Shown here one piece after another: positions 1-64,000 of a stretch of 64,000 nucleotides of DNA; positions within the stretch are counted from its first letter, which is position 1, and the number at the start of each line of letters is the position of its first letter. The notes under the pieces are model-generated. The model was not told the DNA's origin, did no database searches, and saw nothing but the letters and a program-made list of their open reading frames with translations. A program made the position numbers and the translations under genes. The DNA comes from Candidatus Latescibacterota bacterium. Lineage in GTDB: Bacteria; Latescibacterota; UBA2968; UBA8231. Location of the stretch: positions 2,400,001 through 2,464,000 of the forward strand of contig CBDETK010000013.1 in assembly GCA_965242865.1 (NCBI GenBank), in the 5' to 3' direction.

Positions 1-428
1 CCAGCGTCGCAGGCGCGCTTCGCTTCGATGAAGTCATACCGGCCGCGCAGACTCTGGGTGACGAGCAGCACTTTGCCGGCTCGGTCCACGGCTTCCACGA
101 CTTGTTCGACCTCTTCCATCGTGTACACCATCGACTTGGTGACCATCACGTGTTTGCCCGCGTCGAGCGCGGTCAGGATCTGCTCGGCGTGGAGGGGGCC
201 GGGCGTGTAGATGCCGATGATGTCGAGGTCACTGCGCGCAACCAGTTCGTTGAAATCAGAGGTCAGGGCGGTGATCCCGAATTCGCGGCCAAGCGCTTCG
301 AGTTGGTCCTGCTGCGGGTCGCACAGGGCGGTGACGCGGATCGGCAAGGTGCTGTTTTCTGGCTGATTGGCGCCGAGCAATGTCCGGCCATGGCCAAGCC
401 CGGCGACGCCGATGCGGAGTCGGCTCAT
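1..428 (-). CDS. Gfo/Idh/MocA family oxidoreductase (3' end outside window)
   Basis: Manual translation from ATG at 428: MSRLRIGVAGLGHG...DIIGIYTPGPLHAEQILTALDAGKHVMVTKS, showing Rossmann GxGxxG and AGKHV motifs. Not in the ORF track because it runs off the edge. Confidence 0.85.
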   Translation of the reverse strand, partial: MSRLRIGVAGLGHGRTLLGANQPENSTLPIRVTALCDPQQDQLEALGREFGITALTSDFNELVARSDLDIIGIYTPGPLHAEQILTALDAGKHVMVTKSMVYTMEEVEQVVEAVDRAGKVLLVTQSLRGRYDFIEAKRACDA

Positions 429-466
429 TTCGTCTCTCCCGTTGATAGTGCTGTTGGTCGGCGGAA

Positions 467-1687
467 CTACGGGCGGATCGCGGCCTGCCAACTGGCGATG
501 AAGTCGGCCGTACCGTAGTTCGCAGGCATCTCATTGAAGTAGTGCTTCATTGGGGTGGCTTGAAAGCCCGGCACAAAGTGTTCTGTGTCCGCTTGGAGCA
601 GGGCTTCGAGCGGACTGAAGCGATCCCAAAGCAACCGCGCCTCATCCGGGGTGAAGCGGTCGGCGAATTGCGGCCCCCAGTTGAGCGTGATGGGGTGCTT
701 CCCGAGGACGCGATTTCGGAGGTCTTCGGCAATTCCATCAAGCGGGGGAGCCTTTTGCAGGCGGATCGCAAGCGCGGCCTTGCAGAGAAAGACCGTTGAC
801 AGAATTCTGCCTTTCTCGGCCCGCTCTGGGTGGAGGCCGTTTAGGGCACTCAAATACGCGGCACCATCGCCAGCGAGAACGGCTCGCAGAGCCGATTCCG
901 TATGCTGCTTCATCTTCTCACTGCGGTCGTTCCAGCGCGTGAACGCCGCCTGTGCGTCCGCGGAGAGGTGGTCGGTAAACGAGAACTCGTCTATTGAAGT
1001 ATAGGTCGAGAAGCCGCCGTGAACGGTTCGCCGCATTTTGGGGCTGTAGTTGCTGCCCCAGTGGAGAATCGGGAGGATATAGACGACGCCGTCCCCGGCT
1101 TTGAGGTGCGTCTGGACGCCTTGGGACAACGGGCCGCACGGATCGGCCAACATCGCTTCGTTCTCTGCCGGCGTATTCAGCCGCAGATGGCTGCCCGGTA
1201 TCACCCACAGGACGCTATCTTCGTAGAGCGGGATATTCCATTGGACGTAACGCGGACCGCCTTCGAGGATGTCGTCGATATAGCCTTGGAGCGGTGCCGT
1301 GTCGATCGGGTGGAGATCGCGGTGCCATTTTGCCGGGCCGTGATCCCGGACGGGATTGCACATCATCATCATTTCGGTGACGGCTCCGTCCGCTATATCG
1401 AGGAGCTCGGTGCTGACGCCATGGATGTTCTCCTCGAGCCAGACCTCAACCGCTGGCGCGGTCTCTGGGTCAATCTGATGGACGAGGGGTGCTCTTGAAA
1501 GCTGTAGGCGCGGCTGCGGCGCGGTCTCCCACACGCCCCCTTCCGCACGCTCGGCCTTCCAATTCTCGCGCTGGCGGTTGACGAGCGTCTCGTACGCCTG
1601 CCGGACGTGTGCGAGTTTGTCGCGTGGCACGGCTTCCTTGACGATGAGGTAGCCCGTTTCCAAAAATTCGTCGCGGTTGAGCTTCAT
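467..1687 (-). CDS. Phytanoyl-CoA dioxygenase (PhyH)-family Fe(II)/2OG dioxygenase
   Basis: FLETGYLIVK, WHRD, WNIPL, LWVIPGSH, KAGDG...ILHWGS motifs. Confidence 0.8.
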   Translation of the reverse strand: MKLNRDEFLETGYLIVKEAVPRDKLAHVRQAYETLVNRQRENWKAERAEGGVWETAPQPRLQLSRAPLVHQIDPETAPAVEVWLEENIHGVSTELLDIADGAVTEMMMMCNPVRDHGPAKWHRDLHPIDTAPLQGYIDDILEGGPRYVQWNIPLYEDSVLWVIPGSHLRLNTPAENEAMLADPCGPLSQGVQTHLKAGDGVVYILPILHWGSNYSPKMRRTVHGGFSTYTSIDEFSFTDHLSADAQAAFTRWNDRSEKMKQHTESALRAVLAGDGAAYLSALNGLHPERAEKGRILSTVFLCKAALAIRLQKAPPLDGIAEDLRNRVLGKHPITLNWGPQFADRFTPDEARLLWDRFSPLEALLQADTEHFVPGFQATPMKHYFNEMPANYGTADFIASWQAAIRP

Positions 1688-1784
1688 GGTGAACTCCGAG
1701 CAGGATAGAGGAGCGTTTCTTGACTTTCGAGATGTTTTCGTTGTACTTTCGATTTCCCTAATAGACTAATAATAGAGCAATCTA

Positions 1785-2920
1785 TAGCAATCCGAAATGC
1801 CTTGAAAGGTTAAGGTTTTCTTTTTATGTTGTCATTTCGTTTTCTATCGTCCCTTTTTCAGGAGTGTTTTCAGCTGGTTTCCGATCGTTCTTTATCCAAT
1901 TTTATCGCCAGCAACCCCGACGCCCGTGAACTCAAACGTGCGGTCGCGGTTCAGATGACTCTGTTGGGGGTCAAACAAGGTATGATTCAAGCGGTGCTCG
2001 GCGTTCCGTCGGGGTTCATCCGTACGTGGAAGAAGCGGTATCTATCTGAGGGGGTCGAATGCTTGCGCTTAGGCTATAAAGGCTCGCCGTCCTATTTGTC
2101 GGCTGCTCAGCGGGCGCAAATCACCCGCTGGTTAGCCACCCCATCACAGCCCTCGGTGGCGTCGTTGGCCTCCTATATCCAAACGCAGTTCGGCGTGGTG
2201 TATCGCTCCTCACAGCGTTACTACGCTCTGCTCTCGCAGGCGGGCTATCGTCGGAAGAAGCCCCACGCCCGTTCGTCCCAAGCCGACCCGCGCCAAGGGA
2301 TCGCACGGCGCGCTGAGATAAAAAAAAACTAGCCGCGTATATGCCAGATCTCCAAGCGGGGCGTTTGAGTGCCTTTTTTGTCGACGAGTCGCATCTACAC
2401 TGGGGGGATGCCTGTGGGTATGCTGGGGGCCGGTCCGACCAACGGCTTAGGGTGTGCATGGACAACGCCCGTCAACGCCAGACCTATTATGGGGCTTTGG
2501 ATGTCGTCAAGGGCACCTTCCTGATGCAAAGCGATCCTAAGGCCAACGCGCAGCATACGGTGGACTTTATACGCTCTATACAACAGCGTCGTCCCGGTCA
2601 ACGGTTGTTGATTTTTTGGGATGGAGCTTCCTATCATCGTCAACAGGCCATGCGCACCGTTCTCGAAACGATACAAGCGGACTGCACGCCGGATCAATGG
2701 AAGATATGCTGTATGCGATTGGCCCCTTATACACCGCAAGAAAATCCCGTCGAAGATATTTGGTTAAAAGGGAAAACTTTTGTGCGTACCCATGCCTTGT
2801 GGACTACAAGCTTTGAACAGGTCAAAGACCTCTTTGTCAAGGGAATTCGGCGAAAAAAATACTCCCAGTTCCCTAAGTTACAGCAATATATAACATCTCT
2901 TGAATAATTTAGAATTGCTA
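1785..2920 (+). mobile_element. IS630-family insertion sequence
   Basis: Terminal inverted repeats TAGCAATCCGAAAT (from 1785) and ATTTAGAATTGCTA (to 2920). Flanking TA duplication at 1783-1784 and 2921-2922 in a CTAG target. Encloses the transposase. Confidence 0.9.
1826..2907 (+). CDS. IS630 transposase, two ORFs (HTH 1826-2332, DDE 2341-2907) joined by a -1 frameshift
   Basis: A9 run at 2320-2328 (ATA AAA AAA AAC TAG) with orfB in the -1 frame. DDE motifs FFVDE, FWDGASYH, PQENPVEDIW. Start codon uncertain. Confidence 0.85.
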
Positions 2921-2922
2921 TA

Positions 2923-3546
2923 GCGAAGAAGTTGGTCTTTCTTTTTTTCGACTAGTACCTCGCCGATGACGCTGCTGTTGTATTGAAATCGTGCGCCGAT
3001 AAAACTAGCGGCGGCCAAGCCGTTGGCGAGGGCATCCGGCATTTTGGTCAGTTCGAGATTGCCGTCGCGTTCAATCAGCTCGCCGGAAAACGATAACGGC
3101 TCTTGTTGCGCGGCTTTCTGCACCGTCCCATCGTAGCGCAAGTAGTGCTGGCCAGATGAAGCCGAAGAAGATGATGGATCACTCGGCGGCACCGCGCTCT
3201 GTATTTTGGTGACAAGGGGCTCGCACGGAGCCGATATGGCCAAGGTTCGCTTTGTGGAATCACAGTAACGCGCCTCCAATGTTATGCGTTGGTTGAAGTC
3301 GAGTTTGTGAAAGAGAGCAGATAAATCGGCGAATTCGCGAACTCCATAATTGCGGAAGGTCTGTATTTGCAGGGGCAGTTGCATATTGGCAGAACCAGAC
3401 AAGAGGAATATCGCTTCCAAAATGGAAGTCTTGCCTACGTCGTTTGCGCCGAGCAAGATGTTGAACGTTCCCAAGCCATCGAGATCGAGGCTCGATAGCC
3501 CGCGAAAACCTCTAATTTTGAGCGCGTCCAAGTGTGTGTGTTTCAT
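2923..3546 (-). pseudogene. AAA_15/AAA_21-type (ABC-like) ATPase, truncated at the IS630 end
   Basis: IRGFRGL...NILLGANDVGKTSILEAI Walker A is present, but no Walker B or signature half. The ORF runs into the IS right end. Confidence 0.7.
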
Positions 3547-3591
3547 TGAGCATCCCTTGGGACTGGGCTATCAGTACGGGCTTAAAATGCC

Positions 3592-3620
3592 GTAGGGAAG
3601 GGTTGCAAGCCCTTCCCTAC
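3592..3620. terminator. Strong hairpin (terminator or GTAG-type REP-like palindrome)
   Basis: GTAGGGAAGGG-ttgcaag-CCCTTCCCTAC downstream of the 3645-4055 gene. Confidence 0.5.
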
Positions 3621-3644
3621 GCATAATTCACACTCGTTTGCACA

Positions 3645-4055
3645 CTACACTTCAAGCACAAAATCGGGATCTGACATGTTCTTTCTGAACTCGGCGAAAT
3701 CCTTTAGCGGATTCTCTTGAATGATACCGAGAGTGCCGTTGAGAGCTGTTTGCAGTTGCTGGTCATTACCCGTGTCCACCGCCCGATGCAGCAGGCTGTA
3801 GAACTGTTCCAGTGCGCCCTTGCGCTCTGCGAACCGATGCTCAAAGTAAGAAAGGACGACTTCCTTCTCGTTGTTGAGTTCGGTGACAATCGCGGCGCGC
3901 TTGGCCCAGATGTATTCCCTCTTTGTCTGCTCCTCTTGGCGCGTATTGAGGTATTCTACTGCCTCGGTAACAACAGCCAAGACGTTGACAGCACTGACGA
4001 CTTTGCCACCGCCTTTCGCCACAGTTGAGCCGACCTTCCTCAGAGCTTGTGACAT
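3645..4055 (-). CDS. Hypothetical helical/coiled-coil protein
   Basis: 136 aa ORF directly downstream of the 4071-4967 gene, visibly lower GC than the flanks. Confidence 0.7.
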   Translation of the reverse strand: MSQALRKVGSTVAKGGGKVVSAVNVLAVVTEAVEYLNTRQEEQTKREYIWAKRAAIVTELNNEKEVVLSYFEHRFAERKGALEQFYSLLHRAVDTGNDQQLQTALNGTLGIIQENPLKDFAEFRKNMSDPDFVLEV

Positions 4056-4070
4056 AAGTTGTACAATCCC

Positions 4071-4967
4071 TTAGTTAAGAGTGATGTTTCCGTTTTTATC
4101 GACGAAAGTGACATCAAGAAGTTCGCCTAGGGCCTTTGCCGTGCGAGCGACTTTATAAGCGTCCTCGAGGTTTGCCGGGGAGCTTTGGTCAAGCAAGTTC
4201 TGAAGTGCTCGGTCTGCTTGGTCGGTAGCCTCGTGCAACTCATCTACCCGGCGCAGTACAATTTTGACCACTGCCAGTTGCTGCTCCATCTTCGCCTCAG
4301 CTACGTCCATCTCAGCGATTTTCTTCTCTACCTCCGTCTCGACTTTTTCAGCCTTGGAACTGGCGAAAAATCCTGCCACCAACAAGGCCGGTCCGACGAC
4401 GAGTCCGCCGAGTACCATAGTACCGGCTGCCACGCCGCCACCGCCGGCAGCAACTGAGCCACCGCCCAACCAAGCGAGTGTTGCGCTTTTGGCCGCCGCA
4501 CCGCTAAGGACCCCTATTGCTGTGCCTGTCGAAGCCGTGCCAAGCGCACCAACTAAGCTGTAAACACCTGCTGCTGTCGCCACGCCCGCAGCCCCACTGC
4601 TAGCAAGGCCGCCGAGCACTTCAGCCGCCTGTACAGACGCACTCTCCCACTCAGCCAATTGCTGAGGCGTAATTTTAAGTCGCTGCTCCAAGTCGCGGTC
4701 GCGAATCTTCGCCTTCTTTAGAAAATCTACGGCCCGTCCCAGCGTAATGAGTGCTTTGAGCCGCCGCTTTCCGAGGGAGTCGAACTTCGCATCTGCTGTC
4801 TGCCCCCAACGCTTATAGCGCCGCTCAGCATTTCTGTACTGTCTGAGACGACGGTCGTAGTGTTCTTTAGCGTTTCTGATTTTGTCTTTGGCATTTAGTA
4901 CCATAGCACCGCCGCCTAAAGCACTCGCAACGGCAGCACCTACGGCAATAATGATTGGAAGTGGCAT
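4071..4967 (-). CDS. Conserved hypothetical protein with coiled coils and a central Gly/Ala hydrophobic hairpin
   Basis: AGGAG RBS before ATG 4967 (MPLPIII). Motif TGTAIGVLSGAAAKSATLAWLGGGSVAAGGGG. Confidence 0.75.
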   Translation of the reverse strand: MPLPIIIAVGAAVASALGGGAMVLNAKDKIRNAKEHYDRRLRQYRNAERRYKRWGQTADAKFDSLGKRRLKALITLGRAVDFLKKAKIRDRDLEQRLKITPQQLAEWESASVQAAEVLGGLASSGAAGVATAAGVYSLVGALGTASTGTAIGVLSGAAAKSATLAWLGGGSVAAGGGGVAAGTMVLGGLVVGPALLVAGFFASSKAEKVETEVEKKIAEMDVAEAKMEQQLAVVKIVLRRVDELHEATDQADRALQNLLDQSSPANLEDAYKVARTAKALGELLDVTFVDKNGNITLN

Positions 4968-5184
4968 GACGAATACTCCTTTAGTGAAAGGGGATGATCT
5001 GTAGTTGCTCTTTGCAAATAAGTCGTAGATATAGTACGCGGTCTTTCTTTGCAAAGTCAAGACTCAAAAAATCGGCCCTCCAACCGCCCATTTTCCCGCG
5101 CACGGCTGGCATCTGCGGCCCGAGTCCCTATCTTAAAGCCGCCTTTGCGGGCACATCGCCCGCGTTGCCAAATAGGACGCATCT

Positions 5185-6522
5185 ATGGACAGCGAACAAC
5201 GCAGCATCCGCGAGGCCCCCACCCATTTCGGCGGCCTCCTACGTAACATCGGCCCCGGCGTCATCGTTTCGGGATCAGTCGTCGGCTCAGGCGAGTTGTT
5301 GGTGACGACGCGGATGGGGGCCGAGGTCGGCTTTGTCTTTTTGTGGGGCGTGATCTTGGCCTGTTTGGTCAAGTTTGCGATACAACTCGAATTGGGTCGG
5401 CAGTGTCTGTTGCGCAAAAGCAGCACCGTGCAAATCCTCGACCAAGTGCCGGGCGTACGCTGGCGCGGCACCTCGTGGATCGCGTGGCTCTGCGTGGCAG
5501 GCTACTTCTCGGTGACAGTGGCCGTCATCGGCATCTTGGGGTCGGTGGCTGGGCTGATGGGCGCGGTGTTTCCCTTTGCGCCCGAATCAGTGTGGGCGGT
5601 AGGGCTGTTCCTCGCCATGTCGGTCTTGCTCTGGCGGGGGCTATACGGCGACTTGGAGAAAATGGTCTCCGCGCTGGTGGCGACCTTCAGTTTGGTCGTC
5701 GTCGGCTCGGTGCTCGCCCTGCAAGGCACGGGCTACGCCATCAGCAGCGCGCAAATCGCCTCGGGCTTTCGCTTGGCCATGCCGGCCGAAGGCGCGTTTG
5801 TGGCCCTCGCGGTAATGGGGTCGGTCGGCGCGACCGCGGTCGAGCTGTTCATGTATCCCTATTGGATCGTGGAAAAAGGCTACCCGGATTTCGTCGGGCC
5901 AAAAGACCATAGCCCGGCATGGCAGGCGCGATACCGGGGTTGGATGCGGGTTTTGATCACCGATGCCGGCGTGTGTACGGGCATTGCGCTGGTGGTCACG
6001 TGCGCGTATTACCTGCTGGGCGCGTCCGTGCTCAATCAGCTACAAGTCTTGCCCGAAGGCATGAAAGTCGTTGAGCAAGTCTCGCTCATTTTCACCGAGA
6101 GCATTGGCGGCTGGGCGTACTATCTCTTCATGTTCGGGGGGTTTTGCACGCTCTTTTCCACGCTGCTGGTCTTTGCCGCTTCTTCGGGGCGGATCGGCGC
6201 GGACTTTCTGCGGCAACTCAAGGTGCGCGCGCTGGCCGGAGAAGCGGGTTATCGCCGCTGGGTCCGCATTTTCCAAATCGGCTTCCCGTTTGGCTGGCTG
6301 CTCTTCATATTGTTCGACCCGCACACCCTCGACTTTGTGCTCAAAGGGGCCAACGCCAACAATCTGTTGCTCATCCCCATGGCCTACGCCGTGCTGCACT
6401 TAGCCATGCGCACCCCGGCCGACGAGCGCATGTCGCTCAAGACCGAGCTGGCCTTGCTCTTCACCTTATGGGCCATCATCAACTTCACGGCGATCAATCT
6501 GTTTAAGTTGGCTGGGCACTAG
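5185..6522 (+). CDS. Nramp/MntH-like (APC superfamily) transporter
   Basis: IGPGVIVSGSVVGSGEL motif and about 11 hydrophobic segments. Confidence 0.75.
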   Translation: MDSEQRSIREAPTHFGGLLRNIGPGVIVSGSVVGSGELLVTTRMGAEVGFVFLWGVILACLVKFAIQLELGRQCLLRKSSTVQILDQVPGVRWRGTSWIAWLCVAGYFSVTVAVIGILGSVAGLMGAVFPFAPESVWAVGLFLAMSVLLWRGLYGDLEKMVSALVATFSLVVVGSVLALQGTGYAISSAQIASGFRLAMPAEGAFVALAVMGSVGATAVELFMYPYWIVEKGYPDFVGPKDHSPAWQARYRGWMRVLITDAGVCTGIALVVTCAYYLLGASVLNQLQVLPEGMKVVEQVSLIFTESIGGWAYYLFMFGGFCTLFSTLLVFAASSGRIGADFLRQLKVRALAGEAGYRRWVRIFQIGFPFGWLLFILFDPHTLDFVLKGANANNLLLIPMAYAVLHLAMRTPADERMSLKTELALLFTLWAIINFTAINLFKLAGH

Positions 6523-6661
6523 CCGCTGGCGGCCCTTTTTTCGCTGGGCTTACTACTCGGCCCGGCCGCCGCCGCGAAAACCCCTCATTCCGCTTCGGCA
6601 GAATCCGCACCCGCTTGGGCCGCTGGGCAATCCACTCTCGCCGCCATTTCCGCCGCGCCAT
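6503..6661 (-). CDS. Putative small Arg/Lys-rich protein (52 aa)
   Basis: GGAAAGGAG...GAGG RBS before ATG 6661. Reads MARRKWRREWIAQRPKRVRILPKRN. Fills the gap after hisA. Confidence 0.35.
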   Translation of the reverse strand: MARRKWRREWIAQRPKRVRILPKRNEGFSRRRPGRVVSPAKKGPPAASAQPT

Positions 6662-6690
6662 GTCCTCGCGCTCCTTTCCGGTAGTACGCC

Positions 6691-7440
6691 TTACTGTATT
6701 TTCAACATATCCTCGTAGCGCAGCCCAGTGCCCCCGAAAATGTCCAGGGCCGCGCCCACCGTAAAATCCAATTTCCCTTGGCCGAGCCGGGCGAGAATCT
6801 CGAGGTCCGCAGGGCTGCACACGCCGCCGGCATAGGTCGTCGGGATGGGCGCGATCTCGCCCAAGAGCGCGACGAGTTCGGCATCGACGCCCTGCTGCTT
6901 GCCTTCGACCCCGGTGGCGTGAATGAGGAATTCGCTGCAAGACTCGGCGAGGTGTGCCAAGGCGTCCGCGCTGAGTGCCAAGTCCGTGGCCTTTTGCCAG
7001 CGGTCGGTCATCACCACGTAGCACCCAGCGCGTTTGCTGCAACTAAGGTCTAAGACCAGCCGCTCGCGCCCCACCGCCGCGACCAGTTGCGCCAGTCGGC
7101 CGCGGTGAAGTTGCCCATTGCGAAAGATATGGGAAGTGACGATCACCTGCGCGGCACCGCGGCTGAGCCAAGCCGCCGCATTGTCCGGGCGAATGCCGCC
7201 GCCGACCTGCAAGCCCCCCGGGAAGGCGGCCAGTGCCTGCGCGGCCGCGGCCTCGTTGCCCGGGCCGAGCATGATGACGTGGCCGCCGGCGAGCTGGTCG
7301 CGGCCATAGCGCGCCGCAAAGTAAGCAGGAGGCTGGGGGGCGATGAAGTGGGTTTGGGGGGCCATGCCGTCGCGCAAGCTGGTGCCGACGATCTGCTTGA
7401 CGCGCCCCTCGTGCAGGTCAATGCAGGGCCGGAAGCGCAT
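6691..7440 (-). CDS. hisA: ProFAR isomerase, eukaryotic-type (His6-like) HisA
   Basis: MRFRPCIDLHEGRVKQIVG, GGHVIMLG, LQVGGGI, LVLDLSC, EFLIHA...VEGK, TYAGG. Confidence 0.9.
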   Translation of the reverse strand: MRFRPCIDLHEGRVKQIVGTSLRDGMAPQTHFIAPQPPAYFAARYGRDQLAGGHVIMLGPGNEAAAAQALAAFPGGLQVGGGIRPDNAAAWLSRGAAQVIVTSHIFRNGQLHRGRLAQLVAAVGRERLVLDLSCSKRAGCYVVMTDRWQKATDLALSADALAHLAESCSEFLIHATGVEGKQQGVDAELVALLGEIAPIPTTYAGGVCSPADLEILARLGQGKLDFTVGAALDIFGGTGLRYEDMLKIQ

Positions 7441-8537
7441 CAGCGGTCGCAGCGGTACTCGGCGATTGCGTCCTCGTCGAGACTGACGCCGAGGCCTGGG
7501 CCAGCGGGCGGGAGGATGTACCCGTCGGCGATGGGCAGGTTTTCGCGGATGACGTCTCCGCGGTGATAGACGCAGCCGTTCACGTCGCTGGCGTAGCCCA
7601 AGTTGGGCATGGCAAAGGCGAGGTGGGCTTGGGCGGCCGTGCCGATCCCCAGCTCGGGCATACTGCCGATGATGCAGGGTACACGCGCCGCTTCGGCAAT
7701 GGCGAAGATGCGCGCGGCCGCACCCAAGCCGCCGGCCTCGGACACGTACACGTTAAAAACGTCAACGGCTTGGTGGCGGATGCAGTTGAGGGCGTCGGCC
7801 GGCGTCCAGACGCTCTCGTCGGCCATGATGGGCAGGGAGACGCGCTCGCGCACAAAGCGCAATCCCTCTAAGTCGTCGGCTGCCAAGGGCTGCTCGACCA
7901 ACTCCAAGCCGAAATCCGCGATGGCCTCGATGTGGCGCACGGCTTCCTTGGCCGAGGACCAGCCCATGTTGGCATCCACGCGCAGGACGACCTCGTCGCC
8001 GACGGCGCGGCGCACGGCTGCGAGCGCGGCTAGGTCGGCGCGAAGGTCTCGCCCGATCTTGACCTTGAGGGTTTTGTACCCTTCGGCCACTAGGCTCTGC
8101 GCTTGGGCGGCGATGGCCTCGGGGTCGCCCATGGACAGGGAATGACTCAGCAACACCCGGTCGCGGACTAGGCCGCCCAGCAGTTGATAGACGGGTACGC
8201 CGCAGGCTTTGCCGACCAAGTCGTAGAGGGCCATTTCAATGCCGGCCTTGGCTGGGAAGGAGCGGTGCAACGCTCGATTCATGCGGTCGGCGAGCTGGCG
8301 AATGCAGCGCGGGTCCAAGCCGCAAAGCACCTCGGCGAGCAGCCCGTTGATGGCCTCGCTTTCCCCGCGTCCGCGGCGGTCCCAGATGCTGGAGGCTTCG
8401 CCGAGGCCGGTGAGGCCGGCGTCGGTGTGGACCAAGACGATGGCGTTTTCAGAGGCTTGGTGCGTGCCGAGGCTGCTTTGGAACGGCTGCGGCCTTGGCA
8501 CGCGCACGGGTATGGCTTCGACGTGGGTAATTTTCAT
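7440..8537 (-). CDS. Muconate cycloisomerase / dipeptide epimerase-like enolase superfamily enzyme
   Basis: Start MKITHVEAIPV at 8537. KVKIG, RVDAN, VEQP, MADES, GPGLG motifs. Confidence 0.85.
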   Translation of the reverse strand: MKITHVEAIPVRVPRPQPFQSSLGTHQASENAIVLVHTDAGLTGLGEASSIWDRRGRGESEAINGLLAEVLCGLDPRCIRQLADRMNRALHRSFPAKAGIEMALYDLVGKACGVPVYQLLGGLVRDRVLLSHSLSMGDPEAIAAQAQSLVAEGYKTLKVKIGRDLRADLAALAAVRRAVGDEVVLRVDANMGWSSAKEAVRHIEAIADFGLELVEQPLAADDLEGLRFVRERVSLPIMADESVWTPADALNCIRHQAVDVFNVYVSEAGGLGAAARIFAIAEAARVPCIIGSMPELGIGTAAQAHLAFAMPNLGYASDVNGCVYHRGDVIRENLPIADGYILPPAGPGLGVSLDEDAIAEYRCDR

Positions 8538-8541
8538 GGGA

Positions 8542-9105
8542 TCAGGCGAGGCGATAGATGCTGAGGGTGGTGTTGCCGTAAGCCCGTTGCTCGACGAGCG
8601 CGAGGCCACCCGTCCGCTCGGGCACGGCCGAGTCGATGGGGTGCTGCACGAACAGCAGGCCCTCGTCGTTGAAGAGCGGGGATTCCCCAAGGGCTTCGAT
8701 TAGGCCCAGCAGCAGCGGGGTGCCGCAGTAGCGGGCGTGGTACGGGGGGTCGGCGTACACGATGTCGAAGCGGCGTCCGGCCGCTGCCAGTTGGGGAATG
8801 AGGTGTTGGGCCTTGAGCGAGTACAGGCCGGCGACGCCCGCTCTCCATTGGTAAAGCAGGGCGCGAATCTGCCGCCGCCGCCGGTGGTCGGGCTCGTTGA
8901 TCTCGACGCTCGCGCCCCGGCTGAGCGCTTCGAGCCCCATCTGGCCCGAGCCAGCACACAAGTCGAGGAAGGTGCGGCCCTTTAAGTCCGGGCCGAGCAT
9001 GGAAAATACGGCTTCTTTGAGGCGCGTTGAGGTGAGGCGGATCTGGCGCAGGCGGTGCCCGGAGGGAATCTGCCGACCGCGATAGGTTCCAGTGACAATG
9101 CGCAC
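8542..9105 (-). CDS. rsmD: 16S rRNA m2G966 methyltransferase RsmD family
   Basis: MRIVTGTYRGR, LDLCAGSGQMGLEALSRGA, DPPY, YGNT. Confidence 0.85.
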   Translation of the reverse strand: MRIVTGTYRGRQIPSGHRLRQIRLTSTRLKEAVFSMLGPDLKGRTFLDLCAGSGQMGLEALSRGASVEINEPDHRRRRQIRALLYQWRAGVAGLYSLKAQHLIPQLAAAGRRFDIVYADPPYHARYCGTPLLLGLIEALGESPLFNDEGLLFVQHPIDSAVPERTGGLALVEQRAYGNTTLSIYRLA

Positions 9106-9223
9106 GGCTAAGCCTTGGGTTGGAGTTGAGCGGGGGAAAAAGTATCGCGGTTGGGCATGGCAGCGTCAAGTTGTGGGTTGCGGGCGACGGGATAAGTTTG
9201 AAATTTGCAAAGAGGAGTTCGCA

Positions 9224-10372
9224 ATGGTCGCAGAACGATACGATGTCATCGTCGCTGGGGCGGGCGGCATGGGGAGTGCCGCGCTCTACCACTTGGCGCG
9301 GCGCGGCGTGCGCGTGTGCGCTGTAGAGCGGTTTGGCATAGCCCACGACCGAGGGTCTTCGCACGGGGACACCCGCATCATTCGCAAAGCCTATATGGAG
9401 CATCCCGACTATGTGCCCTTGTTGCACCGGGCCTACGCGCTGTGGGAGGAGCTAGCGGCCGAAGGGGCCGGGGAACTCTTGGCTCGCGTCGGGCTGCTAG
9501 TCGCGGGCGATCCCAACGCAACGGCCATGCAGGGACAGGCCGCTTGTTATCAGGCCCACGACCTGCCGCACGAATCGATCGACGCGGCAGCCCTTGCCAC
9601 CTGCTACCCCAGCTTGGCCTTGCCCGCGGAGTGGAGTGGCTTTTACGATCCCTTGGGCGGTTTTCTCCGGGTCGAGGAGGGCGTCCGCCGGCATGTCGCA
9701 TTGGCCCAAAAGCACGGCGCGCAGCTCTACGCCGGGGAGGCCATGCTGTCGTGGCGGAGCGACGGCCAAGAAGTGGTAGTAGAAACCGAGCGACGGTGCT
9801 TGCACGCCGCGCGGTTGGTGCTCGCGACCGGGGCTTGGGCGGTGCCGGAACTGCGCCGGCTGGGCGTGGCGGCGCAGGTCGTCCGCAAGGTGCAGTTGTG
9901 GTATCAAGGACGCGGCTTGGCGCAGTACGCCCGCGGCGCGTTCCCCTGCTTCTTCTTTGCCGATGGCGAACAGTACTTCTATGGCTTTCCCGCTGAGCCG
10001 CCGTGGGGCCTAAAGGTGGCCGAGCACAACGTGTCGCACGACCCGGTAGCCGACCCGCTCCGCCTCAATCGCACCTTGACCGCCGACGATCAGCCCGCCG
10101 TCCTCAACGTTCTCGCACGGTTTTTCCCCGCACTGCAACCCAAGCTGAGCAGGTACGCAGCCTGCATGTATTCGCTGACGCCGGACAAGCACTTCGTCTT
10201 GGACATCCACCCCGAATGCCCGGCCGTGGTGCTCGGCGCGGGTTTTTCCGGCCACGGCTTTAAGTTCGCGCCGGTGGTGGGCGAAATTTTGGCTGAATTG
10301 GCGTTGGCAGGCGCTACCAACCATCCCATCGAATTCCTGCGTCTTTCCCGCTTTGCACAAAGGAGGTCGTAA
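9224..10372 (+). CDS. solA: N-methyl-L-tryptophan / monomeric sarcosine oxidase family
   Basis: GAGGMGSA, GSSHGDTRIIR, CMYSLTPD, GFSGHGFKF. RBS GAGGAG before ATG 9224. Confidence 0.85.
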   Translation: MVAERYDVIVAGAGGMGSAALYHLARRGVRVCAVERFGIAHDRGSSHGDTRIIRKAYMEHPDYVPLLHRAYALWEELAAEGAGELLARVGLLVAGDPNATAMQGQAACYQAHDLPHESIDAAALATCYPSLALPAEWSGFYDPLGGFLRVEEGVRRHVALAQKHGAQLYAGEAMLSWRSDGQEVVVETERRCLHAARLVLATGAWAVPELRRLGVAAQVVRKVQLWYQGRGLAQYARGAFPCFFFADGEQYFYGFPAEPPWGLKVAEHNVSHDPVADPLRLNRTLTADDQPAVLNVLARFFPALQPKLSRYAACMYSLTPDKHFVLDIHPECPAVVLGAGFSGHGFKFAPVVGEILAELALAGATNHPIEFLRLSRFAQRRS

Positions 10373-11149
10373 ATGGATTTAGGACTGAAAGACAACGTTG
10401 CGCTGATAACCGGAGGGAGTCGGGGGATTGGCCGGGCGATTGCGTTGGCGCTGGCCGCCGAGGGGTGCAAGGTGGCGATTTGCGCCCGCGACCAAGCGCC
10501 GCTCAAACGCGCATTGCAGCAGGTGCGGGCCACAGGGGCCGAAGCCATCGCCGAGGTCGCCGATGTGCGCTCGCGGTCGGAGGTGGAGGCCGTTGTTGCG
10601 CGTTGCGTGGCCGAGTGGGGCGGCGTGGACATTTTGGTCAACAATGTAGGCGGAGCGGCCGGCGGCCAGAGCCTGCTCGAAACCGCTGACGAGGACTGGG
10701 CGGAGACCTTTGACCTAAACGCGCTCCACGCCGTGCGCACGACGCGGGCGGTGCTGCCTTACATGCGGCAGCGCGGCCGAGGCGCGGTGGTGATCGTCTC
10801 GTCGATCTCGGGCTGGAAGCCCGGCCCCAAGGCCCAGTATGGCAGCGCGAAGGCCGCGGAGATTTTTCTCGCTGGTGCGCTGGCACTGGAACTGGCCGAA
10901 TGCGGGGTGCGGGTCAATGCGGTCGCGCCGGGGTCGATATTTTTCCCCGGCGGTGGGTGGGCGCGGTTTCAGGAGGAGCAACCCGACCGCTTTGCCCAGT
11001 TTGTGGACCGGGAGCTGCCCGCCGGGCGCTTGGGGACGCCCGAAGAGGTGGCAGACGTAGTGGCGTTTTTGGTGTCCGAGCGCGCCAATTGGATCAATGG
11101 AGCGATGATTTCCGTGGATGGGGCGCAGGGCCGGCCGACGGCTTTTTGA
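10373..11149 (+). CDS. SDR family oxidoreductase
   Basis: TGGSRGIG, LVNNVG, YGSAK, VNAVAPG. Confidence 0.9.
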   Translation: MDLGLKDNVALITGGSRGIGRAIALALAAEGCKVAICARDQAPLKRALQQVRATGAEAIAEVADVRSRSEVEAVVARCVAEWGGVDILVNNVGGAAGGQSLLETADEDWAETFDLNALHAVRTTRAVLPYMRQRGRGAVVIVSSISGWKPGPKAQYGSAKAAEIFLAGALALELAECGVRVNAVAPGSIFFPGGGWARFQEEQPDRFAQFVDRELPAGRLGTPEEVADVVAFLVSERANWINGAMISVDGAQGRPTAF

Positions 11150-11170
11150 CGAGCGGGTGCGCGGGCGCAA

Positions 11171-11745
11171 TCAACGCAGCAGGGTCCTCAACCGATTCAG
11201 CAGTGCTTCGGCGTGCGGACAGGCGTCTTCGACGAGGGCGGGGTCAACCCGCGCCAGCAACTCAAAAGAGACTTTGCCCTTGGCATAGCGCGTAGCGCAA
11301 TTGGCGGTGGCGCGTTTGAGCGCGTCGAGGACCGTCGCCTTGGGGACAGCTTCTAACGGTCGCCATTGCTTGAGCGCGTTCTCCCTAAACTCCGCGCCGA
11401 AATAACGCTTCAATAAATCGCGATCCGCCAAAAGCCAAGTCTCCATGACCTGCACCATCAGAAAGCCTTGGTCTGCGTCAGCGTTTGGCGGACAGTTCCA
11501 GCCATCGCGTGTTTGCAAGTGCTGCCAGACCGAGTACTCCGCCGCAACGGAACTCTCGCTGTCCACTAGGAGAAGCGGTACGCGTTTTGGGTCGGGGCCT
11601 TAATCGCCCTTGCAAAGAGATCAAAAGTTCGCTTGCGTCCGCCTCCACGCACGACTCGCGGCTTAGTCGCCCACGAGCGTCGGAAAAGGCTTTCGAGTTG
11701 CTGGTTTCCGTCTCCACCGCCTTCGATATAGATGACGGCTCTCAC
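11171..11745 (-). pseudogene. DUF4276-like (TOPRIM-like) protein, frameshifted near 11595
   Basis: GTG 11745 overlaps the ATPase stop. Reads VIYIEGGG...PRVVRGGGR, then a frame change to PLLLVDSE...MVQVMETWLLAD...YAKG. Confidence 0.7.
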
Positions 11746-12935
11746 CAGCGATTACCGCCGAGCTCTCCCGAACTCCAGAGATCGCCGAGGCTGTACTCGT
11801 GCAACCAAGTTTTCAATCTCGCGCTGTCCAACCGCTCGAACCGCGACTCACCGTTCTCCTGCTCGCACACTACGACGCTCGACGGATGGTCCGACAGCGC
11901 GTCAACCAACATGTGCGAGTGGGTAGTGACCACAATCTGCATGCGCTGAGCGGCATCGACGAGCAATTCCGCAACCTGAGCGACGACATCGGGATGAAGG
12001 CCCAACTCCGGATCCTCAATGGCGACCAAGGAAGGCGGCTCGGGATGCAGTAGAACGGCCAGCAGGCACAGGTAGCGCAGGGTGCCGTCGGACAGGCGGC
12101 TCGCCGGGATCTGACGTCCGCCCCGTTTCTCCAAGAAAAGCGACACCGTCCCACCCGTCACCGGGCAATTGACGTCCACGATGCCGTCAAAGAGTTCCTG
12201 CAACGCCGAGACAAATTTCTGCTTGTGCTCTCTCCGGAAGTGCGACAGCACGAGGGCCAAATTCGTCCCGCCTTCGCTCAGGAAATCGGAGCGGTCATGC
12301 GTACTCTGGTTCTGGCGCAACTCTGCCGCAGGACCGAATGACCAATTTCGATACAGGCAAATGCGCTCGTATTGATTCTGTAGGCCGTGCAGCGCGGGAT
12401 ACGTTTGTGCGTCGCGGACCTGAGACAGAACCGATTCCTCCGGCTTTTCTCTCTCGAGGTTAGTGAGGCCAAGCAGTTCTCCTTCATCGGAAGAAAAAGG
12501 GCGAATCCTTCTCCCTCTTATTCTTCGAGGCTCAGTCTGGCTATCGAACTTGTGAAGTCCATGATAAAGGCGATAGGAGAACTTGGTCCCCGCGCATTCA
12601 ATGCGCTCGTCAGTGACTTCAAAATGTCCACCGTGGTCGGTAAATTCCAGCACGTGTCGTAAGGGACTATCCTTCTTGGGATCGTCAACGGTGACTTCTA
12701 TCGTTGCCTTGTGAGGCGACTCGTCGCCCTTCCAGAACCATTCCCAGATTCCACCACTTCGCTTGATCAGTCTCGCCAGTTCACGCGGCGCAGCCCTCAG
12801 CAAGGCCAGCACTTCGAGCAGGTTGGATTTTCCCGCACCGTTCGGGCCGATCAGGACGTTCAGCGGTTCCATCGGCAGGTCGATCCCCTGCGGCCCGAAG
12901 GACAACAGTCCTGAGACTTTCAGTCTATGTATCAT
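11742..12935 (-). CDS. AAA_21 (AbiEii-like) ABC-type ATPase
   Basis: GPNGAGKSN Walker A, LSDGTLR signature, IEDPELGLHP Walker B, TTHS. Confidence 0.85.
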   Translation of the reverse strand: MIHRLKVSGLLSFGPQGIDLPMEPLNVLIGPNGAGKSNLLEVLALLRAAPRELARLIKRSGGIWEWFWKGDESPHKATIEVTVDDPKKDSPLRHVLEFTDHGGHFEVTDERIECAGTKFSYRLYHGLHKFDSQTEPRRIRGRRIRPFSSDEGELLGLTNLEREKPEESVLSQVRDAQTYPALHGLQNQYERICLYRNWSFGPAAELRQNQSTHDRSDFLSEGGTNLALVLSHFRREHKQKFVSALQELFDGIVDVNCPVTGGTVSLFLEKRGGRQIPASRLSDGTLRYLCLLAVLLHPEPPSLVAIEDPELGLHPDVVAQVAELLVDAAQRMQIVVTTHSHMLVDALSDHPSSVVVCEQENGESRFERLDSARLKTWLHEYSLGDLWSSGELGGNRW

Positions 12936-12984
12936 CAAGCGAAGCTACCTAACGCCATAACGAGGCATAATGCGCCCTTGCTTG

Positions 12985-15900
12985 TCATCGGATCAGGGCC
13001 ATTTTGCCCACGACGATGTGCGGTCCCGCTACCAGCCGATACAGGTACACGCCGGACGTTACGGGGTGTCCGTGTTGGTCTCGTCCGTCCCAGTAGAAGG
13101 TATGATAGCCCGCTTCCAACGCGGTGTCCACCAAGGTATGCACGACTTGCCCGGCGACATTGTATAGGGTCAGCCGGACGGGGCCGCTGGCGGGTAGCTG
13201 GACGTGTAGGGTCGTGGTCGGATTAAATGGGTTGGGGGCCGCTCGGGCGGCTAGGGCTGCGTCGGGCAAAGCGACCTTGGCCGCGGGGGCTTCTTCGGTC
13301 TGATCGCCTTCGCCTGCCGCAGTCTGCTCGTCCTCGGCGGGTGCTTCCGCAGTCTGTTCGTCTTCGCCTTCGGTCTGCTCGCCCTCGCCTTGGCCCGCCG
13401 CGGTCTGATCTTCTTCGTCGGACTCGTCTTCGTCGGGTACTTCCGCGGTCTCGGTCTCAGGTTCCTCGTCCTCGGTTTCCTCGGCGGGCTCGTCCTCGTC
13501 CTCGTCCTGTGCGGTGCCCGACGCGGCAACGACCGTTGACGAAAGGCGACTCGCTGTCTGCGCGCCAAAAGCGTCTGTATAGGACGCACGCGCCCTAAGC
13601 TTCTTCCCGACCATAGAGCTACCGACCGGCCAAGTGTACGACAGCGACCCGTTGGCCCCTTCAACCTCCGATTCCAAAACAAGCTCTTCGTCGGCAGTGC
13701 CCGACGCGGTAGTAATGGACAACCTCCACCGCAGCCCCGTAATCGGCGTGTCCGGGTCTGAAAGCGTCGCCGTCAGCCTCGAACCCGCCCGCGGCGGATC
13801 GGGCGATAAGGACACACTCCCATCGGTGTTTGTCCGCGGCGCGGCGGTCACCGTTGATGAATATGAACTGGAGGCGGTCTGTGCGCCGAAGGCGTCCGTA
13901 TAGGAAACACGGGCTTGGAGTTGCTTGCCGACCCACGAACTGCTCACCGTCCACGTTTTCGCTGGCAACCCGTTGGCGCCCTCCACGGCTTGCTCCTCCA
14001 CCCAATCGGATTGCCCTTCTGCTCCCGAAGGGGTCCGAGAATGCAAACTCCAACTCACCCCCGTAATCGGCGTGTCTGGGTCTGAAAGCGTCGCCGTGAT
14101 GGAACTACCTGCCTGTGGCGTCGTTGGCGACAGGGACACGCGGCCGGAGGTGTTGGGTTTGACGGGCGTGGCCGAAGCGGACACCGCCGCGCTGGTGCCC
14201 TGTCCGGTGACCGCATGCACCTCGAAGGAGTAGGCCGTGCCGTTGGTCAAGCTCGTCACCGTCTTGCTCGTGGCTGTGCCGGTGCTGGACCAAGAAGACC
14301 AACTGCCGCTGGACGACTTGTAGCGATACTCATAGCGGGTGACAGACGCGCAGTTGCTGCCCGATGGCGCACTCCAAGAAAGCGACACCTGCCCATTGCC
14401 CGGCGACGCCGAAAGCGACGACAGACTACACACCACCGGCGGCGGGGCCGTGATCGGCAACGACTGGTCACTCTGCGCCCGCCGACCCGACCCGTACCCG
14501 TCCGTATAGGAGGCGTACACTCGGATACTATACCCAACCTTCGTACGCGAAATGGGGATCTTCCTCGTCGCCGTGGTGGCGGTGGTGCTGCCGGTGACGG
14601 CCTCGTCTGCGGTCTCCTCGGACGCGCCGGTCGCGCCAAAATAGGCCCAACTCCACGACACCCGACGAATAGACCCATCCGCGTCCGACAGCGTGGCGGT
14701 CATCTGCCCCCCTGCTTGGGGCGGATTCGGCGACAGACTGATGCGGCCGGGCGTGTCGGGTTGCACCGGCGTGGCCGACGCCGACACCGCACGGCTGGTG
14801 CGTGGCCCGGCCACGGCGCGGCCTTCAAAGGAGTAGGCCGTGCCGTTGGTCAAGCCCGTCACCGTCTGGCTGGTGGCCGTGCCCGCACTCGTCCAACTCG
14901 ACCAACTACCCCCGGACGCCTTATAGCGATAATCGTAGCCGGTGACTGTGGCGCAGCTACTGCCCGACGGCGCATTCCAAGAAAGCGACACCTGCTGGTT
15001 GCCCGGCGACGCCGTAAACGACGACGGGCTACATACCGGCGGCTGCGGCGTGGCCTCGGCTGACGCGGCGGTCCCGTCGCCGTAGCTATTGACCGCCCGC
15101 ACCGCAAAGGAATACGCCGTGCCATTGGTCAAGCTACTCACCGTCTGGCTGGTGGCCGTGCCCGCACTCGTCCAACTCGACCAACTGTCGCCAGCGGTCT
15201 TCTTGTAGCGGGATTCGTAGCGCGTCAGCACCGCGCCGCCCAGCTTCAACGGCGCATCCCAAGAAAGCACCACCTGCCCGTTGCCAGCGACCGCATCCAA
15301 GTTTCGCGGCGCACTCGGCGGGCCGACCACTGCCGCGGTCGTGTCGCTGCGCGCCTGTTGGCCACCATGGTCATCCGTATAGGACACCGTCGCCAGAATA
15401 CGCACCCCCAAAAGCACGGCCCGCACCTGCAACGTCGATGACAACGCCGCGCTGGGCGGAGGATCGGCCCCGTTGGCCCCCGACACTCCCGACGCGCTGT
15501 GATACGACCAACTGAAGCGGACATCGGTCGGGTTATCTGGATCGGTCAACGTCGCCGTCAGATCGTCGCCTACCTGCGGCGCGGTCGTCGATAACGACAC
15601 ACGGCCCTTCGTATCCGACGGAGCTTCCGGCGTGGCCGACGCCGACACCGCACGGCTGGTGCGTGCCCCGGCCACTGTACGCACTTCAAAGGAATAGGAC
15701 TGGCCGTTGGTCAAGCTCGGCACGGTCGCGGTCGTCGCCGTGCTGGGGCTGGACCAATCCGACCAACTGCCGCCAGCCGCCTTGTAGCGGTATGAGTAGC
15801 CGGTCACCGTGGCGCAAGTGCTCCCCGATGGCGCATTCCAACTCAGGGATACCTGCTCGTTGCCCGGCGACGCCGTAAACGACGACGGACTACACACCTC

Positions 15901-16614
15901 GGTCGGCGTCGCCGCCGCCGAGGCAACCGTGCCGTCGCCGTAGCCATTGACTGCCCGCACCGCAAAGGAGTACGGAGTGCCGTTGGTCAAGTCCGTCACC
16001 GTCGCGCTCGTCGCCGTGCCGGCACTCGTCCAGTTCTCCGGCCAGCTACCGCTGGTCTTCTTGTAGCGGTACTGGTAGCTGGTGATCGCCGAGCCGCCGA
16101 TTTTCAAGGGCACTTCCCAAGCAAGCGCCACCTGCCCATCGCCGGCCGTCGCCGTAAACGTCCGCGGCGCCCACGGCGGCCCCACCACCGCCGATGTCTT
16201 GGGGCTTTGCGCCTGCTGCCGACCATAATCATCCGTATAGGACACCCGCGCCCGGATCTGCAACCCCAAATGCACTGTGCTTACCCGCAACGGCTCCGAC
16301 TGCACTGCGCTGGGCGGCGGATCGGCTCCATTGGCCCCCGACACCCCCGCCGGCAGGAAAAACGCCCAAGTAAACCCCACATCGGTCGGGTTATCCGGGT
16401 CGGTCAACGTCGCGGTCAAGTCGTCGCCGACCCGCGGCGTGGTCGTCGAGAGTGCCACACGCCCTTTGGTGTCCACCGGCAACGTCACCGTATCCGTCCG
16501 CGTCGTCGCCGACCATCCCCCGCCGTTGCGTGCCCGCACTTCAAACCGATAAGACCCCCCATCCACCAGCGGATGCCGCACCGTAAACGACCGCGTCGTT
16601 GCCGCTGTGCCCAT
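12985..16614 (-). CDS. Protease P1, C-terminal segment: FN3/Ig repeats, acidic linker, FlgD-Ig/T9SS type A-like sorting domain
   Basis: Repeated LTNGTAYSFAVRAV FN3 units and an E/D-rich linker. Ends AAK...PNPFNP...YNVAGQVV...WDGRD...SGVYLYRL. No signal peptide; continuation of the frameshifted 12985-21924 gene. Confidence 0.8.
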   Translation of the reverse strand: MGTAATTRSFTVRHPLVDGGSYRFEVRARNGGGWSATTRTDTVTLPVDTKGRVALSTTTPRVGDDLTATLTDPDNPTDVGFTWAFFLPAGVSGANGADPPPSAVQSEPLRVSTVHLGLQIRARVSYTDDYGRQQAQSPKTSAVVGPPWAPRTFTATAGDGQVALAWEVPLKIGGSAITSYQYRYKKTSGSWPENWTSAGTATSATVTDLTNGTPYSFAVRAVNGYGDGTVASAAATPTEVCSPSSFTASPGNEQVSLSWNAPSGSTCATVTGYSYRYKAAGGSWSDWSSPSTATTATVPSLTNGQSYSFEVRTVAGARTSRAVSASATPEAPSDTKGRVSLSTTAPQVGDDLTATLTDPDNPTDVRFSWSYHSASGVSGANGADPPPSAALSSTLQVRAVLLGVRILATVSYTDDHGGQQARSDTTAAVVGPPSAPRNLDAVAGNGQVVLSWDAPLKLGGAVLTRYESRYKKTAGDSWSSWTSAGTATSQTVSSLTNGTAYSFAVRAVNSYGDGTAASAEATPQPPVCSPSSFTASPGNQQVSLSWNAPSGSSCATVTGYDYRYKASGGSWSSWTSAGTATSQTVTGLTNGTAYSFEGRAVAGPRTSRAVSASATPVQPDTPGRISLSPNPPQAGGQMTATLSDADGSIRRVSWSWAYFGATGASEETADEAVTGSTTATTATRKIPISRTKVGYSIRVYASYTDGYGSGRRAQSDQSLPITAPPPVVCSLSSLSASPGNGQVSLSWSAPSGSNCASVTRYEYRYKSSSGSWSSWSSTGTATSKTVTSLTNGTAYSFEVHAVTGQGTSAAVSASATPVKPNTSGRVSLSPTTPQAGSSITATLSDPDTPITGVSWSLHSRTPSGAEGQSDWVEEQAVEGANGLPAKTWTVSSSWVGKQLQARVSYTDAFGAQTASSSYSSTVTAAPRTNTDGSVSLSPDPPRAGSRLTATLSDPDTPITGLRWRLSITTASGTADEELVLESEVEGANGSLSYTWPVGSSMVGKKLRARASYTDAFGAQTASRLSSTVVAASGTAQDEDEDEPAEETEDEEPETETAEVPDEDESDEEDQTAAGQGEGEQTEGEDEQTAEAPAEDEQTAAGEGDQTEEAPAAKVALPDAALAARAAPNPFNPTTTLHVQLPASGPVRLTLYNVAGQVVHTLVDTALEAGYHTFYWDGRDQHGHPVTSGVYLYRLVAGPHIVVGKMALIR

Positions 16615-17947
16615 GGACAGCCATCCCCCCCCACGCGGTGATCGGCTCCAAAATCTGGCCCCGCTTATACTGCCACTCGGCGATGCTGGTGTGCGTCGGC
16701 CCGGTCCACCGAAGCGTCGCCTGTCGGATGCCCGGCGTGGCCGTCAAGCCCGTGGGCGCGCCCGGTGGCGGTTGCACCCCCGCCACCCCCGGCAGCGTAT
16801 CCGACCAGGCACTCACCGTCTCGCCTACTCGCGCCCGCACTCGGTAGCGATAGCGGCGGTCGGCATCCACCCCTGGATGCACATAGGGCTGTGCGCCGTG
16901 GGCCTGCTGCGTCGTCCACGCCGAAGGCCACGACCCGCCGTCATACGGCTTGCTCTGCCCCTCCACCTCATAGCCGGTCGCCGACGCCACCGCCGACCAA
17001 GCAACCTTCAGTGCCGGACCCGCCTGCACTGAAACCGAACCGCCCGTGGGCCGAGCCAACCACGGCGTGACCGTATTGCTCACCGCCGAAGGCCGCCCGC
17101 CGCCGGCCCCATTGACCGCCCGCACTTGAAACCGATAGGCTTGACCCGCCGTCAAGCCTTCTACCGGGGCCGACCACCCCGCCACGGCACTACCGCTGAC
17201 CGTCGCGTCCTGCCAGTCCCCGTCCGTATCGGCCCCCTCCGCCGTCACATCCCGATACCGCCACTTGATGATGCTGGCGTGATCCGGCCCCGTCCACCGC
17301 AGCGTCGCCTCGCTCGCCCCGGCCTCGGCGGTAAACCCCGTCGGCGGACCCACCCCGGGCTGAACCCCCGCCAAAGGCTCCGCTGCCGACCACCCACTCT
17401 CCAACTCACCTACTCGCGCCCGCACCTGATACCGATACAGGCTATCCGGCGACACCCCCCGGTGAACATACCGCCGCTGGCCGACGACCTCAGACGCCAA
17501 TGACGTCCACGTTGAAGGCCATGTGCCGCCATCAAAGGGTTTGCTCTGCCCTTGCACCGCGTAGCCCGTCGCTGCCGCCACCGCCGACCACTCCACCCGA
17601 ACCTGCGTCCACCCCGACCGAAACGACACCTCCGACGGCGCAACCGGCACACCGACCACCGCCCGACTTGGATCACTTGCGGACATCCGTTCCGTGTTGG
17701 GATCGTGCCCATCGCGGTAGCGCACCGTCGCCTGCAACTGCCAACCCACATCGCCCGACACCGGCGTGTAGCTCGATAGCTCAGGATACGCCGAGGCCGC
17801 ACCCGACACCGACGATGAAGCCCCCGACACCCCGGCCCCAATCGCTTCCCATGTTCCCGTTGTGCCCAACCGACGCTGCCACTGCCAAGACGCCCCGGTA
17901 ATCTGCCCATCCGGATCGGTCAACCCCGCCACCACCCTCCGACCCAC
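16541..17947 (-). CDS. Protease P1, middle segment (Ig plus FN3 repeats) between two frameshifts
   Basis: Near-identical to in-frame stalk segments of paralogs P2-P4. Bounded by C6 (17960-17965) and C8 (16625-16632) runs that are C7 in P2. Confidence 0.7.
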   Translation of the reverse strand: MGRRVVAGLTDPDGQITGASWQWQRRLGTTGTWEAIGAGVSGASSSVSGAASAYPELSSYTPVSGDVGWQLQATVRYRDGHDPNTERMSASDPSRAVVGVPVAPSEVSFRSGWTQVRVEWSAVAAATGYAVQGQSKPFDGGTWPSTWTSLASEVVGQRRYVHRGVSPDSLYRYQVRARVGELESGWSAAEPLAGVQPGVGPPTGFTAEAGASEATLRWTGPDHASIIKWRYRDVTAEGADTDGDWQDATVSGSAVAGWSAPVEGLTAGQAYRFQVRAVNGAGGGRPSAVSNTVTPWLARPTGGSVSVQAGPALKVAWSAVASATGYEVEGQSKPYDGGSWPSAWTTQQAHGAQPYVHPGVDADRRYRYRVRARVGETVSAWSDTLPGVAGVQPPPGAPTGLTATPGIRQATLRWTGPTHTSIAEWQYKRGQILEPITAWGGMAVHGHSGNDAVVYGAASAGGWGVLSV

Positions 17948-20900
17948 TTCCGGCGGCAGCCCCCCGTCAGCACCACCTCCCCATCCTCATTCTGATTGAC
18001 GACCGACACCGACACCCGCAGGCTGTCCGACAGCACCGCGTCGGAGACCTTCACCCACACGTCGTAGCGCGCTTGGGCTTCATAATCGGCCGCATTCGCC
18101 AAATGGAGTTCCCGCGATGGCTCCGCCCCCGGCGACGCCGGCTCCTTCAATTCAAACGCACTCGCATCCGTGCCCGTTACGCTCCACGTCAGATCGTCGC
18201 CATCCGGGTCGCGGCCGATATAAGTGCCCAACAACCACGGGGCGAGGCTGTTTTCGGCTATGTCCACCGACGCCGGACCCGACACCGACGGGGCACGGTT
18301 GGAGGCCGGGCGCACCGGCGAAGTCAAAGCACTCGTCGCCGACGCTGCACCAAAAGAGTCTGTGTAGTCGGCTTGGAGGCGCAGGGACTGCCCTACGCGG
18401 CTGCTGGGGATGGTCAGAGTCCACGTCTGCGTCGCTTCTGACGCCGGCCCGGTTACACCGCCGCCGTCCGAGGCACCCTCATAGTGGGGCGTCCAATACA
18501 CCGGCTCTGCAATCCCATCTTCGTCCGACAACGTCGCCGTGAGGGATTCCTCCGCTCGCGGCGCGGTCGTCGAAAGGCTAACGACACCGGCATCGTTGGC
18601 ATCGGTAACCGACACGGTAACCGACACGGACACGTCGCCGATGGACACCGACACCGCGTAAGTGTTGTTCTTGCCAGCGTCGGCAGGCTGCTCAAAGTTG
18701 GGAGGAGGATCCTTGAACTCGAGGGGGCGCGATGTCCCCTCCTCTTTCAACCGAAAGAAGCGCGCATCCGTCCCCCCCAACTTCCACGACAACGCCGAAC
18801 CACACCCCGCACTCGCCGTGTACGTGCCTACCGCCCCAAGGGCGTTTTCCGCAAATGTCGGAGCCGTCGCCCCCGTCAGCGAGCAGACCGGTGCCCGCGG
18901 CGTCACCGCATCGCTCACCGCCGACGGCTGGCCATCCCCCGCTCCATTGACCGCCCGCACTTGAAACTGATAGGCTTGACCCGGCGTCAAGTTGTCCACC
19001 GTGGCCAACCACTCCGTTGAGGCACTACCGCTGACCGCTGCGTCCTGCCAACCCCCCCGCGTATCGGCCCCCGCCGCCGTCACATCCCGATACTGCCACT
19101 GGGTAATACTGGCGTGATCTGGACCCGTCCACCGAAGCGTCACCTGACCAGCCCCCGCCGCCGCCCGAAACCCCGTCGGAGCACCGACGCCGGGCTGGAC
19201 CCCGGCCGCATCCGGCACCAGAGCCGACCACCCACTCACCGACGCACCCGCCCGCGAGCGCACCTGATACCGATATAGGCTATCCGGCGACACGCCCCGG
19301 TGGGCATACCGCAGAGCGGTGATGTTGGTCGCCAATGACGACCAAGCCGCCGGCCAAGGGCCCCTATCAAAGGGTTTGCTCTGCCCCTGTACATCGTAGC
19401 TCGTCGCCGACGCCACCGCCGGCCACTCCACCCGAATACGGCCCCACCCAGCCGTCACCGACGCGGCCGGAGGGCCGAACACCGCCGCACTCGTGAACCC
19501 CTCGGCACGTTTGTTGGGGCCATGATTGTCGGTGTAATGCACCGACGCCCGCAGGTAATAGCCTACGTCCGACGCTGGGGGCGTGTAGCTCGAAAGTTCG
19601 GGATAATTGGTCGTCGCGCCAGTCGCACCAGCGGGCACGGACACGGGTTGCCACGAGGCGGTATCGCTCGCCCAGCGATGCCAAGCCCAACTCGCCCCGG
19701 TGAACGTCAGCCCCTCGTCCGGATCGGTCAGACGCGCCACCAACGGAACCCCTACCTGCGGTGGCTGTGGCGACAGTGCCACCGAACCGGCTTCCTCCAC
19801 ATTCACCACCGACACTGTGACCAACAGGGTGTCCGACACCGCCCCATCACTCGCGCCGGCGGCCCCACTCAAGGGCACATCCCGAACCACCACGCCAACA
19901 TCGTAGGTCGTTTTATACCCGCCGCCCGCCAACGGCACCTCATAGTTGGGTGGCTCCCGAAACTGCAAGGTGCGCTCGTGGCCAGCGTTGCCCGACGTTT
20001 GAACCAAAGTGAAACTGCTCGCATCGGCCCCAATCAAAGACCACACCGGCGCGTTTGGATTCGGATCGGTGTTCCGGTAGACGCCGACGGCAACCGGATC
20101 GGTGGCATTTGGATCGGTGACTTCATTCACCGATGGCTTCGCCGCCCCTTCAATCCTCTGGGAGAGCAAGTCAACCGTCGCCGAGGCCGCCTGTCCCTTC
20201 TCATTATTCGTGGTGACCGCCCGCACCTTGAAGGTATATATCCTGCCGCTCAAGTCCTCAATCGTGGCCGTGATTGTGTCATTGTCATTGTTCTTAGTCC
20301 AATCAAGCTCCGACCAAAGCTCGTTCTCGTCTTCGTCAAGACTCCCGTCGCTATACTCATAGTCGGTGATTGTCGCCCCATTAGAGGCCGGCTCCGACCA
20401 ACTCAAATTCACCTGCTTCGCAACCGTTGCTGTTGCCGTCAAGTCCGTCGGTGCCGAAGGAATAAAGCGAATATCGACGCTCACCACCCCATTGGTTTGC
20501 CTAATGTTCCGCACCGCGATCCCTGTGAACACATCCTGAATATTGCCATTGTAGCCCGCTGTCGAGGGGTTGCTATACGGCGTGAACTCCTTGCCAGGAA
20601 CCCATACATCGGTCGAGTCGCCTATGTTGCCGTTGTGATCCGCTGTGTAGGTCGAGTCCGCCGACCAGTAATCCAGATTATCGCCGCCTACCGTAGAGTC
20701 CGGTTTATTGCTAGGGAATCCCTTATCAGTAAAAAGTCCGTCGGCGCATTCCACATCAACGCGCTTGTGCTTTTCGTTTTGGTTGATATCGGATGTGGAA
20801 CCGTTGACCCTAACAATGGAATCGTCAATGTGCCAGATCAACAACCCGCTCCGCGGCAAGAAGTCATCGTAGTAGCTACCAGTACCACTCTGCCGATTGG

Positions 20901-21924
20901 ACAACAGGAAATACTCGTCGCTTCTACTAGGCACCTCGATCTTGTACACCTTGCCATTATCAGAGTTGATGTCGGGGATGGTTACCGTCGTGTCAGACGA
21001 CACGGTCTCTACTTTACTATCTAGCCAGCCCACCTCAGCCCGCGACCACGCCGACAGGGGAGCCGGGCCGTCTGCAATACCCTCTACCCGCATGTAGCCC
21101 TCGCCCCCGCGGCCCATCACCCCCCAGTAGCCAATGCCAGCACTCTGAAAAGGATAACCAGCAACGCCGGTAGAGTCTTGAGAGGTGGATCGAATATGCG
21201 TCCGGTCATAGAGTTCGGGTAGCCCCATCGCATGCCCGTACTCGTGCGCCAGCACCCCCACCATGAAAGGAAAACGGTTATTCCAATCCGACGTAATGAC
21301 CTTGTCAACTACTGTCCCATCACTTGCGGTCCAACTGAAACCGGGACTCTCTAGAACTGTCCCATCGTAACGGCACGCTTTATTACCTATCCCAGGCGGC
21401 GTAAACACGACGACCATGTCGGCGTCTGCAAAATTAATATCAGAATCCGCGTCAGCACTGTTGAGCACAGCACGGGTAAAAGCTCTCACAGCAGCCGACC
21501 AAGCTGAAAGCGTACAGCCGCTGCCAGGGCCCCAAGTAGGCTTACTGGTGCCTTCATACCATTTTTTTAAAATATCGACGTTGGTGCTTGCCAAATGCAG
21601 CCTCCCATACGACATCTCTTTGAAATAGTGTGCCAGACTGCCCACAGCTGTCGAGTCCACAAGCTGAGTGCTGCGACGGGTCGTATTACCGTCTCGATCT
21701 GAGAATTTGTAAGTATTCAGATTCCTTTCATCCGCTTCGCCCGCAAACTTCCCAAACAGAATCAGCAACTTGATCGGATCCGCCGCCGTGCTACTCCGGT
21801 AATTACCGGCGTGAGACGATAGACCCGTCACCCCTGCCCCATCAAGACCATATCCACATACAAAGTCTTGACCATGTACGGTCACTGCATACAGGCTTAA
21901 AAGCATGAAGACGCGAAAAAGCAT
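17920..21924 (-). CDS. Protease P1, N-terminal segment: M6/immune inhibitor A-like metalloprotease plus FN3/cadherin domains
   Basis: Signal peptide, SLAHYFKEMSYG, HEYGHAMGLPELYD, WGVMG, EYFLLSNRQ, GLLIWHIDD. Joined to 12985 the gene is 8940 nt (2979 aa). Confidence 0.85.
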   Translation of the reverse strand: MLFRVFMLLSLYAVTVHGQDFVCGYGLDGAGVTGLSSHAGNYRSSTAADPIKLLILFGKFAGEADERNLNTYKFSDRDGNTTRRSTQLVDSTAVGSLAHYFKEMSYGRLHLASTNVDILKKWYEGTSKPTWGPGSGCTLSAWSAAVRAFTRAVLNSADADSDINFADADMVVVFTPPGIGNKACRYDGTVLESPGFSWTASDGTVVDKVITSDWNNRFPFMVGVLAHEYGHAMGLPELYDRTHIRSTSQDSTGVAGYPFQSAGIGYWGVMGRGGEGYMRVEGIADGPAPLSAWSRAEVGWLDSKVETVSSDTTVTIPDINSDNGKVYKIEVPSRSDEYFLLSNRQSGTGSYYDDFLPRSGLLIWHIDDSIVRVNGSTSDINQNEKHKRVDVECADGLFTDKGFPSNKPDSTVGGDNLDYWSADSTYTADHNGNIGDSTDVWVPGKEFTPYSNPSTAGYNGNIQDVFTGIAVRNIRQTNGVVSVDIRFIPSAPTDLTATATVAKQVNLSWSEPASNGATITDYEYSDGSLDEDENELWSELDWTKNNDNDTITATIEDLSGRIYTFKVRAVTTNNEKGQAASATVDLLSQRIEGAAKPSVNEVTDPNATDPVAVGVYRNTDPNPNAPVWSLIGADASSFTLVQTSGNAGHERTLQFREPPNYEVPLAGGGYKTTYDVGVVVRDVPLSGAAGASDGAVSDTLLVTVSVVNVEEAGSVALSPQPPQVGVPLVARLTDPDEGLTFTGASWAWHRWASDTASWQPVSVPAGATGATTNYPELSSYTPPASDVGYYLRASVHYTDNHGPNKRAEGFTSAAVFGPPAASVTAGWGRIRVEWPAVASATSYDVQGQSKPFDRGPWPAAWSSLATNITALRYAHRGVSPDSLYRYQVRSRAGASVSGWSALVPDAAGVQPGVGAPTGFRAAAGAGQVTLRWTGPDHASITQWQYRDVTAAGADTRGGWQDAAVSGSASTEWLATVDNLTPGQAYQFQVRAVNGAGDGQPSAVSDAVTPRAPVCSLTGATAPTFAENALGAVGTYTASAGCGSALSWKLGGTDARFFRLKEEGTSRPLEFKDPPPNFEQPADAGKNNTYAVSVSIGDVSVSVTVSVTDANDAGVVSLSTTAPRAEESLTATLSDEDGIAEPVYWTPHYEGASDGGGVTGPASEATQTWTLTIPSSRVGQSLRLQADYTDSFGAASATSALTSPVRPASNRAPSVSGPASVDIAENSLAPWLLGTYIGRDPDGDDLTWSVTGTDASAFELKEPASPGAEPSRELHLANAADYEAQARYDVWVKVSDAVLSDSLRVSVSVVNQNEDGEVVLTGGCRRKWVGGWWRG

Positions 21925-21944
21925 AATATCCCTCCCAAAAGAGC

Positions 21945-22010
21945 TTGTGTGCCGATGGCCTGCTCCATATAATAAATGATAACATAAGATAAGGGAAAAG
22001 CCGCGGTCAA
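21945..22010. promoter_or_regulatory. Overlapping divergent sigma70-like promoters (P1 / partner S1)
   Basis: Plus strand TTGTGT-17-TATAAT (21945-21973). Minus strand TTGACC-18-TATGTT (22010-21981). Homologous elements recur in three other intergenic regions. Confidence 0.55.
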
Positions 22011-22054
22011 TGGAGACCTTCCGTCTTATTCCTCTTCAAAAGGAGTTTGGCCCT

Positions 22055-23053
22055 ATGGTAACTCAACGAACCCGTCTAGTAGTTCCCTTGGTGCTGTGCG
22101 CCCTGTTGTTGCCCTCGTCCTCAGACGCTCAAGACGAAGGCGGCTTTGAGGGAAGCCCAACAGATTTTCTCCCATTGCAGGTCGGTAATCAGTGGACCTA
22201 TACGCACTGGTATACCAACGGCCTTTACAACAGATTTGAAATCGTAGAGGGGGTCGTAAGACAATATGCCGGATGGGGAATAAAAGCTTCATATGATCCC
22301 TTGGGCCCCGAGTGGACATGGATACAGGCGATAGCAGAGAAATCCGGGTATCCTTTAACCACTCAGTATGATCTTGAATCACCATTATTCGACCTCCTCT
22401 CTTATATCGAGCTCGAGCTAACCATTGAAATTACCCATACCGAGACGATTGAGGGCCATACGTATTTTGTCTTTAGCGAGCCAGCCTACGATTGGCCACC
22501 CGTGCCAAACCTCTGCTTGGCCGGCCAGAAGGTGCGCTTCTCCGATGCGGGTGTTCTACTCATTCGCAGGAAAGAGCAAGACATCCCCGTATATGACTTT
22601 GCTCAGGCTCATATCGACAAGGACTATACCACGCCAACATATCCTGTGCTATATGACGCACACGCTCCGGTCGCGCTACCACTTGCAATTAGTCGTTCCT
22701 CTTGGGATGCAAGGCAGAGACACACTTGGCGTTGGTTTTATCCTCCTCCATTAAAGTTCGGTCCGGCATTCGTCTCTTATTTTAATGTACGGATGCTATG
22801 GGTGCGGATAGAGCATAATAATTTTGGCTCGCCTTGGTTAGGTGACGTTTATTTTTTAGCAAACTATGGGCTCGCCCGATACGAACTATTTGAATCAGGG
22901 CTTGGTTGGGCTCGAGTCTTTGAGAATTCTCTTGCGCCGGTTTCGGCGGTTATTGGCGGCAAAGAGATCGCCTATCCCTATGTTTTTGTTGGGACCAGTG
23001 TCCAGCCTACCTCTTGGGGCCAACTCAAAGCGCGTCACGGGCAGGAGCCATAG
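22055..23053 (+). CDS. Secreted partner protein S1 (PLxVGNxWxY family, C-terminal TSWGQLK)
   Basis: AAGGAG RBS, signal peptide, FLPLQVGNQWTY, ends TSWGQLKARHGQEP. Confidence 0.8.
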   Translation: MVTQRTRLVVPLVLCALLLPSSSDAQDEGGFEGSPTDFLPLQVGNQWTYTHWYTNGLYNRFEIVEGVVRQYAGWGIKASYDPLGPEWTWIQAIAEKSGYPLTTQYDLESPLFDLLSYIELELTIEITHTETIEGHTYFVFSEPAYDWPPVPNLCLAGQKVRFSDAGVLLIRRKEQDIPVYDFAQAHIDKDYTTPTYPVLYDAHAPVALPLAISRSSWDARQRHTWRWFYPPPLKFGPAFVSYFNVRMLWVRIEHNNFGSPWLGDVYFLANYGLARYELFESGLGWARVFENSLAPVSAVIGGKEIAYPYVFVGTSVQPTSWGQLKARHGQEP

Positions 23054-26000
23054 GGCTGCCGCTCTCATAGAACATTGACGACTGCACTGCGCTGGGCGGC
23101 GGATCGGCTCCATTGGCCCCCGACACCCCCGCCGGCAGGAAAAACGCCCAAGTAAACCCCACATCGGTCGGGTTATCCGGGTCGGTCAACGTCGCGGTCA
23201 AGTCGTCGCCGACCCGCGGCGTGGTCGTCGAGAGTGCCACACGCCCTTTGGTGTCCACCGGCAACGTCACCGTATCCGTCCGCGTCGTCGCCGACCATCC
23301 CCCGCCGTTGCGTGCCCGCACTTCAAACCGATAAGACCCCCCATCCACCAGCGGATGCCGCACCGTAAACGACCGCGTCGTTGCCGCTGTGCCCATGGAC
23401 AGCCATCCCCCCCACGCGGTGATCGGCTCCAAAATCTGGCCCCGCTTATACTGCCACTCGGCGATGCTGGTGTGCGTCGGCCCGGTCCACCGAAGCGTCG
23501 CCTGTCGGATGCCCGGCGTGGCCGTCAAGCCCGTGGGCGCGCCCGGTGGCGGTTGCACCCCCGCCACCCCCGGCAGCGTATCCGACCAGGCACTCACCGT
23601 CTCGCCTACTCGCGCCCGCACTCGGTAGCGATAGCGGCGGTCGGCATCCACCCCTGGATGCACATAGGGCTGTGCGCCGTGGGCCTGCTGCGTCGTCCAC
23701 GCCGAAGGCCACGACCCGCCGTCATACGGCTTGCTCTGCCCCTCCACCTCATAGCCGGTCGCCGACGCCACCGCCGACCAAGCAACCTTCAGTGCCGGAC
23801 CCGCCTGCACTGAAACCGAACCGCCCGTGGGCCGAGCCAACCACGGCGTGACCGTATTGCTCACCGCCGAAGGCCGCCCACCGCCGGCCCCATTGACCGC
23901 CCGCACTTGAAACCGATACTCGCGCCCCGGCGTCAAGCCCTCTACCGTAGCCACCCACTCCGTCGAGGCACTACCGCTGACCGTCGCGTCCTGCCAATCC
24001 CCATCCGTATCGGCCCCCTCCGCCGTCACATCCCGATACCGCCACTGGGTAATACTGGCGTGTTCCGGCCCTGTCCACCGAAGCGTCACCTGACCAGCCC
24101 CCGCCGCCGCCCGAAACCCCGTCGGAGCATCAACGCCGGGCTGGACCCCGGCCGCATCCGGCAGCGGGTCCGACCACTCACTCACCGCCGCATCTGTCCG
24201 CGAGCGCACCTGATACCGATACAGGCTATCCGGCGACACCCCCCGGTGGGCATACCGCAGAGCGGTGATGTTGGTCGCCAATGACGACCAAGCCGCCGGC
24301 CAAGGGCCCCTATCAAAGGGTTTGCCCTGCCCCTGCACATCGTAGCTCGTCGCCGACGCCACCGCCGGCCACTCTACCCGAATACGGCCCCACCCAGCCG
24401 TCACCGACGCGGCCGGAGGGCCGAACACCGCCGCACTCGCCGCACTCGCGGCCGTCCGTTCCGCGTTGGGATCGTGCCCATCGCGGTAGCGCACCGTCGC
24501 CTGCAACTGCCAACCCACATCGCCCGACACCGGCGTGTAGCTCGATAGCTCAGGATACGCCGAGGCCGCACCCGACACCGCTGATGAAGCCCCCGACACC
24601 CCGGCCCCAATCGCTTCCCATGCTCCCGTTGTGCCCAACCGACGCTGCCACTGCCAAGACGCTCCCGTAATCTGCCCATCCGGATCGGTCAACCCCGCCA
24701 CCACCGCCGTGCCCACTTCCGGCGGCAGCCCCCCCGTCAGCACCACCTCCCCATCCTCATTCTGATTGACGACCGACACCGACACCCGCAGGCTGTCCGA
24801 CAGCACCGCGTCGGAGACCTTTACCCACACGTCGTAGCGCGCTTGGGCTTCGTAATCGGCCGCATTCGCCAAATGGAGTTCCCGCGACGGCTCCGTCCCG
24901 GGCGACGCCGGTTCCTTCAATTCAAACGCACTGGCATCCGGGCCTGTTACGCTCCACGTCAACTCGTCGCCATCCGGGTCGCGGCCGATATAAGTGCCCA
25001 ACAACCACGGGGCGAGGCTGTTTTCGGCTATGTCCACCGCCGCCGGACCCGACACCGACGGAGCGCGGTTGGCAGCCGGGCGCACCGGCGAGGTCAGCGC
25101 ACTCATGGCCGACGCCGCGCCAAAAGAGTCCGTGTAGTCGGCTTGGAGGCGCAGGGGCTGCCCCACGCGGCTGTTGGGGATAGTCAGCGTCCATGTCTGC
25201 GTCGCTTCCGACGCCTGCCCGGTTACGCCGCCGCCATCCGAGGTGCTCTCATAGTGGGGCGTCCAATACACCGGCTCTTCAATCCCATCTTCGTCCGATA
25301 GCGTCGCCGTGAGGGATTCCTCCGCCCGCGGCGCGGTCGTCGAAAGGCTAACGACACCGGCATCGTTGGCATCGGTCACCGACACGGTCACCGACACGGA
25401 CACATCGCCGATGGACACTGACACCGCGTAAGTGTTGTTCTTGCCAGCGTCGGCAGGCTGCTCAAAGTTGGGAGGACGCTTGAACTCAAGCATCCGCGAC
25501 GTGCCCGTCCCTTGCAACTCCGCAAACGCACTCGTATCCGTCCCCTCCAACTTCCACGATAACGCCGAACCACACCCCGCACTCGCCGTGTACGTGCCTA
25601 CCGCCCCAAGGGCGTTTTCCGCAAACGTCGGATCCGTCGCCCCCGTCAGCGAGCAGACCGGCGCCCGCGGCGTCACCTCATCGCTCACCGCCGATGGCTG
25701 GCCGTCCCCCGCTCCATTGACCGCCCGCACTTGAAACCGATAGGCTTGTCCCGGCGTCAAGGCGTCCACCGTGGCCAACCACTCCGTTGAGGCACTACCG
25801 CTGACCGCTGCGTCCTGCCAACCCCCCCGCGTATCGGCCCCCGCCGCCGTCACATCCCGATACTGCCACTGAGTAATACTGGCGTGATCTGGACCCGTCC
25901 ACCGAAGCGTCACCTGACCAGCACCCGCCGCCGCCCGAAACCCCGTCGGAGCACCGACGCCGGGCTGTACCCCATCCGCATCCGGCACCAAGGCCGACCA

Positions 26001-28211
26001 CCCACTCACCGACGCACCTGTCCGCGAGCGCACCTGATACCGATACAAACTATCCGGCGACACCCTCGTGTGCGTCTCCCGCCGAAGCGACGACCTATTA
26101 TTGGGGATCCGGCCAGCGGTGTTGGTGGCCAGCGACGACCATGCCACTGGCCAAGGGCCCCTATCGAAGGGTTTGCTCTGCACCTGCACATCGTAGCCCG
26201 TCGCCGACGCCACCGGCGTCCAGTCCACATGAATCCGGCGAAACCCAGCCGTCACCGACGCCGACGGAGCCGACGGCACCGGCGTCGCCGCCGCGGAAGC
26301 CCACCCACCTGACCCCGACGCGTTGACCGCTCGCACCTCAAACGTGTACAGCGTACCGGCCGCCAACCCCCCCACTATCTGGATACGGGCCGTGGAGCCT
26401 TCAGCCACCGGCGTCCGGGCTGTCCATGTGCGCCCCCCATCAAGGCTCTGACGATACTCATACCCGGTGACCGCTGAACCCCCATTGGGCATCGGCGCGG
26501 CCCAACCCAGTGTCACCTGACCGGCACCCGCGTCCGCCCGAAGGTTCTCCGGCGCCAGAGGCAGAAAGACGATGTCGGCCTGCATCACCCCGTTGGGCCG
26601 AGCCTGAATGTTCCGCACCGCGATCCCTGTGAACTCATCCTGCAGATCGTCGCTATAGTTATTCCTCGTACCATTGTTACTGTAGCCCGCTGTCGAGGGG
26701 TTGGACGTCGGCGTGAACTCGCCAGAAGTCCACACATCACCCGCGTCGCCTAGGTTGCCCCGGTGCTCATCCCGCCAATCCTTGTCGTCCCCCGTCCAAT
26801 AGTCCAAGTTGTCCCCGCCAGATTCAGTATTCTTTGTTGGGATAAGGGTAGTGCTAGTCGTACCAGGAGCCGCATGATCCCAAAGCCCATCAGCGCACTC
26901 TACATCAACGCGCTTATGCTCTTCAATCGCATTGACATCGCTTCTTGAATAAGGATTTATATTACCTTGTGTTATGATAGGGCGATGGGGTTTTACGTCG
27001 TCGTCGATGTGCCAGATCAACAGCCCGCTCGCCGGCGCGTGGGTGTCGTAGTAGCTGCCAATACTACTCGCTGTCCCGTTATATGTATTCTGCCGGTTAG
27101 ACAACAGGAAGTACTCGTCACTTTTACTAGGCACCTCAATCTTGTACACCTTGCCATCATCGGAGTTGATATCGTGGATTTGCAGGGTCTGATCTCCAGC
27201 CACAGTATCCAACCGGTCATCCGTGGGACTATCTGTGATCCAGCCCACCTCTATCCGCGACCACGCCGACAGGGGAGTAGGGCCATCTGGAACACCCGCC
27301 TGCTTCACGTATCCGTCGGCACCTTTACCCATTACCCCCCAGAAACCAACGCCGGCACTGTGATTATCATAATCGGTACGGCTAACGCGAATGTTGGTGC
27401 GGTCATAGAGTTCGGGTAGCCCCATCACGTGCCCATACTCGTGTGCCAGAATCCCCACTAAAGAGGGGAAGCTGTCAACTTGATCTCCCGTGATGATCGT
27501 TTCCACCGTTATCTTGGCTTTGGTAGGATCATTATCAATGTAATCATTAGTTGAGTGACTGAGCTCGTAAAAAACTGTCCCATTGACTTTGCACAAATCG
27601 CCAAAATCACTCGGAGTAAGTACCGCGACTAGGTCAACCTTTCCGTCCCCATCGCCATCATAGTCGTTAAAGTCAACGTCAGTATCGGCAGCTCGGACCA
27701 CGTCCAAAGCAAAATCTTCTACAGCATCCGCCCAGCCTCCCACACCACGACCATCAGGACCGAGACAATCCGCCGCTGTTCTAAGACCATAGTCGGCCCG
27801 CGTCGTTTTTGTCATGGACGACACATACACCGTTCCCGCAACTGTTTCGCGGTTGGGAGCCTTAAACGACAACTTCCCATACGACATTTCGTTCAAAAAA
27901 TGCGGCAAGCTGCCCGTATGACTTGGATTAAAGAGGTCCGTGATGGATTGATAATCGTTCGCAGCTCGAGTTCGACCGTAGAGTTGCTCAAAGTTTATGC
28001 CACTCGCAACATCCTTGAGCTTCCCCACCAAAAGCAACACATGGACCGGCTCGGTCCTATTGGGGTCAACCCCACGGTAGAAGTCAATATCCGCATGGTG
28101 GGCAGACGTGCCCGACACATCTTCCCCGGCAAGACCAAACCCGCATACAAAGTCTTGGCCATATACGCTGGCAGCATACAGGCTAAGTAGAGTGAATACA
28201 CGAAAAAGCAT
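23025..28211 (-). CDS. Protease P2: M6-like metalloprotease plus FN3/cadherin stalk, lacking the sorting domain
   Basis: Signal peptide, HEYGHVMGLPELYD. Homology to P1 stops at 23079, then the frame reads into the antisense of S1. Confidence 0.85.
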   Translation of the reverse strand: MLFRVFTLLSLYAASVYGQDFVCGFGLAGEDVSGTSAHHADIDFYRGVDPNRTEPVHVLLLVGKLKDVASGINFEQLYGRTRAANDYQSITDLFNPSHTGSLPHFLNEMSYGKLSFKAPNRETVAGTVYVSSMTKTTRADYGLRTAADCLGPDGRGVGGWADAVEDFALDVVRAADTDVDFNDYDGDGDGKVDLVAVLTPSDFGDLCKVNGTVFYELSHSTNDYIDNDPTKAKITVETIITGDQVDSFPSLVGILAHEYGHVMGLPELYDRTNIRVSRTDYDNHSAGVGFWGVMGKGADGYVKQAGVPDGPTPLSAWSRIEVGWITDSPTDDRLDTVAGDQTLQIHDINSDDGKVYKIEVPSKSDEYFLLSNRQNTYNGTASSIGSYYDTHAPASGLLIWHIDDDVKPHRPIITQGNINPYSRSDVNAIEEHKRVDVECADGLWDHAAPGTTSTTLIPTKNTESGGDNLDYWTGDDKDWRDEHRGNLGDAGDVWTSGEFTPTSNPSTAGYSNNGTRNNYSDDLQDEFTGIAVRNIQARPNGVMQADIVFLPLAPENLRADAGAGQVTLGWAAPMPNGGSAVTGYEYRQSLDGGRTWTARTPVAEGSTARIQIVGGLAAGTLYTFEVRAVNASGSGGWASAAATPVPSAPSASVTAGFRRIHVDWTPVASATGYDVQVQSKPFDRGPWPVAWSSLATNTAGRIPNNRSSLRRETHTRVSPDSLYRYQVRSRTGASVSGWSALVPDADGVQPGVGAPTGFRAAAGAGQVTLRWTGPDHASITQWQYRDVTAAGADTRGGWQDAAVSGSASTEWLATVDALTPGQAYRFQVRAVNGAGDGQPSAVSDEVTPRAPVCSLTGATDPTFAENALGAVGTYTASAGCGSALSWKLEGTDTSAFAELQGTGTSRMLEFKRPPNFEQPADAGKNNTYAVSVSIGDVSVSVTVSVTDANDAGVVSLSTTAPRAEESLTATLSDEDGIEEPVYWTPHYESTSDGGGVTGQASEATQTWTLTIPNSRVGQPLRLQADYTDSFGAASAMSALTSPVRPAANRAPSVSGPAAVDIAENSLAPWLLGTYIGRDPDGDELTWSVTGPDASAFELKEPASPGTEPSRELHLANAADYEAQARYDVWVKVSDAVLSDSLRVSVSVVNQNEDGEVVLTGGLPPEVGTAVVAGLTDPDGQITGASWQWQRRLGTTGAWEAIGAGVSGASSAVSGAASAYPELSSYTPVSGDVGWQLQATVRYRDGHDPNAERTAASAASAAVFGPPAASVTAGWGRIRVEWPAVASATSYDVQGQGKPFDRGPWPAAWSSLATNITALRYAHRGVSPDSLYRYQVRSRTDAAVSEWSDPLPDAAGVQPGVDAPTGFRAAAGAGQVTLRWTGPEHASITQWRYRDVTAEGADTDGDWQDATVSGSASTEWVATVEGLTPGREYRFQVRAVNGAGGGRPSAVSNTVTPWLARPTGGSVSVQAGPALKVAWSAVASATGYEVEGQSKPYDGGSWPSAWTTQQAHGAQPYVHPGVDADRRYRYRVRARVGETVSAWSDTLPGVAGVQPPPGAPTGLTATPGIRQATLRWTGPTHTSIAEWQYKRGQILEPITAWGGWLSMGTAATTRSFTVRHPLVDGGSYRFEVRARNGGGWSATTRTDTVTLPVDTKGRVALSTTTPRVGDDLTATLTDPDNPTDVGFTWAFFLPAGVSGANGADPPPSAVQSSMFYESGSPMAPARDAL

Positions 28212-28229
28212 AATATCCTCCTAAAAGAG

Positions 28230-28295
28230 CTTGTGTACCGGTGTATTTTCATTGTATATATATCATATCTTAACATAAGGGAAAAGCCCGGTCAA
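28230..28295. promoter_or_regulatory. Divergent promoter region (P2 / S2)
   Basis: Minus strand TTGACC (28295-28290), 17-nt spacer, TAAGAT (28272-28267). Plus strand TTGTGT followed by an AT-rich -10. Confidence 0.5.
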
Positions 28296-28339
28296 TGTTG
28301 GCCTTCAGTCCCGTTCCTCTTCAAAAGGAGTTTGACCTA

Positions 28340-29299
28340 ATGGTAACTCAACGGACGCGCCTCGTGGTCTCGCTGATGCTATGCGCCCTATTGGCCCCGC
28401 CTGCCACCGCGCAGGAAGAAGGAGGCTTTGAGGGAAGCCCAACCGATTTCCTTCCGTTGGAAGTAGGTAATCAGTGGACTTATACGCACAGGTATTCTAA
28501 TAGGGTTTACGGCAGCCACGCGGTCTTTTTCGACTACGCATACGACTTGGATGCCTTTGATCCTTTGGCCTTGCTAATTGATCGGCTGACGATGGAGATA
28601 CCTGGGTATCCTTTATCTCCCGGTTTGGCAGATTCGGTAAAGCCACTTGACGACCTCAGATCCCCCGGCGCACGAGAGCTAACCATTGAAATTACTCATA
28701 CCGAGACGATTGAGGGCCATACGTACTTTGTCTTTAGCCAGCCAGCATACGATTGGCCGCCCGTGCCTACTCTTTGCTTGGTTGGCCAGAAGGTGCGCTT
28801 CTCCGATGAAGGGGTGCTACTCATACGCCAGCCGGAGCAAGACATTCCCCTATATGACTTTGCTCCGCCTTATAAATATGACTTTGCTCAAGTTCATGGC
28901 GACAAGGACTATACCACGCCAGCATATCCTGTGCTATACGACGCACACGACCCGGTTCGACTACCACTGCGTGTACGTCGTTTCTCTTGGGACGCAAGAT
29001 TGAGAATCCGTTGGCCTTTGTTTTATCCCCCCCCAAGGAGCTTCGGGCCGGCCTTCGTCACTCGTTTTACTGTTAACCCTGGATTGGGGAACGTTTATTT
29101 TCTAGAAAACTATGGGATCCTCGGATACAGTATATGGTACCCAGGGTGGGATAATGTTGCAATCTTTTCAAATTTTCTTACGACGGTTTCGGCGGTTATT
29201 GATGGCAAAGAGATCTCCTACCCCTATGTTTCTGTAGAGACAAGGGTTCAATCTACCTCTTGGGGCCAACTCAAAGCGCGTCACGGGCAGGAGCCATAG
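28340..29299 (+). CDS. Secreted partner protein S2 (paralog of S1)
   Basis: FLPLEVGNQWTY...STSWGQLKARHGQEP; AAGGAG RBS. Confidence 0.8.
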   Translation: MVTQRTRLVVSLMLCALLAPPATAQEEGGFEGSPTDFLPLEVGNQWTYTHRYSNRVYGSHAVFFDYAYDLDAFDPLALLIDRLTMEIPGYPLSPGLADSVKPLDDLRSPGARELTIEITHTETIEGHTYFVFSQPAYDWPPVPTLCLVGQKVRFSDEGVLLIRQPEQDIPLYDFAPPYKYDFAQVHGDKDYTTPAYPVLYDAHDPVRLPLRVRRFSWDARLRIRWPLFYPPPRSFGPAFVTRFTVNPGLGNVYFLENYGILGYSIWYPGWDNVAIFSNFLTTVSAVIDGKEISYPYVSVETRVQSTSWGQLKARHGQEP

Positions 29300-32200
29300 A
29301 GCCGCTCTCATTAACCTGCCCGTCGCCCGCTGTTGCCGTAAACGTCCGCGGTGCCCACGGCGGCCCCACCACCGCCGACGTCTTGGGGCTTTGTGCCTGC
29401 TGCCGACCATAGTCATCGGCATAGGACACCCGCGCCACGAGCTGCAACCCCAAATGCACTGTGCTCACCCGCAACGGCTCCGACTGCAATGCGCTGGGCG
29501 GCGGATCGGCTCCATTGGCCCCCGACACCCCCGCCGGCAGGAAAAACGACCAAGTAAACCCCACATCCGTCGGGTTATCCGGGTCGGTCAACGTCGCGGT
29601 CAGGTCGTCGCCGACCTGCGGCGTGGTCGTCGAGAGCGCCACACGCCCTTTGGTGTCCACCGGCAACGTCACCGTATCCGTCCGCGTCGTCGCCGACCAT
29701 CCCCCGCCGTTGCGCACCCGCACTTCAAACCGATAGGACCCCCCATCCACCAGCGGATGCCGCACCGTAAACGACCGCGTCGTCGCCGCCGTGCCCATGG
29801 ACAGCCAGCCCCCCCACGCGGTGGACAGCCAGCCCCCCCACGCGGTGATCGGCTCCAAAATCTGGCCCCGCTTATACTGCCACTCGCGGATGCTGGTGTG
29901 CGTCGGCCCCGTCCACGTCAGCGTCGCCTGTCGAATGCCCGGCGTGGCCGTCAAGCCCGTGGGCGCACCCGGTGGCGGTTGCACTCCCGCCACCCCCGGC
30001 AGCGTATCGGACCAAGCACTCACCGTCTCGCCCACCCGCGCCCGCACTCGGTAGCGATAGCGGCGGTCGGCATCGACCCCTCGATGCACATAGGGCTGTG
30101 CGCCGTTGGCTTGCTGGGTCGTCCACGCCGAAGGCCACGACCCGCCGTCAAACGGCTTGCTCTGCCCCTCCACCTCATAGCCGGTCGCCGACGCCACCGC
30201 CGACCAAGCAACCTTCAGCGCCGGGCCGGCCTGCACTGAAACCGAACCGCCCGTGGGCCGAGCCAACCACGGCGTGACCGTATTGCTCACCGCCGAAGGC
30301 CGACCGCCGCCGGCCCCATTGACCGCCCGCACTTGAAACCGATACGCTTGACCGGCCGTCAAGCCTTCTACCGGGGCCGACCACCCCGCCACGGCACTAC
30401 CACTGACCGTCGCGTCCAGCCAATCCCCCTCCGTATCGGCCCCCTCCGCCGTCACATCCCGATACCGCCACTTGATGATGCTGGCATGATCCGGCCCCGT
30501 CCACCGCAGCGTCGCTTGGCTTGCCCCGGCCTCGGCGGTAAACCCCGTCGGCGGACCCACCCCGGGCTGAACCCCCGCCAAAGGCTCCGCCGCCGACCAC
30601 GCACTCTCCAACTCGCCCACCCGCGCCCGCACCTGATACCGATACAGGCTATCCGGCGATACCCCCTGGTGAACATACCGCCGCCGGCCAACGACATCGG
30701 ACGCCAATGATGTCCACGTCGAAGGCCACGACCCGCCATCAAAGGGTTTGCTCTGCCCTTGCACCGCGTAGCTCGTCGCCGCGACCACCGCCGACCACTC
30801 CACCCGAACCTGCGTCCACCCCGACCGAAACGACACCCCCGACGGCGCAACCGGCGGACCGACCACCGCCTCACTTGGATCACTCTCTGCCGTCCGTTCC
30901 GTGTTGGGATCGTGCCCATCGCGGTAGCGCACCGTCGCCTGCAACTGCCACCCCACATCGCCCGACACCGGCGTGTAACTCGATAGCTCAGGATACGCCG
31001 AGGCCGCACCCGACACCGCCGACGAAGCCCCCGACACCCCGGCCCCAATCGCTTCCCATGCTCCCGTTGTGCCCAACCGACGCTGCCACTGCCAAGCCGA
31101 TCCCGTAATCTGCCCATCCGGATCGGTCAACCCCGCCACCACTGCCGTGCCCACCTCCGGCGGCAACCCCCCCGTCAGCACCACCGACCCATCCTCGTTC
31201 TGATTGACGACCGACACCGACACCCGCAGGCTGTCCGACAGCACCGCGTCGGAGACCTTCACCCACACGTCGTAGCGCGCTTGGGCTTCATAATCGGCCG
31301 CATTCGCCAAATGGAGTTCCCGCGACGGCTCCGTCCCCGGCGACGCCGGTTCCTTCAATTCAAACGCACTCGCATCCGTGCCCGTTATACTCCACGTCAG
31401 ATCGTCGCCATCCGGGTCGCGGCCAGTATAGGTGCCCAACAACCACGGTGAGGAACTGTTTTCGGCTATGTCCACCGACGCCGGACCCGACACCGACGGG
31501 GCGCGGTTGGCAGCCGGACGCACCGGCGAAGTCAAAGCACTCGTCGCCGACGCCGCGCCAAAAGAGTCCGTGTAGTCGGCTTGGATACGCAGAGGCTTCC
31601 CCACGCGGCTGTTGGGGATAGTCAGCGTCCATGTCTGCGTCGCCTCCGACGCCGGCCCGGTTACGCCGCCGTCCGAGGTGCTCTCATAGTGGGGCGTCCA
31701 ATACACCGGCTCTGCAATGCCATCTTCGTCCGATAGCGTTGCCGTGAGGGATTCCTCCGCTCGCGGCGCGGTCGTCGAAAGGCGAATGACACCGGCATCG
31801 TTGGCATCGGTCACCGACACGATGACCGACACGGACACATCGCCGATGGATACCGACACCGCGTAGGTGTTGTTCGCACCATCGTCGGCAGGCTGCTCAA
31901 AGTTGGGAGGACGCTTGAACTCAAGCATCCGCGACGTGCCCGTCCCTTGTAACTCCGCAAACGCACTCGTATCCGTCCCCGCCAACTTCCACGACAACGC
32001 CGAACCACACCCAGCACTCGCCGTGTACGTGCCCACCACCCCAGTGGCGTTTTCCGCAAATGTCGGAACCGTCGCCCCCGTCAGCAGGCAGACCGGCGCC
32101 CGCGGCGTCACCGCATCGCTCACCGCCGACGGCTGGCCGTCCCCCGCTCCATTGACCGCCCGCACTTGAAACCGATAGGCTTGTCCCGGCGTCAAGGCGT

Positions 32201-35200
32201 CCACCGTGGCCAACCACTCCGTTGAGGCACTACCGCTGACCGCTGCGTCCTTCCAACCCCCCCGCGTATCGGCCCCCAACGCCGTCACATCCCGATACTG
32301 CCACTGGGTAATACTGGCGTGATCTGGACCCGTCCACCGAAGCGTCACCTGACCAGCACCCGCCGCCGCCCGAAACCCCGTCGGAGCATCAACGCCGGGC
32401 TGGACCCCGGCCGCATCCGGCACCAGAGCCGACCACCCACTCACCGACGCACCCGCCCGCGAGCGCACCTGATACCGATACAGGCTATCCGGCGACACCC
32501 CCCGGTGGGCATACCGCAGAGCGGTGATGTTGGTCGCCAATGACGACCAAGCCGCCGGCCAAGGGCCCCTATCAAAGGGTTTGCTCTGCCCCTGCACATC
32601 GTAGCTCGTCGCCGACGCCACCGCCGGCCACTCCACCCGAATACGGCCCCACCCAGCCGTCACCGACGCGGCCGGAGGGCCGAACACCGCCGCACTCGTG
32701 AACCCCTCGGCACGTTTGTTGGGACCATGATTGTCGGTGTAATGCACCGACGCCCGCAGGTAATAGCCTATGTCCGACGCTGGGGGCGTGTAGCTCGACT
32801 GTTCGGGATAATTGGTCGCTGCGCCAGCCGCGCCAGCGGGCACAGACACGGGTTGCCACGAAGCGGTATCACGCTCCCAGCGATGCCAAGCCCAACTCGC
32901 CCCGGTGAACGTCAGCCCCTCGTCCGGATCGGTCAGACGCGCCACCAACGGAACCCCTACCTGTGGCGGCTGTGGCGACAGTGCCACCGAACCGGCTTCC
33001 TCCACATTCACCACCGACACCGTGACCAACAGGGTATCCGACACCGCCCCATCGGTTGCTCCCACCGCCCCGCTCAAAGGCACATCCCGAACCACCACGC
33101 CAATATCGTAGGTCGTTTTATACCCACCGCCCGCTAACGGCACCTCATAGTTGGGCGGCTCCCGAAACTGCAAGGTGCGCTCGTGGCCAGCGTTGCCCGA
33201 CGTTTGAACCAAAGTGAAACTGCTCGCATCAGCCCCAATCAAAGACCACACCGGCGCGTTTGGATTCGGATCGGTGTTCCGATAGACGCCGACGGCAACC
33301 GGATCGGTGACATTCGGATCGATGTTTTCATTCACCGATGGCTTCGCCGCCCCAGCAGCAGACGGAGGGGCATCAGGGACCGACACCGGGGCACTTGCAG
33401 CCATATCATCGGTACTGCCTACCCCGTCGTTGTAACTCACTGTTGCCCGCACTTCATGGCCCCCGTCCTGAGCCATCAGCGTGTAGCTTATATCGGTCGC
33501 CCCCGAGATGTCCGCCCCCGTCCATGTGAGCACTCCGACGATCCGCCGTTGCCACTGCCAAGACAAGACCGAATTCGACAGGTTCGGATCGGCCAGCGTC
33601 GCCGTCAACACGTCGCCCACTCGCGGAGTATTAAGCACCCCAGAAGAAGCCAAGGAGATCGCGCCGGGGCGGTCAAAGGCGAACTCCACCGCAGCAGCAG
33701 AACTCACGTTATGAGGGGAGAACCCATTGGTGACCGTCCGCGCTTGGAAAGTGTATTTTGTGCCGGTCAAGTCCGTGATTTTGGCCCCGCTATTAATCAG
33801 CGTCCCATTTAATGGTGGGTGCCAATTTTTACCCTCGTCGGTACTATACTGATAGCCGGTGATCGTGTCCCCATTCTGGCTAGGATCGGTCCAACTGAGG
33901 GTCACCGCGTTGTCGTCATCATCAACCGGCGTAGCCGTCAAATTCGTCGGCGACAACGGGATGAAGTGGATATCGACCTCTGCATAGGCCCCATCGCTGT
34001 CGTTTTTGATCTCGATGTTGCGGAACGCCAGACGGGAAGGATCGGGATCGGGATTGGCAGATTGTGAGTTTTTGTTGGTACCTACGGATCTCTGCGTTGC
34101 ATGGCGCAGATGGGTCGCATCCGTCGCCTCTGTTACGGTCGGCCCATGCGTCTGAGGAGCCGCACCAAACGGATCGGACAGCAGATCGTCTAACATAATG
34201 TCATAAGGGTCGGGTGCTCCAACGGGAAACCGAGCATCATCAATTGAGCGGCCGTCCGCCGGGATGAGCATGGGGTTGGAAGCGGCCGTACCAGATGCGC
34301 GGCACCAGATGAGCAGCCCGGACGAACTCAACTCATTATAAGAGACATATTTCCCAAAGTTTTTATTACTGTCGCTCACATCGCGAAAATCCAAGAGGTA
34401 ATCTTGGCGGTTGATACTAGGAACTACGTAAATATGCGCCGGGCCGGGACGAATTCTCTTGTTGGTCGTAGACGATCTTATAGTCTCAGTAGTATTCCAT
34501 TCCAAGTCCATCCGGTAGAAAGGGTTATAGGGGTTGGGGCAAGAGCGGTAGGTTAGGTTGTAATAGGATGGCGTACCGTCGTTATTCTTACCTGCAATTT
34601 TAGGACCATGTGCACCGTCCTGCATCGAACCCCAGCCCAACAAATTGGCAGGATCAAAGGATACGTTTGTTTGTTGAGGAGTAGGATGAGGGTTCGGCCC
34701 TTTCCATAAACCATCAGGATGGTTAAATCCGAATAGATGCCCCCATTCGTGGACGTGAAGACCGATACCAGCAAAACGATCCACCGAGTGTTCTTTATCG
34801 GACTGATGGCTCCAATCATCCCAACCTTGGCGCTCGCCCATCACCATCCGAGCACCAATTCCTCTCGTTGCCGTAGCAGACCAAGTGGTTACATCTACCC
34901 GGGGATGCAGAGGACTGTAATTCGTAGGCGTGAGACCAGAATACACGTAGATCGCCTTGTTAGCTAGTAGAGTAGCGGCAGTGGAAGGGGGTGCCGTTTT
35001 GTAGGGAAAAGGTGAGGGATCCGTGGAAGACGGCACGGAGTTTAGCACATCCCCGTTCGTGTCATCTGCCCGGACCGCAGCCTCCGCATCATCCCAAAAT
35101 GTGCTTGAACCGCCGGACAGATCAGCGTAATCGTATTTCGTCTTGGGAAGCTCAAGCCACATAGGAGAGCCATCACTGTTTCTTTTATTCAGAATCTCAA

Positions 35201-35891
35201 ACTCTATGATGTCGCCTCCATACACTTCGTCAAAATAGGCCCTTAAACTGCCAAAAACTGCCTCGGTTTCTGCTGTCTTACCCGGCGCCTGACGCGAGAG
35301 TGCTGTAGCACCTTTATAAGCAGGGACACCAGTCTCGTAGCCTCCATTGAAGAATTGATTGAACAAATCCCACGAGTAGCCATAAGGTTGGTCATAGCCA
35401 TTATAGAAGTTCTTTGCTGGATCCGTTTCTGACGGAAAGGTGACCAACACCACGTAGCCCTTACATTTGTTTGTCGGCGAACAAACAAAATGGTCTGGGT
35501 CGCCAATCATCCCCTGCACTTGGCTGTCCGGGTCTCTAGCATATCCGTGTGCAATGCGCACCGAGTTTATCTCCGCAATGCGTGCCGCACTCCGCTGTAG
35601 GTGTTTAGGAATGCCGTAACTGACCGGGTTATCAACGCCTACCCTATAAGGCGACGCCACATATTCACCGCGTACGTCTAGCTCCGCGTAGTAGGCCCAG
35701 CCATCGCTACCATAAACGAAGACATAGCCGTCCGCGGTTTCTCGATTTCCCCCAAATTCGTCCCCCCAAGCATGGTACACAAAGGTCGTGCCATCCGGTT
35801 GGGAGACTTCGCCCCATACGTCAATGCCTGTGGACCAAACGCTAGACGACAGCGCAATCAGCAGCGTCAAAACAGCAAGGTAGGTTTTCAT
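29271..35891 (-). CDS. Protease P3: QPDG pro-domain, metzincin-like protease, FN3/cadherin stalk, lacking the sorting domain
   Basis: QPDGTTF...WGDE...DGY N-domain, GSLRAYFDEV, HEWGHLFGFNH. Homology to P1 stops at 29314. Confidence 0.85.
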   Translation of the reverse strand: MKTYLAVLTLLIALSSSVWSTGIDVWGEVSQPDGTTFVYHAWGDEFGGNRETADGYVFVYGSDGWAYYAELDVRGEYVASPYRVGVDNPVSYGIPKHLQRSAARIAEINSVRIAHGYARDPDSQVQGMIGDPDHFVCSPTNKCKGYVVLVTFPSETDPAKNFYNGYDQPYGYSWDLFNQFFNGGYETGVPAYKGATALSRQAPGKTAETEAVFGSLRAYFDEVYGGDIIEFEILNKRNSDGSPMWLELPKTKYDYADLSGGSSTFWDDAEAAVRADDTNGDVLNSVPSSTDPSPFPYKTAPPSTAATLLANKAIYVYSGLTPTNYSPLHPRVDVTTWSATATRGIGARMVMGERQGWDDWSHQSDKEHSVDRFAGIGLHVHEWGHLFGFNHPDGLWKGPNPHPTPQQTNVSFDPANLLGWGSMQDGAHGPKIAGKNNDGTPSYYNLTYRSCPNPYNPFYRMDLEWNTTETIRSSTTNKRIRPGPAHIYVVPSINRQDYLLDFRDVSDSNKNFGKYVSYNELSSSGLLIWCRASGTAASNPMLIPADGRSIDDARFPVGAPDPYDIMLDDLLSDPFGAAPQTHGPTVTEATDATHLRHATQRSVGTNKNSQSANPDPDPSRLAFRNIEIKNDSDGAYAEVDIHFIPLSPTNLTATPVDDDDNAVTLSWTDPSQNGDTITGYQYSTDEGKNWHPPLNGTLINSGAKITDLTGTKYTFQARTVTNGFSPHNVSSAAAVEFAFDRPGAISLASSGVLNTPRVGDVLTATLADPNLSNSVLSWQWQRRIVGVLTWTGADISGATDISYTLMAQDGGHEVRATVSYNDGVGSTDDMAASAPVSVPDAPPSAAGAAKPSVNENIDPNVTDPVAVGVYRNTDPNPNAPVWSLIGADASSFTLVQTSGNAGHERTLQFREPPNYEVPLAGGGYKTTYDIGVVVRDVPLSGAVGATDGAVSDTLLVTVSVVNVEEAGSVALSPQPPQVGVPLVARLTDPDEGLTFTGASWAWHRWERDTASWQPVSVPAGAAGAATNYPEQSSYTPPASDIGYYLRASVHYTDNHGPNKRAEGFTSAAVFGPPAASVTAGWGRIRVEWPAVASATSYDVQGQSKPFDRGPWPAAWSSLATNITALRYAHRGVSPDSLYRYQVRSRAGASVSGWSALVPDAAGVQPGVDAPTGFRAAAGAGQVTLRWTGPDHASITQWQYRDVTALGADTRGGWKDAAVSGSASTEWLATVDALTPGQAYRFQVRAVNGAGDGQPSAVSDAVTPRAPVCLLTGATVPTFAENATGVVGTYTASAGCGSALSWKLAGTDTSAFAELQGTGTSRMLEFKRPPNFEQPADDGANNTYAVSVSIGDVSVSVIVSVTDANDAGVIRLSTTAPRAEESLTATLSDEDGIAEPVYWTPHYESTSDGGVTGPASEATQTWTLTIPNSRVGKPLRIQADYTDSFGAASATSALTSPVRPAANRAPSVSGPASVDIAENSSSPWLLGTYTGRDPDGDDLTWSITGTDASAFELKEPASPGTEPSRELHLANAADYEAQARYDVWVKVSDAVLSDSLRVSVSVVNQNEDGSVVLTGGLPPEVGTAVVAGLTDPDGQITGSAWQWQRRLGTTGAWEAIGAGVSGASSAVSGAASAYPELSSYTPVSGDVGWQLQATVRYRDGHDPNTERTAESDPSEAVVGPPVAPSGVSFRSGWTQVRVEWSAVVAATSYAVQGQSKPFDGGSWPSTWTSLASDVVGRRRYVHQGVSPDSLYRYQVRARVGELESAWSAAEPLAGVQPGVGPPTGFTAEAGASQATLRWTGPDHASIIKWRYRDVTAEGADTEGDWLDATVSGSAVAGWSAPVEGLTAGQAYRFQVRAVNGAGGGRPSAVSNTVTPWLARPTGGSVSVQAGPALKVAWSAVASATGYEVEGQSKPFDGGSWPSAWTTQQANGAQPYVHRGVDADRRYRYRVRARVGETVSAWSDTLPGVAGVQPPPGAPTGLTATPGIRQATLTWTGPTHTSIREWQYKRGQILEPITAWGGWLSTAWGGWLSMGTAATTRSFTVRHPLVDGGSYRFEVRVRNGGGWSATTRTDTVTLPVDTKGRVALSTTTPQVGDDLTATLTDPDNPTDVGFTWSFFLPAGVSGANGADPPPSALQSEPLRVSTVHLGLQLVARVSYADDYGRQQAQSPKTSAVVGPPWAPRTFTATAGDGQVNESGSMAPARDAL
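29798..29845. repeat. 24-bp in-frame tandem duplication (TAWGGWLS x2)
   Basis: tggacagccagcccccccacgcgg repeated twice; single copy in the paralogs. Confidence 0.9.
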
Positions 35892-35908
35892 CGGGTACTC
35901 CTATCCGT

Positions 35909-36607
35909 TCACTTGTGGAAGAGGTGTTTTACAGCACCCCAAGAGCGTTCTTGAACCACCGTAGGAGAATCGTAGCCGGGCGGGAGATCAAGGCCGACCT
36001 TATAAGGCGATGCCACATACTCGCCTTGCGCGTCCAGTACCGCATAGTAATACCAGCCACTCTGATCGTCATAAACGAACGCATAAAAGGGGTCGCCATC
36101 GCCATAGTTTATGAGGGGCGTATCATCTATGGAGATGACATAGCCATCCGCGGGGACTTCAACAACTGTATCGCAGCCGATTGGTAGTGGCTTGATTGGC
36201 AGTGGCTGGTCTCTATAAGCTATAAAGGCCGTGCCATCTGGCTGGGTAAGGAACAGCCTAGGCCCGAAACGCATAATTAATACCGCGTCTATCTCCGCTT
36301 GGCGGATGGCACTCCGCTGCCGCTGTAGGTTCTTGGGAATGCCTATCTCAGCCGGGTCGTCAATGCCGACCTTATAAGGCGACGCCTCATATTCACCACG
36401 TGCGTCCAATTCCGCATAGTACCACCAGCTATCGCTACCATAGACGATGACATAGCCGGCCGCAAACGTCTTGTCTCCCAAGCGATGGACGATAAAGGTC
36501 GTGTCATCCGGTTGGACGCGAAACCCCCATTGGTCAATGTTCTCAAAAGCCCAAACGCCAGACCCAAGCACAACCAGCAGCGTAAAAACAGCAAGGTAGG
36601 TTTTCAT
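35909..36607 (-). CDS. Secreted stand-alone pro-domain paralog T1 (two QPDG domains, C-terminal SWGAVK)
   Basis: Signal peptide and first domain homologous to the P3 N-terminus (YYAELDARGEYEASPYKVG); no HExxH. Confidence 0.8.
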   Translation of the reverse strand: MKTYLAVFTLLVVLGSGVWAFENIDQWGFRVQPDDTTFIVHRLGDKTFAAGYVIVYGSDSWWYYAELDARGEYEASPYKVGIDDPAEIGIPKNLQRQRSAIRQAEIDAVLIMRFGPRLFLTQPDGTAFIAYRDQPLPIKPLPIGCDTVVEVPADGYVISIDDTPLINYGDGDPFYAFVYDDQSGWYYYAVLDAQGEYVASPYKVGLDLPPGYDSPTVVQERSWGAVKHLFHK

Positions 36608-36624
36608 CGGGTTCTCCTATCCGT

Positions 36625-37374
36625 TCACTTGTGAAAGAGGTGTTTTACAGTACCCCAAGAGCGTTCTTGAACTGCCGTAGCAGGAGCGTATCCGGGCGGG
36701 AGATCAAGGCCGACCTTATAAGGCGATGCCACATACTCGCCTTGCGCGTCCCGTCGGCAACTATTTCGTGCATACCAAATACAATCCGCGTAGTAATACC
36801 AGCCACTCTCATCGTCATAAACAAAGGCATAAAAGGGGTCGCCACCGCCGTAGTTTATGACGTAGTAAAAGCCATCGGAAGCGGGGTTGCCAATGCGAAC
36901 GTCTATGGGGATAGAATCGCAGTTCACACAAACTGAATATCCCGAGTCTTCTTCATAGTCTAAGAGTATAGCAAGGACATAGCCTCTCCAATTAGCAAAA
37001 AAACTCGTGCCATCAGGCTGAGTAAGGATCATTGCGGAGAAACCCACTTGCAACACCACGTCTCTCTCCGCTTGGCGCACCGCACTTCGCTGTAGGTTCT
37101 TGGGAATGCCTATCTCAGCCGGGTCGTCAATGCCCACCCTATAAGGCGACGCCTCATATTCACCACGTGCGTCTAGTTCCGCATAGTACCACCAGCTATC
37201 GATACCAAAGACGATGACGTAGCCATCCACAAACGTCTTGTCTCTCAAGTGATGGACTTCAAAGATCGTGCCATCCGGTTGGGATGCAAATCCCGGTTGG
37301 TCAATGTCCTCAAAGGCCCAAACGCCAGACCCAAGCGCAACCAGCAGCGTCAAAACAGCAAGATATTTTCTCAT
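36625..37374 (-). CDS. Secreted stand-alone pro-domain paralog T2
   Basis: Paralog of T1; ends ERSWGTVKHLFHK. Confidence 0.8.
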   Translation of the reverse strand: MRKYLAVLTLLVALGSGVWAFEDIDQPGFASQPDGTIFEVHHLRDKTFVDGYVIVFGIDSWWYYAELDARGEYEASPYRVGIDDPAEIGIPKNLQRSAVRQAERDVVLQVGFSAMILTQPDGTSFFANWRGYVLAILLDYEEDSGYSVCVNCDSIPIDVRIGNPASDGFYYVINYGGGDPFYAFVYDDESGWYYYADCIWYARNSCRRDAQGEYVASPYKVGLDLPPGYAPATAVQERSWGTVKHLFHK

Positions 37375-37386
37375 CGGGTACTCCTA

Positions 37387-40300
37387 TCAGTTCACTTGTG
37401 GAAATGCAGTGGTCGGTTCCAACACCCGGCCCCGCTTATACTGCCACTCGGTGATGCTGGTGTGCGTCGGCCCGGTCCACCGAAGCGTCGCCTGTCGGAT
37501 GCCCGGCGTGGCCGTCAAGCCCATCGGTGCGCCCGGTGGCGGCTGCACCCCCGCCACCCCCGGCAGCGTATCCGACCAAGCACTCACCGTCTCGCCCACT
37601 CGCGCCCGCACTCGGTAGCGATAGCGGCGGTCGGCGTCCACCCCTCGATGCACATAGGGCTGTGCGCCGTGGGCCTGCTGCGTCGTCCACGCCGACGGCC
37701 ACGACCCGCCGTCATACGCCTTGCTCTGCCCCTGTACCTCATAGCCGGTCGCCGACGCCCCCGCCGACCAAGCAACCTTCAGCGCCGGGCCCGCCTGCAC
37801 TGAAACCGAACCGCCCGTGGGCCGAGCCAACCACGGCGTGACCGTATTGCTCACCGCCGAAGGCCGACCATCGCCGGCCCCATTGACCGCCCGCACTTGA
37901 AACCGATACTCGCGCCCCGCCGTCAAGCCTTCTACCGGGGCCGACCACCCCGCCACGGCACTACTGCTGACCGTCGCGTCCAACCAACCCCCGTCCGTAT
38001 CGGCCCCCTCCGCCGTCACATCCCGATACCGCCACTTGATGATGCTGGCATGATCCGGCCCTGTCCACCGCAGCGTCGCCTCGCTCGCCCCGGCCTCGGC
38101 CGTAAACCCCGTCGGCGGACCCACCCCGGGCTGCACCCCCGCCGAAGGCTCCGCCGACGACCACGCACTCTCCAACTCACCTACTCGCGCCCGCACCTGA
38201 TACCGATACAGGCTATCCGGCGATACCCCCCGGTGAACATACCGCCGCTGGCCGACGACATCGGACGCCAACGATGTCCATGTCGAAGGCCACGTGCCGC
38301 CATCAAAGGGTTTGCTCTGCCCTTGCACCGCGTAGCCCGTCGCCGTCGCCACCGCCGACCACTCCACCCGAACCTGCGTCCACCCCGACCGAAACGACAC
38401 CTCCGACGGCGCAACCGGCACACCGACCACCGCCCGACTTGGATCACTTGCGGACATCCGTTCCGCGTTGGGATCGTGCCCATCGCGGTAGCGCACCGTC
38501 GCCTGCAACTGCCACCCCACATCGCCCGACACCGGCGTGTAGCTCGATAGCTCAGGATACGCCGAGGCCGTGCCCGACACCGCTGATGAAGCCCCTGACA
38601 CCCCGGACCCAATCGCTTCCCATGCACCTGTCGCACCCAACCGACGCTGCCACTGCCAAGCCGCCCCGGTAATCTGCCCATCCGGATCGGTCAACCCCGC
38701 CACCACCGCCGTGCCCACTTCCGGCGGCAGCCCGCCCCTCAGCACCACCTCCCCATCCTCGTTCTGATTGACGACCGACACCGACACCCGCAGGCTGTCC
38801 GACAGCGCCGCATCGGAGACTTTTACCCACACGTCGTAGCTCGCTTGGGTTTCGTAATCGGCCGCACTCGCCAAATGGAGTTCCCGCGACGGGTGCGCCC
38901 CGGGCGACGCCGGTTCCTTCAATTCAAACGCACTGGCATCCGTGCCTGTTACGCTCCACGTCAACTCGTCGCCATCCGGGTCGCGGCCAGTGTAGGTGCC
39001 CAACAGCCACGGTTCGGAACTGTTTTCGGCTATGTCCACCGCCGCCGGACCCGACACCGACGGGGCGCGATTGGCAGCCGGACGCACCGGCGAGGTCAGC
39101 GCACTCATGGCCGACGCCGAGCCAAAAGAGTCGGTGTAGTCAGCTTGGAGGCGCAGGGACTGCCCCACGCGGCTGTTGGGGATAGTCAGCGTCCATGTCT
39201 GCGTCGCTTCCGACGCCTGCCCGGTTACGCCGCCGCCGTCCGAGGTGCTCTCATAATGGGGCGTCCAATACACCGGCTCTGCAATCCCATCTTCGTCCGA
39301 TAGCGTTGCCGTGAGGGATTCCTCCGCTCGCGGCGCAGTCGTCGAAAGACGAATGACACCGGCATCATTGGCATCGGTAACCGACACGGTAACCGACACG
39401 GACACGTCGCCGATGGATACCGACACCGCGTAGGTGTTGTTCTTGCCAGCGTCGGCAGGCTGTTCAAAGTTGGGAGGACTATGAGAACTATCGAACTCGA
39501 GGGTGCGCGACATGCCGTCCCCTTTCAATTGAAAGAAGCACTCATCCGTCCCCGCCAACCCCCACGACAACGCCGAATCACACCCCGCACTCGCCGTGTA
39601 CGTGCTCACCACCCCAGTGGCGTTTTCCGCAAATGTCGGATCGGTCGCCCCCGTCAGTTGACAGGGAACCTGCGGTGTCGCCTCTCGCTCGGCTCGAAAC
39701 CCGTTCCCATCATTGTTATCTCTGTTCTGAGCCAGCACCCGAAATACATATCGCGTCCCGTTGGTCAACCCCTCAATCGTCGTGTCCCGCGCCGACGCAC
39801 CCCCCGGCACCGCCGAAAAACCCGTCGACGCATCGCGATCCGCACTCGGAAAATACACCACCTTATACCGCCGGATCGGCAACCCCCCATTCGACGCCGG
39901 CGGCTGCCAACGCAAGACCACCTGACCATCGCCAGCCACCGCCTCAAACTCCCGCGGCGCACTCGGCCGACCGACCACCGACGCACTCGTGGCCCCCGAC
40001 GCACTTTTGTTGGAGCCATGACGGTCGGTGTAATGCGCCGTCGCCCGTAGCTGATGCCCTATATCATCCCGCTGCGGCGTATAGGACGCATGCGCCGACC
40101 CAATCGTCGTCCACGTATCCGTCGCACTCAACCCTCGTTCCCATTGCCAAACCGGAACCCCCACCACACCATTCGGATCGGTCAACTCCGCCGTCACCGA
40201 CTGACCCACCTCCGGCACGGTCCCAGACCAAGCCAACCCGACCGCACCGGGACGATCGAGAGTGAACCCCACCGCAGCCGAGGGCGTACCCGCCTCCTCG

Positions 40301-42114
40301 CTAGGGGTGACGGCCCGTACTTGGAAGCTATACTCTACCGTATTCGCGTCGGACGGTAACGTGATCCTGCCTGTGTTCGTAGTAACAGAATTAGCAGGAA
40401 AACCCGTCCAGTCCTCATTGTTGGAACAATCGGTGGAACAATACTCATAGCCGTTGATGTTTGTATTGTTCACCGCAGGAGCAGTCCAACTCAGCGTCAC
40501 TTCATTCCAATGATCACCCGTGCCCTGACGAAGCGACGCCGCATCCACAGACGGTGCCGACGGGATAAAGCGAATATCGACGCGCATCTCCCCGTTGGTT
40601 TGCGTAATGTTCCGCACCGCGATCCCTGTGAATACGTCCTGCGTATCGTCACTATAGTTGTCCTGCGACATAGACCCACCCCTGTTGTAGCCCGCCGTTG
40701 AGGGGTTGGATGTCGGCGTGAACTCGCCAGAAGTCCACACATCACCCGCGTCGCCTAGATTGCCCTGGCGATCGTCCCGCCAATCCTTGTCGTCTCCCGT
40801 CCAATAGTCCAAGTTGTCCCCGCCAGATTCATTATTCTCCGTTGGGGTAAGGGGAATGCTAGTCGCACCAGGGCCCGGATGATCCCAAAGCCCGTCGGCG
40901 CATTCCACGTCAACACGCTTGTGTTCTTCAATCGCATTGACATCGCCCCTTCTGTAAGGATTTGTGTTACCGCTTGTATCTGTTGGAGGAAGGTGGGGGG
41001 TTACGGTTTCGTCAATGTGCCATATTAACAACCCTCTCTGGGGCGCATGGGCGTCGTAGTAACTGCCAAGACTGCTCTCTGTCCCGTCGTACGTATTCTG
41101 CCGGTTGGACAACAGGAAATACTCCATAGGTGGAGTAGAAGAACCGGGCACCGGAATTTGCACCACTACATTGCCAGCGGAAGAGTTGATGTCAGGGATG
41201 GTCACCGTCTTGTCAGACGACACGGTCTCCACTCTATTGTCCAGCCAGCCCACCTCTATCCGAGACCACGCCGACAGGGGAGTAGGGCCATCTGGAACAC
41301 CCGCCTGCTCCACGTATCCGTCAGAACCTTTGCCCATCACCCCCCAGAAGCCAACGCCGGCACTGTGATTGGGATAATCCGTGCGGTCAACGAGAATATT
41401 GGTGCGGTCATAGAGCTCGAGCAGTCCCATAACGTGCCCATATTCGTGTGCCAGCACCCCCACTATGAAAGGAAAACTGTTGTCCCAATCCGACGTGATG
41501 ACCCTGTTAATTGTTGTGGTCCGATCTCTTGATCTCCAATTGAGATTACCGAAAACCGTCCCATCAACTTTGCAATCGTTGCCCATTCCAGGCGGCGTAA
41601 GCACGGCGACCAAGTCGACGTCAGTAAAGTCGACGTCAGGGTCAGCGTAGGCGTTGTCGAGTACTGCTCTGGAAAAATCTCGCACGGCATTCCCCCAATT
41701 CGCAACCGGGCAGCCGGTGGGCAAGGTCGGCTTCGCGGTCCCTTCATACCATGTTGTTGGAGCATCGTCGTCGGCACTTGCTAAATGCAAATTCCCATAC
41801 GACATCTTTTCAAAATAGTGCGCCAGACTGCCCTGAACCGTTGGGTCCACGAACTGGGTGCTGAGACGAGTCGTGTTATTGTCTCGATCGGCGAATTTGT
41901 AAGTCCTCAGATCACTACGATCAGAATCTCCCACAAATTTCCCAAACAGAACCAGCACCTTAATCGGATCCGTCGCCATGCTACTCCGGTAAAAGATATG
42001 GTGAGACGACAGGCCCGTCACCTCATCCCCACCACCATCATACCCACATACAAAGTCTTGGCTGTATGCGCTCGCAACATACAGGCTAAGCAGCATGAAT
42101 ACACGAAAAAGCAT
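37387..42114 (-). CDS. Protease P4: M6-like metalloprotease plus stalk, truncated and fused to a T-gene 3'/RBS segment
   Basis: HEYGHVMGLLELYD. Ends EPTTAFPQVN on the TTCCACAAGTGAAC..ATAGGAG sequence that also follows T1 and T2. Confidence 0.85.
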   Translation of the reverse strand: MLFRVFMLLSLYVASAYSQDFVCGYDGGGDEVTGLSSHHIFYRSSMATDPIKVLVLFGKFVGDSDRSDLRTYKFADRDNNTTRLSTQFVDPTVQGSLAHYFEKMSYGNLHLASADDDAPTTWYEGTAKPTLPTGCPVANWGNAVRDFSRAVLDNAYADPDVDFTDVDLVAVLTPPGMGNDCKVDGTVFGNLNWRSRDRTTTINRVITSDWDNSFPFIVGVLAHEYGHVMGLLELYDRTNILVDRTDYPNHSAGVGFWGVMGKGSDGYVEQAGVPDGPTPLSAWSRIEVGWLDNRVETVSSDKTVTIPDINSSAGNVVVQIPVPGSSTPPMEYFLLSNRQNTYDGTESSLGSYYDAHAPQRGLLIWHIDETVTPHLPPTDTSGNTNPYRRGDVNAIEEHKRVDVECADGLWDHPGPGATSIPLTPTENNESGGDNLDYWTGDDKDWRDDRQGNLGDAGDVWTSGEFTPTSNPSTAGYNRGGSMSQDNYSDDTQDVFTGIAVRNITQTNGEMRVDIRFIPSAPSVDAASLRQGTGDHWNEVTLSWTAPAVNNTNINGYEYCSTDCSNNEDWTGFPANSVTTNTGRITLPSDANTVEYSFQVRAVTPSEEAGTPSAAVGFTLDRPGAVGLAWSGTVPEVGQSVTAELTDPNGVVGVPVWQWERGLSATDTWTTIGSAHASYTPQRDDIGHQLRATAHYTDRHGSNKSASGATSASVVGRPSAPREFEAVAGDGQVVLRWQPPASNGGLPIRRYKVVYFPSADRDASTGFSAVPGGASARDTTIEGLTNGTRYVFRVLAQNRDNNDGNGFRAEREATPQVPCQLTGATDPTFAENATGVVSTYTASAGCDSALSWGLAGTDECFFQLKGDGMSRTLEFDSSHSPPNFEQPADAGKNNTYAVSVSIGDVSVSVTVSVTDANDAGVIRLSTTAPRAEESLTATLSDEDGIAEPVYWTPHYESTSDGGGVTGQASEATQTWTLTIPNSRVGQSLRLQADYTDSFGSASAMSALTSPVRPAANRAPSVSGPAAVDIAENSSEPWLLGTYTGRDPDGDELTWSVTGTDASAFELKEPASPGAHPSRELHLASAADYETQASYDVWVKVSDAALSDSLRVSVSVVNQNEDGEVVLRGGLPPEVGTAVVAGLTDPDGQITGAAWQWQRRLGATGAWEAIGSGVSGASSAVSGTASAYPELSSYTPVSGDVGWQLQATVRYRDGHDPNAERMSASDPSRAVVGVPVAPSEVSFRSGWTQVRVEWSAVATATGYAVQGQSKPFDGGTWPSTWTSLASDVVGQRRYVHRGVSPDSLYRYQVRARVGELESAWSSAEPSAGVQPGVGPPTGFTAEAGASEATLRWTGPDHASIIKWRYRDVTAEGADTDGGWLDATVSSSAVAGWSAPVEGLTAGREYRFQVRAVNGAGDGRPSAVSNTVTPWLARPTGGSVSVQAGPALKVAWSAGASATGYEVQGQSKAYDGGSWPSAWTTQQAHGAQPYVHRGVDADRRYRYRVRARVGETVSAWSDTLPGVAGVQPPPGAPMGLTATPGIRQATLRWTGPTHTSITEWQYKRGRVLEPTTAFPQVN

Positions 42115-42133
42115 AATACCCTCCTAAAAGAGC

Positions 42134-42183
42134 TTGTGTGTCGATGTCCTTTCCAATATCATAGAGGAAAGGCCGTCGGTCAA
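42134..42183. promoter_or_regulatory. Divergent promoter region (P4 / S4)
   Basis: Plus strand TTGTGT-17-TATCAT. Minus strand TTGACC with only 14 nt to TATGAT. Confidence 0.45.
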
Positions 42184-42228
42184 TAGTGGCCTTCAATCCC
42201 GTTCTTCTTCAAAAGGAGTTTGGCTTTT

Positions 42229-43185
42229 ATGATAACTCAATTGACGCGCCTCGTAGTCCCGCTGGTGCTATGCACCCTGTTGGCCCCGTCCGCAGACGCA
42301 CAGGATGAAGCAGGCTTTAAGGGGAGCCCAACAGATTTTCTCCCGTTGCAGGTCGGTAATCAGTGGACTTATACGCACAGTTATTATAACGACGTTTACG
42401 GCAATTACGAGACCTTTTACGGCGACGTATATGACTTGGAGTACTTTGATCCCTTGTTTCTGCTAGCTCATCGGCTGATGATGGAGATACCTGGGTATCC
42501 TCTATCTCCCGGCTTGGCTGATTTCGTATGGCCGCCTGACGACCTCAGATTCCCTGTCAGAAGAGAGCTAACCATTGAAATTACCCATACCGAGACGATT
42601 GAAGGCCATGAATACTTTGTCTTTAGCGAGCCATACGATTGGCCGCCCGTACCCACTCTCTGCTTGGCCGGCCAAAAGGTGCGCTTCTCCGATGCGGGTG
42701 TTCTACTTATACGCCAGCAGGAGCAAGACATCGCCCTATATGATTTTGCTTCGCCTTATGAATATGACTCTGCTCAAATTCATAGCGACAAGGAGTATAC
42801 CACGCTAGCCTATCCTGTGCTATACGACGCACACGACCCGGTCCGACTACCACTTTTAGTTCGTCGTTTCTTCTGGGACGCAAGATTGAGAAGCCGTTGG
42901 CATTTATTTTATCCCCCTCCATTAAGCTTTGGTCCGGCATTCGTCACTCGTTTTGTTGTTAACCCTAGATTGGGTGACGTTTATTTTCTAGCAAACTATG
43001 GGTTCGCCCGATACGAAGTATGGGAACCAGGGTGGGATTTGCTTCGAGTCTTTGAGAATTCTCTTGCGCCGGTTTCGGCGGTTATTGGCGGCAAAGAGAT
43101 CGCCTATCCCTATGTTTTTGTTGGGACCAGTGTCCAGCCTACCTCTTGGGGCCAACTCAAAGCGCGTCACGGGCAGGAGCCATAG
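42229..43185 (+). CDS. Secreted partner protein S4 (paralog of S1 and S2)
   Basis: FLPLQVGNQWTY...TSWGQLKARHGQEP. Confidence 0.8.
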   Translation: MITQLTRLVVPLVLCTLLAPSADAQDEAGFKGSPTDFLPLQVGNQWTYTHSYYNDVYGNYETFYGDVYDLEYFDPLFLLAHRLMMEIPGYPLSPGLADFVWPPDDLRFPVRRELTIEITHTETIEGHEYFVFSEPYDWPPVPTLCLAGQKVRFSDAGVLLIRQQEQDIALYDFASPYEYDSAQIHSDKEYTTLAYPVLYDAHDPVRLPLLVRRFFWDARLRSRWHLFYPPPLSFGPAFVTRFVVNPRLGDVYFLANYGFARYEVWEPGWDLLRVFENSLAPVSAVIGGKEIAYPYVFVGTSVQPTSWGQLKARHGQEP

Positions 43186-46100
43186 GGCCGCTCTCATTAA
43201 CCTGCCCGTCGCCCGCCGTCGCCGTAAATGTCCGCGGCGCCCACGGCGGCCCCACCACCGCCGATGTCTTGGGGCTTTGCGCCTGCTGCCGACCATAATC
43301 ATCCGTGATAGGACACCCGCGCCCGGATATGCACCCCCAAATGCACTGTGCTCACCCGCAACGGCTCCGACTGCACTGCGCTGGGCGGCGGATCGGCCCC
43401 ATTGGCCCCCGACACCCCCGCCGGCAGGAAAAACGCCCAAGTAAACCCCACATCCGTCGGGTTATCCGGGTCGGTCAACGTCGCCGTCAGGTCGTCGCCG
43501 ACCCGCGGCGTGGTCGTCGAGAGCGCCACACGCCCTTTGGTGTCCACCGGCAATGTCACCGTATCCGTCCGCGTCGTCGCCGACCATCCCCCGCCGTTGC
43601 GTGCCCGCACTTCAAACCGATAAGACCCCCCATCCACCAGCGGATGCCGCACTATAAACGACCGCGTCGTCGCCGCCGTGCCCATGGACAGCCACCCTCC
43701 CCACGCGGTGATCGGCTCCAAAATCTGGCCCCGCTTATACTGCCACTCGCGGATGCTGGTGTGCGTCGGCCCCGTCCACCGAAGCGTCGCCTGTCGGATG
43801 CCCGGCGTGGCGGTCAAGCCCGTGGGCGCACCCGGCGGCGGTTGCACTCCCGCCACCCCCGGCAGCGTATCCGACCAAGCACTCACCGTCTCGCCCACCC
43901 GCGCCCGCACTCGGTAGCGATAGCGGCGGTCGGCATCCACCCCTCGATGCACATAGGGCTGTGCGCCGTTGGCTTGCTGGGTCGTCCACGCCGAAGGCCA
44001 CGACCCGCCGTCAAACGGCTTGCTCTGCCCCTCCACCTCATAGCCGGTCGCCGACGCCACCGCCGACCAAGCAACCTTCAGTGCCGGACCCGCCTGCACT
44101 GAAACCGAACCGCCCGTGGGCCGAGCCAACCACGGCGTGACCGTATTGCTCACCGCCGAAGGCCGCCCACCGCCGGCCCCATTGACCGCCCGCACTTGAA
44201 ACCGATACTCGCGCCCCGGCGTCAAGCCCTCTACCGTAGCCACCCACTCCGTCGAGGCACTACCGCTGACCGTCGCGTCCTGCCAGTCCCCGTCCGTATC
44301 GGCCCCCTCCGCCGTCACATCCCGATACCGCCACTGGGTAATACTGGCGTGATCCGGACCCGTCCACCGAAGCGTCACCTGACCAGCCCCCGCCGCCGCC
44401 CGAAACCCCGTCGGAGCATCAACGCCGGGCTGGACCCCGGCCGCATCCGGCAGCGGGTCCGACCACTCACTCACCGCCGCATCTGTCCGCGAGCGCACCT
44501 GATACCGATACAGGCTATCCGGCGACACCCCCCGGTGGGCATACCGCAGAGCGGTGATGTTGGTCGCCAATGACGACCAAGCCGCCGGCCAAGGGCCCCT
44601 ATCAAAGGGTTTGCCCTGCCCCTGCACATCGTAGCTCGTCGCCGACGCCACCGCCGGCCACTCTACCCGAATACGGCCCCACCCAGCCGTCACCGACGCG
44701 GCCGGAGGGCCGAACACCGCCGCACTCGCCGCACTCGCGGCCGTCCGTTCCGCGTTGGGATCGTGCCCATCGCGGTAGCGCACCGTCGCCTGCAACTGCC
44801 ACCCCACATCGCCCGACACCGGCGTGTAGCTCGATAGCTCAGGATACGCCGAGGCCGCACCCGACACCGCCGATGAAGCCCCCGACACCCCGGCCCCAAT
44901 CTCTTCCCATGCTCCCGTCGCGCCCACCGACGCTGCCACTGCCAAGACGCCCCCGTAATCTGCCCATCTGGGTCGGTCAACCCCGCCACCACCGCCGTGC
45001 CCACTTCCGGCGGCAACCCCCCCGTCAGCACCACCGACCCATCCTCGTTCTGATTGACGACCGACACCGACACCCGCAGGCTGTCCGACAGCACCGCATC
45101 GGAGACCTTTACCCACACGTCGTAGCGCGCTTGGGTTTCGTAATCGGCCGCATTCGCCAAATGGAGCTCCCGCGATGGCGACGCCCCCGGCGACGCCGGC
45201 TCCTTCAATTCATCAAACGCACTGGCATCCGTGCCCGTTATACTCCACGTCAACTCGTCGCCGTCCGGGTCGCGGCCGATATAGGTGCCCAACAACCACG
45301 GTGAGGAACTGTTTTCGGCTATGTCCACCGACGCCGGACCCGACACCGAAGGGGCGCGGTTGGAGGCCGGGTGCACCGGCGAAGTCAAAGCACTCGTCGC
45401 CGACGCCGCGCCAAAAGAGTCCGTGTAGTCGGCTTGGATACGCAGGGGCTGCCCCACGCGGCTGTTGGGGATAGTCAGCGTCCATGTCTGCGTCGCCTCC
45501 GACGCCTGCCCGGTTACGCCGCCGCCGTCCGAGGTGCTCTCATAGTGGGGTGTCCAATACACCGGCTCTTCAATCCCATCTTCGTCCGACAGCGTTGCCG
45601 TGAGGGATTCCTCCGCTCGCGGCGCGGTCGTCGAAAGACGAATGACACCGGCATCGTTGGCATCGGTCACCGACACGGTAACCGGCACGGATACGTCGCC
45701 GATGGACACCGACACCGCGTAAGTGTTGTTCTTGCCAGCGTCGGCAGGCTGCTCAAAGTTGGGAGGCTGCTTGAACTCAAGCGTCCGAGACGTGCCCGTC
45801 CCTTGTAACTCCGCAAACGCACTCGTATCCGTCCCCGCCAACTTCCACGACAACGCCGAATCACACCCAGGGCTAGCCGTGTACGTGCCTACCGCCCCAG
45901 TGGCGTTTTCCGCAAATGTCGGAGCCATCTCCCCCGTCAGTTGACAGGGAACCTGCGGTGTCGCCTCTCGCTCGGCTCGAAACCCGTTCCCATCATTGTT
46001 ATCTCTGTTCTGAGCCAGCACCCGAAATACATATCGCGTCCCGTTGGTCAACCCCTCAATCGTCGTGTCCCGCGCCGACGCACCCCCCGGCACCGCCGAA

Positions 46101-48793
46101 AAACCCGTCGACGCATCGCGATCCGCACTCGGAAAATACACCACCTTATACCGCCGGATCGGCAACCCCCCATCCGACGCCGGCGGCTGCCAACGCAAGA
46201 CCACCTGACCATCGCCAGCCACCGCCTCAAACTCCCGCGGCGCACTCGGCCGACCGACCACCGACGCACTCGTGGCCCCCGACGCACTTTTGTTGGAGCC
46301 ATGACGGTCGGTGTAATGCGCCGTCGCCCGTAGCTGATACCCTATATCATCCCGCTGTGGCTTGTAGGACTCAGCATGTGCCAACGCAATCTCCGTCCAC
46401 GTATCCGTCGTACTCGACCCCCGTTCCCACCACCAAACCGGAACCCCCACCACGCCATCCGGATCGGTCAAGGTCGCCACCACCACCTGCCCCACTTCCG
46501 GCCTCCCCCCCGTCAGCGAAACCGACCCTTCCTCCTCCGCATTCACCACCGTCACCGACACCGCTTGTGTGACCGTGACTTGGCCAGCGCGGGCTTGGAT
46601 GGTCACCGAGTAGGTCGCGTTCTGCAAGGTTTCAAAATCGGGCGGCTGCCGAAAGTGAAGCTCCCGCGTCGTCCCAGTGCCCTGTAACTCAAAGGCATTC
46701 CGAGTGTCGTTCTCCAGCGTCCAATTCGGGGTATTGCCCAAGCCGGTCACCGTATAGGTGGCCACCTCTGTATCGTCCTGATCGGGCGTCACGTCCTCGA
46801 CAAAATCCACCGCGCTGGGACCTAACGCTTGGGGCGTGGCCGTCAGGGTGGCTGAATTTCTCCCCAACCCGTTGACCGCCGCGACTTCAAACGTGTACGC
46901 CGTGTTGTTGATCAAATCTCCGGCTTCGATGGTCGCTACGATCCGTCCATTCTCAGTGGCGGTTGTCATGCTCCACCCGCTCCAAAGCATCGTATCAGGA
47001 CGATATCGGTATCGGTAGGAGACGGTCGGGTCGTTCGAAGCAGCCCACCGTAGCGTCACTTGGCCCGCTTGGACTTCAGCAGTCAAATTGTCCGGAGCTG
47101 CCGGCAGCGTAAGGGCTACGTCCACAAGGATGTTGTCGCCAGCAGCGTCATACCGAATGTCAGTCAGGGCTAAGTTCACATCACCAGGATCCCGATTCAT
47201 CCATCCACCTGTGGTCGCTTGGCGCAAGCCGGCCCCAGCGGTCAGGCTATTGACCGCCGACACGTTAGCTTGGTCGAAGTTAGTATCGTCTCCGGGATCG
47301 TCTCTGGGATCGGATATCCTACCGGCCGCAAACGGATCGGAGAGCATGTCGTAGTATTCGGGGATGTTGGGGCTCGCATCCTGATCCCGGGCGTCGCGGT
47401 AGCGTCGCTCATCGGCGACGATGAGCAGAGGACGCTCGACTCTGAAGCGCCGACGCCAGACCATCAGGCCCTGATCGGCGGCATTGGGGGCGGCATAGTC
47501 ATAGAAGGAGACATAGCGCCCGCCAAACGGCTGTGTGGTACGGCGATTAAGCAGAAATTCGACAACCCCCCGGTCAATCAAATGCGTCGTCCCCGGAGCG
47601 ATGGCGTAATCGTTCTGAGCGTTCAGGATCTCTGTCGGCGTCAGCCAACCCAAGTCGCGTAGATAGAAGGGGTTGATTGGATTGGGACAGGAGCGGTAGG
47701 CTATGTAGTATGCGTTGTTGTGCGTGACCGGCCCTTGATCACCGCCGCCCTGCATCAGGGTCCACCCTAGCTGGTTGGCAGCCCTGTCCACCATATTCGG
47801 TGGATTATTTCTTCGTGTGTTTCCGTACCTGTTATTCGAGTCCGCCCAATCCCCCTCGCCATGATTCAGGCCGAGCAAATGGCCGATTTCATGGGCGTGC
47901 GCACCAATGCCAGCGAACTCGTCGACGTCAGGAGTAGTGTTGCCGAACCCCTGACGCTCCCCCATCACATAGCGGTAGCCGACCTGCATGGCTTGAGTAG
48001 GATTTTCCCGAGTAGTCTCATCCGCTTGGGGATGCAGTTGGCTGGGCTGGTTGCCACGCGTTACTAAGTCGACATCGCGATTGTTAAAGACGACCCCGGA
48101 ATACAAAAAAAGGAGCTTTCGGCGCAAGAGGCGGGTAAAGGGGTAGTCGGTGGAAGTGTGATGGGGGAGGCTGATACCCGTGTTCCAAGCGGCGGCGGGC
48201 AACGACAACGAGTCCAACGTCGCTTGGTACGCGGCATCCCAGAACTCATCCATAGTGGTACTCTCGGCATAGTGTTCCTTGGTATTCGGCAACTCAATCC
48301 AGCGGGGAAAGTCGTCCGTACCTGTCTCTGTCGTGGCAGGATTGACCATGCGCACGTGTAGGTTGAACACGCCGTTGGACACCGAATCGAAGTACGCCCG
48401 CACACTGCCGAATACCTGGGGCAGTCGATAGTTGTTTGCTACCCTGACGTTTGGCCCGACAAAGGGCGTGGGATGCCCGCCTTCAGCAGCCGAGTAGCCA
48501 CCCGCCAGCATCCGCAGGAAATCGCGCCGGCGATACGAAGCGGCGGTCAGCCCCCCGTCTTCTTCGCCGAAGGGCCGGTCGTAATTGTGATATTGATAGC
48601 CAAATCTTGAGGTTGAGGCCCCGGCGTTTTGAAAGGTGACCAGCACCACATCCAGCGTACACGCCGCAGCCCGTGCGGCCAAGATGGGGTTATTCGCATG
48701 CGGCCATGTCGAAAGCGAACCGCGGGCGAATCCGGCCGAGGCACAAACCAGCAATCCGAAGCAAAGCACACACAATACACGAAGCGGATTCAT
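43157..48793 (-). CDS. Protease P5: metzincin-like protease plus stalk, two frameshifts, lacking the sorting domain
   Basis: ATG 48793 overlaps the upstream stop (ATGA). GSVRAYFDSVS, HEIGHLLGLNH. Relative to paralogs: -1 at ~44926 and +1 at 43307. Same 3' junction as P3. Confidence 0.75.
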
Positions 48794-49692
48794 TCGCGAC
48801 CCTCCTGCTTGATAAGCCCCCAAGAAAACCACTCAATGCTACTTGCGTCCGACGACGAAGCCTGACCCGCCGCCGCCTGGGCTTCCCGAACCGTCACGGT
48901 ACGCCCATCGAGCACCGCGTGTTTCGCTTTTTGTATGTTTTTGAATAGCGGAGCATCGTCGTCGTAGAGTGCCATCTGACATTGTTGGACACCGAAACCC
49001 TTTAGGAAGATGAGAGCTGCCCCCAACCCGACCGTTACCCCCGACTCACCTGTCACCCCCGACTCGCTTCCCAACAATTCGTACCAATTAGAGGGACCAG
49101 CGGCCTCTGCGCCGCCACTAAAGCCGAAATAATTGTCGTGGGTGTGCTCGGAGCGGTTTTCCCGTGCGGTGACGCGGAGGGTTCCCTCTGGGGTGGGGAC
49201 GGTATAGCTAACTTCGCCGCTGGCGCCGCTGGCTCCGCTGGCTCCACTGGCGCCGCCAAAGCGGAACAGGGCTTGCTCGCCATCGGCGGTACGCTCCATC
49301 AGTTGGTCGCCTACCCACCGTAGCTTCTTACCTGCTATGAACTGCGGCGGCACCGGCGGCCAATACTCCGGCATATCGCTGATGACGAAGTAGGTATGGC
49401 CATCGATAACCTCGGTGCGCAACACCGAAAGAGTGAATTCGGGTATGCCGTATGGAGCCGTGTAGTTGGTCCATTGGCTATACACATCGTCGTTTTCGTC
49501 GTCGCTTTCGTAGTAGTTATGGCTATACATCCACGAATTGCCCACGGCCAGCGGCAACCAGTCGCTGGCGTCAGCGATGGCAGACCCGTTGCCCAACAGG
49601 CCGACCAAGACCGCCGCCAGAAGGTGCTTTACTGGCCTCAAAGGCCGCGACAGAATGGGAGACGAGAGCGTCAAAAGCATACTGTTTTGCAT
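48790..49692 (-). CDS. Secreted partner protein U1 (PLAVGNSWMY family, C-terminal FSWGLIK)
   Basis: WLPLAVGNSWMY, TEVIDGHTYFV, WPPVP shared with the S family; translationally coupled to P5. Confidence 0.8.
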   Translation of the reverse strand: MQNSMLLTLSSPILSRPLRPVKHLLAAVLVGLLGNGSAIADASDWLPLAVGNSWMYSHNYYESDDENDDVYSQWTNYTAPYGIPEFTLSVLRTEVIDGHTYFVISDMPEYWPPVPPQFIAGKKLRWVGDQLMERTADGEQALFRFGGASGASGASGASGEVSYTVPTPEGTLRVTARENRSEHTHDNYFGFSGGAEAAGPSNWYELLGSESGVTGESGVTVGLGAALIFLKGFGVQQCQMALYDDDAPLFKNIQKAKHAVLDGRTVTVREAQAAAGQASSSDASSIEWFSWGLIKQEGRE

Positions 49693-49724
49693 GATGATTC
49701 CTCCTTAGATAGGATGCCGAGAAG

Positions 49725-49850
49725 CTAAGTGTTCAGACGGTAAAACATTGAGTTTGTATTCCTCTGGAATTTTCGCCGTAGGGCCGATCCTGCGGAGGCA
49801 CAAACCAGCAAGCCGAAGCAAAGCGCATACAAGATATGGAGCCGATTCAT
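49725..49850 (-). pseudogene. Relic 5' stub of a P5-type protease
   Basis: MNRLHILYALCFGLLVCASAG matches the P5 signal peptide; same ATGA coupling to U2. Confidence 0.7.
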
Positions 49851-50698
49851 GGGCTGCCCTCCTGTTTGACGGCTCCCCAAGAAAACCACTCAATGCTACT
49901 TGCGTCCGACGATGAAGCCCGACCAGCGGCCTCTTCCCGGGCTTCCCGAATCGGCACGGTACGTCCATTGATCACGGCCTGTTTGGCGGTTAGGATGTTT
50001 TTGAAGTCATAGACATCGGAATGACCGCGAAGAAAGGAACAATATTCTATGCCGAAGCCCTGTATGAAGGTGGCCCCCCCTACTTCGTAAGAATGAACCA
50101 ACGGCGGACCATAATACTCCGAGTCGCTCGCACCCCCTACGCCCTCTTCGTCATCAAAATCAAAGCGGAACAGTCCTCCCCATCGGGTGACTTGGGTAGC
50201 TCCCTCTTGGATGGCGACGGCATAGTTAGTTTCTCCGCTGGCACCGCTAGTTCCACTAGTGCCGCCAAAGCGAAACAGCGACCGCTCGCCATCGGCGGTG
50301 CGCTCCATCAGTTGATTGCCCACCCACCGCAGCTTCTTACCCGCGATGAAATACGATGGCGGCGGAGGCCAGAAGTCGGGCATGTCGCTGATAACAAAGT
50401 AGGTATGGCCGTCAATGACCTCGGTGTGCAATACGGAAATGCTGAACTGCGGAGTGCCGAGGGTGTCGAATTGAGCCGTGTAGTTAGTCCATTGGCTCCG
50501 GTCCTTTTCGTATTCGCGATATCGATGTGCATACATCCACGAATTGCCCACGGCCAGCGGCAACCAGTCGCTGGCGTCCGCAACAGCCGACCCGCTGTCC
50601 AACAGACCAACCAAGACCGCCGCCAGAAGGCACTTCACAAGCCCCAAAGGCCGCGACAGAACGGGAGACGAGGGCGTCAAAAGCATACTGTTTCGCAT
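49847..50698 (-). CDS. Secreted partner protein U2 (paralog of U1)
   Basis: WLPLAVGNSWMY...IEWFSWGAVKQEG. About 100 bp of upstream sequence is duplicated (49690-49787 vs 50696-50792). Confidence 0.8.
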   Translation of the reverse strand: MRNSMLLTPSSPVLSRPLGLVKCLLAAVLVGLLDSGSAVADASDWLPLAVGNSWMYAHRYREYEKDRSQWTNYTAQFDTLGTPQFSISVLHTEVIDGHTYFVISDMPDFWPPPPSYFIAGKKLRWVGNQLMERTADGERSLFRFGGTSGTSGASGETNYAVAIQEGATQVTRWGGLFRFDFDDEEGVGGASDSEYYGPPLVHSYEVGGATFIQGFGIEYCSFLRGHSDVYDFKNILTAKQAVINGRTVPIREAREEAAGRASSSDASSIEWFSWGAVKQEGSP

Positions 50699-50739
50699 GA
50701 TGATTCCTCCTTAGAGTAGGATGCCGAGAGGCTAAGTGT

Positions 50740-51022
50740 TCAGACGGTAAAACATTGAGTTTGTATTCCTCTGGAATTTTCGCCGTAGGGCCGGTCGTAA
50801 TCGTGATAGTCATAGCCAAACTTCGCCCCCGTCAATACTCGGCAGCACCACGGTATCGTCAGAGAATGAACTGCTGGGGAAACTTCATGGTGAACACGCT
50901 GTTGGGATTGACCGGAACGGGCCTGATACCTCGTCCCCGCCGGGTTCATACCCGCATACAAAGTCTTGGCCGTGTGCGCTTGCCGTGAACAGGATAAGCA
51001 GCATGAATATGCGAAAAAGCAT
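50740..51022 (-). pseudogene. Chimeric protease relic: P1-type 5' end plus a P5-type fragment
   Basis: MLFRIFMLLILFTASAHGQDFVCGYEPGGDEVSG from 51022, then FGYDYHDYDRPYGE in another frame (cf. P5 FGYQYHNYDRPFGE). Confidence 0.7.
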
Positions 51023-51041
51023 AATACCCTCCCTAAAGAGC

Positions 51042-51095
51042 TTGCGTGCCGATGTCCTTGCCAATATCATACATAAGAGAAAGGCCGCCGGTCAA
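51042..51095. promoter_or_regulatory. Divergent promoter with a shared bidirectional -10 (relic / S6)
   Basis: Plus strand TTGCGT-17-TATCAT (51065-51070). Minus strand TTGACC-18-TATGAT (51071-51066). Confidence 0.5.
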
Positions 51096-51156
51096 TAGAT
51101 TTTTCCCTTCTGTTCCTCACTTCATCACTTCACTACAAAAGGATGTTGGCCTTATA

Positions 51157-52113
51157 GTGACTCAACTCCTCGTAGTCCCACTGGTGCTATGCACTCTGTT
51201 AGCCCCGTCCGCATTCGCACAGGATGAAGCAGGCTTTGAGGGGAGCCCAACGGATTTTCTTCCGTTGCAGGTCGGCAATCAGTGGACCTATGAGCACAAT
51301 TATTGGAACCACTACTACTCCTTGGGTAGACACCACGAATATTTAGCAAGTCCACCCCTCAGGCGGGTGCTCCTACGGTCGATATTGGACATACCCGGGT
51401 ATCCCTCCTTCTACGAATCTTTCGGCACGGATGAGGCTTGGAGAAATCGGCAAAATCCGCCTGATAACTTAACCTCTATTACTAGAAGGTTCACCATTGA
51501 GATTACCCATACCGAGAAAATTGGGAGCAACGAGTACTTTGTCTTTAGTCACGTAGGGTACGATTGGCCGCCAGTACCTAATTTTTTCTTGGCCGGCAAA
51601 AAGGTGCGCTTCTCAAGGCACAGTGACGAATTTAACACGCTAGCGTTTGGAGAGGATGAGGGAACGGGTCGCCCAGATTTATATCGATTTCACCCGTACG
51701 ATATTCTTCCTTACTCCGTTCCAGACCAGCCCCTGCTGCTAGATAAAAATCTTCGGGGCACACTTTTCGTCGGGCGCACACTTTCGTATGCCAATGATAA
51801 CGTATTTATAGAAGTTAAGCCTCTTACTCACTGGGATCAGGAAATTGTGGCTTCTTTTGCCATAAGTAGCGAGGACACCTTTTTGGGTGAAGTTCTGTTT
51901 GTAACAGGATATGGGCTCGCCATGTACGACCTATCTTGGTGGGATTATGGTGAAGCACCACTCACTTACTTTCACCTTTCCATTATCCCGGTTTCCGCGG
52001 TTATCGGTGGCAAAGAGATCGAATTTCCGTATGTCGCCCCTGCATTATGGACTCATGTTCAACCTACCACCTCTTGGGGCCAACTCAAAGCGCGTCACGG
52101 GCAGGAGCCATAG
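51157..52113 (+). CDS. Secreted partner protein S6 (most divergent S paralog)
   Basis: FLPLQVGNQWTY...TTSWGQLKARHGQEP. The homologous ATG is ATA (51154), so a GTG start at 51157 is assumed. Confidence 0.75.
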   Translation: MTQLLVVPLVLCTLLAPSAFAQDEAGFEGSPTDFLPLQVGNQWTYEHNYWNHYYSLGRHHEYLASPPLRRVLLRSILDIPGYPSFYESFGTDEAWRNRQNPPDNLTSITRRFTIEITHTEKIGSNEYFVFSHVGYDWPPVPNFFLAGKKVRFSRHSDEFNTLAFGEDEGTGRPDLYRFHPYDILPYSVPDQPLLLDKNLRGTLFVGRTLSYANDNVFIEVKPLTHWDQEIVASFAISSEDTFLGEVLFVTGYGLAMYDLSWWDYGEAPLTYFHLSIIPVSAVIGGKEIEFPYVAPALWTHVQPTTSWGQLKARHGQEP

Positions 52114-52160
52114 AGCCGCCGCGCTCATTATGGTGTTCCGATTCGGTGCCGCGGACGCTC

Positions 52161-52943
52161 TCACCCCTGAAACAGCGACAGCGCCCCATCGACGTACATC
52201 TCGGTCCCCGTGATGTAGCTAGCCTCGTCCGAGGCCAAAAAGACGATGGCGTTGGCGACCTCCTCGGCGCTGGCGGCGCGCTGTTGCAGGGGGATCATGC
52301 CTTGGGGGAACTCGCGGGGGATGCGAATTTTGTCGAGGTCGCGGGGGAAGGTGTTCTCGCCGATGCTGGTTTGGGTCGCGCCGGGGCAGACCACGTTGAT
52401 GCGGATGTCCCACTGGGCCAGCTCGACCGCGGCCATTTTGGCAAAGGTCACTTGGGCGGCCTTGGAGCAGGAATACGCGGTGAAGCCGAAGTTGGAGAAG
52501 ATGCGGTTGCCATTGACCGAGGAGACCACGACGATGCTGCCACCGCCCGCCGCCCGCAGATGCGGAATGGCGTACTTCACGGTGAGGAAGGTGCCGCGCA
52601 CGTTGATGTGGTGCGTCTGATCCCACTCCTCGGGAGTGATGTCCTCGATGGGAGCAAAGACGCCGTTGATGCCGGCGTTGGGCACGACGATGTCGAGGCG
52701 GCCCCACCGCTCAACCGTGGCCGCGACCAGTTGGGCGACGTGCTCGGCGTTAGCCACGTCCCCGGGCAAGGCCAATGCTTGGCCGCCCAACCCCTCGATT
52801 TCGGCTACGGCTTCCTCGCAGCGCTCGGCGCGGCGGGCCGTCAGCGCGATCTTGGCTCCTTGGCGAGCCATGGCCACGGCCGCGGCCCGGCCAATGCCGC
52901 TGCTGCCCCCGGTGACGAGGGCCACTCTGTCTTTGAGCTTCAT
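52161..52943 (-). CDS. SDR family oxidoreductase
   Basis: TGGSSGIG, NAGI, YSCSK, NVVCPG. Confidence 0.9.
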   Translation of the reverse strand: MKLKDRVALVTGGSSGIGRAAAVAMARQGAKIALTARRAERCEEAVAEIEGLGGQALALPGDVANAEHVAQLVAATVERWGRLDIVVPNAGINGVFAPIEDITPEEWDQTHHINVRGTFLTVKYAIPHLRAAGGGSIVVVSSVNGNRIFSNFGFTAYSCSKAAQVTFAKMAAVELAQWDIRINVVCPGATQTSIGENTFPRDLDKIRIPREFPQGMIPLQQRAASAEEVANAIVFLASDEASYITGTEMYVDGALSLFQG

Positions 52944-53027
52944 GTCGATCTCCTAAGTTGACGAGAAAATGCGGGCGGAATATCATTGGAAACCACTAAA
53001 ATACAGCCAGCGAAAATGGAGACAAGA

Positions 53028-54287
53028 ATGCAAGAAAACGCGAACCCACACTCCCGACCCTCGGCTCTGCAGATCACCGACATGCGCGTCGCCAATGTGC
53101 GCGGTGCGCCGTTCCGGGCGACCATCATCCGCATCGACACCAACCAAGGGCTCTCGGGCTACGGCGAGGTGCGCGACGGCGGCAGCCCGACCTACGCGCT
53201 CATGCTCAAAAGCCGTTTGCTCGGGGAAAACCCCTGCAACGTCGATAAGCTCTTCCGCAAGATCAAACAATTCGGCCACCACGCGCGCCAAGCCGGCGGC
53301 GTCTGCGGCGTGGAGATGGCACTGATGGATCTGGCGGGCAAAGCATACAACGTGCCGGCCTACCAACTGGCCGGCGGCAAGTTCCGCGACCGGGTCCTCT
53401 GCTACTGCGATACCCCGACGCGGCGCGACGGGCGCCAGATGGGGCAGTTGCTCAAGGAGCGCGTGGAGCGGGGGTTTAAGTTCCTCAAAATGGACGTCGG
53501 CATTGGGTTGCTACGGGGAGTTAAAGACGCGCTGATCGCCCCGCCGGGCATGTTGGAAAGCCACGACGTCATGCACCCATTTACGGGGATTCAGATCACC
53601 AACAAAGGCATTGACGTCCTCTGCGAATACGTGGAGCAGGTGCGCGAGGTGATCGGCTATGAAGTTCCCTTGGCCGTCGATCACTTTGGCCACATCGGCG
53701 TTGAGTCCTGCATCCGCTTGGGCCGGGCCCTCGATCAGTTCAGCCTAGCCTGGTACGAGGACATGATCCCTTGGCAGCTAGCCGACCAATGGCAGCGGCT
53801 CGCCGAAGCCGTGGATACGCCCTTATGCACGGGCGAGGACATCTATCTCAAGGAAAACTTCCTACCGCTCTTTGAACGGCGCGCCCTTGCCGTCGTCCAC
53901 CCGGACTTGGCCTCTTCCGGCGGCATCCTCGAGACCAAAAAGATCGGCGACTTAGCTCAAGAGCACGGCATTGCCATGGCCCTGCACATGGCCATGTCGC
54001 CGGTCGCGACCTTAGCTTCGGTGCATTGCGCCGCAGCGACCGAAAACTTCATGGTGCTCGAAAACCACTCGGTCGATCAGCTAGAACAGTGGAGCAGCTT
54101 GGTCGAGGGCTTGCCGGTGCCGCTGATTGAGGACGGGCACATTGCGGTGCCAGAAGGGCCGGGGCTGGGCTTCAGCGGGCTCAACGAAGACGTGCTGCGG
54201 TCGTTTGCCGATCCAGCGCAGCCGGACCTATTTGCCCCCACCGCGGAGTGGGACGACGAGCGGTCACACGACCGCTTGTGGAGCTAA
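53028..54287 (+). CDS. Mandelate racemase / sugar-acid dehydratase-like enolase superfamily enzyme
   Basis: EMALMDLAGK, KMD, AVDHFGH, WYED, CTGED, GPGLG; start approximate. Confidence 0.85.
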   Translation: MQENANPHSRPSALQITDMRVANVRGAPFRATIIRIDTNQGLSGYGEVRDGGSPTYALMLKSRLLGENPCNVDKLFRKIKQFGHHARQAGGVCGVEMALMDLAGKAYNVPAYQLAGGKFRDRVLCYCDTPTRRDGRQMGQLLKERVERGFKFLKMDVGIGLLRGVKDALIAPPGMLESHDVMHPFTGIQITNKGIDVLCEYVEQVREVIGYEVPLAVDHFGHIGVESCIRLGRALDQFSLAWYEDMIPWQLADQWQRLAEAVDTPLCTGEDIYLKENFLPLFERRALAVVHPDLASSGGILETKKIGDLAQEHGIAMALHMAMSPVATLASVHCAAATENFMVLENHSVDQLEQWSSLVEGLPVPLIEDGHIAVPEGPGLGFSGLNEDVLRSFADPAQPDLFAPTAEWDDERSHDRLWS

Positions 54288-54289
54288 AG

Positions 54290-55348
54290 ATGGCCTACGA
54301 CATCGCTGTCCTCAAAGGCGACGGCATTGGCCCGGAAGTGATGGACGAGGCCCTGAAGGTGCTCCACGCGCTGGGCACTCCGGCCCTTGCCTTTGCCGAA
54401 TATCCGTGTGGCGCGGAGTGCTATCTGGAGCAAGGGGATCCGCTGCCGGAGGCGACCGTGGCGGGATGCCGCCGGGCGGATGCGGTGCTGTTGGGCGCGA
54501 TGGGGTTGCCGCACGTGCGCTGGCCGGACGGGACGGAGATGCGGCCGCAAGTTGACTTGCGGATCAAGCTGGACCTGTACGCCGGGGTGCGGCCGATTTA
54601 CCTCTACGCGGCCGCGCACACCCCGCTCAAAGGGTTGGCGGCCGGCGACATTGACTTCGTCGTCCTGCGCGAAAACGTCGAGGGGCTTTTTGCCTCCATG
54701 AACGGCGGCATTGAGTTGCGCGGAGAAGTGGCCGTGGACTCTATGGTCATTACGCGCACGGGCACGGAGCGCGTGGTGCGCTACGCCTTTGAACTGGCGC
54801 GGCAACGCGGCCGGACGCCGATGAAGGTAACGTGCGTTGACAAGGCCAACGTCTTCCGCTCAATGGCCTTCTTCCGCCGCGTGTACGACGAGGTTGCGGC
54901 CAACTACCCAGACGTCGAGCGCGATTACGCGTACATCGACGCCCTGAGCATGTACTTGGTGCAGCAACCGGCCGGCTACGACGTGCTGGTCACCGAGAAC
55001 ATGTACGGGGACATCATCTCGGACTTGGCCGCCGGCTTGGTCGGCGGTTTGGGGCTGGCCCCTTCGGGAGACATCGGGGAGGACGCGGCCGTGTTCCAAC
55101 CCTCGCACGGCACGGCCCCCGACATCGCCGGGCAAGAAAAGGCCAATCCGGTGGCGATGATCCTGTCGGCCGCCATGATGCTGCGCTGGTTGGGCCAGCG
55201 GCACGGCGATTTTGCGGCCACCAGCGGGGCGGACCGAATCGACAAAGCGGTGCGGGCAGTCATCGGCGAGCAGGGCGCGGGGACGCCCGATTTAGGAGGG
55301 GCGTTGAGCAGCCGGGCGCTAGGGGAGCGGATTGTCCGAGCGCTCTGA
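54290..55348 (+). CDS. Isocitrate/isopropylmalate/tartrate dehydrogenase family
   Basis: GDGIGPEV, RENVEG, VDKANV, ENMYGDIISD, HGTAPDIAG. Confidence 0.85.
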   Translation: MAYDIAVLKGDGIGPEVMDEALKVLHALGTPALAFAEYPCGAECYLEQGDPLPEATVAGCRRADAVLLGAMGLPHVRWPDGTEMRPQVDLRIKLDLYAGVRPIYLYAAAHTPLKGLAAGDIDFVVLRENVEGLFASMNGGIELRGEVAVDSMVITRTGTERVVRYAFELARQRGRTPMKVTCVDKANVFRSMAFFRRVYDEVAANYPDVERDYAYIDALSMYLVQQPAGYDVLVTENMYGDIISDLAAGLVGGLGLAPSGDIGEDAAVFQPSHGTAPDIAGQEKANPVAMILSAAMMLRWLGQRHGDFAATSGADRIDKAVRAVIGEQGAGTPDLGGALSSRALGERIVRAL

Positions 55349-55349
55349 C

Positions 55350-56450
55350 ATGGACCGCCGGACCTTTCTCGGCTGGGGTTTAGGGGTGGCCGCGTGGCCG
55401 GCATTGGGCCGCGCCGCACCTGTGCGACCAGAGCGAACGCGCCTGCGCGAGTTGGGCATTGTCATTGGCGAACTGGCGACCGGCCCGCACAACGCCATCA
55501 CGGATGTCGAGGGCGTGCGGGTCGGCCATCTAACCCTGATTGAAGATGATTCGGTCCGCACCGGGGTGACGGCGATTGTGTCGCCCACGCCGGCGTTTGC
55601 CGCGGACTTCACGCTCAACGGCAACGGCGAGCTCATGGGAGTCGGCTCCATGCGGCGCACGGGCCTGTTGGCCGGCCCGGTCCTTTTTACCAACACATCC
55701 AGCGTCGGCGCGGTGCATGATGGCGCGGTGGAGTGGATGCTGGCCCGCGACCCCGACCTGTTCGCGAGTGCTTTGCAGCCCGCGCCCATCGTCGGCGAGA
55801 CCTGGGCTGCGTTTCTCCACGACGAAGCCGGGCGGCACGTGCAGCCGGCCCACGCGGCCGCAGCCCTCGACGCGGCGCACAACGGGCCGGTGGCCGAAGG
55901 CTGCGTCGGCGGCGGGACCGGGATGCGGGCCTATAGCTTCAAGGCCGGGATTGGCACGGCCTCGCGCCAAGTCCCCGGCGGCGACCAGCGCTACACAGTA
56001 GGGGTGCTGGTGCAGGCGAATTTTGGTCGGCGGCCCCAACTGCGCGTCGACGGCGTCCCGGTGGGCCGGGAGATACCCGAGCGGATGCCGGTGCGCGGTG
56101 GCAAGAGCAAGTCCATGCTCGCGGCCGTGGCCACGGACGCGCCGTTGATCCCTGCCCAGCTCCAGCGCGTGGGCAAGCGGGTGGCCTTGGGCATGGCGCG
56201 CACGGGCGCGATTTCCACCCACGGCAGCGGCGACTTGGTGCTGGCCTTTTCCACGGCCTCGCCCGGGCCCCTGTTCGCGGACCGCTGGATTTCGGGCCTG
56301 TTCCAAGGCGTGGTCGAGGCTACGGAGGAAGCCATTCTCAACGCGCTGACTACGGCTCACACCATGACCGGCCGCGCGGGCAACACCATCCACGCGCTGC
56401 CGCTGGACCGCTTGCTCGAAGTCATGCGCGCCTACGGCCGGCTCAAATGA
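55350..56450 (+). CDS. DmpA-like P1 family aminopeptidase with Tat signal
   Basis: MDRRTFLG Tat motif, NAITDVEGVRVGH, NGNGE, VGGGTGM, HGSGD autoprocessing site. Confidence 0.85.
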   Translation: MDRRTFLGWGLGVAAWPALGRAAPVRPERTRLRELGIVIGELATGPHNAITDVEGVRVGHLTLIEDDSVRTGVTAIVSPTPAFAADFTLNGNGELMGVGSMRRTGLLAGPVLFTNTSSVGAVHDGAVEWMLARDPDLFASALQPAPIVGETWAAFLHDEAGRHVQPAHAAAALDAAHNGPVAEGCVGGGTGMRAYSFKAGIGTASRQVPGGDQRYTVGVLVQANFGRRPQLRVDGVPVGREIPERMPVRGGKSKSMLAAVATDAPLIPAQLQRVGKRVALGMARTGAISTHGSGDLVLAFSTASPGPLFADRWISGLFQGVVEATEEAILNALTTAHTMTGRAGNTIHALPLDRLLEVMRAYGRLK

Positions 56451-57406
56451 ATCGCGTACGCCCAGCGGGTGCTGCGGCCGGGCCGCACAACGCCATTGTC
56501 GATGTGGCCGGAGTTAGCGTGGGGCACAGCGACATCCACACGCCCGATTTGCACACCGGCCTAACGGCCATTGTCCCCTATCCGGCCGGAGTGGCTGAGC
56601 GCAAGCTGTTTATCGGTCGCTTTGCCATTGACGGCGGCGACGCCATGAGCGGCTTGGGGGTGGCCGAAGACTTCGGCACCTTTTCCTCGCCCATTGTCCT
56701 CGCCCCGACCCCGGTCGTCGGCCGGGTGTACGAAGCCTTAATTCGCCACAGCTTGGGCCGCGACCCCGGGCTATCGGCCGTGGCTGGTTGGCCGCCGGTG
56801 GTCGTAGGGATTGACGACACAGGGGTCAACGACCCCGCGCTCGTCCGCCAGACCCTGACCCACGCCCACGCCGCCGAGGCGTTGGCCCGTGCTGGTCGCA
56901 CGGTGCCTAGGGGCAATGCCGGCGTCGGCGGTGGGTTGCGGGCCTTTGGCTACAAAGGCGGCGTTGGTACGGCCTCGCGCCGGGCCGGGGAATACGCGCT
57001 GGGCCTGTTGGCCGCAGTCAACGGGGGCCGCACGCTGCACTGGGCCGGTCGCGTCCTGCCGGCGGGCGAGGCGGTCGGGGAGCCGCAGACGTTTGCCATG
57101 GTCGTCGCTACGGACGCCCCGCTCATCCCGCGTCAACTAGAGCGTTTGGCCGGTCGCGCCGCACTGGGGCTGGCGCGGACGGGCGTGTGGAACCCGCAGA
57201 CGCGCGAGGGCCTGGTCCTCGCCTTTTCCACCCAAGAGCCGGCCGCATCGAGGCCGATGGTGGGCGAAGAAAGGCTCTATTCGCTTTTTGCCGCGGCGGC
57301 CGAAGCGGCCGAAGCGGCGGTCGTCGATGCCCTGTTGGCCGCTGAAACGGTCGGGGAGCTCAAAGCCATGCCGCAGACCGGCTGGCTGGAAGCGGGGGAC
57401 GGTTGA
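56447..57406 (+). CDS. DmpA-like paralog, probably catalytically inactive
   Basis: NAIVDVAGVSVGH, KGGVGTASR, VATDAPL are present; GSGD is replaced by QTREG. Confidence 0.75.
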   Translation: MNRVRPAGAAAGPHNAIVDVAGVSVGHSDIHTPDLHTGLTAIVPYPAGVAERKLFIGRFAIDGGDAMSGLGVAEDFGTFSSPIVLAPTPVVGRVYEALIRHSLGRDPGLSAVAGWPPVVVGIDDTGVNDPALVRQTLTHAHAAEALARAGRTVPRGNAGVGGGLRAFGYKGGVGTASRRAGEYALGLLAAVNGGRTLHWAGRVLPAGEAVGEPQTFAMVVATDAPLIPRQLERLAGRAALGLARTGVWNPQTREGLVLAFSTQEPAASRPMVGEERLYSLFAAAAEAAEAAVVDALLAAETVGELKAMPQTGWLEAGDG

Positions 57407-58530
57407 GCCACCGCTTGCTCGACGATCGGGCCGCGCTCGGCGACTTCCGCGCTCGGCTGTTGGCTTGGTATCGCCAAAACAAGCGGCAGACTAGCTGGCG
57501 CGACAGCGACAATCCCTATCACGTGTGGGTATCCGAGGTCATGTTGCAACAGACCCGGGTGGAGCAGATGGCCCCTTATTTCGATCGGTTTATCCGCGCA
57601 TTTCCCACGCTCCAAGCGCTGGCCGCTGCGTCCGAGGACCAGGTGCTCAAGGCCTGGGAGGGCTTGGGCTACTATGCGCGGGCACACAACATGCACAAGG
57701 CCGCCAAGCGCATGGCCTTTGAGTTGGGAGGCCGCATCCCGGATACGTACCAAGCGTTGATCGAGCTGCCTGGGATTGGCCAATACACGGCCGCGGCCAT
57801 TAGCAGCATTGCCTTTGACCGCGACCACCCGGTGCTCGACGGCAATGTGACCCGCGTGCTCTGCCGCTTGTTGCGGATTGAGGAAGAGCCGACTCGCGCC
57901 CAAGTCAAGGCGCGGCTCATCGCCGCCGGCGAAGCCCTGCTGGCCCGGGGCGAGGCCGGCGATTTCAATCAGGCGATGATGGAGCTGGGGGCGCGGGTCT
58001 GTACGCCGCAAAGCCCGAACTGCCCGACGTGTCCGGTCGGCGGCTGGTGTCGGGCCAAGGCCGAGTTGGACGACCCGACCGCCCTGCCGCGCAAGGCCCG
58101 GAGGAAACAGAAGCCGCATTATCAAGTGGCGGCTGGCTTGATTCGCCGGGGCGACGAGCTGCTAATCGCCCAGCGGCCGGCCGAGGGGATGCTCGGCGGC
58201 CTGTGGGAGTTTCCCGGGGGCAAGCAGGAGCCCGGGGAGACCTTGCCCGAATGCTTGGTGCGCGAGATCCGCGAGGAATTGGGCATTGAAATTGAGGTGG
58301 ATGCGCGCCTGACGAGCGTGGAGCACACCTATTCGCACTTCAGCATTACCTTACATGCGTTTGCCGCTCGCTACGTGCGCGGCACCCCGCAGGCGTTGGG
58401 TTGCGCTGCTTGGCGGTGGGTCGCCCCGGAGGCTTTGGACGACTTTGCGCTGCCGCGGGCCGATCGCCGAATCGTGGAGTTCATGCGCCAACACGCACAA
58501 CAGACGGAGTTATTTGGTGAAAAAAAGTGA
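57403..58530 (+). CDS. mutY: A/G-specific adenine glycosylase MutY with a C-terminal Nudix domain
   Basis: VSEVMLQQT, WEGLGYYARA, HhH LPGIGQYTA, DGNV, 4Fe-4S Cys motif. Confidence 0.92.
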   Translation: MSHRLLDDRAALGDFRARLLAWYRQNKRQTSWRDSDNPYHVWVSEVMLQQTRVEQMAPYFDRFIRAFPTLQALAAASEDQVLKAWEGLGYYARAHNMHKAAKRMAFELGGRIPDTYQALIELPGIGQYTAAAISSIAFDRDHPVLDGNVTRVLCRLLRIEEEPTRAQVKARLIAAGEALLARGEAGDFNQAMMELGARVCTPQSPNCPTCPVGGWCRAKAELDDPTALPRKARRKQKPHYQVAAGLIRRGDELLIAQRPAEGMLGGLWEFPGGKQEPGETLPECLVREIREELGIEIEVDARLTSVEHTYSHFSITLHAFAARYVRGTPQALGCAAWRWVAPEALDDFALPRADRRIVEFMRQHAQQTELFGEKK

Positions 58531-59416
58531 GTTGCTAGTCGCGGGCCGACGCCGGGCGCCCGGGCTGGTTTTGCGCGGGCTGTGCATGGGCGCGGCCGAC
58601 GTAATCCCCGGGGTGTCCGGGGGGACGATTGCCTTGGTCACGGGCATTTACGACGAGCTGGTCGGGACGATTGCCGCCGTGGATCAACGGATCGTGGGGG
58701 CCTTGGTGCGGGGCCGCTTAATCGAGGTGTTGCACCGAGTCAATGCCCCTTTTCTGGTGCCGTTGCTGTGCGGTATCGGCCTGTCCATTGCCGCGCTGGC
58801 CAAGTTCATAACCTCGCTGTTAGAGACGCACCCCGAGCCGGTGTGGGGGTTTTTCACCGGGTTGATCTTGGCCAGTGCGCTCGTGGTCGCTCGGCAGGTG
58901 GCCGGCTGGGGGCTGGCGCAGTGGGGGCTGACCGCACTCGGCGCGGCGATTGGCTACGCCATTACCACGTTGGTCCCGGTCGAGACCGGCGTCGAGGCTT
59001 ACAAGTTCGCGCTGGCTGGCATGGTGGCCATCTGCGCGATGATTCTGCCGGGGATTAGCGGCTCGTTTCTGCTGGTGGTCATGGGCAAATACCAGCAGGT
59101 CTTGACCGCGGTACACGAGTTCGATTGGGCGATCTTGGCCCTCTTCGGCTCTGGGGCGGTTGTTGGTCTGCTGGGCTTTTCGCGGCTGCTCAAGCACCTA
59201 CTGGCCCGCTTTCGCGCCGCCACCATGGCCTTGTTGGTGGGGTTGATGTTGGGTTCGCTGCGCAAGGTGTGGCCGTTCCGCAACGAGCTGGACGACGGGT
59301 GCTACGAATGCGCGTGGCCGCAGGAATTCAACGGCGAGGCTTGGCTGAGCTTGGGGCTGATTGCCGTGGGAGTGGTGCTGGTGTTGGCCTTGGAGCGACT
59401 GGGCGCAAGGCGGTGA
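58517..59416 (+). CDS. DUF368 family membrane protein (putative undecaprenyl-phosphate translocase)
   Basis: MGAADVIPGVSGGTIA and AMILPGISGS repeats, GSLRKVWP. Confidence 0.85.
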   Translation: MKKSELLVAGRRRAPGLVLRGLCMGAADVIPGVSGGTIALVTGIYDELVGTIAAVDQRIVGALVRGRLIEVLHRVNAPFLVPLLCGIGLSIAALAKFITSLLETHPEPVWGFFTGLILASALVVARQVAGWGLAQWGLTALGAAIGYAITTLVPVETGVEAYKFALAGMVAICAMILPGISGSFLLVVMGKYQQVLTAVHEFDWAILALFGSGAVVGLLGFSRLLKHLLARFRAATMALLVGLMLGSLRKVWPFRNELDDGCYECAWPQEFNGEAWLSLGLIAVGVVLVLALERLGARR

Positions 59417-59737
59417 AACGCTTTCAGCTTAGTACGCGACCCTTACGTTGAGTCCGCCTTTTCTGGTGTTGCCGCTGCGTCCGGGGTCGAGGGCAAGACG
59501 ACCTCCATCCTTGGCAATTAGATACATACTTTGATTTTCCCGTAAAGTAACGGATGTGGCCGGCCGAACGGACAACGGACGGTACGCCGCTTTTGTCGCC
59601 AACGTCCCATGCCTGTACCCTTTTCGCCACACACCAACGCCTCCAATCCCAAGCCGCCCCTCTGAGCCGCCGCCATGGCACGATTCTTGCCTTATTGTGG
59701 ATACCACCCCACCCCACCCGCAACCAAGGCAAAACCC

Positions 59738-60625
59738 ATGGCCGAATTCGACACCATCGCCAAACACCTCATCCACACCTACCCAACGGACTTCGCCCGA
59801 TTCGCCCTCCAACAAGACGACATCCAAGTCCTCGGCGTCGTCGAGACCGAGCAAACCACCGTCGAAACCCATCGCACCGACAGCCTCATTCGCGTCCACG
59901 TCGATGGCATCGAGGCGTTGGTCCATCACGAGTTCCAAACCACCGACAGCAAACCGCCCATGCCCCTCCGCATGGTCGGCTATATCGGGCGCGGCATCGA
60001 GCAGCACAAGTGCCCGATCTACTCCAACGTCATCTATCTGCGGCCTGATGCGGGTCGGAGCGATCCGGGGTATTATCTCCAAGAGCGACCCGGCTACCGG
60101 GTGTTGGTGCAATACAAGGTGAGTCGGCTGATTGAGCTCGATGGCCAACGCATACTCGAGGAGGGGCCTTCGGGCTTGCTGCCGTTTGCGCCGTTGATAC
60201 AGCCGCCCGCGGGGATGGATGCCGAGGGGTGGTTGCGCCAGTGTGTCAACCGGGCACAACAGGTGCCGCTGGACGAATCCCGCCAGGCCAATTACTTGGC
60301 CAATCTTGCGGTATTGAGCGGGTTGGTGTATAACTTAGACACGATTACGACCATCATCGCGGAGGAGACCATGTACGAGTCGTCGGTAGTGCAGTATTTC
60401 ACGGAAAAGGGCATTGAGCAGGGCATCAAGCAAGGCGGCCGAGAACGCGCCGTTGAAGATCTGCTCGAGGTGCTAGCGATTCGCTTTGGGCTGGCGGCGT
60501 CGGATCCGTTGGCCGCCCGCATTGGGGGCATCGACGATGTGCAGCGTCTCAAGCAGTTGTTTCGGGCGGCCATACAGGTGACTAGCCTTGAAGCCTTTAG
60601 ACCCCTGTTAGACCAAGCCGAGTAG
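59738..60625 (+). CDS. Rpn / PD-(D/E)XK recombination-promoting nuclease family (long form)
   Basis: FDTIAKHL, RTDSL, HHEFQT, MPLRMVGY, VIYL, EKGIEQGIKQG, RFG tail. Confidence 0.8.
   Translation: MAEFDTIAKHLIHTYPTDFARFALQQDDIQVLGVVETEQTTVETHRTDSLIRVHVDGIEALVHHEFQTTDSKPPMPLRMVGYIGRGIEQHKCPIYSNVIYLRPDAGRSDPGYYLQERPGYRVLVQYKVSRLIELDGQRILEEGPSGLLPFAPLIQPPAGMDAEGWLRQCVNRAQQVPLDESRQANYLANLAVLSGLVYNLDTITTIIAEETMYESSVVQYFTEKGIEQGIKQGGRERAVEDLLEVLAIRFGLAASDPLAARIGGIDDVQRLKQLFRAAIQVTSLEAFRPLLDQAE
60371..60625 (+). CDS. Putative internally initiated small Rpn C-terminal protein (84 aa)
   Basis: GGAGGAG-acc-ATG in frame, immediately before the EKGIEQG repeats. Confidence 0.55.
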   Translation: MYESSVVQYFTEKGIEQGIKQGGRERAVEDLLEVLAIRFGLAASDPLAARIGGIDDVQRLKQLFRAAIQVTSLEAFRPLLDQAE

Positions 60626-60730
60626 GGCACCGCGTAATTTCAGTTATATCCTAACCTGTTCAACCTTCCACCATCCTTCCCTATCAACTGCCAGCGGCGG
60701 GCTATGGGCGGCTAGCATACTGTCGTGTAC

Positions 60731-62724
60731 TTAAGGGCGGACAGCATCCCCGGCCCCCGCAAACTCCGCCGCCCAGAGGGTGCGGTTCTCTTCGGAAATC
60801 CACTGGCCGATATAGATGCGGTCAATGGCGTAGCCGGGCAGATGAATGGCCGCCATACACTGGTCGCCGACCCGGAAGCCGCGCCGGTCGAAATAGAAGC
60901 CGAAGTTGTCCGAGCCGTACCGCTGGCGATTGAATGGTAGGTCGGCCGGGTCGGCTGGGATGACGTGCAAGACGAACTTGGCCTGCGGGTCGGCCGGGGC
61001 ACACGGCTGTTTGACGTAAATCAGCCGGCGTCCGGTGCGGTACACGTTCCAGTCGGCGCGCACCACCGGCTCGCCGGCCTGTTGGATGAGTTCCTGCAGG
61101 TAGCGTTGTTTGCAGGCGCGATGCCTTTTTGCATCGAAGGGTTCGGCTGCCGTTACGCGGAAGACCGCGCCATCGGCCAGTTCGGCCACGGTTTCCACGC
61201 CGGGCAGGCAGCGGAGGTCCAAGGCGTCGTACTTGGAATGAGGGTTTGGCCTTTCATGTAGGAGCCAAACGATAGGCCCGCCGACGCCCTTCTTGGTCTT
61301 CCGCATTATGCGTGGTGTCACTTGGTAAATCCAGTCTGCGATACGCAGGTGCTTTCTCGGGGCGGCACTCCGATCCCAAAACCAAATAATGCCGGGGTCA
61401 TTGCTGAAAGTCCTGCTATCGCTCAGGTGGGGCCTGATGTACTTCAGGGTCTCATAATGGTGCCAATAGGCGATGTTGGGGTTGAATCTCTCTTTTTTGA
61501 TCCCGGACTCCATGCTCTGGCGGGTAATGCGGAGGTTTTTGTACGCCGAGAGGCTGACGTGGGCGAGGGCACCTAGCAAGACGAGGGACGCCAGCCCCCA
61601 CTTAGCCGCGGCCATCCGACCCGCCATCTCGATGGACAGGAATCGGTCCAGCAGCAACGCCGCGGCTAACAGCAGCGGTACATACACCGGCAGCAGGTAG
61701 CGGCTGTCGATGCCCTGATAAACCGTGAAGGGCACGACAGCGACGAGGAATACGCAGTAGATCAAGGCGAACACCCCGAAAGGGAGTGCCGGCCCCAACC
61801 CCAAGCGCGGCGATGCCGTCCGACCTGTTCCCCGCCATCCTGCCCGCCCATACCTACGCTGCTGCCCCGCCACTCCGACGACTACCCCCGCTACCACCAC
61901 CAGCCCGACCGCTGTCCACAGAAGATAACCCAACCCGTCCAGTCCGTTTGAGAGGCCGACCCACAAGCGAAACGTCTCTCCGATCTGGCACAGCCCAGCG
62001 GATAGAGACTGCCCGGACGCGCCGCTCCTAGCGGTCAGAGTCCCGGAGATCATCCAGTTGCGCGTCAGCACTACCGCGAGGGGCAAGGATGAGATAGCTC
62101 CAAATACGATAGCATCTTTCAACCGGACAGCCAGCGGCGGGGTGCGGCGCACCAGCAGCAGCAAGACGCCGACGCCGATCAGGACCACGCCCGGATAGCG
62201 GGTCACCGCGGCCAGCCCGGTAAAAACCGCCATCCAATACAGGGGCGTCCTTCGGCCGCGTTGCAGGAAGGACGACAACTGAGTCAAGGCGAGGAGCGTC
62301 AACAGGGCGAAGAGGGCGTCGGTCTTGAGGCACGACGCGAAATCGCTCAAGGGCAGGGATACCGCGATGGCTGCGGTCGTGGCCAGTGCCAGCCACTGTG
62401 ACCGGAGATTCGAGCGCAGCCAGCACCCCGCGACGAGGATGGTCAGCCCGAAGGCGTTGGCGTTGATCCACTGACCCGCCGCAAACGGCTCAATGCCAAG
62501 CCAACCGCCGGCCGCCAACAGCAGGGGGAACAAGGGCGGCCAACCCACCAGCGGTTCGCCTCCGAGATCCCGCCAGCCCTCTCCCGCGAGGAAGTTTATG
62601 GCCGTGGACAGGAACTGTACGGAGTCCGGACCAACCGCCGGGCCGTAGGGGGTAGTGCGGACGAGGATGTGGGCGGCACCCAGCCCGGCGAGGACGGCAA
62701 TCCTCCCCCCCCCCCCCACTTCAT
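60731..62724 (-). CDS. GT-C fold (ArnT/PMT-like) membrane glycosyltransferase with a 5' poly-G tract
   Basis: PDSVQF, WPPLFPLLL, TRYPG, RYLLPVY and multiple TM helices. With G13, ATG 62724 is out of frame and GTG 62719 is in frame. Confidence 0.7.
62705..62717 (-). repeat. G13 homopolymer (candidate contingency locus)
   Basis: 13 consecutive C on the + strand; longest homopolymer noticed in the window. Confidence 0.85.
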
Positions 62725-62770
62725 AAGATTAGTAAAAACAATCACTTACGTAATTATTCTTCGTCGCTGA

Positions 62771-63034
62771 TCAGAAGCGGCTGTTGCCGTTGTGTTCGGC
62801 AAGGGAGTCGTCGCCCTCGGCATCGCGCAAGGCGTCGCGGGCGGCGTGGAAGCGGCGGATGCGACGCACGAAAATGAAGATCAGGCCGGCCAGGGCCGCG
62901 TAGAGCAAGTACTGATAGATCGGCTCCGTCCAGCCTAGCACCACCGGCCAGAGGCTGGCGATGCACAGCAGAATGAAAATATCTTCGATCAGCTTGTGCC
63001 TTTTTTCGCGCTGCTGTTCTCGTTCAGGCGTCAT
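62771..63034 (-). CDS. Small two-TM membrane protein (87 aa)
   Basis: MTPEREQQ...IFILLCIASLW...YLLYAALAGLIFIFVRR; start overlaps the upstream gene end. Confidence 0.65.
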   Translation of the reverse strand: MTPEREQQREKRHKLIEDIFILLCIASLWPVVLGWTEPIYQYLLYAALAGLIFIFVRRIRRFHAARDALRDAEGDDSLAEHNGNSRF

Positions 63035-64000
63035 CGGACAGGGCCTTGTAAATGGCGTAGTTTCTGAGGACGAGCTTGACGTAGAGGCGGGTTTCCTTGA
63101 AGGGGATGCGCTCAACAAAGGCGTCCGGGTCTTCAGAGGGCAAGCGCTCGAGCCACCGGCGGGCGTTGTGCGGGCCGGCGTTGTACGCGGCCAAGCCCAG
63201 TTCAAAGCCCAAGTCCGCGCCCGGCCCCGCCGCGAATTGGCGCATTTGGTCGCCGAGGAAGTAACTGCCCAAGCGGATGGAGACGGCCGGATCGAAAAGC
63301 TCGCCCAGCTCAAAAGGTTTTATCTGCAAAGTCCGCGCGAGGGTGAGGCCGGTGTGGGGCATGATCTGCATCAGGCCCCTCGCGCCCACTCGCGACACCG
63401 CGTTTTCGTCAAAGGTGCTCTCTTGGCGAATTACCGATAAGACCAGATAGGGGTCGATTTGGGCCTCGGCCCCGGCCGCGGCAATTTCCTCCCAGTAATA
63501 AGTCGGGTAGATGCGAGCCCATTCCGCCGGGTCTTGCCCGTCAAACAGGCGCAGCGACAGCCGCAGGGCTTGGTCGCGAAAGCCGAGGGCTTCGCAGTAG
63601 TCGCGGATGACCTTGAGCGCGTCCTTTTGGCCCGCGTACTCGCGGACGGCTTGCTCCATCTCGGCCGCGGACCAATCCCGTAGCCCCAATTGGTTCAGCA
63701 AACCAGCGCGTTCGAGGTGGGCCCTTTGCGCTGGCGCGGGGATGGCTTGGCGGCGGTTCCCTGCGGGCCGCCCCTTGAGCTGAACCTGCTCTCTATGGCC
63801 CATCTGGACGGCGCGGGCCGAGTAATAAGAGCGCGGGAATCCGGTCGCGGCGCGGCCATAGAACGCAGTGGCGTCCTCTGACTGGCCCAGCCGGTCCGCG
63901 CTTTTCCCGGCCCAGTACAGGGATTGGTCGATGATGTGGGGCTGACGCGCCTGCTGGCTGGTGCGCTCAAAAGCGGCGAGGGCTTGGGCGTATTGCTCTT
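63024..64000 (-). CDS. Slt-family lytic transglycosylase with TPR-like repeats (5' end outside window)
   Basis: IRQESTF, GARGLMQIMP, AAYNAG, IPFKETRLYVK. Frame is open to the window edge (LYWAGKS...FPRSYY). Confidence 0.9.
   Translation of the reverse strand, partial: EQYAQALAAFERTSQQARQPHIIDQSLYWAGKSADRLGQSEDATAFYGRAATGFPRSYYSARAVQMGHREQVQLKGRPAGNRRQAIPAPAQRAHLERAGLLNQLGLRDWSAAEMEQAVREYAGQKDALKVIRDYCEALGFRDQALRLSLRLFDGQDPAEWARIYPTYYWEEIAAAGAEAQIDPYLVLSVIRQESTFDENAVSRVGARGLMQIMPHTGLTLARTLQIKPFELGELFDPAVSIRLGSYFLGDQMRQFAAGPGADLGFELGLAAYNAGPHNARRWLERLPSEDPDAFVERIPFKETRLYVKLVLRNYAIYKALSDDA

Follow-up and report, generated by a model that had tools for sequence, protein, structure and literature searches.

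Predicted giant metalloprotease genes with gene-converted stalks and conserved small secreted neighbors in a Latescibacterota genome from sponge metagenomes

The window analyzed here, a 64,000-nucleotide stretch of a Candidatus Latescibacterota genome (assembly GCA_965242865.1), contains between positions 12985 and 52113 five co-oriented giant genes, P1 to P5, along with the relics of two heads and, from the T, U, and S families, eight small genes for secreted proteins (Table 1). All five giant genes are on the minus strand, and both they and the two relic stubs were found as the original prediction for this DNA had claimed. The genome is approximately 6 Mb and carries this array (the P array) and a second array of the same logic (Q1 to Q5), which lies 1.7 Mb away on the same 5.6-Mb contig, for a family total of ten stalk copies across both arrays. 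The sequencing runs that contain this genome are sponge metagenomes. The likely ATG of P5 is at 48793 and overlaps the U1 stop codon, and the subtype-A relic was 62 to 74% identical to residues 1 to 34 of P1, P2, and P4.

Table 1. Positions of genes, gene parts, and relics of the P array, in window coordinates
Feature	Position	Strand	Description
P1	12985..21924	-	2980 codons; three ORFs as assembled, first and third in the same frame
P1 sorting domain	13024..13239	-	T9SS type A C-terminal sorting domain; only one in window
P1 distal stalk	~13300-16130		P1-specific, FN3-type
P1 stalk core	16130-20148		common to other copies
P1 head	~20245-21924		subtype A
Poly-G run	16625..16632	-	one extra G in P1, a +1 frameshift
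Poly-G run	17957..17969	-	G6 in P1, a -1 frameshift; G7 in 8/10 copies; interrupted in P4
T1	22010..23053	+	probable start 22055; divergent from P1; 3' end overlaps P2 end by 29 nt
P2	23025..28211	-	1728 aa, intact ORF; subtype-A M6-like head; stalk ends at P1-equivalent 16297; no sorting domain
T2	28295..29299	+	divergent from P2; overlaps P3 end
P3	29271..35891	-	2206 aa, intact ORF; subtype-B HExxH head; stalk ends at P1-equivalent 16130; no sorting domain
S1	35909..36607	-	small secreted; 17 nt upstream of P3; two copies of P3 N-terminal domain plus SWG tail
S2	36625..37374	-	S1 paralogue; start 12 nt after P4 stop codon
P4	37387..42114	-	1575 aa, intact ORF; subtype-A M6-like head; stalk ends at P1-equivalent 16635; no sorting domain
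T3	42220..43185	+	divergent from P4
P5	43299..48793	-	subtype-B head plus stalk; two ORFs; no sorting domain
U1	48790..49692	-	small secreted, distant T relative; upstream of P5; 96.5% DNA identity to second-array copy
Subtype-B relic	49782..49889	-	head signal-peptide relic between U2 and U1; 69% identity to P5 residues 1-36
U2	49847..50698	-	U1 paralogue
Subtype-A relic	50885..51022	-	head relic, stop after 45 codons; Shine-Dalgarno site and signal peptide present; divergent from T4
T4	51046..52113	+	beside subtype-A relic, divergent from it

The N-terminal heads had been described as divergent, and the protein identity among the P1, P2, and P4 heads was indeed only 45 to 56%. These three heads form subtype A, and those of P3 and P5 form subtype B. 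When compared to the M6 model TIGR03296 (cutoff of 110.8 bits), P1, P2, P4, and P5 scored 99.6, 103.1, 78.1, and 33.6 bits, respectively, all under the cutoff, with E values from 1e-21 to 2.5e-29 for P1, P2, and P4 (2.9e-28 for P1) and a weak value of 3.8e-8 for P5. For PF05547 (cutoff of 22 bits), P1 and P4 were over the cutoff at 25.6 and 22.6 bits and P2 was under it at 20.5 bits, with no match to this model for either P3 or P5. The P3 head had no match to TIGR03296 and none in Pfam or NCBIfam; its residues 376 to 720 were 29% identical to the P1 head. The HExxH motif was kept by all five heads, as HEYGH in P1, P2, and P4, HEWGH in P3, and HEIGH in P5, and the H, E, and H residues plus a downstream E were invariant in nine of nine aligned subtype-A heads. 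All five heads in the P array are predicted M6-like zinc metalloproteases of two subtypes.

Within the window, the sorting domain is restricted to P1, as originally claimed. Its match to TIGR04183 (27.7 bits, cutoff of 23) spans residues 216 to 287 of the 299-aa end piece, and the P1 end also matched FlgD_ig at 2.7e-11. No sorting-domain match was found in P2 to P5, and a tblastn search with the P1 end found no other copy in the window. The genome also encodes the T9SS translocon protein SprA, in an open frame of 2150 aa (TIGR04189, 481.9 bits, over the cutoff).

The original prediction placed small secreted genes with an SWGxxK ending at the 5' ends of the proteases, and all eight small genes of the window have this ending and this location. 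The T, U, and S proteins are 232 to 355 aa long, and by eye their N termini read as cleavable Sec signals with AxA-like sites and no canonical lipobox. S1 was 59% identical to the P3 N-terminal domain over 118 aa (E of 4e-38), with 43% identity for the second repeat. The T family comprised 202 proteins at an E of ≤1e-3 among 2691 candidates, and no Pfam domain was found in the 120 of these 202 proteins that were listed. T is predicted to fold as an open beta-barrel (AF2 pTM of 0.70), for which similarity to YmcC/DUF1849/LolA-type proteins was only borderline (Z of 8.4; best Foldseek E of 5e-3). The predicted structure bears no resemblance to a known protease inhibitor.

The small genes were also conserved neighbors of specific head subtypes across species, which bears out their proposed linkage to the proteases. 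Of 13 related loci, 7 had T beside a subtype-A head and 1 had S together with a subtype-B head. Of 10 loci with a U homologue, from 8 other genomes, 9 showed a match to a subtype-B head after it, with five of those matches reaching the locus edge and four being short N-terminal matches. Since T and U lie beside the same head subtypes in other species, the pairing is conserved, and each head subtype travels with a small gene of its own in this genus, T going with A and both U and S going with B. T is divergent from the heads in this array and co-directional in most relatives. U1 was 95 to 100% identical between the two arrays versus 68 to 84% for the adjacent head half, which indicates that partner and head are not in strict covariation.

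The SWGxxK ending had been taken as a mark of cognate partners, and this part of the original prediction failed. The tag (consensus approximately TSVExxSWGx[ILV]K, followed by 3 to 9 residues in 57 of 61 frames) was found on 61 reading frames of this genome, which fell into 14 clusters by single linkage, with T and U in one cluster. Eight of the clusters were singletons, two of them very short (61 and 84 aa). The carriers represent about ten unrelated families, with six Pfam domains among the 10 tagged proteins scanned, and SWGxxK is therefore neither locus specific nor a mark of cognate partners. A tag profile gave 15 to 72 matches per genome in 18 of 18 genomes of the same genus and 0 to 4 matches in 12 genomes of other families (best E of 0.0096). 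Of the 61 tag genes, 14 were followed on their own strand by a sorting-domain end within 3 kb, whereas 500 rounds of random placement gave 2.5 such genes on average and never more than 7. These results show that tagged genes are enriched immediately upstream of T9SS cargo genes.

The original prediction allowed that the array might be a misassembly, with strain variants, or just one or two genes, falsely arranged in tandem. The region is rich in repeats, the source is metagenomic, and the genome contamination score is 6.8%, all of which would suit such an artifact. Contig depth and recurring junctions speak against it. In contigs of run X1, the unique parts of P1 had a depth of 164 to 180 versus 700 to 2500 for the stalk, a contrast that fits ten copies; the P2/T1 junction recurred in run X4, from another study, and the P3 head/stalk junction recurred in run X6, from a third study. 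In addition, the heads are unique and divergent, as are the small genes, the stalk copies are 4 to 12% apart, and a second array of the same logic is on the same contig. We therefore regard an assembly artifact as extremely improbable, and the tandem array is correctly assembled.

The ten stalk cores had pairwise DNA identities of 87.7 to 96.5%, and nearest neighbors shifted. The stalk DNA had been called near-identical, which did not hold overall (88 to 96%) but did hold for fully identical tracts of 440 to 934 nt. Identical tracts joined P3 and Q4 (934 nt), P5 and Q5 (536 nt), P2 and Q3 (534 nt), and P1 and P2 (466 nt, resuming past the poly-G run), each with a chance probability of ≤1e-9.5 at the overall identity of its pair. 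The copies that share these tracts were otherwise 92 to 96% alike, both within arrays and between arrays 1.7 Mb apart, and tracts of up to 934 nt thus point to recent gene conversion, including between arrays. The P5 head was a mosaic, its first ~1.1 kb showing 68 to 84% identity and its flanks being 95 to 100% identical to the second array. Together, the tracts and the mosaic head show that the recombination predicted between stalk copies is real and recent, and that recent gene conversion, both inside the arrays and from one to the other, has homogenized a stalk core of 2.3 to 4 kb. P2 to P5 each share 2.3 to 4 kb with P1 as direct repeats that end at the P1 equivalent of 16130, 16297, or 16635, and a T/stalk junction is also shared, with 28095-32084 matching 41998-45940 at 88%. 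The stalk dN/dS was 0.17 to 0.45 in all 45 of 45 pairs, demonstrating that the stalk copies are under purifying selection, or coding constraint. Heads that are 45 to 56% identical on stalks that are 90 to 96% identical require either long-running homogenization or repeated replacement of heads, and simple duplication fails to account for them. Repeated head replacement would be close to the head-switching idea put forward earlier.

Frame breaks were found in six of the ten family members (P1, P5, Q1, Q2, Q3, and Q4). As assembled, P1 is broken at two poly-G runs, with one nucleotide missing at ~17963 and one added at 16625-16632. In P5, one nucleotide is missing at ~44927, a site not in a long homopolymer, and one is added close to the end of the gene. 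The run at 16625-16632 was G8 in P1, G7 in P2, P3, Q1, and Q3, G10 in Q2, and interrupted in P5, Q4, and Q5; a version shorter by one letter occurred in runs X1, X2, and X4 but is indistinguishable there from the identical P2 flanks. Breaks in P5, Q1, Q3, and Q4 were outside long homopolymers, and Q5 (2937 aa) is the only intact family member with a sorting domain. These breaks and the two stubs would be expected if most copies were decaying duplicates, the debris of unequal crossing-over, with function retained only in one or two intact members. Such wholesale decay is improbable, given that dN/dS was well below 1 in every pair, that three anchorless ORFs of 1575 to 2206 codons (P2 to P4) are still open, that the P2/T1 junction was retained in the run from another study, and that the partner genes are intact and conserved.

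Each of the anchorless genes P2 to P5 has an ATG, a Shine-Dalgarno site, and a signal peptide, and a promoter-like motif (TTGACC-N17/18-TAxxxT) was located upstream of P1, P2, and P4. Silent cassettes were considered for these copies and rejected on account of their own start signals and signal peptides, the open P2 to P4 frames, and the stalk dN/dS. Anchorless giants also occur elsewhere. A triad made up of a subtype-D giant lacking a sorting domain, a T-like gene, and a sorting-domain-bearing M6 giant was found in the second array and in two other species, with subtype-D heads that were 49 to 52% identical, and this genome has a singleton pair of a U gene and a 2067-aa subtype-B giant in which no sorting-domain match was found. 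Given this conservation and the singleton, a missing anchor need not mean that a copy is "stored."

The anchorless giants might instead be functional as encoded, being exported or held at the surface by SWG-tagged proteins or by stalk-to-stalk association with an anchored member, so that the shared anchor would be physical and not recombinational. The long intact ORFs with start signals, the purifying selection on the stalk, the triad, the U-linked singleton, and the enrichment of tag genes upstream of T9SS cargo are all consistent with this reading, but P2 and P3 end where their frames run on by accident into the antisense strand of T genes, the cut points vary between copies, and piggy-back export is not known to occur through T9SS. 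On balance we consider this reading unlikely.

A cassette system, in which P1 is the expression and anchor site and the stored P2 to P5 heads and their partners are recombined through the stalk onto the P1 C terminus, draws on much of the evidence given above. All copies are direct repeats with 2.3 to 4 kb of stalk in common with P1, the conversion tracts (including the P1-P2 tract) show stalk recombination, mosaic heads lie between near-identical flanks, the array has a single sorting domain, and the stalks are under coding constraint. Among the assembled contigs, which were the data covered here, no P2 to P5 head was seen joined to 12985-16130. Crossing-over among direct repeats would delete the copies in between and is therefore one-way, P1 is frame broken as assembled, and the supposedly stored copies have their own Shine-Dalgarno sites and signal peptides, with the promoter-like motif at P2 and P4, unlike classical silent cassettes. 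The combination of an anchorless giant and a T-like gene is also conserved in two other species, with a singleton here. We therefore find a dedicated cassette system doubtful.

The reading that we prefer, with a probability of roughly 0.55, is that the locus belongs to a duplicating, gene-converting family of proteases and partners whose nearest counterparts are the KLIKK/potempin loci of Tannerella. The ten members would be Sec-exported giant surface proteins, each with a variable head and a long FN3/cadherin-type stalk and some with a sorting domain. The P array may have grown by segmental duplication with one breakpoint within the stalk and the other just beyond the partner gene; breakpoints of this kind would leave anchorless copies upstream of a single anchored copy. 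At present the array would evolve by birth and death plus gene conversion, giving rise to stubs, frameshifts, and mosaic heads. With the copies arranged as direct repeats, crossing-over in the stalk could join any upstream head to the P1 anchor, as a possible by-product of this architecture. By analogy with potempins and KLIKK peptidases, the small proteins may be cargo-specific accessory factors that hold the protease latent or dock it. Points against the preferred reading are the lack of likeness between the T fold and protease inhibitors, the divergent orientation of T in this array, the loose covariation of U1 with its head, and the dissimilar heads on similar stalks.

The KLIKK peptidases of Tannerella forsythia are a T9SS-secreted cluster with divergent catalytic heads and a shared C-terminal part, and the potempins are lipoproteins of 98 to 132 residues that are proven inhibitors, each encoded beside its cognate KLIKK peptidase (PMC4404884, PMC9890683). 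The P array resembles this cluster in having predicted peptidases with divergent heads on a shared part and a small secreted gene specific to each peptidase gene, the latter being found here both in the window and in relatives (7/13 and 9/10 loci). Compared to the potempins, T, U, and S differ in length (232 to 355 aa), in having no lipobox by eye, in belonging to no known family, and in carrying the SWG tag. The shared part here is also a gene-converted stalk of 2.3 to 4 kb, four of the five genes are without a sorting domain, and T is divergent.

Other systems share some of these features. Rhs and CDI loci keep orphan toxin-immunity cassettes, a complete gene plus partial copies, and recombination in the constant part can swap the part displayed. 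The P array likewise has partial copies with constant-region homology to one complete gene and a small gene beside the variable part, but its polarity is mirrored, with the N terminus varying and the C-terminal export part missing, its partial copies retain their own starts and signal peptides, and its variable part is a predicted protease rather than a toxin-immunity module. In pilE/pilS and vlsE, variation arises by gene conversion. These systems resemble the present family in being multicopy, with segmental conversion tracts and some broken donors, whereas here the converted tracts are in the constant stalk and not in the variable part, and the copies are not promoterless. The M6 immune inhibitor A proteases, including the NCBIfam "T9SS-dependent M6-like" NF052323, have in common with the P array the HExxH motif, the TIGR03296 and PF05547 matches, and the sorting domain of P1; the proteins here fall under the TIGR03296 cutoff, subtype B barely matches, and protein size is far greater, with stalks of the FN3/cadherin type. 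T9SS type B cargo genes of Flavobacterium have PorP/SprF-like partner genes adjacent to them. The likeness is a cargo-specific accessory gene beside T9SS cargo genes genome-wide, but here the partners come from unrelated families and are joined only by a short C-terminal tag.

A broader proposal, which we put forward as speculative and rather unlikely, is that the tag is a hitherto undescribed T9SS-linked sorting or docking signal, seen so far in one genus. Tagged proteins would ride or dock on neighboring cargo, partners and anchorless giants would assemble around a single anchored member, and stalk recombination together with slippage at the two poly-G runs would reshuffle the heads shown to the sponge host.

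Sponge symbionts have not been cultured, and little is known of the ways in which their surfaces are shaped toward the host. The preferred reading, a protease and partner family related in kind to the KLIKK/potempin loci, would place this architecture outside its genus of description, with protein families for which there is no existing model. The ten multikilobase stalk copies in two distant arrays are a clear case of concerted evolution and provide raw material for variation in surface proteases. The locus also brings to light a short C-terminal tag that is common to about ten unrelated secreted families, abundant in one genus, and near-absent from the neighboring families searched. If it is a sorting or docking signal, it would be a new element of type IX secretion biology and would make cargo-associated proteins of this lineage easy to find by sequence.

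The array at window positions 12985-52113 was originally described as five giant genes (P1 to P5) with divergent protease heads on near-identical stalks, accompanied by small secreted genes and head relics. ORF, domain, and self-comparison data bear this description out, with corrections to the reading frames of P1 and P5, which are broken as assembled, and to the identity of the stalks (see table). Pfam searches of P1 to P5 found fibronectin type III (FN3) domains in all five and a FlgD_ig domain only at the end of P1, which also scored 27.7 bits (cut-off, 23) with the NCBIfam T9SS type A sorting model TIGR04183. Region 12985-16130 was unique to P1 within the window, and no second copy of the P1 end was found elsewhere in the window by tblastn. 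Directly past this end of the array, at 11742-12938, lies a gene for an AAA_21-type ATPase (PF13304, E 1.2e-35). All five heads retain HExxH. The subtype-A heads of P1, P2, and P4 share 45-56% protein identity and matched the M6 metalloprotease domain TIGR03296 with E values of 2.9e-28, 2.5e-29, and 1e-21, respectively, all of them below the curated cut-off; their scores against PF05547, which has a cut-off of 22 bits, were 25.6, 20.5, and 22.6 bits. The subtype-B head of P5 reached only E 3.8e-8 with TIGR03296, and that of P3 had neither a Pfam or NCBIfam match nor any hit to PDB sequences at E<=0.1; P3 residues 376-720 are 29% identical to the P1 head.

Genes, relics, and stalk matches of the array, with related loci of the same and other genomes (window positions unless a contig or locus is named)
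Feature	Coordinates	Strand	Description
P1	21924..12985	-	2980 codons, read as three ORFs
P2	28211..23025	-	1728 aa
P3	35891..29271	-	2206 aa
P4	42114..37387	-	1575 aa
P5	~48793 to 43299	-	read as two ORFs
T1	22010-23053	+	small secreted gene
T2	28295-29299	+	small secreted gene
T3	42220-43185	+	small secreted gene
T4	51046-52113	+	small secreted gene
Subtype-A head relic	~50885-51022		45 codons with own Shine-Dalgarno site; adjoins T4
Subtype-B signal-peptide relic	49782-49889		between U2 and U1
Stalk match, P1 to P3	16130-20148		93.4% (self-comparison)
Stalk match, P1 to P2	16297-19293		92.3% (self-comparison)
Stalk match, P1 to P4	16635-18879		92.4% (self-comparison)
Stalk match, P1 to P5	16130-18879		90.3% (self-comparison)
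Array 2	C13:694000-749200 (L001-L004)		T-like and U-like genes, V family, Q1-Q5
Triad	L017:6315-19894; L018:5314-20914; G000:C13:703518-714695		T-like gene fused to W domain in L017

The eight small genes are placed according to family. T1 to T3 diverge from the starts of P1, P2, and P4, respectively, and T4 from a head relic; S2 (36625-37374) and S1 (35909-36607), on the minus strand, are upstream of P3 with 17-nt spacers containing GGAG; and U2 (49847-50698) and U1 (48790-49692), also on the minus strand, are upstream of P5, whose likely ATG is overlapped by the U1 stop codon. All eight proteins end in SWGxxK and have hydrophobic N-termini, which by eye read as Sec signals. No Pfam family matched any of the eight and no NCBIfam model matched T1, S1, or U1, the sole row being at chance level (S1, E 0.16). 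S1 is built from a duplicated P3 N-terminal domain, with 59% identity to P3 over 118 aa in the first copy (E 4e-38) and 43% in the second; its family's structure model (pLDDT 56.6, pTM 0.38) was too poor for a fold search. T was modelled as an open beta-barrel (pLDDT 70.4, pTM 0.70), which gave no PDB match at E<=0.001 with Foldseek and a best Z of 8.4 in a wide VIA search, a range which that tool rates as common; the protein atlas placed T among unnamed clusters, with a DUF3108-like lead at 0.77. The predicted fold has a borderline likeness to YmcC/DUF1849/LolA-type proteins. No homology was detected between T and the subtype-A heads (hhalign probability 0.4%).

The proposed pairing of heads with small genes proved to be real and conserved in other genomes. 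Of 2691 candidates from a database search, 202 were T relatives at E<=1e-3. In 7 of 13 related loci from other genomes, a T homologue adjoins a subtype-A head; in six of these T is upstream and runs in the same direction, and in the seventh the two genes diverge. Another locus carries a T4-like gene, then S, then a P3-like head, and the remaining five hold T copies without a detected head. Of 20 other genomes in the genus, 8 have U homologues; in 9 of the 10 fetched loci, U precedes a match to a subtype-B head, and one locus lacks such a match. Five of the nine matches reach the locus edge, and four are short and N-terminal (34-97 aa). Co-variation of T with head identity was too weak to call. 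The conservation of these gene pairs supports a functional link between head and small gene, which might be one of inhibition, folding, or docking.

The assembly that includes the window totals 6.0 Mb (completeness, 93.6%; contamination, 6.8%), of which 5.6 Mb is the contig bearing the window; related records carry the name Latescibacterota, and the sequence occurs in runs from sponge metagenomes. The same contig contains a second array, which is larger and built on the same stalk. Its giant genes have heads of subtype A (Q2), B (Q3), C (Q4 and Q5), and D (Q1), with no protease match for subtypes C and D. It also carries seven copies of V, a small beta-helix family of 223-227 aa for which no homology to the subtype-C head was found. 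Sorting domains with 89-90% DNA identity to that of P1 end two array-2 genes, and Q5 (2937 aa) is the only giant gene of the two arrays both intact and anchored; the frame is broken in Q1 (+1), Q2 (at a poly-G run), Q3 (-47 nt), and Q4 (-1). Together, the genome holds ten copies of the stalk core, with pairwise identities of 87.7-96.5%. Among 30 other genomes, none had a stalk core match above 86% identity or longer than ~340 nt, and nine had short matches.

The ten stalk copies were compared along their alignment, and the nearest neighbor of each copy was found to shift. The longest identical tracts measured 934 nt (P3-Q4), 536 nt (P5-Q5), 534 nt (P2-Q3), and 466 nt (P1-P2, resuming past a poly-G run), and, with the overall identity of the pair taken into account, their chance probabilities were 1e-9.5 to 1e-16.5. 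Tracts too long for chance indicate that gene conversion has been recent and has also operated between arrays 1.7 Mb apart. These results demonstrate that the stalk copies recombine, as had been predicted. Identity between P5 and array 2 changes in steps, from 94-100% in the U1 gene to 68-84% over the ~1.1 kb at the start of the head, 92-100% in the next ~1 kb, and 61-84% in the proximal stalk. In all 45 stalk pairs, including those between two anchorless genes, dN/dS was 0.17-0.45, with synonymous changes exceeding replacement changes.

The ends of P2 and P3 read 29 nt into the antisense of a converging T gene, and P4 stops within the spacer that holds the ribosome site of S2. The region containing T2 and the P3 end (28095-32084) and that containing T3 and the P5 end (41998-45940) form one duplicated block with 88% identity. 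A tandem duplication with breakpoints in the stalk and just past the T gene would yield exactly these junctions. The final codons of P2 (23025-23053) and P3 (29271-29299), encoding ...MAPARDAL, are the antisense of the tag-coding ends of the converging T genes.

That the array might be a mis-assembly was assessed with Logan contigs of sequencing runs, a comparison blind to long-range joints and minority variants. In run X1, contig depth was 164-180 over the unique parts of P1 and 700-2500 in stalk bins, the difference expected from many stalk copies, and the P2/T1 junction and the P3 head/stalk junction recurred in runs X4 and X6, from a second and a third study, respectively. Thus, no support for mis-assembly was seen. 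A loose end at 20148 in X6 proved to be a P3 orthologue, and its reading as a swapped head was dropped; contigs of that run had no cover over 20267-21921 and were uninformative there.

The two breaks in P1 lie in G runs: one nucleotide is missing from a G7 run at ~17963 (~17957-17969) and one is added to a run at 16625-16632, and the reading frame is the same before and after the pair. Eight of the ten stalk copies have G7 at the first site, where P1 has G6 and the run of P4 is interrupted; at the second, four copies have G7, P1 has G8, Q2 has G10, and three have an interrupted run, P4 having ended before this point. These two in-frame runs, whose length varies between paralogues, account for both P1 breaks and the Q2 break, and they are either slippage hot spots or sites of homopolymer sequencing error. 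The breaks in P5 fall outside long runs, one being a single-base gain and the other a loss that turns TT into T. A form one letter shorter at 16625 made up 836 of 1860 depth units in X1 contigs, 71.6 of 71.6 in those of X2 (a further run), and 11.3 of 11.3 in those of X4, but since P2 is identical around this site and has the shorter run, the shorter form says nothing on whether the P1 frameshift is real.

The original prediction that variable heads and their partners can be switched onto the single P1 anchor is borne out in part: stalk recombination and conserved pairing both stand, and its use of SWGxxK to mark partners does not. No recombinant joining a head to the anchor was observed among the contigs, which would not have revealed one. 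Several lines of evidence suggest that the anchorless copies may work as encoded. In array 2 and two other species, we found a triad of a subtype-D giant, a T-like tagged gene, and a subtype-A M6 giant; the subtype-D giant, whose heads are 49-52% identical between genomes, has the stalk without a sorting domain, and the M6 giant bears a sorting domain in L017. Elsewhere on the main contig (L048:3798-10858; G000:C13:2643798-2650858), a singleton U gene is followed, with an overlap at its start, by a subtype-B giant of 2067 aa, in which FN3, He_PIG, and cadherin-type domains but no sorting domain were detected. Upstream of the P1, P2, and P4 starts are a TTGACC-N17/18-TAxxxT motif and an AGGAGG site, the number of promoter-like sites (6, versus 3.4 +/- 2.0 expected) not significantly exceeding that in shuffled controls. 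Given the anchorless giants elsewhere and these start signals, the lack of an anchor alone does not mark a copy as a silent cassette. P1, the anchored copy of the window, is frame-broken as assembled. To judge from the accessible parts of its published description, the KLIKK peptidase/potempin cluster of Tannerella is the closest known system, the small proteins of the window differing from the potempins described there in size and, judged by eye, in lipidation. Supplementary files aside, no paper combining Latescibacteria, sponge, and metalloprotease was found; the available portion of one sponge-Latescibacterota paper names FN3 just in a domain list. We rate the protease-partner locus as a variation on an already known kind of system.

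SWGxxK is instead a general feature, a tag at the C-terminus of proteins from many families. On the main contig, [ST]WGx[ILVM]K ends 61 reading frames, two of them very short (61 and 84 aa) and possibly not genes; 3-9 further residues follow the motif in 57, and TSVE usually precedes it, for an approximate consensus of TSVExxSWGx[ILV]K. The 61 frames form 14 sequence clusters, eight of them singletons, which include a PD40 propeller and a solute-binding-like protein. The others comprise 24 proteins of ~300 aa (a CBM9-like domain in one of two scanned), 15 T/U proteins, six beta-helix V proteins (five array-2 copies that end in the tag and one from elsewhere in the genome), four Cache-domain proteins, two S proteins, and two FGE-sulfatase-like proteins. 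Secreted proteins of about ten unrelated families end in the tag. No Pfam or NCBIfam library model covers this tail, and no paper on it was found under several spellings of the motif, supplementary files aside. A profile built from the last 32 residues gave 69 matches in its own genome. Every one of the 18 other congeneric genomes searched had 15-72, and there were 0-4 matches per genome (best E, 0.0096) in 12 genomes belonging to two further families of the class.

Tag genes lie upstream of T9SS-type sorting-domain genes far more often than by chance. Such a gene follows on the same strand within 3 kb for 14 of the 61 frames (14 of 42 outside the arrays; random mean 2.5, maximum 7 in 500 trials) and within 12 kb for 24 (19 of 42; random mean 7.4, maximum 15 in 500 trials). 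For example, one operon (L033, G000:C13:2108001-2117000) comprises genes for a tagged member of the ~300-aa family that lacks a Pfam match, a parvulin-type isomerase, and two proteins ending in FlgD_ig/CHU_C domains. There are about a dozen such places, in which a ~300-aa tagged protein opens an operon containing 600-890-aa proteins with FlgD_ig/CHU_C-type T9SS ends (...VAVAY). The genome also has sprA. What is most novel at this locus is the C-terminal tag, which is abundant in the genus, together with its association with T9SS cargo genes.
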